From positions 33,049 to 97,048 of the forward strand of contig JAUCBJ010008839.1 in the NCBI GenBank assembly GCA_032718475.1: 64,000 nucleotides of DNA, in the 5' to 3' direction. Each line of letters opens with the position of its first letter. The stretch's first letter is position 1. Source of the DNA: Nemertoderma westbladi (Eukaryota > Animalia > Xenacoelomorpha). This document shows positions 1 through 64,000 of the stretch, one piece after another. A model generated the notes under the pieces. The model had not been told where the DNA came from. It did no database searches and saw nothing but the letters and a program-made list of their open reading frames with translations. Made by a program: the position numbers and the translations under genes.

Positions 1-316
1 CAATGTTACCTTTAAATAGAAATGATAACACATTATTATGGTGTTGCGTACGAGTAGTGATATAAATAGTGTTGAATGATATATAAATATATCAGAGAAA
101 GAGAGAAGATAAAATCATATCTATAAAGGGTGAACCCCTTTACTTGTACTACCACTGTCACGAGTGTCACCCCCTCATCCCTTCAAAAATATAACTAGAC
201 AAGCCAATTCATAGAATTAATTGTTTACTCACACACAAAGGGCGTTGTTGTTTGTGTATAAAGTACAATGGTGAACAGGTATTGTATTCGAGAAAATTAT
301 AAACCAGCCATACAAA

Positions 317-1756
317 ATGCTATTAAGAGAAGCTATTGAATTAGTATTGATGTCTTTACAGCATTTATCTGCAGTCACGTGCATTGTAGAAAATTATAAA
401 ACGGAGATGATCACGAAAATATGCAAGAACAATCAATTAATATTAACGTTAAAAGTTTCCAATATTATTATCTCGCTAAATATAATGTCTATCCTTTTGT
501 TTGTATTCGGTGCCGACCACCCGAATAAAACGCACTTCTCTTTGAACAAGGACGAGGCCGGGAATAAATACCGGGCGAAGTTTAGCGAGCGCCCGTTCGC
601 TGCGGGCGCAATGCGGTACGCGTTCACGGGAGTCTACAGCGGGGCTGGGATACCGAAAAACGGAGAGCAATGTGTCGTTAAAGTCTACAAACAGCGCGCG
701 AATAATAGAGACATTAGAAACTGTCTCCCGGACGTGGCGGCGAGTAGAACCGCTGCTTCGTACGCAGAACGGTTCATGGAAGTGTGCGGAACGCGGTTCC
801 CAGCCCATTCAGTAGAGTTTGTGGTCCCGTTAATCGCGCAGATGGATAAAATATCGCGATTTGAAGTTCTCGGGACTATCCCGATCTACACAAACGATCT
901 CGTATCCGCGATGGATTTCGTTACCATCGAGCCCTTTATCGGAGACCGTTACCAAAGATTCAGCGACAACGGATGTTACGAAGCTCACGGTTGCGAGTTT
1001 CTAACGGCCTTCTCTCATTGGACGTTGGTGATAAGTGATAACGAGTGCCTTGTGTGCGACCTACAGGGAGTCCGTAAGGAGGGCAGATACGTGTTGACCG
1101 ACCCCGCGATACATTCAGCTGAACAACGTTTTGGGTTAACCGACTTCGGTCTGGAAGGAATCGACCGTTACATGGAGTCCCACAGATGCAATGAGTTCTG
1201 TCGCGCGTTGGGTCTAAGTGAACGCTGTTCAGAACAATCAGTCGGTGAGGAACTGCCATTCAGCGTGGAACAATCAGTCGGCGAGGAACTGTCAGTCAGT
1301 GTGAGACAATCAGTCGGCGAGGAACTGTCAGTCAGCGTGGAACAATCAGACGGTGAGGAACTGTCAGTCAGTGAGGAACTGTCAGTCAGCGTGGAACAAT
1401 CAGACGGCGAGGAGCTGTCAGTTAGTGAGGAACTGTCAGTCAGCGTGGAACAATCAGTCGGTGAAGAATTGTCAGTCATCTTCGAACAATCAATCGAATC
1501 AGTCGGTGAGGAACAATCAGTAAGTTCCAATCCCCATGTCAGCAACTACGCCAATAAATACGTTGAATCCCAAACGAAACTAATTGGTAATATTGATCAG
1601 AAACGTAAGACTAATAATAATTACGCAGATCTATTCGTTAAAACTCAAACAAAACCAAAAGTCAAACGTCACCACAAACTTAAAACGTTAAAAACATTAT
1701 CCAAGGTGTTACAACATGTATTGGCTGTATATGATGCGATAGGAGCCATCGTATAA
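317..1756 (+). CDS. Alpha-kinase (eEF2K/MHCK/VwkA-like atypical protein kinase), single exon, with an acidic repeat tail
   Basis: Alpha-kinase motifs in order: PFAAGAMRYAF, CVVKVYK, TIEPFI, AFSHWT, LVCDLQGV, YVLTDPAIHS, FGLTDFGLEG, HRCNEFC (C-terminal Zn site). No introns. The true start may be the ATG at 485 (MSILLFVFG), where GC content rises. Confidence 0.9.
   Translation: MLLREAIELVLMSLQHLSAVTCIVENYKTEMITKICKNNQLILTLKVSNIIISLNIMSILLFVFGADHPNKTHFSLNKDEAGNKYRAKFSERPFAAGAMRYAFTGVYSGAGIPKNGEQCVVKVYKQRANNRDIRNCLPDVAASRTAASYAERFMEVCGTRFPAHSVEFVVPLIAQMDKISRFEVLGTIPIYTNDLVSAMDFVTIEPFIGDRYQRFSDNGCYEAHGCEFLTAFSHWTLVISDNECLVCDLQGVRKEGRYVLTDPAIHSAEQRFGLTDFGLEGIDRYMESHRCNEFCRALGLSERCSEQSVGEELPFSVEQSVGEELSVSVRQSVGEELSVSVEQSDGEELSVSEELSVSVEQSDGEELSVSEELSVSVEQSVGEELSVIFEQSIESVGEEQSVSSNPHVSNYANKYVESQTKLIGNIDQKRKTNNNYADLFVKTQTKPKVKRHHKLKTLKTLSKVLQHVLAVYDAIGAIV
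1228..1520 (+). repeat. In-frame coding tandem repeat (~39 bp unit, SVEQSVGEELSV-like) in the alpha-kinase tail
   Basis: Repeated gaacaatcagtcggtgaggaactgtcagtcagcgtg with 18-bp sub-units; the reading frame is preserved. Confidence 0.9.
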
Positions 1757-2368
1757 ACTCATATATTATTTCCAACAATAACATCCCGTGCAATAATTCA
1801 TCACGATTTTCTTTTTACGGAAATTTATCCAAAATTAACAGATTAGAATAGTTTCTAATTAATAAACAAAGATATTATTTTTCATTTTTTCATAAAGAAA
1901 TATAAAACCCTGGCAGATTCATATGGAAAAATTTCCTTTAAAAATAGTTAATCAAATTGTTCAAAGTATTAATATCTGTATGTATTGTAAATATATTTTA
2001 TATGTTTTTATATGAAATATTACCGGTACTCAATGGTAATATCTAATATCCTTATACATCCTATGCAGTATTATAGGATAATAGACTAGCATAATAAACT
2101 TCAGGGATATTCATTATTTTCTAGTTACCAAGTAGGATTTTGTTATTGTTGTTTTTGTTACTCAAATTGAAGGCTATTCTGTTCTAATGTATGCTGTATT
2201 TATATGAATAATAATTGTGGAATGCTGTTTATTTATTTACAAAAAATAAAATAATTTATTTTAATTAATGTAATAAATAATTAGGTAATCGAAATCAGAA
2301 AGATATTCAATTTCACTCTGCTTACAATGGGCCTCACCTCATACTTACATTTAATTTAAACAACCGGT

Positions 2369-3844
2369 TCAATACATAACAATAACATTAATAACATAAT
2401 GCGCGATTTGAAGACGTAACCATATCTCTATCGTGTAACTCAAATGAATACCATCAACATAGAAGGACATAAGTCTTCTTGATTCAGCGCTGTGAGGATT
2501 GTTGGAAGTTGCAGTAAAATTTTGTGAAGGTGGATTTCCATAACTATTGTGACCCATCTCCATGTAATGTATGTCTGTAGTGAAGTTTCCGTTCTTGTGC
2601 CTCTGTTTCATGTAGGCATTATCTTGTGAAAGAGGTGTATGTGTTTGGTTTAGCTTTCCATATGATGAATTGCTTGAGGGATAATTGCGGATTATCCTTT
2701 CACTGTGAGCAACATTCCTTTTCATTTGAGGTTGGATATTTTCCTCGCTTAGTGGAGAAAAATAGTTGTTGGTATGAACAGGTGGAATGACTGTAGGTTG
2801 CCTATTCAAAGGGATATAGTTGCCTCGACGTCTCTGGGGGGGATATCGATGTGGTGAAACAGCTTCACCTTGGATTTTATCTACAGTTGTATCATGTGGA
2901 AAGTTGTTAATTGAGTTGCAGTTGGTATTTACTGGCTGTAATCTTATATTCTGTATGCTAATACTCTGAATATTTCTTTCAACAGTTAGTTCGCCTTCTA
3001 CAGAGTTAATATTATTAGCTAACTTGTTTTTGTGAAAAGGAGGGCCGCTACAGCTTTGGGAGATATCCATTTGTGCTGACTTTGTTGTCTTTTCTTTCGC
3101 ATTATTCAACTGTTTCAGTCGGATTTCTAAAACCATCCTGGAGTGACGTTCTTCATTCACTTCATCAGTTAGCTGCTTTACCCTCTCAGTCAAAGAATCA
3201 TTCTGATTGTTCAACACACAGAGCTTCGATTGTACATTAGCAATGGCAGCTAGCATTTCCTTTCTTAACTGCTCCACGGCTGGATTTTCTTCCTCAGCAG
3301 TCTTTTCTTTTTCTTTGTCTCTTGCTAGCCTTTTACGACACACTGTAGTGAAGTGTTTATCAAGTACAGACCTCTGAAGTTCATAGATGTCAACTACCAT
3401 TTCATGAGATGATTGTCTAGTACGCAATTGTAAAGCCATACTTTGACAGGGAGACATTAAGCTCTTAACTTCATGGTACAGCATATCACGCTGTACAACC
3501 CTTACATCGTTAACTTTTTCTTCTAAGGCCTTTAGTGCCTCTTTCCGCGGTACTTTCGAAATGGATTTCAGAATGTGTGCACCTGGTATGAGTGAATTGT
3601 TACCAACGTCAGTATTTTCAGCTCTATTGGTGATCCTGATGCTTCAAGGCAGTACCGGTAACAACAATATCGTCGATATCACATATTTTAATGTTTTCCA
3701 AACAGTGCTTTAACCAATTCCTCAGGTTACTTCTGGCTGTATCACCAAACTGGATGCGTTTGTAATTAGATGCTAAGAAATGGGCATATAAGCAGAGATA
3801 TGCGCCGCAGTCGGTGCCATTTTGCTGGCTAGGAAACTGCCGCT

Positions 3845-3845
<1 letters not shown>
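2369..3845 (-). pseudogene. Degenerate TE-type ORF: Ulp1/C48 protease C-terminal fragment, coiled coil, low-complexity linker, SGNH-esterase-like DGIHL end
   Basis: QQNGTDCGAYLCLYA (catalytic Cys motif of Ulp1-like proteases) at ~3770-3830. A second frame, open from ~3643 to 2369, carries heptad-rich LTERVKQLTDEVNEERHSRMVLEIRLKQL and ends in YVDGIHLS. A frameshift separates the two parts, and the 5' part is cut by the insertion at 3845. Confidence 0.45.
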
Positions 3846-5881
<2,036 letters not shown>

Positions 5882-6154
5882 AAAGTTAGAATCTACTGTC
5901 CATTCTTTGTTTTTATCGTTCTTTGAACTCCTGATGAGGTTGAGGAGATAACATAGTGACTCCACGATTGGAGGTTCTTTAGGTGTGGAGCGATATGTTG
6001 TCGATAGACTGCATAGAGTATAAACCTTTCTTTCTGGAATGTTAGCCACGTGCAGCACAAAGTGCGTACCGTCACAATCGGGAAATATAACATAACACAT
6101 GGACTCCACCTCACAAACAGCAGTGACATAACGAATAATAACGATCCATAACGA

Positions 6155-7963
6155 GTTGCAGATCGGATAGGGTTGGGGTCCATGGTGCCGAGGTTGGGGG
6201 CCGTGTTGCAGATCGGATAGGGTTGGGGTCCATGGTGCCGAGGATGGAGGCCGTGTTGCAGATCGGATAGGGTTGGGGTCCATGGTACCGAGGATGGAGG
6301 CCGTGTTGCAGATCGGATAGGGTTGTTGGGTCCATGGTTCCGAGGATGGAGGCCGTGTTGCAGATCGGATAGGGTTGGGTCCATGGTGCCGAGGATGGAG
6401 GCCGTGTTGCAGATCGGATAGGGTTGGGGTCCATGGTACTGAGGATGGAGGCCGTGTTGCAGATCGGATAGGGTTGGGGTTCATGGTGCCGAGGATGGAG
6501 GCCGTGTTGCAGATCGGATAGGGTTGTTGGGTCCATGGTTCCGAGGATGGAGGCCGTGTTGCAGATCGGATAGGGTTGTGGTCCATGGTGCCGAGGATGG
6601 AGGCCGTGTTGCAGATCGGATAGGGTTGTGGTCCATGGTGCCGAGGATGGAGGCCGTGTTGCAGATCGGATAGGGTTGTGGTCCATGGTGCCGAGGATGG
6701 AGGCCGTCTTGGTGATTGGATAGGGTTGGGGTCCATGGTGCCAAGGATGGAGGCCGTGTTGCAGATCGGATAGGGTTGTTGGGTCCATGGTTCCGAGGAT
6801 GGAGGCCGTGTTGCAGATCGGATAGGGTTGTGGTCCATGGTGCCAAGGATGGAGGCCGTGTTGCAGATCGGATAGGGTTGTTGGGTCCATGGTTCCGAGG
6901 ATGGAGGCCGTGTTGCAGATCGGATAGGGTTGTGGTCCATGGTGCCGAGGATGGAGGCCGTGTTGCAGATCGGATAGGGTTGTGGTCCATGGTGCCAAGG
7001 ATGGAGGCCGTGTTGCAGATCGGATAGGGTTGTTGGGTCCATGGTTCCGAGGATGGAGGCCGTGTTGCAGATCGGATAGGGTTGTGGTCCATGGTGCCAA
7101 GGATGGAGGCCGTGTTCCAGATCGGATAGGGTTGGGGTCCATGGTGCCGAGGATGGAGGCCGTGTTGCCGATCGGATAGGGTTGTGGTCCATGGTGCCAA
7201 GGATGGAGGCCGTGTTGCAGATCGGATAGGGTTGGGGTCCATGGTGCCGAGGATGGAGGCCGTGTTGCAGATCGGATAGTGTTGGGGTCCATTGTGCCGA
7301 GGATGGAGTCCGTGTAGCCGATCGGATAGGGTTGGGGTCCATGGTGCCGAGGATGGAGGCCGTGTTGCAGATCGGATAGTGTTGGGGTCCATTGTGACGA
7401 GGATGGAGACCGTGTAGCCGATCGGATCGGGTTGGGGTCCATGGTGCCGAGGATGGAGGCCGTGTTACAGATCGGATAGGGTTGGGGTCCATGGTGCCGA
7501 GGATGGAGGCCGTGTTGCAGATCGGATAGTGTTGGGGTCCATTGTGCCGAGGATGGAGTCCGTGTAGCCGATCGGATAGGGTTGGGGTCCATGGTGCCGA
7601 GGATGGAGGCCGTGTTGCAGATCGGATAGTGTTGGGGTCCATTGTGACGAGGATGGAGACCGTGTAGCCGATCGGATCGGGTTGGGGTCCATGGTGCCGA
7701 GGATGGAGGCCGTGTTACAGATCGGATAGGGTTGGGGTCCATGGTGCCGAGGATGGAGGCCGTGTTGCAGATCGGATAGGGTTGGGGTCCATGGTGCCGA
7801 GGATGGAGGCCGTGTAGCCGATCGGATAGGGTTGGGGTCCATGGTGCCGAGGATGGAGGCCGTGTTGCAGATCGGATAGGGTTGGGGTCCATGGTGCCGA
7901 GGATGGAGGCCGTGTTGCCGATCGGATAGGGTTGCGGTCCATGTACCGAGGATGGAGGCCGTG
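6155..7963. repeat. 50-bp GC-rich minisatellite, ~36 copies
   Basis: Unit gttgcagatcggatagggttggggtccatggtgccgaggatggaggccgt, with 49 and 52 bp variants. Confidence 0.98.
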
Positions 7964-9359
7964 GATATTACTTTCACGAACGCTGAGAACCTTTTAAACC
8001 TCGAGATACTGGTAGTAATGATACTGCAGATTATTGTGGATGATCGCGAACCGCGATGTGTTTAGCAGTTTTCAGAGGGGCCCAACAATGCATCATAGGG
8101 ATGTGTGACCATCCATATATACCGGTATGGAAGCGTAAGGGTGTATGCACAGTATGTAGGCGTACGGTTCCAATACATCGTATTGAAACATTTCATTAAA
8201 ACGTAAAACAGCAATTAGTGTTTCTACTAAATGTTCATGCGAAATTAAATGGTTTCCAAAAACTTTGGCGTGGTTCTAATTTGACACGTGCACGTTAAGC
8301 ACAATATTAACGGGTTTTATAGAAGGCCTCCTCAGACTAACAGCAGGCTTCAGTCGACGCCCATACCCGCTACCTATTCCAATCGAATTACGTCAACTTT
8401 GATGACATTGACGCGCCGAGACACAATAATTAGCGCCATTTATAGGCATTCTTGACTTCTTGGTAGCTGTTATAAAGTAGCGTTAACAACTATCTACATT
8501 GAATATATAGTAATGGAGATATATGAGTATCTTTTAGAGAACCTGTATATGAGAAATGGATAATATTGAAATATTAAAACCGTTACTGCGACTGCGTCAT
8601 ATTTTTATTGTAATTTTCGTTGCAAGAATTCAGCAATGGGTTCGAACTGGTGAGTGGTGACCCCCAAGATGGAATTCTGGCGCTGCGCTGGCGCCTCACA
8701 ATGGCGACAGGAAATGACAGTTTGGCGGCCATGAAGACGTAAAGTGCGGACATTCAAGATATCAGGTAATACTTTCAGGACTACCTTTTATATGATTCGA
8801 AATATGATTCGAAATAATATTCATTTCCGCATTTGCTTAGCTGTGCCCAACGATAACTTCATTAATATGAAATCACTCATTCATCCAAAATACCATTCAT
8901 GTTTTTATGGCATCAGTAATTTAATGCGGAACACCGCGCAAAAAAGGATAAGACAATAAAAAGTAGTCAATAAAGTATGATTTAGGCCTACATGAGTTAC
9001 CTTAGTTTAATGAGTTCGGGACTAAGGCAATGTATTTCGCAATCAAGATTCACGAAATTGTTGTCGACGAGTTATTTGAGAAGATAAAAACTTACATCTG
9101 AATCTTTAATAACTCTTGAAAGTTTATGAATAATCACCACTGGGTGTAAACATCTAATAAAATACTGTAGGTACAACAAAGTGCTAGAATTTTTTGAGCT
9201 TGTCTCGAAACTAAACTCTTGGTAGATAGGCCTACAAGTGCTGCAGTTAAACAAAGGGTTGGTTTTACATAAGATATTACTTGTATTATACGCAGCTAGT
9301 TTTTCAATTAGACCGTACATTTTTATTTCCAACATTTAAAATAAATAAACGCCACTAAT

Positions 9360-10520
9360 TGAATGATTTCACACCAAAAAAAATTATTTAGCACCAAATA
9401 TATCTTTTTGTAGCACCAATTTACATCCCCCAATTTTGAATATCTCTCTCACCAAAAACAATTAGTCATCCCCCAAAAACAATTAGTCATCCCCCAAAAA
9501 CAATTAGTCATCCCCCAAAAACAATTATTCTTTCCTCCCCCAAAAACAATTATTCATCACCCCAAAAACAATTATTCAATCTCCCTAAAATAATTATTTG
9601 TCAACCAAAAATAATTCTTCCAGCACCAAATATTTTATGGAAAATTTAATTATACAAATATTTTCAATATTTATTTCCATAAATCAAACAAAATGTTTGA
9701 TCATATTCCTACCAATGATTCTCGGGTGAGTACAAAACACAGACCCAATTATGAAGACCTGCATAATCTTGTAACATGTTAACTTTTGTTTATTATTTTG
9801 GTTCCCCCAACACGCCTCTGTAACCTGCTTCTTTACAAACCTGCTCCTTTAAATGGCAATGGGACCTAAACGCTCTTTGGGACCTAACGTTCTTGGGTCC
9901 CAATGCGAGATTAGGACATGTACAGAAACAGAACGGCAGTATCCCAACCAAGTCTTGGTTGGGTCTTTGTTTTGTACTCACCCGACGATCGAAAATATGA
10001 ATTTATTTTGGGGGGAAATTTATTTATTTTAGGGGAAAATGTATTTATTTTGGGGGAAAATGTATTTATTTTGGGAAAATTTTTATTTATTTTGGGAAAA
10101 TTTGTTTTTATTTTGGGAAAATTTGTATTTAATTTGGGATAATTGTATTTATTTTGGGAAACTTTGTATTTATTTTGGGAAAATTTGTATTTATTTTGGG
10201 AAAATTTGTATTTATTTTGGGAAACTTTGTATTTATTTTGGGAAAATTTGTATTTATTTTGGGAAAATTTGTATTTATTTTGGGAAAATTTGTATTTATT
10301 TTGGGGGTTTTGTCATTTATTATTTTGGTGTGAATAATTGGTTTTGGGGAGCATTTATTTATTTTGGTGTTGTATAATTGTTCTTGATGTTTGAATAATT
10401 TTATTTGGGGTGACTTTATTTTATTTGGTGTTGAATAATTTTTTTGGGATCACATTATTTAAATTGGTATAATATAATTTTTTGGTGAAATTTTCATCGA
10501 TTTTGGTATGACTTTAATTG
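9360..10520. mobile_element. Foldback-like element with inverted arms built from ~20-bp subrepeats
   Basis: The left arm has ccccaaaaacaattagtcat-type repeats (9370-9630) and the right arm has complementary atttattttgggaaaatttgt-type repeats (10000-10490). The ends are not precisely defined. Confidence 0.5.
9723..9984. mobile_element. MITE family A copy 1 (TIR CGGGTGAGTACAAAACA)
   Basis: cgggtgagtacaaaaca ... tgttttgtactcacccg. The internal ttggttcccccaacacgcctctgtaacctgct segment is shared with copies at 26540, 27648 and 55063. Confidence 0.8.
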
Positions 10521-10530
10521 GTAGCCATAA

Positions 10531-10593
10531 ATAAATGACAAATTTCTTAGATTGTTGCGTTGAACGCAACAATCTAAGAAATTTGTTATTTAT
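10531..10593. repeat. Near-perfect palindrome with 31-bp arms and a 1-nt spacer
   Basis: ataaatgacaaatttcttagattgttgcgtt-g-aacgcaacaatctaagaaatttgttatttat, one mismatch. Confidence 0.95.
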
Positions 10594-12931
10594 ATTTCAG
10601 AAATCCCTGGATTTTACGAAGAGAGTTGAACCATTTATTTAATTTCCTTAAACTAACGCAATATATTTAATAAAGTTGATGAAGCAAAAAGCAATCTGTG
10701 AAGTGGGCTCAGAAAATCCCAACCAGGTGCAAGCTTTTCTAATCTTTGCAGTTTAGATCAATTTTGGTGATTGTTGGTAACTGATATAGGCCTGCAGTAC
10801 GTGATACCCCCCCACACATGGTGCTGCTGTCAACAGGGAGAGTATATCATCCTTTATAATCCCACTTCAGCCACCCATCTAATGAGCTTCCATGAGTTAG
10901 TTACATTGTCTTCCCTCCTTTTTTGATAGGCTACTTCATGTTATTAAGAATTTCAAAGGTAAGTTTCCATTGGCCAATCTTGTTTAATTAATTATCCAAT
11001 GAAATTCTAAATACCATTGCATTATTGGCAGCAAGTGAATATCATATAAACATTTTGGAAAGCACAGAACAACGTAGTATTTTTGGATTTTCCTTGTAAA
11101 GTTGTTTTACTACACTAAATTATATTAATTATTATTAATTTGGTTACAGAAACCGAAACGAACTATGTATTACTTCGGGGTCAGGCACATAGCAGCTCTA
11201 CTAATGTGAAGTTTAGTACATTCGAAACCCTTTGTTAATTATTAACTGTCCATTAAACTATTGTAACAGACCTAATTGCCGCTCCCCTAATTTTGTTTTG
11301 TGTTTAGTTTGGGTAGGCCTGTTCCGTATGGTATAGTCGTGAGAGTAAAAGCATACCAGCCCGTTTCCAGTACCACTCAGCCACACAGGTGCTACAAGGA
11401 CTCATTTAGCTAATTGTATGACTGTTATGAGGTCCTGCATTAAGTGGCAATAGCATGAATTCTATTACAATTTGGAAAACTTCGATTATTTTATTTCCTC
11501 CCTCTGGCTCTAACGCAAACACCCTATCCCATCGCAACTCCTCTTATCGCCTTCCTCCTAATCAATATGACCTGCGTCGATTGAGACGGATTATTTTACC
11601 GATGGCCAATTGAGAAGGTTGACGTTTTAATCGAAAAGCACTTGGCTTTTAAAACTGACAAATTAAGTGTAATACAAATAAATTTTTCAAATAGGGTTGG
11701 GGTGTGAATATCGTTTGGTTAAAAACTATTGGATGAATCGATTTGAGGGGTGCAAATGTGCCGCGTTATAAAATCTATTCTCATTGGCTGACTCAGATTC
11801 GGTCATTTAGCCTGAATCCGCTGAGACAGGCCCACCGGTGGTACATTACGATTACAGGGCGCAGATATAATGTATGTATGATACCGGTACATCCTAACGC
11901 GAAGTACTGTATAAAAAAACTAAAACCATACAAATATTTGGCCTCAAACCTTCTCCACGCCACATTTTAACAACATACAGTACCTTAATAATAAAATTAC
12001 TTTGACCAATTATTTAAAGCAAAAATAAAATGTGACGTGAAGACTTTTCACGTCACATTTTCGCGTCAAAATTAAAATGTTGTGAAATCGCTGTCAACTT
12101 CACATCAAATTTACAACTATTTCACAACACATTTATAGCCCATAGAAGTCAATGTTAGAAAAGTTTGTCTTGTTGTCACCGATATGGGCCATCGTAAACC
12201 TTGAAATCGTCTCGCTATTGCGTGGCTCGCCCATCCAGGCAGTTAGTTAAATTATTTACAATAATAATTAAATGTGATACTAGTTTCAATTATCTCATTT
12301 GGCCTTGAAGGCTGATAGTTTTCCTAAATTGCGATAAAAGATTAACCGGTAAAAGAACACTCATCAATAATTACTGGTGGTTAATATTTCCCTATTATAT
12401 GATCACCCTCTGACCTTGCACCATGATGAATCCCAGAACCTGCACCATGGATGCAAATTACCACTCCCTAATAGTTTATGCACCGCAGTTGTAGTAGCAG
12501 AATCCCGAATAGCTAAAATATAAAAAAAATCTATGAAAAAAAAAAGGAAAAATTATGATCAGAATTGGTGCGTGGTAAACCCTCTATCTGTAGTCTTAGT
12601 TGTTATGCGAGCTGCGATATATTTTAACAGTTAATATATTACGTAATATCTACCAGATTACGTTTTATAAGTGAAGCTACTGTACTACAGTAGTTGTTTT
12701 ATAGGCACATGTTTGTTTAAATGCTATTCTATTGTTGCAGGTTACATTTTACATACAACATTCCATACATTTGCCATTTTAGAATTATGTAGTTATAGAT
12801 TATCCTACACACACACGTTGTCGGTTATTAGTTTTGCGACATTCAAAAGAATATACTCCCAGCAGCTTCCCGAAACCACTAATAACTTATTAATTATATT
12901 TCATGGACTTTGATACCTGTACGAAGTAACA

Positions 12932-12997
12932 ATGGTACAATTATTACAATTGCTCTGCGTTGTAGTCAGTGTGTTTGATATTAGCTATGGGAGACAG
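12932..12997 (+). CDS. Astacin metalloprotease exon 1 (signal peptide)
   Basis: MVQLLQLLCVVVSVFDISYGRQ then CAG|GTAAGC; hydrophobic leader; phase 0. Linkage to the downstream exons is inferred from phase and domain order. Confidence 0.7.
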
Positions 12998-14056
12998 GTA
13001 AGCAAAGTGTTTTTTACATTATTTTGTACAATAATATGCAGTGGTGGTGGAAAGTGGTGTACCCATAGATTACATGCATCATCACAATCTGTTTCTCGGT
13101 TTCAATCGGTGTTCAATCGGTTTCAGTTCATAAGAGTAACTGTATTATAGAACCTTATTGTGGATGTAAGGCGTCGCCCGCAGCTGGTTAGGTTCCTATA
13201 ACCATATGGATATGAACCTGTTGAAAAATTAACGCTGGGACCTGGTTTCTTAATAGGCCTATATAAGGTTAATGAAATATAATGTTTACTATCCTTTTTT
13301 TATAGATAATATCAATTCAGTTTTTCCATTTTTTTGAACCGTATCGATCCTTTTTGTAATTTTTTTGAACTACAGCCTATTCTTTTTTTCTTTTGAAAAT
13401 ATAAATTCCATTTTTTGGCTGGGAGGGCTGGCTGGAGATATCCTATGTATGGTGATGATGATGAGCTGATAGTTGGTAGTTGATTTCTCTGTAGCCGCCA
13501 AACTGCAGCTTATTAACCAATCAAAATAAAGACATTAAAGGGGGCAGATTATTGATGTTGCGGATGCGGCCTACAACAATTTTAGTTTTTATCACGGAAT
13601 TGTATAATGTCTTACAGTTGGCTACTTGTCGTGACCATATAACCTATTAACATCTCGCGGAAATTATTCCATTAAGTTACCTATACACTCTACACATACA
13701 ATCTAACAGCCTAATATACCGAACCGTTTACCAGTAACTGTAAACACTAACTTTTAACACTGTCGTAAATTTTCAAAACTTTTAAACTTTTTTTTAAAAC
13801 TTTTTCCTTGATTATATATCGATTCAAAACTTAAGCCGTAAACATTATGAGAAAATACCATAATACAGTAACTTATCCTACTTTATTATCTTGTGCTTAC
13901 ATGGAATGCTATATATTTATAGATCTCTATTTAGCATTCCATGGCTTAGAGTATTTTTTCAGAACTATATATTTTTATATAATATTCTATTATATATATT
14001 CTATATTTAATTTTATATATTCTATATTTATTTTTATATATTTTTATTAATTTCAG

Positions 14057-14125
14057 CTGCCTCTGGAATACAGTTTACATAGACACAAAACCCGCCACGG
14101 TTACAAAGAGGACCAAACGCCCGAG
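14057..14125 (+). CDS. Astacin exon 2 (prodomain)
   Basis: tttcag|LPLEYSLHRHKTRHGYKEDQTPE|gtaaga, phase 0-0. Confidence 0.65.
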
Positions 14126-14629
14126 GTAAGATGTTCAAAAACAAAGGTGACTAGACTGAAAATCGAAGTGTTAGTTTCAGTTCCTATTGGAATACTATAA
14201 ACTATAAACCTACTATAAAAATTTAACATTATTTGGTTTTTTTTATTTCACCAGAAACAAAATTTAATGAGAATTTCACATTAAAACGGCTTATATGTAG
14301 AGATATTTTAGTTCTCGAGTAATCGCTGTATTTCCGTCTACAACTCTGCCCGCAAATATACTACATAGGGTGCAGCAGTTGTTTTATAGGCACATGTTAG
14401 TTTAAATGCTGCTCTATTGTCGCAGGTTACATAGAACATTCCAGACATTTGACATTTAGAAACGTATTTATAAATTGTATTGACGTACAACACTGCGTTA
14501 GAACTGTCTTAAAAACAATATCTTTAAAACCCACTTAACACCAACAAATAAACTACATATTGTTAATTAATAACACATAGGCCTAATGATTGGTTGTCAG
14601 ATCTACTATGACTAAATTATTTGTTTCAG

Positions 14630-14725
14630 TTTGGACGAATTTACAAAAACTACGAGACGTTTCGTGAGAACGCTAACCCAATCGCAGCTGCAAAGGGAAA
14701 TCATCATAGATTTGTCTCACCTGAG
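14630..14725 (+). CDS. Astacin exon 3 (prodomain)
   Basis: tgtttcag|FGRIYKNYETFRENANPIAAAKGNHHRFVSPE|gtataa, phase 0-0. Confidence 0.55.
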
Positions 14726-14873
14726 GTATAAAAATAAATTTACGACCGATCGAGTTTCTTGCCTTCTTGTCTGTACATACTGATAGCACACCACGGATGA
14801 GGTATAAAAATAAATTTACGACCGATCGAGTTTCTTGCCTTCTTGTCTGTACATACTGATAGCACACCACGGA
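14722..14873 (+). repeat. 76-bp tandem duplication spanning the exon 3 splice donor
   Basis: tgag|gtataaaaataaatttacgaccgatcgag...agcacaccacgga occurs twice (14722 and 14798). Confidence 0.95.
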
Positions 14874-15106
14874 GCATCAATTTAACTTTAAGATATGGCA
14901 TAATTTCCATTAATTATTGTTTTCTGTTGTTGTATAGTAGGCCTATAATACACCACATTCTTACTCTATCGCACGATGACCAATCGCACTGTAACCGACG
15001 ACTTGACTGGAAATAATTATGTGTAACTGTGTTGGTATTACGGTGGGTGGGAATCTATATAGTGTTTATCAGATGCATGGGCGGTAGTAAATAGGGAGAT
15101 CAGCTG

Positions 15107-18100
15107 TTGTTGACGTGGACGATAGCACTGCCATAGACACAGCTCTATTGCGGACGTGGAATATTGCACTGCCATAGACACGGCTCTATTGTGGACGTAG
15201 AATATTGCACTGCCATAGACACAGCTCTATTGCGGACGTGGAATATTGCACTGCCATAGACACGGCTCTATTGTGGACGTAGAATATTGCACTGCCATAG
15301 ACACAGCTCTATTGCGGACGTGGAATAAGCACTGCCATAGACACAGCTCTATTGTGGACGTAGAATATTGCACTGCCATAGACACGGCTCTATTGTGGAC
15401 GTAGAATATTGCACTGCCATAGAGACAGCTCAATTGTGGACGTAGAATATTGCACTGCCATAGACACAGCTCTATTGCGGACGTGGAATATTGCACTGCC
15501 ATAGACACGGCTCTATTGTGGACGTAGAATATTGCACTGCCATAGAGACAGCTCAATTGTGGACGTAGAATATTGCACTGCCATAGACACAGCTCTATTG
15601 TGGACGTAGAATATTGCACTGCCATAGACACGGCTCTATTGTGGACGTAGAACATTACACTACCATGGACACGGCTCTATTGTGGACGTAGAATATTGCA
15701 CTGCCATAGACACGGCTCTATTGTGGACGTAGAATATTGCACTGCCATAGACACGGCTCATTGTGGACGTAGAATATTGCACTGCCATAGACACAGCTCT
15801 ATTGTGGATGTAGGATATTGCACTGCCATAGACACAGCTCTATTGTGGACGTGGAAGATTGCACTGCCATAGACACAGCTCTATTGCGGACGTAGAATAT
15901 TGCACTGCCATAGACACAGCTCTATTGTGGACGTAGAATATTGCACCGCCATAGACACGGCTCTATTGTGGACGTAGAATATTGATCTGCCATAGACACA
16001 GCTCTATTGTGGACGTGGAATATTGCACTGCCATAGACACGGCTCTATTGTGGACGTAGAATATTGCACTGCCATAGACACGGCTCTATTATGGACGTGG
16101 AATATTGCACTGCCATAGACACGGCTCTATTGTGGACGTGGAATATTGCACTGCCATAGACACGGCTCTATTGTGGACGTAGAATATTGCACTGCCATAG
16201 ACACAGCTCTATTGTGGACGTGGAAGATTGCACTGCCATAGACACAGCTCTATTGCGGACGTAGAATATTGCACTGTCATAGACACAGCTCTATTGTGGA
16301 CGTAGGATATTGCACTGCCATAGACACGGCTCTATTGTGGACGTAGAATATTGCTCTGCCATAGACACAGCTCTATTGTGGACGTGGAATATTGCACTGC
16401 CATAAACACGGCTCTATTGTGGACGTAGAATATTGCACTGCCATAGACACGGCTCTATTGTGGACGTAGAATATTGCACTGCCATAGACACAGCTCTATT
16501 GTGGACGTGGAATATTGCACTGCCATAAACTCGGCTCTATTGTGGACGTAGAATATTGCACTGCCATAGACACGTTTCTATTGTGGACGTAGAATATTGC
16601 ACTGCCATAGACACAGCTCTATTGCGGACGTAGAATATTGCACTGCCATAGACACAGCTCTATTGTGGACGTAGGATATTGCACTGCCATAGACACGGCT
16701 CTATTGTGGACGTAGAATATTGCACTGCCATAGACACAGCTCTATTGTGGACGTAGAATATTGCACTGCCATAGACACGGCTCTATTGTGGACGTAGAAT
16801 GTTGCACTGCCATAGACACAGCTCTATTGTGGAAGTTGAAGGTTGCAGTGCCATGACACAACTCTTATTGTGGACGTAGGATATTGCACTGCCATAGACA
16901 CGGCTCTATTGTGGACGTAGAATATTGCACTGCCATAGACACGTTTCTATTGTGGACGTAGAATATTGCACTGCCATAGACACAGCTCTATTGTGGACGT
17001 AGGATATTGCACTGCCATAGACACGGCTCTATTGTGGACGTAGAATATTGCACTGCCATAGACACGGCTCTATTGTGGACGTAGAATATTGCACTGCCAT
17101 AGACACAGCTCTATTGTGGACGTAGAATATTGCACTGCCATAGACACTGCTCTATTGTGAACGTAGGATATTGCACTGCCATAGACACGGCTATATTGTG
17201 GACGTAGAATATTGCACTGCCATAGACACAGCTCTATTGTGGACGTAGAATATTGCACTGCCATAGACATAGCTCTATTGTGGACGTAGGATATTGCACT
17301 GCCATAGACACGGCTCTATTGTGGACGTAGAATATTGCACTGCCATAGACACAGCTCTATTGTGGAAGTTGAAGGTTGCAGTGCCATGACACAGCTCTAT
17401 TGTGGACGTAGAATATTGTACTGCCATAGACACAGCTCAATTATGGACGTATAAAATTGCACTGCCATAGACACGGCTCTATTGTGGAAGTTGAAGTGCC
17501 ATGACACAGCTCTATTGTGGACGAAGAATATTGTACTGCCATAGACACAGCTCTATTGTGGACGTAGGATATTGCACCGCCATAGACACAGCTCTATTGT
17601 GGACGTGGAAGATTGCACTGCCATAGACACGGCTCTATTGTGGACGTGGAAGATTGCACTGCCATAGACACAGCTCTATTGTGACGTGGAATATTGCACT
17701 GCCATAGACACAGCTCTATTGTGGACGTAGAATATTGCACTGCCATAGACACAGCTCTATTGTGGACGTAGGATATTGCACCGCCATAGACACGGCTCTA
17801 TTGTGGACGTAGAATATTGCACTGCCATAGACACAGCTCAATTGTGGACGTATAATATTGCACTGCCATAGACACAACTCTATTGTGGACGTGGAAGATT
17901 GCACTGCCATAGACACGGCTCTATTGTGGACGTGGAAGATTGCACTGCCATAGACACAGCTCTATTGTGACGTGGAATATTGCACTGCCATAGACACAGC
18001 TCTATTGTGGACGTAGAATATTGCACTGCCATAGACACAGCTCTATTGTGGACGTAGGATATTGCACCGCCATAGACACGGCTCTATTGTGGACGTAGAA

Positions 18101-21100
18101 TATTGCACTGCCATAGACACAGCTCTATTGTGGACGTAGAATATTGCACTGCCATAGACACAGCTCTATTGTGGACGTAGGATATTGCACTGCCATAGAC
18201 ACCGCTCCATTGTGGACGTGGAATATTGCACTGCCATAAACTCGGCTCCATTGTGGACGTGGAATATTGCACTGCCATAAACTCGGCTCTATTGTGACGT
18301 GGAATATTGCACTGCCATAGACACAGCTCTATTGTGACGTGGAAGATTGCACTGCCATAAACACGGCTACTTTGTGGACGTAGAATATTGCACTGCCATA
18401 GATACAGCTCTATTGTGGACGTAGAATATTGCACAGTCATAGACACAACTCTATTGTGGACGTAGGATATTGCACTGCCATAGACACGGCTCTATTGTGG
18501 ACGTAGAATATTGCACTGCCATAGACACGGCTCTATTGTGGGCGTAGAATATTGCACTGCCATAGACACATCTCTATTGTGGAAATATAATATTGCACTG
18601 CCATAGAGACAGCTCTATTGTTGACGTAGAATATTGCACTGCCATAGACACAGCTCTACAGTGGACGTAGAAGATTACACTGCCATAGACACAGCTCTAT
18701 TGTGGACGTAGAATATTGCACTGCCATAGACACAGCTCTATTGTGGACGTAGAATATTGCACTGCCATAGACACGGCTCTATTGTGGACGTAGAATATTG
18801 CACTGCCATAGACACAGCTCTATTGTGGAAGTTGAAGGTTGCAGTGCCATGACACAGCTCTATTGTGGACGTAGAATATTGCGCTGCCATAGACACAGCT
18901 CTATTGTGGACGTAGGATATTGCACTGCCATAGACACGGCTCTATTGTGGACGTAGAATATTGCACTGCCATAGACACGGCTCTATTGTGGACGTAGAAT
19001 ATTGCACTGCCATAGACACAGCTCTATTGTGGACGTAGAATATTGCACTGCCATAGACACTGCTCTATTCTGAACGTAGGATATTGCACTGCCATAGACA
19101 CGGCTATATTGTGGACGTAGAATATTGCACTGCCATAGACACAGCTCTATTGTGGACGTAGAATATTGCACTGCCATAGACATAGCTCTATTGTGGACGT
19201 AGGATATTGCACTGCCATAGACACGGCTCTATTGTGGACGTAGAATATTGCACTGCAATAGACACAGCTCTATTGTGGAAGTTGAAGGTTGCAGTGCCAT
19301 GACACAGCTCTATTGTGGACGTAGAATATTGTACTGCCATAGAAACAGCTCAATTATGGACGTATAATATTGCACTGCCATAGACACGGCTCTATTGTGG
19401 AAGTTGAAGTGCCATGACACAGCTCTATTGTGGACGAAGAATATTGTACTGCCATAGGCACAGCTCAATTGTGGACGTATAATATTGCACTGCCATAGAC
19501 ACAGCTCTATTGTGGACGTGGAAGATTGCACTGCCATAGACACGGCTCTATTGTGGACGTGGAAGATTGCACTGCCATAGACACAGCTCTATTGTGACGT
19601 GGAATATTGCACTGCCATAGACACAGCTCTATTGTGACGTGGAATATTGCACTGCCATAAACACGGCTCCTTTGTGGACGTAGAATATTGCACTGCCATA
19701 GACACATCTCTATTGTGGAAATATAATATTGCACTGCCATAGAGACAGCTCTATTGTTGACGTAGAATATTGCACTGCCATAGACACAGCTCTACAGTGG
19801 ACGTAGAATATTACACTGCCATAGACACAGCTCTATTGTGGACGTAGAATATTACACTGCCATTGACACAGCTCTATTGTGGACGTAGAATATTGCACTG
19901 CCATAGACACAGGTCTATTGTGGACGTGGAATATTACACTGCCATAGACACAGCTCTACAGTGGACGTAGAAGATTACACTGCCATAGACACAGCTCTAT
20001 TGTGGACGTAGAATATTGCACTGCCATAGACACAGCTCTATTGTGGACGTAGAATATTGCACTGCCATAGACACAGCTCTATTGTGGACGTAGAATATTG
20101 AACTGCCATAGAGACAGCTCAATTGTGGACGTCGAATATTGCACTGCCATAGACACAGCTCTACAGTGGACGTAGAAGATTACACTGCCATAGACACAGC
20201 TCTATTGTGGACGTAAAATATTGCACTGCTATAGAGACAGCTCAATTGTGGACGTAGAATATTGCACTGTCATAGACACAGCTCTATTGTGGACGTAGAA
20301 TATTGCACTGCCATAGACACGGCTCTATTGTGGATGTAGTATATTGCACTGCCATAGACACAGCTCTATTGTGGACGTAGAATATTACACTGCCATAGAG
20401 ACAGCTCAATTGTGGACGTAGAATATTGCACTCCCATAGACACAGATATATTATGGACTTGGGATATTGCACTGCCATAGACACGGCTCTATTGTGGACG
20501 TAGAATATTGCACTGCCATAGAGACAGCTCAATTGTGGACGTAGAATATTGCACTGCCATAGACACAGCTCTACAGTGGACGTAGAATATTGCACTGCCA
20601 TAGACACAGCTCAATTGTGGACGTAGAATATTGCACTGCCATAGACACAGCTCTACAGTGGACGTAGAATATTGCACTGCCATAGACACAGCTCTATTGT
20701 GGACGTAAAATATTGCACTGCCATAGAGACAGCTCAATTGTGGACGTAGAATATTGCACTGCCATAGACACAGCTCTATTGTGGACGTAGAATATTACAC
20801 TGCCATAGAGACAGCTCAATTGTGGACGTAGAATATTGCACTGCCATAGACACAGCTATATTATGGACTTGGAACATTGCACTGCCATAGACACGGCTCT
20901 ATTGTGGAAGTTGAAAGTTGCAGTGCCATGACACAGCTCTATTGTGGACGTAGAATATTGCACTGCCATAGAGACAGCTCAATTGTGGACGTAGAATATT
21001 GCACTGCCATAGAGACAGCTCAATTGTGGACGTAGAATATTGCACTGCCATAGACACAGCTCTATTGTGGACGTAGAATATTGCACTGCCATAGAGACAG

Positions 21101-21229
21101 CTCAATTGTGGACGTAGAATATTGCACTGCCATAGACACGGCTCTATTGTGGATGTAGAATATTGCACTGCCATAGACACGACTCTATTGTGGACGTAGA
21201 ATATTGCACTGCCATAGACGCAGCTCTAT
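15107..21229. repeat. 41-bp minisatellite, ~150 copies
   Basis: Unit gtggacgtagaatattgcactgccatagacacagctctatt; blocks of variant units recur about 1.9 kb apart. Confidence 0.99.
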
Positions 21230-21422
21230 ATTGTGGTTGTGGACATGGAAGATAGCATGTCCACAATCTAATCGGTTAATATCCGTATGCATTATTTAAG
21301 CGGGACGAATTTAAAAACTATATTTAATAAGTTTATTGAGTAACTTCCAAGTGTACGATTTATATCAAATCTTCCCCTCATTCAAATACGTGCAGTGCAT
21401 AAAATTAACTCAAAGACTCAGA

Positions 21423-21747
21423 CAGGGTTGCCACTCTAGTTCAGTTTCAATTTTCCCTGACTTTATGAAAAAATTCCATGACTGCAGGTACACAGCATTT
21501 TTATAGAATACAGTATACTTATATATTATTGGCCGCTTTATTATATTCCAAACAATGTTACGAGTTAAGCAATTAGAGTGCACCTATATTTAGTGATGCG
21601 AGGAAATCAAAAGGCGAGCGAAGCGAGCAGAAAAATTGTACCCATTTTCGCTTATGAAACATGTTCTGTATATCACATTCCCTGACATTTCAAGAAAAAA
21701 TGAAATTCCCTGACTATTCCAGGTATTCCAAGTGAGTGGCAACCCTG
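21423..21747. mobile_element. hAT-like MITE, 14-bp TIR CAGGGTTGCCACTC, 5-bp TSD TCAGA
   Basis: tcaga|cagggttgccactc ... gagtggcaaccctg|tcaga; internal ttccctgac subterminal repeats. Confidence 0.85.
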
Positions 21748-22101
21748 TCAGATTGTTGAGTGGAGTATAAAAGTTGATGGAGCTGAAGTAGCAAAAGTTT
21801 AACGGAGAAAATAAAATTTCTGACCAGTAAGAAGTCGGATGGTCAAACTATCTCTGTTTCTAAATTCCATGCAATATCAGTACGATATGTAGAAATAATA
21901 TTCCACGACAACATGGTGTATATCGGATACATACAGTATTTATAAAAAACAATTATTAACAATTTATTTAGTGATTCTAATTTTATAAAAATATATCATA
22001 ACAATTTATTATTTATCTATAGTTACTAATATTAGTATAATTATATCTCATTTCTCATGAACTTAAATGTTTAACAACATAAAGTAAACTTCAGTTGGTT
22101 C

Positions 22102-22391
22102 CAGGGTTCCGGAGTTCTGACACTAAAGAACCGACTATCTCGTCAAAAAATAAATTATACTTCGAATACAACTCTGACTAGGACCAAAAAATATAAAACA
22201 ATTGAAAAAATAGACTCATGGTAATAACGTGGGCTAAACAATCATTCTCAAAAATTACTTTCATTTTTTAATAAACAAACCATTATTTTGTTCTAAATAA
22301 TGCTGAATTTTTGAGTCGTTGTCCTGTGCATAAATTTTTAAGGACTCCAGCTAAAAACATGGACTAGAGGGGACTCAAATCCGGAACCCTG
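22102..22391. mobile_element. Possible old MITE (12-bp TIR CAGGGTTCCGGA) in the NELF-B 3' UTR region
   Basis: cagggttccgga ... tccggaaccctg; no TSD visible. Confidence 0.45.
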
Positions 22392-22409
22392 ATAATTACA
22401 AACAATAAA

Positions 22410-23072
22410 CTAATCGGACTCCATATTATCTGAAACATCAGTATCTTCGTCGTCTTTACTAAGAACTGATTTATCCAGTTTATCTCTCAACGTAGTGTAC
22501 GCTTTATGCACCGGCACGGAATGCTCCTCGCCAGGACGAACAACTTCCAGGATCGTAACGAGAATATCTACTGGCATCTTATAGGCCACGAAGTACAGCA
22601 AGCGAACCACGTGTTTGATAACGTTCTCCTGGGAAGACGAACTTCGTAGCAGAAACTCGTCGAACACACCTTGACAGAACGCGGGTCTGGCGAACTCGTC
22701 CGGTATCGAGCACAAAGAGGAAACGAGTCCGTTTATCAGACTATCGTTCTGCCAGATATCCAGTTCGCAGTCGGCTAGTAACGGCAACAAACGCGGGATG
22801 TTGTGTCTCCCGTAGTTTCCGTTACAGACTTTATCTACGTATTGGAGGGTTATTAGCACGGCTAGTTTGTTGCATTTAATCCCGGCGACCACGGTCTTTG
22901 GGAGGGGCTCGGGTGTGGGCAGGGAGCCCGGCTCATCCTCGGGGTGGTCCCGAGCTAACTCCTCGATTATACGGGAGTCCGACAGTCGGATCTGGTCGTC
23001 CACCATCACGGACTGGATGGACGGGACGAGTTTACTGATGGTGTCGGAGGATAGACGCGGCTCCTTAAACAC
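22410..23072 (-). CDS. NELFB: Negative elongation factor B (COBRA1), exon 2
   Basis: ttacccag|VFKEPRL... continues exon 1 as DIIDSQ|VFKEP, matching the NELF-B WDMIDSQVFKEP motif; LMVDD-like VMVDDQ; stop at 22410. Confidence 0.9.
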   Translation of the reverse strand: MFKEPRLSSDTISKLVPSIQSVMVDDQIRLSDSRIIEELARDHPEDEPGSLPTPEPLPKTVVAGIKCNKLAVLITLQYVDKVCNGNYGRHNIPRLLPLLADCELDIWQNDSLINGLVSSLCSIPDEFARPAFCQGVFDEFLLRSSSSQENVIKHVVRLLYFVAYKMPVDILVTILEVVRPGEEHSVPVHKAYTTLRDKLDKSVLSKDDEDTDVSDNMESD

Positions 23073-23724
23073 CTGGGTAATAAAGATAATAAAGTAAAAC
23101 TAATTTAAACTAAAACATGTAAATAAAATTTATCGAAACTTAAAGCCTCGGTTATATTATTATTAGGAACTTGTGTGCGCATCGATTATACCATACTTCC
23201 GGGATCCGTAGTAGACTTCCGGGATGCGTCATGGACCAATTTCTAGCAACTTCCGGGTCAAACCCGCTAATTCTGGTTACCAGTAATCTACTTAACATAG
23301 CGAAGTGAAAAAAAAACAAATTATTATAAAATAAAACAACTCGAAAAAGTTTAAAGTAAAAGACAGACAACAGAACCGTTAAAAAAATATAATTAAATTG
23401 AGATAAGTTGTTGAGTTAGACAATATATAATAATAGATACCTAGGAACCTGAGCTGAAGATTAATAATAATTAATTAATCAATGATGGGGAACTGGACGA
23501 GAGTAACATCTCGTCTTAGTGTTAAATAATCAATTAAGGGAAAGAAGCGGGTTACAGTGGCAAGTTATTCTAACCAAAACAATAAACAAATATCAATAGA
23601 ACAGGTTACAGTTACAGTATATTTTTAAGAGTTTTCAATTTTCCCCTTGAGAATATCTGCTTAAATCACACCATACATCTAAAATAAAACAATACCGCGG
23701 TATGTAAATATCACACGACAATAC

Positions 23725-24798
23725 CTGGGAATCTATAATATCCCACGCCGATAAGGCGAGGTTAGCTAATCGGAGTAGCAAAGCGATCTCTCGGTTATCG
23801 CGGGGTAATCCTTCACTAACAACCACCACCTGCTCCAACAGGTTAACTATACTACGAGATATCGTGTATATCGCGAAGGGGTCGCACAATATCATCGCGA
23901 TATCCCCGAGTACCTCCTGCCCTTTACGCAACCCGTCGAGGTACTTCTCCAACTGAATCCCCCGTTTAGTGTCTATCATTCGCTCCCGGATACACGCATC
24001 CAGACACCACGCGAACTTATGACACAAATCCACCTCGCAAATCGCGTTGTTATTCGCATCGTGCAGCGCCATTAACAACTCCGCTCGCAATGTGCAATAA
24101 TGGACATTGCGTGTTCGCAGGAACAATGTGCGAAGAAACTGCAACGTAACATCGTACAGTTTAACCTGCTGGCCTATCATTTCTAATTGTTTAGCTATTA
24201 GTTCGCTTTGCCTGCGAGTTTTAGGGGAAACAGAATATAAGGAATTCTTCGTGGATAAACTGAACATGGATTCCTCTTTGTGCGAAACATATTCCGTTAG
24301 TAAAGGGGATAATTCGTCGCCGAATAAACTCTGATTCTGTCGCCAAATATGTCGTTTAACTTCGATGGGACAATCTCGATACAATTCTTTATCGGTAACA
24401 AGTTTTTTTATTGTTCCGGGAGGGATTGTATCCACACGTTGTAGTAAATGCATTACTATCGGTCGCAGCACAGGCACTTTTATTACTGGGTAGGACTTCG
24501 CTAAGAGTTCTAGCAACTGTTTCTGCCCGGATTTCTGGTCCGGTGGTTCCGTTTTAGAGGCCAAGGCGTCGATTCGCTCCATCAGACGGGTTCGCAACTC
24601 GAGGAATACCGACTGGTGGAACTGCAGCCGTCGGACGTTGTGCAGGTCGAGTAGCGGCAAGGCCGGTTGCAACGAAGGGAGGAGAATTCCGTTCTCCGTT
24701 TGGAACTCCTCGATCGCTCGCAGGGGGTCGCTGCAGTTAGTCAACGTGTCCCTGAGATACTCGCTGCCTGGGATACCGATCTCTTCGAGTCCCGACAT
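23725..24798 (-). CDS. NELFB: Negative elongation factor B (COBRA1), exon 1
   Basis: TLTNCSDPLRAIEEFQTENGILLPSLQPALPLLDLH, LQFLRTLFLRTRNVHYCTLRAELLMALHD and CHKFAWCLDACIRE are diagnostic of NELF-B. Donor CAG|GTAT at 23724; the joined protein is 578 aa. Confidence 0.95.
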
Positions 24799-26539
24799 TG
24801 TACTTGTAGGCCTAACAACGGTTGCGTTTTGCGTACGGTCGGCACGGTAGCAGGAAAACAGGCAGTAAAATGAAAAGCTACAAAGGTGACCAAGTGCAAG
24901 TACTACTGCTGGCAGCCCAGCAGCATACTAGTCAGCTAGTAGGAGTAGCTGAGTAGGCCTACCGTAGAACCGTGCCGTTCGTTATCGGTCACTGGTAGCC
25001 GGTAGCGTAAACTAAAAAATGGAGGGAATGATTAAAATATTAATAAAAAAAATAAATAAAAAAATATATAATAAAAATTAAAAATAAAACGATGGAATGC
25101 AGTTTCGTGTACCAGTAAATTTTTGCATAGGCAACCAATGACTGAATGATGAATCGAACTAGAGCCTTTCTGCCTTTAGAGTTAAATTCAAATATGCTCA
25201 ATCCAGCAATCCAACAAAAGTTATTGGGAAGTTTGGTTTGGTGTGTTAGAGGTGTAAAGGCATGACTCATGGTACAGCAGCAGCTTGGAGTCAGGCAGTA
25301 CTGGTGCAGGCTGCAGGGCGGCCCTTTCATCAGTTCATTGCAAAACCCAGAATCCCCATCACTTTTCATTTTGAGAAAAACGCAAGACTTTGAACCTTCT
25401 GCGATTGATGATCAAACTATGAAATCAACCCAAAATTTCTCAGCAATTTTTGACGTATGGCCTTTTCACACTTTAGCTACGCCTACGATATGCAATACCG
25501 GTACCGGTTGCCGGTAAATGATTATTACTTTTACCGCATTGCGATGCTGTGCGATGTGAGTACGGTTCTCGCTACCCCGGGATCTGATATTTCTCTCAGC
25601 ATTCTGCGGAGCAGGCGAAGCCTTAAATAATAATAAAAGTTAAAAACTCTTTTATTAATCTATAACATATCAAATGAAATAAAAATAAGAATATTACCCG
25701 CAGGAACACCCGTGCAATAATTAATAATCAATAATTAATAAAATGGTTGAGTCAAACAATTCAGTAACGAAGGTTGGTAATAGCGCGATACGGGTCGGCA
25801 GGGCCCGCGGTATTAGGTGGGTATGGGTCGGTACAACTCTGTATTATATATATCGCTGATTCTCTACTCCATGCATGTCGTTATGGCCCTGTATGCATCG
25901 GTAGCTAATGCCCAGAAACCCCAGATGATACCAAAATAAACTCCATAGATCTGTATAGTGATCTTATTTGAATTTACCTCTCTTTTATGAAAGCTCTACT
26001 GTAGTCCGATTAATTCAATGTTTACCTTCGCAAAAACTCACCTACGCGAAACTGATTCCATCGGCTACGCGTAGCCTACACCGACGCGGGAAAGTCAAAC
26101 CCCAAAGACAGGTTGACAACATGTAATATGTTGCTTAATAAATGTTATAATGTGCTACATAACAACACTTGTACGGAATATAAGATTCCTTTAAAATATA
26201 AATTGTGGAAAAATTATGTAAGTCGATAAATATTTTAATTTTTATCTCACGAAAAGCGGCGTTACATTATTTATTATAGATGATTCGTAACTTGCATTAC
26301 GGATGGATTTATCATGTAAATTAAATAAATAATTTTTAATAGTTTGAAAATGACAATTCAAATGTATCAGTTCTGAGATATACTGTTGCATGTAGGCCTG
26401 AAATAACATTAAAAAAATTATATTCATTCAGCCAGATAGATCTGGTTGAATGATAGATCATAAATCATAAATAATATAACACACTTCTTGGGGCCTTCGC
26501 CCACACGGATGGGGGTAAACGCTACACCTACTTTTAGAC

Positions 26540-26595
26540 TGGTTAGTAAAGAAGCAGGTTACAGAGGCGGGTTGAAGGAACCAAAACAATAAATG
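26540..26595 (-). mobile_element. MITE family A internal fragment
   Basis: ggttagtaaagaagcaggttacagaggcgggttgaaggaaccaaaacaataaa is the reverse complement of the family core. Confidence 0.7.
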
Positions 26596-27309
26596 AGATC
26601 TGGTACTATTTCAGAAAACCAAATTTAATTGAGAATAAACACCTTGAGAATCAACACTCAGATGCATAGGCCTACAGGCTTATAAATACTGTTCATAGGC
26701 GTATGTACGCGTATATAGGTGTATATGTAGGTGTAGGCATTTACCCATTACCCCCATATGTGGGTGTAGGTGTAGTAATTTACCCATTAACCCCACACGT
26801 AAGTCCAGATGAGCCTTTGTGTAGAGTTACAATTATTGGACCTAGTCGTTCGCCCCCTAGCGGTCGACGGATGAACTACAGAAGTCTGTCTGTGTGTATA
26901 ATTTCTAAACGTTTTATAGACTATGTAATATGTATACCAAATTGGGTTCCATTTCATCAAAGATTCACCGACTTATTAACATTCAAATATTTTCGTTGCC
27001 AGCGACGACGACAAAAACAAACACGACGACAGGCGGGTCAACTAATTATAATTATATCCCCACGTTAAGGCTCACCTGGACTTATGTAGCTCGCCCCGCT
27101 GCACACACAGTAGCACACAACATTATTTAGGACTGAAGCACATACAGTAGGCCTAGGCATAATTATATGTAGGGCCTTGCGAATTATTTTTTCTTTTTAC
27201 ATTTTTGTAATTATTTTTTTGAATTTTTTTCGAAAATATTTTTTTTCTTTTTTTTCGATATTATTAATTTAATTTTTTCGAAAGTATTTTTCTTTTTTCG
27301 AAAGTATTT

Positions 27310-27565
27310 TTTGTTGAAAATGCCGGCTAACCCAACATCATGCTCTTCCAGATCTCACGATGACCATACACTTTCCAAGATTATCCCTATTCCCAAGTCC
27401 TGTGTTCTTGAGCATTTGAGGAAAGTATTTGGCTGTCCACCGCGCCTATTCTCACCAGCAGACTGCCATAGTACAAGGTTGTGTACAGGATCATCCTGAG
27501 GCAAAAATAATTCCCAGCAATCTTAAAGCGGCGTCTCTACAGGGTGATGCTGGGTCTTAGCAATG
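27310..27565 (-). mobile_element. RTE-clade LINE 3' fragment
   Basis: The minus strand reads RRRFKIAG..PVHNLVLWQ..RRGGQPNTF..NTGL, homologous to the + strand RTE remnants at 29810 and 55490. Confidence 0.65.
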
Positions 27566-27647
27566 AGTGAATGTTATACACGTAATATAATATACTATAC
27601 TAATAATATACTATACTATGCTATAGGCCTACCTGGTAATCACTATC

Positions 27648-28068
27648 AGGGTGACTACTGTACATAACAAAGACCAAAGACCCAAATAATGTATAAATTG
27701 AATTGAATAAATTGAATAATGAATAAATAAATGTATAATATTGTAACATGTGTTAACCTTCGTTTATTGTTTTGGTTCCCCAACACGCATCTGTAACCTG
27801 CTCCTTTACTAACCTGATCCTTTAAATGGCAATGGGACCTAACCCTCTATGGCAATGGGAACTAACGGTCTTTGGGACCTAATACGACTTTAGCTCTTTG
27901 TTTTTCGCCCCAAAGGGCGTTAGGTCCCATTGCCATTAAAAGGACCAGCTAAGTAAAGGAGCAGGTTACAGAGGCGTGTTGGGGGGAACCAAAACAATAA
28001 ACGAAAGTTAACAATATTATACAGGTCTTTATTATTTGGGTCTTTGGTCTTTGCTTTATAGTCACCCC
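27648..28068. mobile_element. MITE family A copy 2, with long inverted arms
   Basis: gggtgacta..caaagaccaaagacccaaataat ... attatttgggtctttggtctttg..tagtcaccc; the internal core at 27750-27842 is mirrored at 27920-28020. Confidence 0.8.
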
Positions 28069-29328
28069 GATCAATATACCGAATGTTACATTGATACCAT
28101 TCAGAGATTCAGTATCAATACAGTGCTGTCCTGGCACAAAGTTTCACATTCTACTTCATCAGGCTTCAGGTTAAGTTCAGGTGCTTCTAGTAAATAACTC
28201 CTCGCCAATTCGAAAATTGACAGTGTGGTTTAGTGCATAGCATATTTCCCATAATTTTGACAACTACTTGGTTCTCAATTTAAAATCTCAATTTATAAAA
28301 ATATTAATTTGTAATTGGATATTCTTAAATATTGGCAAATAATGATTTTTTTTAAAACTGCCTCAATTTCGGACTGGGCCAGTTCAATACACATATAATA
28401 ATAACAATAAGAATCATTATGCTTTAGAAAAAAAATACTTTCGAAAAAAAATAAAAAAAATATTGAAAAATACTTTCAAAATGAACCATGCTATCCAACA
28501 CGCTTATTCTCTCTGAGGACGCCAAAGAACTTGTTTGTGCACTGGCTGAATATAATGGTTGCTGCTGGTCCTTAAAGTAATGTGGAGGCCGGGAACGGTT
28601 CCGCTATATGGTATAATCGTGATTACGGGTAGGTGTGAATTAATTAACTTCACAGTGTACAACGCACGCTATTTCTTTTCGTCATGCGTCAATCTGTGTC
28701 CATTTCTGTTTACACAGATCACCTACAGTAGTTTTTAAGAATCGCCACAATCCATTCCACCCGCATGCGATATTAATATTCACACTTCAGCTAACCTTCT
28801 TAGAGGTTATTAGAGGCAGGTCGCAATCAAAAGCCGTGATTTAAACCAATTAAAGTATTGGGATTACAGGTAGATAGTTAGCATTATCTTAACCGGCCTG
28901 CAAAATGCTAATACAGTAATAAGGTTAACTGGCCAGGTTAATCTTATCTTAGGTGGTGTATATAGTTGTATCTAATCTGATGGCTTTAGTGTTTACGGTA
29001 GCGGTGCAAGTGGTATGATAAATCGGTATTGGGCTACAGTATATTTCATAATTCCTGTAATAATTAAAGGATTATTACAGGATTAGAACGAATGATTTAT
29101 TGTAGTGTAGAGGGAGTTATTGCGTATTTCTTACTTCAACTTTTATTATAAGAAGGGATCTAGGGGTCTTAACCTCGAATGATAAGTTTATTTTACCGAA
29201 AATAACTTATCTTTTATTGGCGCAATTGTACGACTAATCCCATCACATGCGTACTTTTTAACCGGGTAGTGTACAAATTTAGGAATCGCGTAATTTTTTC
29301 TTGAAATTAATATCTCATATCTCTCCAA

Positions 29329-29371
29329 ACCACGTACGCGTTTCGACCTTACTGGGTCTCATCAGCGTGGT
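29329..29371 (-). ncRNA. Minimal type I hammerhead ribozyme
   Basis: Minus strand: accacg CTGATGA gacc-cagtaa-ggtc GAAA cgcg TA cgtggt. This gives stem I accacg/cgtggt, an intact CUGAUGA and GAAA core, a 4-bp stem II, a palindromic ACGCGT stem III and a GUA cleavage triplet. Confidence 0.85.
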
Positions 29372-29430
29372 GTCGGATTCGAACCTGGGACCTCGAGGCG
29401 GAAGCCGAGACTACAACCACTAGGCCACCT
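29368..29430 (-). promoter_or_regulatory. tRNA-derived Pol III internal promoter (A and B boxes)
   Basis: Minus strand: ggTGGCCTAGTGGttgtagtctcggcttccgcctcgaggtcccaGGTTCGAATCCgacacca. It is not a complete cloverleaf. Confidence 0.75.
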
Positions 29431-29809
29431 AGGTTAAGACCCCTAGATCCCTTCTTATAATAAATGTATAATAACAAACACCTCGAAAAATACAGCTTGC
29501 CAACACATTGTTACTTCAACTTAACTTTTCTTACTGAAACTTCACTTTACTGTAAAATTTTGTGTGGTTGAAATTTTAATGAGTAATGTTTATTTTTAAC
29601 AAAAACAATCGTTTATTTCAACTGACATCCACTATAATAAAGGCTTGTATTTTATTTACATATCAATTTAATTAAAAAAAAACTTTTAATTTTTAATTAC
29701 TTCTAGTACGTTTATCTAACTCTAAAAAGGACAACAATTACAGTAGCTGTTTGTTTATAATGGGTAACTTTAAAACGAAAATAAGCCTGAAAGTTGAAAT
29801 TGTTTCGAA

Positions 29810-30368
29810 ACCTTTGTCTTGGAAAGAAAGTCAGAACGGAACCTTAAGATTCTATTATTTATCCGTATGGCAGCAGTAGTTCCAGTACTCCTCTATGGGA
29901 GTCCATGCTGGGCTCTAACTGCAGAGGATACCAAATCTCTGGGTGGCATTTCACAAAAATGCTGCGCCGGGTTCATTGTGTCAAGTACAATGAACACATC
30001 TCCAATCACACTCTATACAGTACAACATTGGATGTGTTCCATTAATCTCCCCTAGCTTGACACTTGAACGACGGAACCACCTCCGCTTTGCAGGACATTG
30101 CTTTCGCCGTGAGGACCAGCCAGTGCATAATCTTGTACTTTGGCAGCCTTATGGAGTAACAAGCATGGTGGACAGCCCATGACTTTCTTGAGACGCATCT
30201 TAAAGGACACTGGCCTTGAAGATGCGGATGATCTAGCAAATGTCATTGGTAATAGGGAGATGTGGCGGCGCAATTTTGTCGTCAATCTGGGACAGCATTC
30301 TTAATATATATGTAATATAAATAATGCAGTTGCGATGCAGAATGCCGATCGTAGTAGTAGTAGTAGTA
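29810..30368 (+). mobile_element. RTE-clade LINE 3' fragment with (TAG)n tail
   Basis: LKI..AAVVPVLLYGSPCWALT, RRNHLRFAGHCFR..VHNLVLWQP; ends gatgcagaatgccgatcgtagtagtagtagtag. Confidence 0.8.
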
Positions 30369-30601
30369 ACCTCAACAAATAATTTTTTTTATTATGATTA
30401 AAGTGAAATACCAACAGTTTTTACTGGTTCGGGCAACTGCAAAGACTCTAATTTGCTACAACAAATATACATTCTGAGTGTGTAGATGATTTTTTTTGAA
30501 ATTTTGTTTAAAATTTATCTAAATTTAATCTAATAGTTATCTTTTGATCTAATACAGATGTTATATAATTTAATAATAATAATTTTGTCACTTATTCGCA
30601 G

Positions 30602-30824
30602 GAGAATGAGTTGCATGTAGCTAATACTGTAACGGTCGATGGAGATATGATCATGAATTCTCGTCAGTACAGGAAGTTTCGTAGCATGTTGGACAACGAC
30701 GAACCAGATCAGCATTCCGATGCCCTGAGTCATACGGATAAGATGAGTAAACGGAAGGGAACGGAAGACCTGACAACACGTTGGCCGCAAGGGAAAGTTC
30801 CGTATAGGATAAACCCAATACTAA
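30602..30824 (+). CDS. Astacin exon 4 (prodomain end and catalytic domain start)
   Basis: ttcgcag|ENELHVANTVTVDGDMIMN (EGDI-like Asp-switch) ..MSKRKG (basic cleavage site) ..TRWPQGKVPYRI..|gtaagt, phase 0-1. Confidence 0.9.
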
Positions 30825-31494
30825 GTAAGTTGGAATGCAGCACTGGCATGTTTCCGATCCTAAAATCAGATAGGGGGACTCTGGACCCGGTCAAAATTCA
30901 ACCCTCTCCAGGGGATGGTTATTGGAAGCATTTAGCGAGAACTCAAAATATTAAAATATAAGATAATAGTGGGGTAATGAAATAAGAAACCTAGATAATC
31001 AATATTCTTTTAAATCTCCAATTAAATCTCACCTCCTTTTTCAATGTAAAAATAGGTACAATAGTCCTACAGTAAGTTATTAGTTTAATACAGTAACTTA
31101 CTATATAAAGTAAATTACGTTTTATAAATTGTGCTTTACATTCAGGTATTGTACTGTACAGTTACATCTTTATCGCTGAGTCGAAGTATTGTCTCGGTCT
31201 TGAGGTTGAAGTTGTAAATAGTGTAATTAAGTTTTATATTGGTTTTAGGTTAGTGCAGTGAAATTGTGTAATGTTGCATATGTAACCAAGTAACGTAACC
31301 TTGGAAATAAGCTGCAAAGTTTTAGAGGTGTTCCTATATGTTATGTTGGACAATACCTATATACATTGATGGTGTATTTGTTATCGTTATTACATTCTAT
31401 AAATAAATCAACTGTATCTATACAGTACATTATTGGAGAACGGTTATCATGGATTGCTTTACTTTATGAAAATTCACGCGAATATAATGTAATA

Positions 31495-33043
31495 CAGTAT
31501 GGTTAACAGACGTTTCGGTCTAAGACGTTTTGGCCTAGGACGTTTCGGCCCAATAAATGAAATACAAGATTTGCTTGTCGGACGTTTTGGCCCAAAGATT
31601 CACTTTACTCCCTTAAAATAAGCTATTAATAATAAGTTATTCAATATATTTGTTTTGTAGTTGTTACGTTCGTTACAAGAGGAGTTGTCAGTAGGAACTG
31701 CTCCGACACTGTTTGAAAGTCGTCAAGATCGAAGTTCTACATTATATTTATAAATAATAACTAATGTAATATTATTATTATTATTTATTAATATAAATTT
31801 ACACCATACTGTAACTTAGAACAAAGATAACATATGCTGACAAATTAACTTTAGTTAATACAGTTAGATAGTTAAAAGTAAGTAATAGTAAAGGTAATAG
31901 GTAAAGTAATAAAGGTAAAGTAATAGTTAAAAACATACGTATTTTAAAATGTGAGTCAATAAATAAAGTACATTAAAATACACCGAATTAAAATTATTAC
32001 TGTATTTTAATGTTAGACTTAAAAATATAATAGATAAGAAATATTCCATTAAAGGGGCATTGCTAATAATTATGAGACAGACTGGATGTCATATGGAATG
32101 AGATAAAATATATGCGTATTAAATTTAAATTTAGATGAAATATATGGTATTAAATTTAAATTTAGAGGAAATATATGCGTATTAAAAGGACAAGAGTGGA
32201 TGTGAAGTGAAATAAAATATGTATTAATAAAAGCATTATACGTCGTTATCTATGGGTATAAATTCATCTATCATCGAGATGAGAGTTATTGTTTCAACAG
32301 ATCATTAAGACATAGCTGCAACACACTGTCCAGCTACAAAAATTATCAATTGAGTAATGTTTAAAATGAATGAGCAAGCAAGCAAGCAAACAGTCGGCCG
32401 AAGCCGGAGGCGACCCGAAGGCTCCTCTTTCGATAGCTGCTACCCGAGGGTAGGGATGGGCGCTACTCCTATCCCAAGATTTGCTCCCAGTTATTTAACT
32501 GGTACTCATTTTATCGACCCCAGTGGATGAAAGGCTGAGTGGACCCTGGCGGGGCTGAACCTACAACCATAGATTGCAGGCCCGGCGCTCAACCAACTGA
32601 GCTACCCCGCCTTCGAAAAATTAATGAAGTATCTCCAAAATATATCGATCAGACGATATTTAAGCCCTAAATGGTTCGTGAAATTGATTCGCTTTTGTAG
32701 TTTATTAGCAATGTGGTACTCGGTACCAAAAGTTTTGTTCTGACTTGCATTTTTTCGGCCGCAAAACATAAATGGGGCAGAGCACCACATGCATAATGTT
32801 TATTTTATTTTGAAATAAATTAAATAGCCATTTCATGAAAGATATTTCATTAAGTTTTTGTATGTTATTGGTAAATAATTATAATTTTAATGAATAGTTA
32901 TTATCATATCAAACAAGTTGGCCTTTTCATTCGGTTACAGTCATGGGCCGAAACGTCCGGGCCGAATCGTCCGGGCCGAAATGTCCGGGCCGAAACGTCC
33001 TGGACCGAAACGTCCTAGGCCGAAACGTCTGTATACCGTACTG
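31495..33043. mobile_element. Non-autonomous DNA transposon with 15-bp subterminal repeats (GGACGTTTCGGCC)
   Basis: The left end cagtatggttaacagacgtttcggtctaagacgttttggcctaggacgtttcggccc is mirrored by gggccgaaacgtcc(x5)..ggccgaaacgtctgtataccgtactg; flanked by TA on both sides; contains a nested SINE. Confidence 0.75.
32373..32613 (-). mobile_element. tRNA-derived SINE, full length (copy 1)
   Basis: Reverse complement of the copy at 60912, with a (TTGC)n tail. Confidence 0.92.
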
Positions 33044-33476
33044 TATAATAGTGTATATCGCGGTACACTGGAACTTGTTTATGTAATCAACAAAAATAAT
33101 ATATTTCAAGCGCAAAATCCCTCGAATATCGTTTGTTTCACCAAGTTTGATGTTTCATTGGCTTCCGCTCGGGTGTCAGGTACGGCACCAGGTACCTCAG
33201 TCATTGCCCATTAATTACGGTTTGATTTGACGCGGGACACCAAGGTGTCCCACATTAACGTGCCTTTCCTGTAGTCCTAGCACCAACGCCTGAATTCAAG
33301 TAGTTTTAAATTTCACAATTAATTTCTTCGATAAAACACATATTTTTCTCGATATGCACGTACCCGTATCATTATAACATAAAAAGGAATCATATATGTG
33401 CAAACCTGAGGTACTAACGCCCACGAATATACTGTATCATAGAAAATAGATAAATATATTTTTGATTATTTTGTAA

Positions 33477-34356
33477 TATAATAATAATAATATATATTTA
33501 TTTATATAGCGCCAAATTTACATCATTTACGTACTCTAAGGCGCTGACAACACATACAGTAATACACAGTAATTAATAGTTCGTGACTGCAATGGCAATA
33601 GTTATGAGATAAAATCAACTAAATTAATGTAGTAATAAAAAACCAACAATAAAAACATCATAAAATATAGTAAAAACAAACAATAAAAACGATCATCGCA
33701 GATATTCCAATCTTACGGGTTAAGTTAACTAGTAATTAATGGCAATAGTTGTGAAATAAAATTATCCAATTAATTAATTAAAAAAATGTCAGTCGTCCAT
33801 AAAAACAAATAAATAAATGTTTAGTTTAGATTTAACTTCATAGGCACTGCGTAATATAAGACACTAGTTCACGTGGTATTCCAGATTGTATAGGTGAGTT
33901 TTTAGACGTTTCTTAAAAATGCCCACATTCAATGATTCGCGTATGGCCGGAGGCAATGCGTTCCATACGGTTGGAGCAGCAATGGAGAACGATCGCCTAC
34001 CATAATGTTCCGTATTGTAGCGAGGGGCCACGAGTAAACCCAGCCCGCTGGATCGCATCTCGTGGATGGGTATGTACGGAGTTAGTAAGTCGCTTAGATA
34101 CTTCGGGGCACAGTTATTTACGCATTTCCAAGTTAGCAAGGCAATTTTAAAGTCGATACGGCGAACTATAGGTAACCAGTGCAATGCTTTTAGGGTTGAA
34201 GTTATATGGTCCCTCTTCTTTACACCACATAGAAGTCGAGCCGCGGAGTTTTGAACGTACTGTAGTTTCTGAATGTACTTTTTTGGCAGACCGTAGTAGA
34301 GAGAAATATTGGCGTCAAGCTTTGATGTGACAAGTGCGTGTATAAGTATTTCCATG
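33477..34356 (-). mobile_element. 5'-truncated L2/CR1-group LINE (ORF2 C-terminus, 3' UTR and (ATT)n tail)
   Basis: LIHALVTSKLD..KLQYVQNSAARLL..HITSTLKALHWLPI..FKIALLTWK..RSFSIAAPTVWNALP..FKKRLKTHL; 3' end ggcgctatataaataaa..tattattatt. Confidence 0.9.
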
Positions 34357-35099
34357 TTTTGTTTACGATGTTTTCTTCATGTTTTAATATACGATTAAGA
34401 ACTCAAAAGGTTATTATCACTCGGTGATATCTGTCTGTGAGTAACATAATCGGTATAATGTTACTCAATTTGCATAATTTTTAAATCTTAATTAAAACTA
34501 AAAACATAAATGTTTCGTTATCGAAAACAGTATTTCTCCCAAGCACACACCCCCCGCCCCCCCCCCCCCCACCCCCCCCACCCCCCCCCCCCCACCCCCC
34601 CCCCCCCCCCCCCCAATCCCAATACAAACTACTCATCCTAAAACAACATCGAAAGATCACAGAAAGCTAAGGATTTATCATCGTCCCCAACAGCAAACTT
34701 TATTCTCAACAGCCCCATCTCAAAGGGAAATAGAAGAGGTGCACATTAAAATAACGGTGCCGGTGCTGCTACTACAAAATGTATCTACCGAGCCAGCTTG
34801 TCATCATAAAATTAGGAATATCTCCAAAGAATACCAATGAATTGCAGCATGCCTTGTAAGGAATATAGGATTACCCAAATCAACTAATTTTACTCCAGGG
34901 GACAAAGTCATTAAATTTCTTTATATGACTGACTAACTTCCTGTTCGAACGAGGTGAGTGCTTGGGAAATATGTTTGTGTGCCTGGGGCGTATGAAGAGA
35001 ATGCTGCGCCCAGGTGGGAATACATATTATCCCACCTCCCCCTCCCCTCCCCCACACAATCCCTGTAAATATATGAATTTCACTACACTCAAAACACCA

Positions 35100-35232
35100 T
35101 CTCCTCAAAATACTGCTGATATGAATAATTGTCATGGGTGATAGGGAGTTGTGGCGGCGCAATTTTGTCGACAAGACGGCACAGCATTCTTAAAAATGCA
35201 GCTGCAATGCAGCATGCCGATCTTAGTAGTAG
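35100..35232 (+). mobile_element. RTE LINE extreme 3' end
   Basis: gtcatgggtgatagggagttgtggcggcgcaattttgtcgac..cagcattcttaa..gccgatcttagtagtag matches 30242-30367. Confidence 0.75.
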
Positions 35233-35388
35233 CTGATATGAAAACTGATTCTCAACTCAAGGATTTGAAGGGTCATTCATACGAATCATACCTCATACAA
35301 CTAACTCTAAACTCTAGGGTTTAATAGTAAAGGCGGAATCGTATAGTTATATACTTTTTATGACTAATAAAAATCTTTAAAATTTCAG

Positions 35389-35557
35389 GTGCAGCTCATA
35401 AGGCCGCCATTAAGGAAGCTATTGACCATTGGCAAGAGAAAACCTGTATCCGATTCCAGAGGAAGATGGACTACCCAACACTTACCGAAGAAGGAGAACA
35501 GCTTAGGGAGTTAGGGCACATAAACTACCTCAACTTTACCACTGCCCCAAGTCAAAG
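35389..35557 (+). CDS. Astacin exon 5
   Basis: tttcag|AAHKAAIKEAIDHWQEKTCIRF..HINYLNFT..|gtaaac, phase 1-2; W-x3-TCIRF astacin motif. Confidence 0.92.
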
Positions 35558-35858
35558 GTAAACAAACTACTTGGTAGGGAAAACATAGTTGATCCTGAAC
35601 AGAAATTGATTTTTATATATGTTCATACACTGTAGGTGTGTAGATGTGAAACGCTATGGTCAATACGATGTGAGTAGATCATTTACTAACATTTATTAAC
35701 ATAATTAACACGTATGAAGGCGGGGAAGCTCAGTTGGTTGAGCGCTGGGTCTGCAATCTTTTGGCTGTAGGTTCGAGCCCCGCCAGTGTCCCCTCAGTCT
35801 TTCATCCAATGGGGTTGATAAAATGAGGACAAGTATAATTACTGTGAGCAAAACTTGG

Positions 35859-38800
35859 GATAGGAGTAGCGCCCATCCCTACCTACAGGTAGTAGATAGG
35901 AGTAGCGCCCACCCCCTACCCTCGGGTAGCAGATAGGAGTAGCGCCCACCCCTACCCTCGGGTATCAGATATGAGTAGCGCCCATCCCTACCTACAGGTA
36001 GTAGATAGGAGTAGCGCCCACCCCCTACCCTCGGGTAGCAGATAGGAGTAGCGCCCACCCCTACCCTCGGATAGCAGATAGGAGTAGCGCCCACCCCTAC
36101 CTTCGGGTAGCAGATAGGAGTAGCGCCCACCCCCTACCTTCGGGTAGCAGATAGGAGTAGCGCCCACCCCTACCCTCGGGTATCAGATATGAGTAGCGCC
36201 CATCCCTACCTACAGGTAGTAGATAGGAGTAGCGCCCACCCCCTACCCTCGGGTAGCAGATAGGAGTAGCGCCCACCCCTACCCTCGGGTATCAGATATG
36301 AGTAGCGCCCATCCCTACCTACAGGTAGTAGATAGGAGTAGCGCCCACCCCCTACCCTCGGGTAGCAGATAGGAGTAGCGCCCACCCCTACCCTCGGATA
36401 GCAGATAGGAGTAGCGCCCACCCCTACCTTCGGGTAGCAGATAGGAGTAGCGCCCACCCCCTACCTTCGGGTAGCAGATAGGAGTAGCGCCCACCCCCTA
36501 CCCTCGGGTAGCAGATAGGATTAGCGCCCACCCCCTACCCTCGGGTAGCAGATAGGAGTAGCGCCCACCCCTACCCTCGGGTAGCAAATAGGAGTAGCGC
36601 CCACCCCTACCCTCGGGTAGCAGATATGAGTAGCGCCCACCCCTACCTTCGGGTAGCAGATAGGAGTAGCGAACCACCCCTACCTTCGGGTAGCAGATAG
36701 GAGTAGCGCCCACCCCTGCCTTCGTGTAGCAAATGGGAGTAGCGCCCACCCCATGCCCTCGGGTAGCAGATAGGAGTAGCGCCCACTCCCTACCCTCGGG
36801 TAGCAGATAGGAGTAGCGCCCACCCCTACCCTCGGGTAGCAGATATGAGTAGCGCCCACCCCCTACCCTCGGGTAGCAGATAGGAGTAGCGCCCACCCCT
36901 ACCCTCGGGTAGCAAATAGGAGTAGCGCCCACCCCATGCCCTCGGGTAGCAGATAGGAGTAGCGCCCACCCCTACCTTCGGGTAGCAGATAGGAGTAGCG
37001 AACCACCCCTACCTTCGGGTAGCAGATATGAGTAGCGCCCACCCCTACCCTCGGGTATCAGATATGAGTAGCGCCCATCCCTACCTACAGGTAGTAGATA
37101 GGAGTAGCGCCCACTCCCTACCCTCGGGTAGCAGATAGGAGTAGCGCCCACCCCTACCCTCGGGTAGCAGATATGAGTAGCGCCCACCCCCTACCCTCGG
37201 GTAGCAGATAGGAGTAGCGCCCACCCCTACCCTCGGGTAGCAAATAGGAGTAGCGCCCACCCCATGCCCTCGGGTAGCAGATAGGAGTAGCGCCCACCCC
37301 TACCTTCGGGTAGCCTATATGAGTAGCGCCCACCCCTACCTTCGAGTAGCAGATGGGAGTAGCGCCCACCCCCTACCCTTGGGTATCAGATAGGAGTAGC
37401 GCCCACCCCTACCCTCGGGTAGCAAATAGGAGTAGCGCCCACCCCATGCCCTCGGGTAGCAGATAGGAGTAGCGCCCACCCCTACCTTCGGGTAGCAGAT
37501 AGGAGTAGCGCCCACCCCTACCTTCGGATAGCAGATATGAGTAGCGCCCACCCCTACCTTCGAGTACCAGATGGGAGTAGCGCCCACCCCCTACCCTTGG
37601 GTATCAGATAGGAGTAGCGCCCACCCCTACCCTCGGGTATCAGATATGAGTAGCGCCCACCCCTACCTTCGGGTAGCAGATATGAGTAGCGCCCAGCCCT
37701 ACCTTCGAGTAGCAGATGGGAGTAGCGCCCACCCCCTACCCTTGGGTATCAGATAGGAGTAGCGCCCACCCCTACCCTCGGTTAGCAAATAGGAGTAGCG
37801 CCCACCCCATGCCCTCGGGTAGCAGATAGGAGTAGCGCCCACCCCTACCTTCGGGTAGCAGATAGGAGTAGCGCCCACCCCTACCTTCGGATAGCAGATA
37901 TGAGTAGCGCCCACCCCTACCTTCGAGTAGCAGATGGGAGTAGCGCCCACCCCCTACCCTTGGGTATCAGATAGGAGTAGCGCCCACCCCTACCCTCGGG
38001 TATCAGATATGAGTAGCGCCCACCCCTACCTTCGGGTAGCAGATAGGAGTAGCGCCCACCCCTACCTTCGAGTAGCAGATGGGAGTAGCGCCCACCCCTA
38101 CCCTCGGGTATCAGATATGAGTAGCGCCCACCCCTACCCTCGGGTATCAGATATGAGTAGCGCCCACCCCTACCTTCGGGTATCAGATATGAGTAGCGCC
38201 CACCCCTACCCTCGGGTATCAGATATGAGTAGCGCCCACCCCTACCCTCGGGTATCAGATATGAGTAGCGCCCACCCCTACCCTCGGGTATCAGATATGA
38301 GTAGCGCCCACCCCTACCTTCGAGTAGCAGATGGGAGTAGCGCCCACCCCTACCCTCGGGTATCAGATATGAGTAGCGCCCACCCCTACCCTCGGGTATC
38401 AGATATGAGTAGCGCCCACCCCTACCTTCGGGTAGGAGATAGGAGTAGCGCCCACCCCCTACCCTCGGGTATCAGATAGGAGTAGCGCCCACCCCCTACC
38501 CTCGGGTAACTGTGAGCGTATTCAATTCCGCCTCACTTAACCCCCATAAAGTGGGAAAGAGCGCCTCTAAGCAATATTGGGAGCACGAGGTTGATTACCA
38601 ATCAACCTCGTGTCACCCCAGTAAACGGGGACAATAGGCCCCAGAGAACACACACACAATAGGGGTCAGGGGTTACACCCCTGAGAGAGAGGAAAGTAAC
38701 AGCAGCGGGGGGGGGGGGGGGGGAAACACCCCCGCAGGGCAGAGGGTGTGAAATAGGGTTATTAGCCAATGGGTGGAAAGCATCGACTGAGTAACACCAC

Positions 38801-39502
38801 GTGGCCAACCGTGCAATATATATTACCAGTAATCATGTTATCCCATTCACTCTTAGTTAGTCAGTTAGTTAGGGTGGTACGGGAACTCTTAACACCGTCC
38901 CCGTCCACTGCTATCAGCATATCTTATTCAGTGCATTACCGGTACTTATTCACCTGTGCTTATTTCCATCTTATCTATATATCTATACATACACGGATCA
39001 ACATCAGAACTCTTTCAGCCTTTTCACATACACGGCGGGGACGCGTAGTCAAGATAACCGGATAAACTGGGATCCTCGGTGGATCCCGTCACAGTAACAG
39101 ATAGGAGTAGCGCCCACCCCTACCTTTGGGTAGCAGATATGAGTAGCGCCCACCCCTACCTTTGGGTAGCAGATATGAGTAGCGCCCACCCCTACCTTTG
39201 GGTAGCAGATATGAGTAGCGCCCACCCCTACCTTTGGGTAGCAGATACGAGTAGCGCCCACCCCTACCTTCGGGTAGCTGATATGAGTAGCGCCCACCCC
39301 TACCTTCGGGTAGCAGTAGCAGATATGAGTAGCGCATCACCCCTACCTTCGGATAGCAGATATGAGTAGCGCCCACCCCTACCCTCGGGTAGCAAATAGG
39401 AGTAGCGCCCACCACCTACCCTCGGGTAACAGATAGGTGTAGCGCCAACCCCCACCTTAGGGTAGCAGATAGGAGTAGAGCCTACCCCAACCTTCAGGTA
39501 GC
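35859..39502. repeat. 36/37-bp minisatellite derived from the SINE body, ~80-85 copies
   Basis: Unit gataggagtagcgcccacccctaccctcgggtagca occurs once in the intact SINE copies; interrupted at 38511-39093. Confidence 0.98.
38511..39093. mobile_element. Solo LTR (583 bp), TGTGA...TCACA, 5-bp TSD GTAAC
   Basis: gtaac|tgtgagcg ... cgtcaca|gtaac inserted within one repeat unit. Confidence 0.85.
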
Positions 39503-40014
39503 AGCTATCGAAAGAGGAGCCTTCGGGTCGCCTCCGGCCTCGGCCGACTGTTTGCTTTTATTTTTTTGTTAACAAACTTTGTGATGCCATTTTCCCAATC
39601 GGTCACTATGGCTAACTTGTAAAACCGCGCATCTCCCTGTAGAAACAACATCATAAATATAGAGACAGTGACACCCCCGAAACGGCCAACCGGTACATTA
39701 TCTCGCTCTATGGCGTCCGTCAATAAATATGATGGACAGCAAGGTGTGTAGACGCGTACTTGCAAGAGATTCTTAAGAATGCAAGCCTAGAGGTCTGATG
39801 GCAGTTTGAGCTTGTATATCTAACAAAGTGATGTGACGACGCATTGGTTCTACGTAGTAGCGGTACACCTGGAATGGGTTCTACGAGTAGAGGTACATTT
39901 GTAATGCCACTATAAAGGTGAACGCCGTTATATTAATGAATAAATTCATTAACTCATTATTTACTGTTCATATCCTGTTTTGAATATTAATTATTTTTGT
40001 GTTTTGTATTTTAG

Positions 40015-40090
40015 TTGCGGATCGGAAGTTGGATTTAATGAGATGCAGTTCTCCGGCCACAGCATTTTCCTTGGCGATGAATGCGAATAT
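40015..40090 (+). CDS. Astacin exon 6
   Basis: ttttag|CGSEVGFNEMQFSGHSIFLGDECEY|gtaagt, phase 2-0; CxSxVG and LGxxC motifs. Confidence 0.9.
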
Positions 40091-40979
40091 GTAAGTAACA
40101 TGCGAAGTTAATTTATTAATATTATTTTATTTGAAAATTGAATGTAACTCTGTTGTACAACCTAATGCGGTACATGTAGAACCACAGGCTGTGGTACAAC
40201 TGTATGAGACGGGTGGGACACTGACAGTGTAGGGTCTTTTTATAGATATTTGGTGGTGATTGCTTCTAGAAGTCTCTTGAGCCCAGCGATACAATACTTT
40301 TTTTATTTAATAACATTATTTTCTTGTGATGTGCGGATGATTAACAATTTCACTCATATACTGTATGTGTACCGGTAATGATTAAATCCTGCTTGATAAG
40401 CTAATTAAATTTCTCATTTTGATTAAATATATGAATTATTTATATGTGATGTTAATTTATTCATAAAATCTCAATGATTTTGTTGATTTTTTACTTTTAA
40501 TTCGACCGCGCCAAGGAGAAATTAATTACCAGCATACCAAGATAAACTGCCGTAATCAAAATGTATTCATTTTTTACGAGTTGTGATCATTTAAACTTCC
40601 ATTTTTAAATAATGATGAATTAAAAATTTACATTGAATTTTTTTTTATGCGAAAACTTTCACATTCATATTTACCCCCGGCGGAAATACATTGTCATTGC
40701 CAACGGTTTTGCCAAACTCCTTGCTACCCCATTGTTGTCTAATATTGTTACATCCCGCCACACATAGATTGGTTTTCCTATATCCTGGGTTATTAGCTTT
40801 TATACGACTAATATTAGTCATTATGTAAGTCATACAGAATGTGATTGAGGTTTATGAATTAGATGCTATTATAAATAAAGTCATAAGACATGTATATCTC
40901 AAGTTATTTTATATTATTATACAGTATATAATTACCATTGTAGACCTATTTTGAATTGTGTTAATTAACTAATCCGCAG

Positions 40980-41183
40980 ATGGGAATAGTAGCTCACGAA
41001 ATAGGTCATGCCCTAGGATTCGTCCACGAACAGATGAGGCCTGACAGGGACAACTACGTCAAGGTCGTTTGGGACAACATCAAAGACAACATGACTGGTA
41101 ATTTCCAAAAACTTCGACGTGGAGTTGTAGGGACTTTTAATGTTGAGTACGATCTCGGGAGTCTAATGCATTACGGCGAAAAG
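40980..41183 (+). CDS. Astacin exon 7 (zinc-binding site and Met-turn)
   Basis: HEIGHALGFVHEQMRPDRDNYV (HEXXHXXGXXHE..RXDRD) and YDLGSLMHYG; ccgcag| ... aag|gtaacg, phase 0-0. Confidence 0.97.
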
Positions 41184-41722
41184 GTAACGGACTAACTCTC
41201 TAACTAGTTTACATACTGGTAAAAGTAACGGACTAACTCTCTAACTAGTTTACATACTGGTAAAGGTAACGGACTAACTCTCTAACTAGTTTACATACTG
41301 GTAAAGGTAACGGACTAACTCTCTAACTAGTTTACATACTGGTAAAGGTAACGGACTAACTCTCTAACTAGTTTACATACTGGTAAAGGTAACGGACTAA
41401 CTCTCTAACTAGTTTACATACTGGTAAAGGTAACGGACTAACTCTCTAACTAGTTTCCATACATACTGGTAAAGGTAACGGACTAACTCTCTAACTAGTT
41501 TACATACTGGTAAAGGTAACGGACTAGTAACTAGTAGTAACTAGTGACTAGTAACGGACTAACTCTCTAACTAGTTTACATACTGGTAAAGGTAACGGAC
41601 TAACTCTCTAACTAGTTTACATACTGGTAAAGGTAACGGACTAACTCTCTAACTAGTTTACATACATACTGGTAAAGGTAACGGACTAACTCTCTAACTA
41701 GTTTACATACTGGTAAAAGTAA
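41180..41722 (+). repeat. 41-bp tandem array starting at the exon 7 splice donor, ~13 copies
   Basis: Unit aaag|gtaacggactaactctctaactagtttacatactggt. Confidence 0.97.
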
Positions 41723-42335
41723 TTAAACATCACGTTCCACTACGGGGATCTACAATATTTCAATTTTCGATTCTCCAATCTTCAAGTCTTATTTCTCGCC
41801 TCTATTATCCTCGCTTACGCGGGGATTTTAAAGTGTAGTTTTCGACTAGGAGTATGCAATTTTATTCGAAAATGGAAATATCTATTTAAAAAATCTTTAT
41901 TTCTTAAAAAACTATTTGTTAAATTTTCAATACCACTGCCCATATGTTATATTAGTATATGTAGTACAGTACAGATATTGATGGTTTTGCTTAGGGCTAC
42001 CTACATGTACCGGTAACGAGTACCGACCATCCTGTATCTCGTTAACATATTGTTTAGACACATCAGTACTGCGAACTACGATTAGCTACGTTATGTATGG
42101 TAGGCCTACCGTTGCACCGGTACAGTATACTGTACTGATGGTCAGTAAAATGAAAATGAAATTAAGTGGTGGTCAACCTATACCTGGTGGGTTCCTATAT
42201 ATATGAAGTAGTTACATAATATATATATTTTAAAATAAAAGTTATTTAATTAATAGGTCTAGAAATATAACTTTATAGAGCCGTGTAATAATGATACTGA
42301 GTACAGTAGACAAATTAATTATATTGGTACTTTAG

Positions 42336-42462
42336 TTTTTCAGCAAAAATGGTGGTCCAACAATACTACCATCTTTAGCAGAGACAAAAGATGCCATGGG
42401 CCAACGAAATTATCTAACATTTACGGATATTAAATTCGCGAATTTAATGTATTCCTGTGGTG
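42336..42462 (+). CDS. Astacin exon 8 (catalytic domain C-terminus)
   Basis: ctttag|FFSKNGGPTILP..MGQRNYLTFTDIKFANLMYSCG|gtgggt, phase 0-1. Confidence 0.93.
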
Positions 42463-42974
42463 GTGGGTTTACTATTTGCGTTGTTCTTAGGCGTTGTTTT
42501 CATGTAGCCAGCCGCATACCTTAGTTATTGTTAATAATAAATATAATGATTATGCAGTGAATATATGGAGATTATATTTAGTGAATAATAATATAATGAT
42601 TTCTTTATTTAATTAAACTTGTGGCAAGTCGGTCTCGATAGTTCATCATTGAAACGGCTTCTCTTTTGCAAATAACAATAGTTTGGGCGAATTTTTAAAG
42701 ATTTTGGTTTAACTAATCGGCTGTTTGGCATAGCCTGACATCAACCTGTCGGTTAAATATGATAAAGTAATTTAGACGACAGTTATTTTTTTGTATTACA
42801 GTATGCGGCAGGCTTTTAATTCCATCTGTGGGGTTGCTTATAATTTTATTTATTTTCACGTCATTGTTCACTTTGTACTGTTCCCATAGCTACTACTTTA
42901 CATACATCATCTGTTCGTGCCTGCTTCAATGCGCTTTTTTTAATTAATTTCAATGTAGTAAGTACAGTTAGACC

Positions 42975-45900
42975 CGTTTAGTGTAGTGTGCAAGTACACT
43001 ATAGTACATACAGTCATACAAGTTCATTTATTAGTGTAGGGTTGCAAATGCACTAGGCCCCTTTTAATTAGTCTAGCATGCAAGTACAATTAATAGGCCC
43101 CATTTAATTAGTGTAGCGTACAAGTACGCTAGGCCCCATTTATCAGTGTAGGGTGCAAGTATACTAGGTCCCACTCAATTAGTGTAGGATGCAAGTACAC
43201 TAGGCCCCTTTTAATTAATCTAGCGTGCAAGTACACTAGGCCCCATTTATTTAGTGTAGGGTGCAAGTACAATTAATAGGCCCCATTATAATTAGTGTAG
43301 GGTGCAAGTACACTAGGCCCCTTTTAATTAGTCTAGCGTACAAGTACAATTAATAGGCCCCATTTAATTATTGTAGCGTACAAGTACACTAGGCCTCATT
43401 TATTAGTGTAGCATGCAAGTATACTAGGTCCTATTTAATTAGTGTAGGGTTCAAGTACACTAGGCCCCTTTTAATTAGTCTAGCGTGCAAGTACACTAGG
43501 CCCCATTTATTTAGTGTAGGGTGCAAGTACAATTAATTGGCTCCATTTAATTAGTGTAGGGTGCAAGTACACTAGGCCCCTTTTAATTAGTCTAGCGTGC
43601 AAGTACAATTAATAGGCCCCATTTAATTAGTGTAGCGTACAAGTACTCTAGGCCCCATTTATTAGTGTAGCGTACAAGTACACTAGGCCCCATTTATTAG
43701 TGTAGCATGGAAGTACACTAGGCCTCATTTATTAGTGTAGGGTGCAAGTATACTAGGTCCTATTTAATTAGTGTAGGGTTCAAGTACACTAGGCCCCTTT
43801 TAATTAGTCTAGCGTGCAAGTACACTAGGCCCCATTTATTTAGTGTAGGGTGCAAGTACAATTAATAGGCACCATTTAATTAGTGTAGCGTGCAAGTACA
43901 CTAGACCCCATTTATTAGTGTAGGGTGCAAGTATACTAGGTCCTACTCAATTAGTGTAGGGTGCAAGTATACTAGGTCCTATTTATTTAATGAAGGGTGC
44001 AAGTACAATTAATAGGCCCCATTTAATTAGTGTAGCGTGCAAGTACACTAGGCCCCATATATTTAGTGTACGGTGCAAGTACAATTAATAGGCACCATTT
44101 AATTAGTGTAGTGTGCAAGTACACTAGGCCCCATTTATTAGTATAGGGTGCAAGTATACTTGGTCCCACTCAATTAGTGTAGCGTGCAAGTACACTAGGC
44201 CCCATTTATTAGTGTAGGGTGCAAGTATACTAGGTCCCATTTCATTAGTGTAGGGTGCAAGTATACTAGGTCCTATTTATTTAATGTAGGGTGCAAGTAC
44301 AATTAATAGGCCCCATTTAATTAGTGTAGCGTGCAAGTACACTAGGCCCCATATATTTAGTGTAGGGTGCAAGTACAATTAATAGGCCCCATTTAATTAG
44401 TGTAGCGTGCAAGTACACTAGGCCCCATTTATTAGTATAGGGTGCAAGTATACTAGGTCCCACTCAATTAGTGTAGCGTGCAAGTACACTAGGCCCCATT
44501 TATTAGTGTAGGGTGCAAGTATACTAGGTCCCATTTCATTAGTGTAGGGTGCAAGTATACTAGGTCCCATTTCATTAGTGTAGGGTGCAAGTATACTAGG
44601 TCCCACTTAATTAGTGTAGGGTTCAAGTACACTAGGCCCCATTTATTAGTGTAGAGTGCAAGTATACTTGGTCCTATTTAATTAGTGTAGGGTGCAAGTA
44701 CACTAGGCCCAATTTATTTAGTGTAGGGTGCAAGTACAATTCATATGCCCCATTTAATTAGTGTAGCGTGCAAGTACACTAGGTCCCATTTATTAGTGTA
44801 GCGTGCAAGTACACTAGGCCTCATTTATTAGTGTAGGGTGCAAGTATAGTAGGTCCCATTTAATTAGTGCAGGGTTCAAATACACGAGGCCCCTTTTAAT
44901 TAGTGTAGGGTGCAAGTACAATTAATAGGCCCCATTTAATTACTGTAGCGTGCAAGTACACTAGGCACCATTTATTAGTGTAGGGTGCAAGTATACTAGG
45001 TCCCACTCTATTAGGGTAGGGTGCAAGTATACTAGGTCCCATTTAATTAGTATAGGGCGCAAGTACAATTAATAGGGCCCATTTAATTAGTGTAGCGGGC
45101 AAGTACATAAGGCCCCATATATTTAGTGTAGGGTGCAAGTACAATTAATAGGCCCCATTTAATTAGTGTAGCGTGCAAGTATACTAGGTCACACTCAATT
45201 AGTGTAGCGTGCAGTACACTAGGCCCCATTTATTAGTGTAGGGTGCAAGTACACTAGGTCCCATTTAATTCGTGTAGGGTTCAAGTACACTAGGCCTCTT
45301 TTAATTAGTCTAGCGTGCAAGTACACTAGGCCCCATTTATTTAGTATAGGGTGCAAGTACAATTAATAGGCCCTATTTAATTAGTGTAGCGTGCAAGTAC
45401 ACTAGGCCCCTTTTATAAGTGTAGGGTGCAAGTATACTAGGTCCCACTCAATTAGTGAAGGGTGCAAGTATGCTAGGTCCCATTTATTTAGTGTAGGGTG
45501 CAAGTACAGTTAATAGGCCCCATTTAATTAGTGTAGCGTGCCAGTACACTAGGCCCCATTTATTAGTGTAGGGTGCAAGCATACTAGGTCCCACTCAATT
45601 AGTGTAGCGTGCAAGTACACTAGGCCCCATTTATTAGTGTAGGGTGCAAGTATACTAGGTCCCATTTAATTAGTGTCGGGTTCAAGTACACTAGGCCCCT
45701 TTTAATTAGTCTAGCGTGCAAGTACTACTAGGCCCCATTTATTTAGTGTAGCGTGCAAGTACAATTAATAGGCCCCATTTAATTAGTGTAGGGTGCAAGT
45801 ACACTAGGCCCCTTTTAATTAGTCTAGCGTGCAAGTACACTAGGCCCCATTTATTTAGTGTAGGGTGCAAGTACAATTAATAGGCCCCATTTATTAGTGT

Positions 45901-48900
45901 AGCGTGCAGGTACACTAGGCCCCATTTATTAGTGCAGCGTGCAAGTACACTAGGCCCCATTTAATTAGTGTAGGGTGCAAGTAAACTAGGTCCCATTGAT
46001 TAGTGTAGCGAGCAAGTACACTAGGCCCCATGTATTAGTGTAGCGTGCAAGTACACTAGGCCCCATTTATTAGTGTAGGGTGCACGTACACTAGGTCCCA
46101 TTTATTAGTGTAGGGTGCAAGTACACTAGGTCCCATTTATTAGTGTAGGGTGCAAGTATACTAGGTCCCATTTAATTAGTGTAGGGTTCAAGTACACTAG
46201 GCCCCTTTTAATTAGTCTAGCGTGCAAGTACTCTAGGCCCAATTTATTTAGTGCAGGGTGCAAGTACAATTAATAGGCCCCATTTAATTTGTGTAGTGTG
46301 CAAGTACACTAGGCCCCTTTTAATTAGTCTAGCGTGCAAGTACACTAGGCCCCATTTATTTAGTGTAGGGTGCAAGTACAATTAATAGGCCCCATTTATT
46401 AGTGTAGCGTGCAAGTACACTAGGCCCCATTTATTAGTGCAGCGTGCAAGTACACTAGGCCCCATTTAATTAGTGTAGGGTGCAAGTACACTAGGTCCCA
46501 TTGATTAGTGTAGCGAGCAAGTACACTAGGCCCCATGTATTAGTGTAGCGTGCAAGTACACTAGGCCCCATGTATTAGTGTAGCGTGCAAGTACACTAGG
46601 TCCCATTGATTAGTGTAGCGAGCAAGTACACTAGGCCCCATGTATTAGTGTAGCGTGCAAGTACACTAGGCCCCATTTATTAGTGTAGCGTACAAGTACA
46701 CTAGGCCCCATTTAGTTAGTTTGGGATGCAAGTACACGAGGCCCCATTTAATTAGTGTAGGGTGCAAGTATACTAGGTCCCATTTTTTAGTGTAGGGTGC
46801 AAGTATACTAGGTCCCACTTAATTGGTGTAGGGTTCAAGTACACTAGGCCCCATTTAATTAGTGTAGGGTGCAAGTACACTAGGTCCCATTTATTAGTGT
46901 AGGGTGCAAGTACAATTAATTGGCCCCATTTAATTAGTGTAGCGAGCAAGTACACTAGGCCCCATTTATTAGTGTAGGGTGCAAGTATACTAGGTCCCAC
47001 TTAATTAGTGTAGGGTTCAAGTACAATTAATCGGCCCCATTTAATTAGTGTAGGGTGCAAGTACACTAGGCCCCATTTATTAGTGTAGTGTGCAAGTGCA
47101 CTAGGCCCCATTTAGTTAGTTTGGGGTGCAAGTACACTAGGCCCCATTTAATTAGTGTAGGGTGCAAGTACACTAGGTCCCATTTTTTAGTGTAGGGTGC
47201 AAGTATACTAGGTCCCACTTAATTGGTGTAGGGTTCAAGTACACTAGGCCCCATTTAATTAGTGTAGGGTGCAAGTACACTAGGTCACATTTATTAGTGT
47301 AGGGTGCAAGTACAATTAATCGGCCCCATTTAATTAGTGTAGCGATCAAGTACACTAGGCCCCATTTATTAGTGTAGGGTGCAAGTATACTAGGTCCCAC
47401 TTAATTAGTGTAGGGTGCAAGTACAATTAATAGGCCCCATTTAATTAGTGTAGTGTGCAAGTACACTAGGCCCGTTTTATTAGTGTAGGGTGCAAGTATA
47501 CTAGGTCCCACTGAATTAGTGTAGGGTGCAAGTATGCTAGGTCCCATTTATTAGTGTAGCGTGCAAGTACACTAGGCCCCATTTATTTAGTTTAGGGTGC
47601 AAGTACAATTAATAGGCCCCATTTAATTAGTGTAGCGTGCAAGTACACTAGGCCCCATTTATTAGTGTAGGGTGCAAGTATACTAGGTCCCACTCAATTA
47701 GTGTAGGGTGCAAGTATACTAGGTCCCACTTAATTAGTGTAGGGTTCAAGTACACTAGGCCCCTTTTAATTAGTCTAGCGTGCAAGTACACTAGGCCCCA
47801 TTTATTTAGTGTAGGGTGCAAGTACAATTAATAGGCCCCATTTAATTAGTGTAGTGTGCAAGTACACTAGGCCCCTTTTATTAGTGTAGGGTGCAAGTAT
47901 ACTAGGTCCCACTCAATTAGTGTAGGGTGCAAGTATGCTAGGTCCCATTTATTAGTGTAGCATGCAAGTACACTAGGCCCCATTTATTTAGTGTAGGGTA
48001 CAAGTACAATTAATAGGCCCCATTTAATTAGTGTAGCGTGCAAGTACACTAGGCCCCATTTATTAGTGTAGGGTGCAAGTATACTAGGTCCCACTCAATT
48101 AGTGTAGGGTGCAAGTACACTAGGCCCCATTTATTAGTGTAGGGTGCAACTATACTAGGTCCCATTTAATTGGTGTAGGGTTCAAGTACACTAGGCCCCT
48201 TTTAATTAGTCTAGCGTGCAAGTACACTAGGACCCATTTATTTAGTATAGGGTGCAAGTACAATTAATAGCCCCCATTTAATTAGTGTAGTGTGCAAGTA
48301 CACTAGGCCCCTTTTATTAGTGTAGGGTGCAAGCATACTAGGTCCCACTCAATTAGTGTAGGGTGCAAGTATACTAGGTCCCACTTAATTAGTGTAGGGT
48401 TCAAGTACACTTGGCCCCTTTTAATTAGTCTAGCGTGCAAGTACACTAGGCCCCATTTATTAGTGCAGTGTGCAAGTACTCTAGCCCCTTTTATTAGTGT
48501 AGCGTGCAAGTACACTAGGCCCCATGTATTAGTGTAGCGTGCAAGTACACTAGGCCCCATTTATTTAGTGTAGGGTGCAAGTACAATTAATAGGCCCAAT
48601 TTATTAGTGTAGCGTGCAAGTACACTAGGCCCCATTTATTAGTGCAGCGTGCAAGTACACTAGGCCCCATTTAATTAGTGTAGGGTGCAAGTACACTAGG
48701 TCCCATTTATTAGTGTAGCGAGCAAGTACACTAGGCCCAATGTATTAGTGTAGCGTGTAAGTACACTAGGCCCCATTTATTAGTGTAGGGTGCAAGTCCA
48801 CTAGGTCCCATTTATTAGTGTAGGGTGCACGTACACTAGGTCCCATTTATTAGTGTATGGTGCAAGTACACTAGGTCCCATTTATTAGTGTAGTGCAAGT

Positions 48901-49595
48901 ACACTAGGTCCCATTTATTAGTGTAGCGTGCAAGTACACTAGGCCCCATTTAGTTAGTTTAGGGTGCAAGTACACTAGGCCCCATTTATTAGTGTAGCGT
49001 GCAAGTACACTAGGCCCCATTTGGTTAGTTTGGGGTGCAAGTACACTAGGCCCCATTTAATTAGTGTAGGGTGCAAGTACACTAGGTCCCATTTTTTAGT
49101 GTAGGGTGCAAGTATACTAGGTCCAACTTAATTGGTGTAGGGTTCAAGTACACTAGGCCCCATTTAATTAGTGTAGGGTGCAAGTACACTAGGTCCCATT
49201 TATTAGTGTAGGGTGCAAGTACAATTAATCGGCCCCATTTAATTAGTGTAGCGATCAAGTACACTAGGCCCCAATTATTAATGTAGGGTGCAAGTATACT
49301 AGGTCCCACTTAATTAGTGTAGGGTGCAAGTACAATTAATCGGCCCCATTTAATTAGTGTAGCGAGCAAGTACACTAGGCCCCATTTATTAGTGTAGGGT
49401 GCAAGTATACTAGGTCCCACTTAATTAGTGTAGGGTTCAAGTACACTAGGCCCCATTTATTAGTGTAGGGTGCGAGTACAATAGGCCCCATTTATTAGTG
49501 TAGGGTACAAGCATACTAGGTCCCACTTAATTAGTGTAGGGTGCAAGTACACTAGGCCCCATTTAATTAGTATAGGGTGTGAGTACAGTAGGCCC
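42975..49595. repeat. ~35-40-bp minisatellite, ~180 copies, with higher-order structure
   Basis: Unit tagtgtagggtgcaagtacactaggccccatttat, with an aattaat-insertion variant. Confidence 0.98.
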
Positions 49596-49965
49596 ACGAT
49601 GACGATGACGACAACTAGGCCTATTTGCAGAAATTAACCCACGCCCCTAACAGTGTAATTGCGCCAAGGCTCCTCCAACTTCGTGGCTCGCACCATATAA
49701 ATTACTATAACCAAGAGTCTGTAATTATTATAACTAAAATTGATGATTAATTAATTAATCAACTGCAACCATTTGCGTCTAGTACTTCTCGAAGAACGAC
49801 CAGCCAACACTGGTTCCGTATCAGACCACTGGTGAAGCGGACCAGATGGGCAAACGAACTGGCCTAACATTCTACGACGCTAAAGTAGCCAACCTCATGT
49901 ACCAATGTTCCGGTGGGTGTACGTTTCATTTCAATCTGCACAGCGCACGCGACATCCATCCCTAG

Positions 49966-52900
49966 ACGCATTCACTTATAAACGCACACGCATTTAGTCC
50001 CCTTATTAGCTGCACTCAACATGTAATCGCATTCACTTATAAACGCACACGCATTTAGTCCCCTTATTAGCTGCACTCAACATGTAATCGCATTCACTTA
50101 TAAACGCCCACGCATTTAGTCCCCTTATTAGCTGCACTCAACATGTAATCGCATTCACTTATAAACGCACACGCATTTAGTCCCCTCATTTGCTGCACTC
50201 AATATTTAATAGCATTCACTTATTCACTTATTACTTACTGTACAATACATACCGGTACGCTGTACTTATATTGTTATGATGCATTTCATATATATATAAT
50301 GTACGAAAATAAATTAAAAAAAAAAAATAAACGCACACGCATTTAGTCCCTTATTAGCTGCACTCAACATGTAATCGCATTCACTTATAAACGCACACGC
50401 ATTTAGTCCCCTTATTTGCTGCACTCAACATGTAATCGCATTCACTTATAAACGCACACGCATTTAGTCCCCTTATTAGCTGCACTCAACATGTAATCGC
50501 ATTCACTTATAAACGCACACGCATTTAGTCCCCTTATTTGCTGCACTAAACGCACACGCATTTAGTCCCCTTATTTGCTGCACTCAATATGTAATCGCAT
50601 TTACTTATAAACGCACACGCATTTAGTCCCCTTATTTGCTGCACTCAACATGTAATCGCATTCACTTATAAACGCACACGCATTTAGTCCCCTTATTTGC
50701 TGCACTAAACGCACACGCATTTAGTCCCCTTATTTGCTGCACTCAATATGTAATCGCATTTACTTATAAACGCACACGCATTTAGTCCCCTTATTTGCTG
50801 CACTCAATATGTAATCGCATTTACTTATAAACGCACACGCATTTAGTCCCCTTATTTGCTGCACTAAACGCACACGCATTTAGTCCCCTTATTTGCTGCA
50901 CTCAATATGTAATCGCATTTACTTATAAACGCACACGCATTTAGTCCCCTTATTTGCTGCACTCAATATTTAATAGCATTCACTTATAAACGCACACGCA
51001 TTTAGTCGCCTTGTTTGCTGCACTCAACATGTAATCGCATTCACTTATAAACGCACACGCATTTAGTCCCCTTATTTGCTGCACTAAACGCACACGCATT
51101 TAGTCCCCTTATTTGCTGCACTCAATATGTAATCGCATTTACTTATAAACGCACACGCATTTAGTCCCCTTATTTGCTGCACTCAATATTTAATAGCATT
51201 CACTTATAAACGCACACGCATTTAGTCGCCTTGTTTGCTGCACTCAACATGTAATCGCATTCACTTATAAACGCACACGGATTTAGTCCCCTTATTTGCT
51301 GCACTCAACATTTAATCGCATTCACTTATAAACGCACACGCATTTAGTCCCCTTATTTGCTGCACTAAACGCACACGCATTTAGTCCCCTTATTTGCTGC
51401 ACTCAATATGTAATCGCATTTACTTATAAACGCACACGCATTTAGTCCCCTTATTTGCTGCACTCAATATTTAATAGCATTCACTTATAAACGCACACGC
51501 ATTTAGTCGCCTTGTTTGCTGCACTCAACATGTAATCGCATTCACTTATAAACGCACACGGATTTAGTCCCCTTATTTGCTGCACTCAACATTTAATCGC
51601 ATTCACTTATAAACGCACACGCATTTAGTCCCCTTATTTGCTGCACTAAACGCACACGCATTTAGTCGCCTTGTTTGCTGCACTCAACATGTAATCGCAT
51701 TCACTTATAAACGCACACGGATTTAGTCCCCTTATTTGCTGCACTCAATATGTAATCGCATTCACTTATAAACGCACACGCATTTAGTCCCCTTATTTGC
51801 TGCACTAAACGCACACGCATTTAGTCCCCTTATTTGCTGCACTCAATATGTAATCGCATTTACTTATAAACGCACACGCATTTAGTCCCCTTATTTGCTG
51901 CACTCAATATTTAATAGCATTCACTTATAAACGCACACGCATTTAGTCCCCTTATTTGCTGCACTCAACATTTAATCGCATTCACTTATAAACGCACACG
52001 CATTTAGTCCCCTTATTTGCTGCACTAAACGCACACGCATTTAGTCGCCTTGTTTGCTGCACTCAACATGTAATCGCATTCACTTATAAACGCACACGGA
52101 TTTAGTCCCCTTATTTGCTGCACTCAATATGTAATCGCATTCACTTATAAACGCACACGCATTTAGTCCCCTTATTTGCTGCACTCAACATTTAATCGCA
52201 TTCACTTATAAACGCACACGCATTTAGTCCACTTATTTTCTGCACTCAATATGAAATCGCATTCACTTATAAACGCACACGCATTTAGTCCACTTATTTT
52301 CTGCACTCAACATTTAATAGCATTCACTTATAAACGCCCACGCATTTAGTCCCCTTATTTGCTGCACTCAACATGTAATCGCATTCACTTATAAACGCAC
52401 ACGCATTTAGTCCACTTATTTTCTGCACTCAACATGTAATCGCATTCACTTATAAACGCACACGCATTTAGTCCCCTTATTTGCTGCACTCAATATGAAA
52501 TCGCATTCACTTATAAACGCACACGCATTTAGTCCACTTATTTTCTGCACTCAACATTTAATAGCATTCACTTATAAACGCCCACGCATTTAGTCCCCTT
52601 ATTTGCTGCACTCAACATGTAATCGCATTCACTTATAAACGCACACGCATTTAGTCCCCTTATTTGCTGCACTCAACATGTAATCGCATTCACTTATAAA
52701 CGCACACGCATTTAGTCCACTTATTTTCTGCACTCAACATTTAATAGCATTCACTTATAAACGCCCACGCATTTAGTCCCCTTATTTGCTGCACTAAACG
52801 CACACGTATTTAGTCCACTTATTTTCTGCACTCAACATTTAATAGCATTCACTTATAAACGCCCACGCATTTAGTCCCCTTATTTGCTGCACTCAACATG

Positions 52901-54391
52901 TAATCGCATTCACTTATAAACGCACACGCATTTAGTCCCCTTATTTGCTGCACTCAACATTTAATCGCATTTACTTATAACCGCACACGCATTTAGTCCC
53001 CTTATTTGCTGCACTCAACATTTAATCGCATTCACTTATAAACGCACACGCATTTAGTCCTCTTATTTGCTGCATTCAATATGTAATCGCATTCACTTAT
53101 AAACGCACACGCATTTAGTCCCCTTATTTGCTGCACTCAACATGTAATCGCATTCACTTATAAACGCACACGCATTTAGTCGCCTTATTTGCTGCACTCA
53201 ATATTTACTAGCATTCACTTATAAACGCATACAGTCCGCTTATTTGCTGCACTCAACATGTAATCGCATTCACTTATAAACGCACACGCATTTAGTCGCC
53301 TTATTTGCTGCACTCAACATGTAATCGCATTCACTTATAAACGCACACGCATTTAGTCGCCTTATTTGCTGCACTCAATATTTACTAGCATTCACTTATA
53401 AACGCATACAGTCCGCTTATTTGCTGCACTCAACATGTAATCGCATTCACTTATAAACGCACACGTATTTAGTCGCCTTATTTGCTGCACTCAACATGTA
53501 ATCGCATTCACTTATAAACGCACACGCATTTAGTCGCCTTATTTGCTGCACTCAATATGAAATCTCATTCACTTATAAACGCATACAGTCCGCTTATTTG
53601 CTGCACTCAACATGTAATCGCATTCACTTATAAACGCACACGTATTTAGTCGCCTTATTAGCTGCACTCAACATGTAATCGCATTCACTTATAAACGCAC
53701 ACGCATTTAGTCGCCTTATTTGCTGCACTCAATATGAAATCTCATTCACTTATAAACGCATACATTTCGCTTATTTGCTGCACTCAACATGTAATCGCAT
53801 TCACTTATAAACGCACACGTATTTAGTCGCCTTATTAGCTGCACTCAACATGTAATCGCATTCACTTATAAACGCACACGCATTTAGTCGCCTTATTTGC
53901 TGCACTCAATATGTAATCGCATTCACTTATAAACGCACACGTATTTAGTCGCCTTATTAGCTGCACTCAATATGTAATCGCATTCACTTATAAACGCACA
54001 CGTATTTAGTCGCCTTATTAGCTGCACTCAATATGTAATCGCATTCACTTATAAACGCACACGCATTTAGTCGCCTTATTTGCTGCACTCAATATGTAAT
54101 CGCATTCACTTATAAACGCACACGTATTTAGTCGCCTTATTAGCTGCACTCAATATGTAATCGCATTCACTTATAAACGCACACGTATTTAGTCGCCTTA
54201 TTAGCTGCACTCAATATGTAATCGCATTCACTTATAAACGCACACGTATTTAGTCGCCTTATTAGCTGCACTCAATATGTAATCGCATTCACTTATAAAC
54301 GCACACGCATTTAGTCGCCTTATTTGCTGCACTAAACGCACACGTATTTAGTCGCCTTATTAGCTGCACTCAACATGTAATCGCATTCACT
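49966..54391. repeat. 61-bp minisatellite with an interspersed 38-bp deletion variant, ~75 units
   Basis: Unit aacgcacacgcatttagtccccttatttgctgcactcaacatgtaatcgcattcacttata. Confidence 0.98.
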
Positions 54392-55062
54392 ATTTTCTTT
54401 GTTTTTCTGTACACGCATTAATTACACTAATTTATTTCTCTACACATTTAATTTTCGAATCGTGTTTGTTAACTTGAATCGTATTTCGATTTTCTACACT
54501 GATGTAGCAGCCTCTGCGGTAGTTTTCGTTATTGCTGTTTGGGCCTACCTATATTGTTTGTCGAAGTTAATTAATGTAGTGACGTTAAATGTGGTTGACA
54601 AATCTCTCGACGGTATACCAAAGACTTGCGCTTCATAGTACTGTATTATACAGAATGGCATTTATTTAATTCGCCTTGAATGCATCACCGTATTATTGTC
54701 TTAATACATTGTTATCATCGCATGTTATTGATTTTCGTTTTTTTTTTCAATGTTATTACAACTATTTACTCATTATTCATATTTTGTTGACAGTATCATA
54801 GCAACCGTGAATCACGGAAGTATTCAACTACTGTATAATATGCCATCTTTCTTTTCAACCAAAATACAACCATAATAAAAATGTAATGTTGTAATGTCGG
54901 TAACACAAAATTAATATGAACGGGACATAAGAAATGTTTGGGTAGTTATTATTCTATAGGAATTCTACGCTACTAGTAGTAAAAAATCGAGACCGGGCAA
55001 CAGATCTGTTACCCAGCCCAGGGTCTTGCATACGGTACTTGTTTATACTAGATTTACTCACT

Positions 55063-55315
55063 CCTGGATTAGTACAAATCAAAGACCAAAGACCCAACAC
55101 CCAATTATAAAGATCTGCATAATCTTGTAACATGTATTAACTTTCGTTTATTGTTTTGGTTCCTCCAACACGCCTCTGTAACCTGCTCCTTTACTAACCT
55201 GCTCCTTTAAATAGCAATAGGACCTAACGCTCTTTGGGACCTAACGCGACTTTACCTCTTTGTTTTGTATAGAACGGGCAGTAAAGTCTTCGGTATTTGT
55301 TATGTACTCACCCAG
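55063..55315. mobile_element. MITE family A copy 3
   Basis: ctggattagtacaaatcaaagaccaaagaccca ... ttgttatgtactcacccag with the shared core. Confidence 0.75.
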
Positions 55316-55489
55316 TCACTCCCATCTTGAGAACATGCTTGGTTGTTTCTAACGTGAAATGCAACCAAATTAGGTTCCACTTCCCAAGAAGGGCAACTCA
55401 GACTCTACGGGTCTCTTCGAGGAATCGGCATTTTTACAAAGCTAATAGAATTCATTTAAGTCGCACCAGGGATCCTGTTGATCCTGAGG

Positions 55490-56375
55490 ATCCTGTTGAT
55501 AGACTGTTATGTGGAAATCAGAATGGGTTCGTAAAGGTCGTGGGACTATGGAGCCCATTTTGGTGCTTAGAAGGATAATTAAAGTGTTATCTAGAATGTA
55601 ATACAGACATCTAGTTGTATTCTTTGTTGATTTTTTAAGGTCTTCGATTCAGTATTCCGATCACGTATGTTCAGCATACTTGCATCATACGGTATTCCTG
55701 AGGCAATTATTGCAGCTATCAAATAACTGTAAGATACTTTCACAACATTTTGTGTCTGCCGCTGATGGTAACACATATCTATTTTATGACTCATATGCGG
55801 AGTCCTCCAGGGTGACACGCTTACACCACGTGTTCATAATTGTAGTGCATTACCTTCTACGAATGTATTGCCATGGGAAGCATTGAATATTATGTCCAGA
55901 AATTGGAAGTCCCATAGAATAAAACGGAACCTCAAGGTTCGATTATTTATGGCAGCAGTTAGTATCAGTGTACTCTTATATGGGAGTCCATGCTGGGCTA
56001 AATCAATATATCAACATAAGTCTAAATGCAGACGACTCCAAATCTATGGATGGCACGTTTACAAGAATGCTATGCTGGGTTCATTTGTGTCAAATACAAT
56101 GAACGCATCTCCAATCAAACGCAGAACAACATTGGAGGTGTTCCATTATTCTCCCTAGCTTGACACTTGAACGGAACCGCCTCCGCTTTGCAGGATATTG
56201 CTTTTGCGTGCGGACCAGCCAGTGCATAATCTTGTGCTTTGGCGGCCTCATGGAATGAATAAGCATGGCGGACAGCCCATGATTTCCTGGACACTGGCCT
56301 TGAAAATGCGCATGATCTAGCAAAAGTCATGGGTGATACGTAGTTGTGGCGGCATAATTTTGTCGACAATCCGGC
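55490..56375 (+). mobile_element. Degenerate RTE-clade LINE (RT and C-terminal remnants)
   Basis: VDRLLCGNQNGF, FVDF.KVFDSV.R..M..ILASYGIP, GVLQGDTL, NWKS..LKVRLF..VLLYGSPCW, RLRFAG; multiple frameshifts. Confidence 0.85.
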
Positions 56376-56949
56376 ATTTTTTTAAACGAGTTATACAGCA
56401 TCAGGACAATCAAGGATGGGAGTGAACAGGAAGATGACTCACATAGCTGCATCTCAAAGTAATTGCAAGGCATCATCATTTTTTCATCATCCGGCTTACG
56501 CCCCGGTGGCTATAATAATAAAATTCACAAGTTAAAATAATATAATTCGCATTTGCACCAAAATCAACGGGAAACACAATAAAAATATACACCGGTAATT
56601 AAGCCTTGCGTTAAGTAGATATGTAGTGTAGTGCAGTTGCATTAAAATCATAGGGAGACACAATTAACAATATGTATGTATAATACCTAATATAACACCT
56701 TATAACACCTATCACCATTGCATCACTGATTGACCGCATGTCTGGGTCTCCAATTGACTTCAATTTCATTTGTTGTACTACATACTTCCCGGTATAGATT
56801 TTTTCCTGATAACAGCTAGAATTAGCTGATAAAATATAATTATTGAAAAGATAATCAACAAAACTAAGCAAATTTGGGGTCGCAATTATTTCAACAAATT
56901 ATTGTCCATCGGCCCTTCTCACATTCATATGTAATATGTTACGTTGCAG

Positions 56950-57057
56950 CTAAATGCGAAGTGAAACCAAAATGCGAGAAACCTGGGTATGTCGGGCCCG
57001 ATTGCACTTGTATGTGTCCTGATGGAACTGGTAGTTGTCATATACAGGAACACACAG
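56950..57057 (+). CDS. Astacin exon 9 (EGF-like module)
   Basis: gttgcag|KCEVKPKCEKPGYVGPDCTCMCPDGTGSCHIQEHT|gtaagt, phase 1-1; resembles the EGF-like module following the catalytic domain in BP10/SpAN-type astacins. Confidence 0.88.
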
Positions 57058-60026
57058 GTAAGTTGTCACGTCGTTAATAGTTGCTATGTAGGAACACACA
57101 GGTAAGTTGTCACGTCAATAATAGTTGCTATGTAGGAACACACAGGTAAGTTGTCACGTCGATAATAGTTGCTATGTAGGAACACACAGGTAAGTTGTCA
57201 CGTAGATAATAGTTGCTATGTAGGAACACACAGGTAAGTTGTCACGTCGTTAATAGTTGCTATGTAGGAACACACAGGTGAGTTGTCACGTGAATAATAG
57301 TTGTTATGTAGGAACACACAGGTAAGTTGTCACGTCAATAATAGTTGCTATGTAGGAACACACAGGTAAGTTGTCACGTCAATAAATAGTTGCTATGTAG
57401 GAACACACAGGTAAGTTGTCACGTCAATAATAGTTGCTATGTAGGAACACATAGGTAAGTTGTCACGTGAATAATAGTTGCTATGTAGGAACACACATGC
57501 AAGTTGTCACGTCGATAATAGTTGCTATGTAGGAACACACAGGTAAGTTGTCACGTCAATAATAGTTGCTATGTAGGAACACACAGGTAAGTTGTCACGT
57601 GAATAATAGTTGTTATGTAGGAACACACAGGTAAGTTGTCACGTCAATAATAGTTGCTATGTAGGAACACACAGGTAAGTTGTCACGTGAATAATAGTTG
57701 CTATGTAGGAACACACATGTAAGTTGTCACGTCGATAATAGTTGTTATGTAGGAACACACAGGTAAGTTGTCACGTCAATAATAGTTACTATGTAGGAAC
57801 ACACAGGTAAGTTGTCACGTCAATAATAGTTGCTATGTAGGAACACACAGGTAAGTTGTCACGTCAATAATAGTTGCTATGTAGGAACACACAGGTAAGT
57901 TGTCACGTCGATAATAGTTGATATGTAGGAACACACAGGTAAGTTGTCACGTCAATAATAGTTGCTATGTAGGAACACACAGGTAAGTTGTCACGTGAAT
58001 AATAGTTCCTATGTAGGAACACACAGGTAAGTTGTCACGTGAATAATAGTTGCTATGTAGGAACACACATGTAAGTTGTCACGTCGATAATAGTTGTTAT
58101 GTAGGAACACACAGGTAAGTTGTCACGTCAATAATAGTTACTATGTAGGAACACACAGGTAAGTTGTCACGTCAATAATAGTTGCTATGTAGGAACACAA
58201 AGGTAAGTTGTCACGTCGTTAATAGTTGCTATGTAGGAACACACAGGTAAGTTGTCACGTGAATAATAGTTGCTATGTAGGAACACACAGGTAAGTTGTC
58301 ACGTGAATAATAGTTGCTATGTAGGAATACACAGGTAAGTTGTCAAGTCAATAATAGTTGCTATGTAGGAACACACAGGTAAGTTGTCACGTGAATAATA
58401 GTTGCTATGTAGGAACACACAGGTAAGTTGTCACGTGAATAATAGTTGCTATGTAGGAACACACATGTAAGTTGTCACGTCGATAATAGTTGCTATGTAG
58501 GAACACACAGGTAAGTTGTCACGTCAATAATAGTTGCTATGTAGGAACACACAGGTAAGTTGTCACGTGAATAATAGTTGTTATGTAGGAACACACAGGT
58601 AAGTTGTCACGTCAATAATAGTTGCTATGTAGGAACACACAGGTAAGTTGTCACGTGAATAATAGTTGCTATGTAGGAACACACATGTAAGTTGTCACGT
58701 CGATAATAGTTGTTATGTAGGAACACACAGGTAAGTTGTCACGTCAATAATAGTTACTATGTAGGAACACACAGGTAAGTTGTCACGTCAATAATAGTTG
58801 CTATGTAGGAACACACAGGTAAGTTGTCACGTCAATAATAGTTGCTATGTAGGAACACACAGGTAAGTTGTCACGTCGATAATAGTTGATATGTAGGAAC
58901 ACACAGGTAAGTTGTCACGTCAATAATAGTTGCTATGTAGGAACACACAGGTAAGTTGTCACGTGAATAATAGTTGCTATGTAGGAACACACAGGTAAGT
59001 TGTCACGTGAATAATAGTTGATATGTAGGAACACACATGTAAGTTGTCACGTCGATAATAGTTGTTATGTAGGAACACACAGGTAAGTTGTCACGTCAAT
59101 AATAGTTACTATGTAGGAACACACAGGTAAGTTGTCACGTCAATAATAGTTGCTATGTAGGAACACACAGGTAAGTTGTCACGTCGATAATAGTTGCTAT
59201 GTAGGAACACACAGGTAAGTTGTCACGTCGATAATAGTTGTTATGTAGGAACACACAGGTAAGTTGTCACGTCAATAATAGTTGCTATGTAGGAACACAC
59301 AGGTAGCTGTCACGTCAATAATAGTTGCTATGTAGGAACACACAGGTAAGTTGTCACGTCGATAATAGTTGCTATGCAGGAACACACAGGTAAGTTATCA
59401 CGTCAATAATAGTTGCTATGTAGGAACACACAGGTAAGTTGTCACGTCAATAATAGTTGCTATGTAGGAACACACAGATAAGTTGTCACGTGAATAATAG
59501 TTGCTATGTAGGAACACACAGGTAAGTTGTCACGTTGATTAATAGTTGCTATGTAGGAACACACAGGTAAGTTGTCACGTCAATAATAGTTGCTATGCAT
59601 GAACACACAGGTAAGTTGTCACGTCAATAATAGTTGCTATGTAGGAACACACAGGTAAGTTGTCACGTGAATAATAGTTGATATGTAGGAACACACAGGT
59701 AAGTTGTCACGTCGATAATAGTTGCTATGAAGGAACACACAGGTAAGTTGTCACGTCAATAATAGTTGCTATGTAGGAACACACAGGTAAGTTGTCACGT
59801 GAATAATAGTTGCTATGTAGGAACACACAGGTAAGTTGTCACGTCGATAATAGTTGCTATGCAGGAACACACAGGTAAGTTGTCACGTCGTTAATAGTTG
59901 CTATGTAAGAACACACAGGTAAGTTGTCACGTCAATAATAGTTGCTATGTAGGAACACACAGGTAAGTTGTCACGTCGATAATAGTTGCTATGCAGGAAC
60001 ACACAGGTAAGTTGTCACGTCGATAA
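57046..60026 (+). repeat. 44-bp tandem array starting inside exon 9 and copying its splice donor, ~68 copies
   Basis: Unit aggaacacacag|gtaagttgtcacgtcaataatagttgctatgt. Confidence 0.99.
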
Positions 60027-60199
60027 TTACAACGTAAACCGAAAGTCTATTTATTTTACATATAATTTGCCACTTTCCATGAACGCTATGTTCTTGATGA
60101 TAATGTTCGGTTTTCACTAAGGTGCAATGCCGACGGACACAGTAAAATAGCGCCCCCAGATCTCGCGTTCAGCGATACGTTATCCAAGTGCATTCCTCT

Positions 60200-60470
60200 G
60201 TGACTGGGCGTTTTAGGAAAGCAGTCTCTTCAGCAGTTCAGCCCATCATGGGCTGCCATACAGCAGCAGAGCATGAGATATCACTGCTCCTCCAGATCCT
60301 GGATGAACTTGTGGATGGCAGACCAGGCTCTCCCTCTACGAATACGGAGATCTCCACCAGACCTCCGATTCCGAACCCAGCCAGGAGCCAAAGTAGCAGA
60401 AGTCATTCACATGACTTACCAGTCCACCACCCAGCGATTGGATGTTATCACGATCAACTTTTTGCTGGTC
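60200..60470 (-). mobile_element. RTE-clade LINE fragment
   Basis: The minus strand reads VNDFCYFGSWL..DLRIRRGRAWSAIHK..IWRS..LLYGSP*WA. Confidence 0.75.
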
Positions 60471-60537
60471 TGAGTTCATGTTTACTGTAAGAATTGTTGA
60501 TATTTTTGCTATTCACATTACATTTCTTACTCTTTAG

Positions 60538-60651
60538 GAGCTCTATGTTCAGCAGAAGAGTTTGAATGCCCTACCGGAGAATGTATCCCTATTACCCAAC
60601 ACTGTAACTCTATTAACGACTGTGGTGACGGAAGTGACGAGTTGTTCTGCA
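60538..60651 (+). CDS. Astacin exon 10 (LDL-receptor class A module)
   Basis: ctttag|[37 protein letters not shown]|gtaagt, phase 1-1; six Cys and DCxDGSDE. Confidence 0.92.
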
Positions 60652-60911
60652 GTAAGTAAATGAATATTTTTTTACATACAATATATTTAATAATTCTTAA
60701 CGCCAAAGCTTAATGCCAAAGCAAACGAAAGACCATTCGTTTTAACAATTTGAATATTTTTACTATGTTAGCGTCGGATATTGTCATCTAATGGTGGTGT
60801 ATATATAGTCTTGGGTGCCGGTATGTCTATGGGCGGTTGTGTATCCAACCAGTGTGTCTGTCGTCTATCTCTGGTTGTGGCTTTGTCAAGCTTACGATAT
60901 AATCGTAGTTT

Positions 60912-61163
60912 AAGGCGGGGTAGCTCAGTTGGTTGAGCGCCGGGCCTGCAATCTATTGGTTGTAGGTTCAGCCCCGCCAGGGTCCACTCAGCCTTTCATC
61001 CACTGGGGTCGATGAAATGAGTACCAGTTAAATAACTGGGAGCAAATCTTGGGATAGGAGTAGCGCCCACCCCTACCCTCGGGTAGCAGCTATCGAAAGA
61101 GGAGCCTTCGGGTCGCCTCCGGCTTCGGCCAACTGTTTGCTTGCTTGCTTTGCTTTTGCTTGC
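60912..61163 (+). mobile_element. tRNA-derived SINE, full length (copy 3)
   Basis: A-box head ggtagctcagttgg, central cactcagcctttcatcc..aaatgagtaccag, (TTGC)n tail; direct repeat tacgatataatc at 60893-60904 and 61164-61175. Confidence 0.93.
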
Positions 61164-62779
61164 TACGATATAATCTCTAACCAAGAAAGTATCCTAATTT
61201 GAAAGTCACATCAGATAATTGTTTGTGTCGCCAATCGGCTTTGTGAGGTACAGCAACGCTACTTAAACGACCAGGGTTTGCACAAAGAACGATATCATAG
61301 TTTGATTAGCACATGTAGAGGAAGTTTGTACTGTATATCTTTTGGCAATGAAATGTACAGGGCGATCGCAGCGAAAGTTTTGTTGTAAAAGAACGAGTAC
61401 AATGTAGGTTACGTCACGCCCTAGCTAACATCTGAAATGGACAAAAGAGTTTATAAATGGCTATCCTTAATTAGTATTCATATGAATGCCTGTAAATGGC
61501 GAAATTGCAATATATTGAGTGGGTGAGCAATCTAAGAGCCATTCGTACTGGTTAAACATTCAGCGTGATTAGAAACCCTTGTTCACGTTTCTATTTAACA
61601 TTACTTTTCTTTCGACCAAATACTCTTATCGTTTATAACTGACTCACATTCTCAGAAATTACCCCACGACGAAGTTTGTCCACGAACTAGAAATCGCATA
61701 TTTCGTCCGGGAAATTTCCGTAATTTAACAATTAATGTTAGGCCGACTAATCTACCAACTTGAGTTTTCTGCTCACTTTGTGTGACCGGAACCCCACCGT
61801 GTTATGTTGAAGTGACGTCCTTAGAGTGAGAAATAATAAGCTTAAAATGAGTCCAAGTACTCTTTATCAGAATGTCAGATAATAATGATGCCCCAGTGGT
61901 GGTTTCTATGCTGGCTTCACCAATAGCCCACGATGCTGTATTTGTTTTATCATCCTGTTTGCATCACCACAGTTTCCCTTCTATAACGACATCCTTCACT
62001 TTCAACTGGCATCCATTGATGATGCTGCTTGCACCTCAACTCCCTAAATAGCTGTGAAATCCCTAAATATACTACTGAGATTAAATTATTGATTTTTACT
62101 TACAATGGACAGGTGGAGGGTCGTTTATAGTTTCTGAATTGCAATGCGAGTTGGAATGTAATCATCAACTAGGTAGTGCGCATATTATTATTTTATTGGG
62201 CAACTATTAATTGTTCTTATAAAAAATAATCTGTAGATAAAACGTGTCAACTTTTCCGAAAAATATTTATGTTATTTGACAAAAGTAATGGATTACTTTA
62301 CGCAGAATGCCAGTTTATAATAATAACAATATTTGTTACTTTGGGTCAACGGTAAAAATCATGTGAAATTCGTAACGGTTCTTACTGGAAAAACATATAT
62401 GTTTGTTGTTTTTTTTTTACTCCTAAAAACAACAAGGCCATTTGAACGATGATATCACATTTTAATCACATATACAGTAACGGGAGCTCAGAAGGTTGTA
62501 AGGTACATTTTCAGGACAAGCTTAACCAGGAGACTAGAATAATTTTCTGGGATATAATTAAATGTAATTACGCTTTGAAATAGAGAGCGTCGCAAACTTT
62601 ATCATGTCTAGTGCCTATATTATATTTTATTATATTATATTTTAAATTGTCAGTTTCATTCAACGCATTATTAACATGAACATTTTATAATGTTTTCACT
62701 TTCAGTCATTTAGCCATCATGTCACCAAAGCGAAAGATGTACTGAAGAAGTCTCCCTGTAGACTTCTTAAATGAAAGGT

Positions 62780-63100
62780 TAATAATGTGGGGCGAGCCAC
62801 GAAGTGAGTGAGCCTTAGCGTAGTGGTACCATTAATCAACCTGTCGTTCTGTCGTTCTGTCGTTCTGTCGTTCTGTCGTTCTGTCGTGTTCAATTTTAAA
62901 CGTTAATAACTCGGCCAATCTTTGATGAAATCTATCCAAACTTGGTACACATGTTGTATGGCAAAAGTTTAGAAATTTTCCAAGTAGAATTTCCGTGTGG
63001 CCTTCGAGAAGCTAAGATAATAGCAGTTAATTAGTTAATTAAGTTGATTACGGTAAAAACACCATTTTCAACCTGCCTTTTAAAGGAAATTAATTGTTTT
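62780..63100. mobile_element. Possible Helentron/DINE-1-like (HINE) non-autonomous element
   Basis: Short GC-rich terminal block, then a (CTGTCGTT)n microsatellite at 62842-62888, then aataactc..aaacttggtacac, the layout typical of DINE-like elements. The ends are not defined. Confidence 0.45.
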
Positions 63101-64000
63101 ACAGTATAAGACTTCAATAATTATACTTAAAAAATATACAGATGTAATCCGCATACTCCATTCTATTATAGTTTTTAATTAGTTCAAGTGATTTGCTTTA
63201 ATAATCGTGTCTTTAATTGATCTAAAGTAATTAAACCGGCATAAAAAATGTATTCTCATTAAATACTGCTCATTTATTGGTTAACATCCAAGTTGGCTTG
63301 ATTCCCAGCAACACTTGAGGTATTCAGTCAGCCTTGCTTGTAAGAGGCAGACTGCTGCTGCTGCTAGTAGCCATCCATTCACTCACTCTCCATTGAACTG
63401 GCTGATTGGAGGTGTGTGTGTATCGGGTTCAATGACATTAATATTATTACTAAAGTAACGTCGGGATGTTAATATTCACTGGAGCTATGAGTCTCTCTGG
63501 TTAGTTGAATGAATGAAATAAATAATTGTTTTACTGTTCCGAATATCAATGTTTATTTCTGTAGGCCAACTTACTGTATTATTATTTAATCTAAATGTAC
63601 ATAATAGTTTAAATAAATTATTTCACAATTTCATTCCAATTCATACTGCTTACGCAACCATGCTAATTAGGTATATTAAATGGCAGGATTGTTTTTAATT
63701 AAAATTTTTACAGAGCAAACAAGTATATTGTATTTAACTGAAAGTTAATTTATTTCGGTAAGTAGGCCTTGCGGTTTGTTAGTTTAGTTAGTATAATAAG
63801 TATCAAATATATTACGTGCTGCTGTACAGTAAACGCGGCTTTGCGTTATTGAATTACAGAATTGGCGGTACAAAGTACATTAATAGGGATCAGGCATATT
63901 GCATTTATATAATTGTTGTTGTAAATGTACAATAATATGCGCCACTTTTATTTTAGTAACTGCAATGTGTATTTCATTTGTACCTGCAACCCATTAAAAA

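What the first reader, a model, noticed from the sequence alone, without database searches (positions are those of the whole stretch)
14722..60026. Recurrent tandem amplification of splice-donor junctions in one gene (candidate novel system)
At 3 of 10 astacin donors the sequence unit spanning exon end, GT and intron start is tandemly repeated: exon 3 (76 bp x2), exon 7 (41 bp x~13) and exon 9 (44 bp x~68). Each array begins in the last exon bases and extends only into the intron, so the protein is unchanged while each copy regenerates AG|GT. No array of this kind was seen at an acceptor. Three unrelated units anchored at the same functional landmark is unlikely by chance. Possible explanations (all inference) are a transcription- or splicing-coupled duplication mechanism such as R-loops or pausing at the 5' splice site, tolerance or selection for U1-binding arrays, or recursive-splicing ratchets. 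The 2, 13 and 68 copy series looks like stages of one process.
Basis: partly seen in the sequence, partly recalled or inferred. Interest (0 to 1): 0.85.

Follow-up and report, generated by a model that had tools for sequence, protein, structure and literature searches.

The report
Three "mirage" splice-donor repeats in astacin
In an animal's astacin protease gene, three exon ends with their splice signal are copied head-to-tail 2, 13 and 68 times into the next intron, yet the one spliced transcript seen uses the first signal at both sites that were checked, so this is likely a tolerated case of a repeat type already described in lancelet and human genes rather than a new system.

Summary
The three repeats are real: 76 bp x2 (exon 3), 41 bp x13 (exon 7), 44 bp x68 (exon 9), at 3 of 11 donors. 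They match the published "mirage" minisatellites of amphioxus and the human F7 intron-7 repeat. One run that behaves as RNA splices from the first donor at exons 7 and 9; the downstream donors tested would all add a stop codon. A DNA run holds a likely single-copy allele at exon 7, and exon-9 repeat pieces occur in three DNA runs, so an assembly artefact is unlikely. The exon-9 array grew by internal block duplication, shows no excess conservation of its donor motif, and the copies make poor acceptors: no support for U1 arrays or recursive splicing. Tandem repeats fill 45% of the window. Three donor hits exceed local chance (0.2 expected, P about 0.001, post hoc), but donor versus acceptor is not significant (P=0.22). 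No genome was held, so the genome-wide test was not run. This scan has already noted many donor and acceptor arrays elsewhere in this genome (unchecked notes). Why arrays crowd at exon edges stays open.

The parts
12932..60651 (+). Astacin (M12A, BP10/SpAN-like) gene: signal peptide-like start, prodomain, catalytic domain with HExxHxxGxxH and SxMHY, Cys-rich exon, LDLa exon; continues beyond exon 10. Exons: 12932-12997, 14057-14125, 14630-14725, 30602-30824, 35389-35557, 40015-40090, 40980-41183, 42336-42462 (8a), 49783-49912 (8b), 56950-57057, 60538-60651
   Evidence: Open frame through either 8a or 8b; Pfam PF01400 on exons 5, 7, 8a, 8b and PF00057 on exon 10; BP10/SpAN-like names among homologs of exon 7; joins E5 to E10 via 8a in run X4
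14722..14873 (+). Exon-3 donor duplication: 76 bp x2, 100% identical, 4 exon bases + 72 intron bases, blunt junction without microhomology; second donor at 14802
   Evidence: use of the second donor would add a stop; not tested on reads
41180..41722 (+). Exon-7 donor array: 41 bp x13; authentic donor 41184, 12 downstream copies, 10 identical to it at -3..+6; bounded by a 7-of-8 direct repeat 41 nt apart, one arm of which is the donor itself
   Evidence: first donor used in X4 and likely single-copy allele in X3
57032..60027 (+). Exon-9 donor array: 44 bp x68; authentic donor 57058; unit likely derived from 26 exon + 20 intron bases, the exon-derived part having since diverged at -26..-13; array ends exactly on this unit boundary
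   Evidence: first donor used in X4, repeat pieces in X1-X3
15107..21229 (.). Comparison array, not at a splice site: 41 bp x150 in intron 3
35859..39508 (.). Comparison array: 36 bp x~85 grown from inside a dispersed repeat (single units at 32439-32473 and 61053-61087), split by a 585-bp insertion
43025..49595 (.). Comparison array: 36 bp x181 between exons 8a and 8b
49967..54374 (.). Comparison array: 61 bp unit, starting 54 nt after the exon-8b donor, not spanning it

Best explanation
These are three independent 'mirage'-type minisatellites: short tandem duplications that span a splice donor, likely born by ordinary DNA slippage or break repair in a genome rich in tandem repeats, likely enlarged by slippage and unequal exchange, and likely tolerated because the first donor is the one used. 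Shown: the repeats and their anatomy; first-donor use at exons 7 and 9 in one transcript-like contig; stops for the downstream donors tested; internal block duplication in the exon-9 array; similar arrays away from splice sites. Inferred: (1) birth as a single duplication, by three different junction types (blunt at exon 3, 7-of-8 microhomology at exon 7, one base at exon 9); (2) because the first copy keeps exon and donor intact, the duplication acts as an intron insertion and survives, whereas a wholly exonic duplication of 41, 44 or 76 bases would shift the frame; (3) 5'-to-3' donor choice as shown for human F7, with nonsense-mediated decay removing any leak; (4) the crowding at three donors reflects a high birth rate, this survival filter and the choice of a striking window.
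For: Definition and both-border occurrence of mirages, no effect on mRNA, length instability (PMC3087553; PMC3902484). Human F7 unit = last 4 exon bases + 33 intron bases, only the first donor used; same type in IFI6/6-16, CBS, LMNB2, PDGF (PMC1557585). Run X4, one 1,972-nt contig: 41183>42336 at exon 7 and exon 9 straight to exon 10 at the first donor. All 13 downstream donors translated (7 of 67 at exon 9, 5 of 12 at exon 7, 1 of 1 at exon 3) give a stop before the new donor. Run X3: one 742-nt contig skips 494 nt of the exon-7 array on a haplotype with 14 other letters and 3 gaps, and no X3 depth lies in the array's middle bins; X2 shows an array-bearing piece and a piece with the X3 flanking variants. 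Exon-9 array: a 10-unit block repeated 22 units later (0 of 200 shuffles reach it), no gradient from the donor (rho 0.00); block duplication also in 3 of 4 non-donor arrays at 0 of 200 and in the fourth at 2 of 200. Tandem repeats cover 28.8 of 64 kb; 5 of 7 large arrays do not touch a splice site.
Against: Local chance gives only 0.13-0.34 donor hits against 3 seen (P 0.0002-0.0045), and two of three units begin within 4 bases of the donor; survival alone does not raise the rate above the intronic background. Unchecked scan notes list genes of this genome with 3, 4 and 7 border arrays, which would be hard to get by chance if they hold. RNA evidence is one contig from one run not on record as RNA; minor or degraded products cannot be seen, and exon 3 was not tested. 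One scan note reports use of a variant downstream donor in another gene (not tested here). The single-copy allele could be a contig collapse or a contraction rather than the ancestral state.
Confidence: 0.62

Rival explanations
1. Border-biased but splicing-independent origin: exons are islands of identity between divergent haplotypes, so recombination or repair tracts start in exons and misalign where homology ends, seeding or enlarging arrays at both donors and acceptors. The products are still tolerated mirages.
For: Premise seen: the X3 haplotype differs at 10 places in 340 nt of intron 6 and at none in the 204 nt of exon 7, and at none in exon 8a while its flanks differ. Local excess over chance. 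Both borders are hit in amphioxus and, by unchecked notes, in this genome. The origin of mirages is called unclear in PMC3087553.
Against: No direct test; conserved exons are expected anyway. Most large arrays in the window (5 of 7) are not at borders. One window, chosen post hoc.
Confidence: 0.2
2. Donor-specific, transcription- or splicing-coupled duplication (R-loop, pausing or U1-linked break at the 5' splice site).
For: 3 donors versus 0 acceptors here; units at exons 3 and 7 start within 4 bases of the donor.
Against: Donor versus acceptor P=0.22. Three different junction types and exon shares of 4, 0-4 and about 26 bases. Growth is internal, not from the live donor. Acceptor mirages are published and noted in this genome (10 notes fit 'acceptor', 7 of the 8 shown describe acceptor arrays; unchecked).
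Confidence: 0.1
3. Functional arrays: selected U1-binding platforms or recursive-splicing ratchets.
For: 56 of 67 downstream exon-9 copies are perfect CAG|GTAAGT and are preceded by CAG.
Against: Donor positions carry 8 distinct variants in 9 positions against 17 in the other 35, no deficit (P of so few = 0.95). Upstream windows of the copies have 16-37% T and an earlier AG in 3 of 3, against 26-74% T and no AG in 10 of 10 real acceptors; exon-3 and exon-7 copies end in GAG and AAG. A likely single-copy allele exists at exon 7. The introns concerned are short apart from the arrays.
Confidence: 0.05
4. Assembly artefact.
For: No record spans a whole array; only contigs were available. One X3 contig crosses the exon-7 site with a single unit.
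Against: Repeat pieces far above flank depth at exon 9 in X1, X2 and X3, and at exon 7 in X1 (80.6 and 100 against 13.5); 29 distinct unit variants in ordered blocks. X1 may be the assembly's own sample, but X2/X3 are another.
Confidence: 0.03

Closest known systems
Amphioxus 'mirage' minisatellites (Adh3, globins BflGb6 and BflGb9, troponin C, PGBD5); PMC3087553 and PMC3902484, passages read; the original Adh3 paper seen only as a citation
   Same: Unit spans an exon-intron border and repeats the splice signal; unit length within 10-160 bp; many but not all copies keep the signal; mRNA normal; copy number varies between haplotypes; the boundary copy is left out of homogenisation.
   Different: Another animal lineage (NELF-B 54-59% identical to all 120 listed homologs, none close); larger array (68 copies against 3-6 in BflGb6); three borders in one gene, all donors; somatic instability untested.
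Human F7 intron-7 37-bp VNTR, and the IFI6/6-16, CBS intron 13, LMNB2 and PDGF repeats; PMC1557585, abstract and passages read
   Same: First unit holds the last exon bases plus the intron start (4 exon bases in F7, as at exon 3 here); identical pseudo-donors follow; the first donor is used.
   Different: One array per gene and 5-25 copies in the human cases; in 6-16 and CBS two pseudo-sites are also used, which could not be tested here with contigs.
Recursive splice sites (AG|GT ratchet points); definition recalled, from no call
   Same: Juxtaposed AG|GT inside an intron.
   Different: No acceptor-like tract before the copies, earlier AG present, non-YAG ends at two of three sites, no conservation of the motif.

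Membership tests
Mirage minisatellite | Tandem unit spans an exon-intron boundary of the host gene | tested here: met
   borders of exons 7 and 9 confirmed by X4
Mirage minisatellite | Splice signal reiterated in many but not all copies | tested here: met
   10 of 12 (exon 7), 60 of 67 AG|GT (exon 9), 1 of 1 (exon 3)
Mirage minisatellite | Unit length in the reported range (10-72 bp Adh3, 150-160 bp globins) | tested here: met
   41, 44, 76 bp
Mirage minisatellite | Normal mRNA, authentic site used | tested here: met
   Exons 7 and 9 in one contig of run X4; exon 3 not tested; minor products invisible in contigs
Mirage minisatellite | Copy-number variation between haplotypes | tested here: inconclusive
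   Likely 1 versus 13 at exon 7 (one X3 contig; collapse not excluded); depth at exon 9 differs between runs but is no copy number
Mirage minisatellite | Concerted evolution inside the array with the boundary copy left out | tested here: met
   Exon 9: the exon's -26..-13 differs from the corresponding part of the intron copies (random match rate 0.013 and 0.00025 for two unit variants); block duplication. Exon 7 too short to show blocks
Mirage minisatellite | Somatic length instability | not testable with these tools
   needs small-pool PCR or single-molecule reads of one animal
Recursive splice site | Acceptor context (YAG with T-rich tract, no earlier AG) before the regenerated donor | tested here: not met
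Recursive splice site | Splicing intermediates at the internal site | not testable with these tools
   only contigs were served
Selected U1-binding array | Donor motif less variable than the rest of the unit | tested here: not met
   8 variants in 9 positions against 17 in 35; low power

The most novel reading that the evidence does not exclude
This animal's genome has a mutational hot zone at exon edges: duplications are seeded or enlarged where the shared exon meets divergent intron DNA (or where the spliceosome engages), so that splice junctions are amplified many times more often than matched intronic DNA and have become a genome-wide class of satellite, filling introns with tens to thousands of decoy splice sites.
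Probability: 0.3. Interest if true: 0.7.

Novelty: new member of a known kind. Interest (0 to 1): 0.3.

Why it matters
As a single locus it is a further example of a published repeat class, in a new lineage and at larger size. It offers a natural test of 5' splice-site choice: one true donor followed by 56 perfect copies, and alleles that likely differ between 1 and 13 copies. The larger stake is the origin of mirages, which PMC3087553 calls unclear: if a genome-wide count shows real enrichment at exon borders, this genome would make that question, and the linked model of intron gain from border duplications, directly testable.

Tried and rejected
No whole genome is held, so the decisive donor/acceptor/shuffle test was not run. 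The first enrichment figures (expected 0.28-0.51, P 0.002-0.013) split the 61-bp array into three events through a merging error; one search uses a hand-merged list of 33 events and replaces them. No RNA holder is listed in the run search; X4 is on record as 'DNA?' and is read as RNA only because its contig joins exons at GT..AG. Summed contig depths were not used as copy numbers. Microhomology at exon 7 is only suggestive: 10.6% of random 8-mers have a 7-of-8 match 20-80 nt downstream, 0 of 8 unrepeated donors do, and on the X3 allele the match is 6 of 8. No degenerate junction copies at the other 8 donors or 10 acceptors (best match 3-7 mismatches in 14). Donor units have no other copy in the masked window; only the 36-bp and a low-complexity 48-bp unit do. 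ARAGORN and Rfam: nothing. Eight paper searches turned up no genome-wide test of border enrichment and no report outside amphioxus and human; the library lacks most subscription papers. PMC10078293 passages did not bear on the question. The original Adh3 paper is not held. Supplements were not read; additional files 4-7 of PMC3087553 may bear on unit phase. No look-alike notes in other genomes; no note held all words of a genome-wide test. The organism was not identified; one scan note's 'acoel' label is untested.

Full report
Observation. Reading the window gave 11 exons of an astacin gene on the + strand that translate without a stop through either of two versions of exon 8. Pfam matched Astacin on exons 5, 7, 8a and 8b and LDLa on exon 10; exons 4 and 9 had no match. 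Homologs of exon 7 are astacins, several named BP10/SpAN-like. So 3 of 11 donors are repeated. A scan of 14-mers across all 11 donors and 10 acceptors found exact copies only at these three.

Is it more than chance? Tandem repeats cover 45% of the window, and 5 of its 7 large arrays do not touch a splice site. After collapsing arrays to one unit, 9 arrays with period of 30 or more in 23.7 kb give 0.21 expected donor hits; P(3 or more) is 0.0009, and 0.0002-0.0045 over five definitions (one search held a merging error and is superseded). The same rates give an 11-donor gene a 0.0002-0.003 chance of three hits, so if the genome has of the order of 10,000 multi-exon genes (my assumption), a few to a few tens would look like this by chance, and a scan would pick them. 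One window therefore shows a local excess but not a genome-wide bias. Donors against acceptors is 3 of 12 against 0 of 11, P=0.22. No genome was held for the full test.

Anatomy. The three units arose differently. Exon 3: a perfect pair with 4 exon bases and a blunt junction. Exon 7: the donor and an intronic word 41 nt downstream match at 7 of 8 letters; copy 2 carries the intronic version of that word and ten copies carry the donor version, as expected from exchanges at different points of this short homology. This needs 0-4 exon bases; such matches occur for 10.6% of random 8-mers, so it is suggestive only. Exon 9: if the unit starts 26 bases inside the exon, the array ends exactly on a unit boundary, and the 12 otherwise unexplained unit bases align to exon -26..-13 (random rate 0.013 and 0.00025 for two variants). 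That points to an older duplication that diverged before amplification (inference). The array then grew by internal blocks: 10 units repeated 22 units later, reached by 0 of 200 shuffles, with no gradient of similarity from the donor (rho 0.00). The four non-donor arrays tested show blocks too (0, 0, 0 and 2 of 200 shuffles); the exon-7 array is too short to show any.

Splicing. The run search listed six runs of one organism label, none on record as RNA. I laid four of the six. X4 behaves as RNA: one 1,972-nt contig joins exon 6 to 7 and exon 7 to 8a at GT..AG, using the first exon-7 donor, with loose ends matching exons 5 and 9; on the exon-9 stretch a contig of the same length and depth leaves at the first donor into exon 10. 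All 13 downstream donors that I translated (7 of 67, 5 of 12, 1 of 1) add a stop, so leaky use would likely be degraded (established knowledge of nonsense-mediated decay) and cannot be seen in contigs. The copies make poor acceptors (lower T content, an earlier AG in 3 of 3 against 0 of 10 real acceptors, GAG and AAG ends at two sites), and donor positions in the exon-9 array are no less variable than the rest (8 variants in 9 positions against 17 in 35). Neither recursive splicing nor selection for U1 sites is supported, though the second test has low power.

Reality and variation. Exon-9 repeat pieces are present well above flank depth in X1, X2 and X3; X1 may be the assembly's own sample, and X2 and X3 are one other sample. 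At exon 7, X1 has repeat contigs at depth 80.6 and 100 against 13.5 in the flank; X3 has one 742-nt contig that skips 494 nt, leaving one unit, on a haplotype with 14 other letters and 3 gaps; X2 shows pieces of both kinds. This is likely a single-copy allele, but contig collapse is not excluded and no record spans an array. All 10 X3 differences upstream lie in intron 6, none in exon 7.

Mechanism. Best reading (0.62): ordinary short duplications in a repeat-rich genome, enlarged by slippage and unequal exchange, surviving because the first copy leaves exon and donor whole and the first donor is used. Rivals: a splicing-independent bias at exon edges, where identity between haplotypes ends (0.2); a donor-specific splicing-coupled process (0.1); functional arrays (0.05); artefact (0.03). 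The weakness of the best reading is that survival alone does not lift the rate above the intronic background.

Known relatives. I recalled the amphioxus mirages before searching. [quoted passage not shown] PMC1557585 (abstract, outline and passages) describes the human F7 repeat of 4 exon plus 33 intron bases, shows first-donor choice by oriented scanning, and lists 6-16, CBS, LMNB2 and PDGF; the search term that found it came from a scan note. Five of seven mirage features were met, one was inconclusive and one could not be tested. Eight searches gave no genome-wide test of border enrichment.

Earlier scan notes. Notes on other pieces of this genome describe many donor arrays and several acceptor arrays, some genes with 3-7. 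They are unchecked and chosen for being striking, so I treat them as leads: they argue against donor specificity and for running the genome-wide count.

Verdict. Observation confirmed; new member of a known kind; interest 0.3. The open and more interesting possibility, a real bias of repeat birth or growth at exon edges across this genome, has probability about 0.3 and would deserve 0.7.

Noticed in passing
window 42336-42462 and 49783-49912 (+): Two versions of astacin exon 8, likely mutually exclusive: each alone keeps the frame, both together shift it; both match Pfam Astacin positions 148-189; 23 of 41 residues identical, 12 of them with different codons, identity by codon position 25/28/14, which suggests both are under selection. 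The X4 contig uses 8a and skips 8b. One paper search for astacin mutually exclusive exons gave 0 hits. It would swap the C-terminal part of the catalytic domain.
   Followed up: partly
window 22410-24798 (-): NELF-B/COBRA1 gene nested antisense in astacin intron 3, with one predicted intron; 54-59% identical to the 120 listed homologs, no close relative.
   Followed up: partly
window 317-1756 (+): Single-ORF alpha-kinase (PF02816) of 479 aa with an in-frame 18/36/54-bp coding repeat at 1232-1496.
   Followed up: partly
window 32400-32610, 35700-39560, 60905-61130: Three copies of a dispersed SINE-like repeat (label from appearance; ARAGORN and Rfam found nothing). In one copy an internal 36-bp unit has expanded to about 85 copies and is split by a 585-bp insertion: array birth away from any splice site.
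   Followed up: partly
window 14047-14071 and 14171-14195: A 76%-identical 25-nt echo of the exon-2 acceptor and exon start lies 124 nt downstream; possibly a decayed border duplication, possibly chance.
   Followed up: no
window 41221-41227: The copy nearest the true exon-7 donor lacks the AG before GT. A reference title seen reports a substitution in the second CBS repeat that prevents alternative splicing; a single case here.
   Followed up: no
window 56720-57050: Contig depth of the unique flank of exon 9 is 42.1 in X1 and 37.1 in X3, against about 13.5 and 19 around exon 7; X2 is level. Could be haplotype splitting or a duplicated exon-9 region.
   Followed up: no
window 2369-3484 (-) and 33864-34355 (-): ORFs of 371 and 163 aa that look like retroelement remains by recall; not searched.
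   Followed up: no
window 4671-5889 and 6155-7963: (TAGT)x305 and a 50-bp x36 array upstream of the astacin gene.
   Followed up: no
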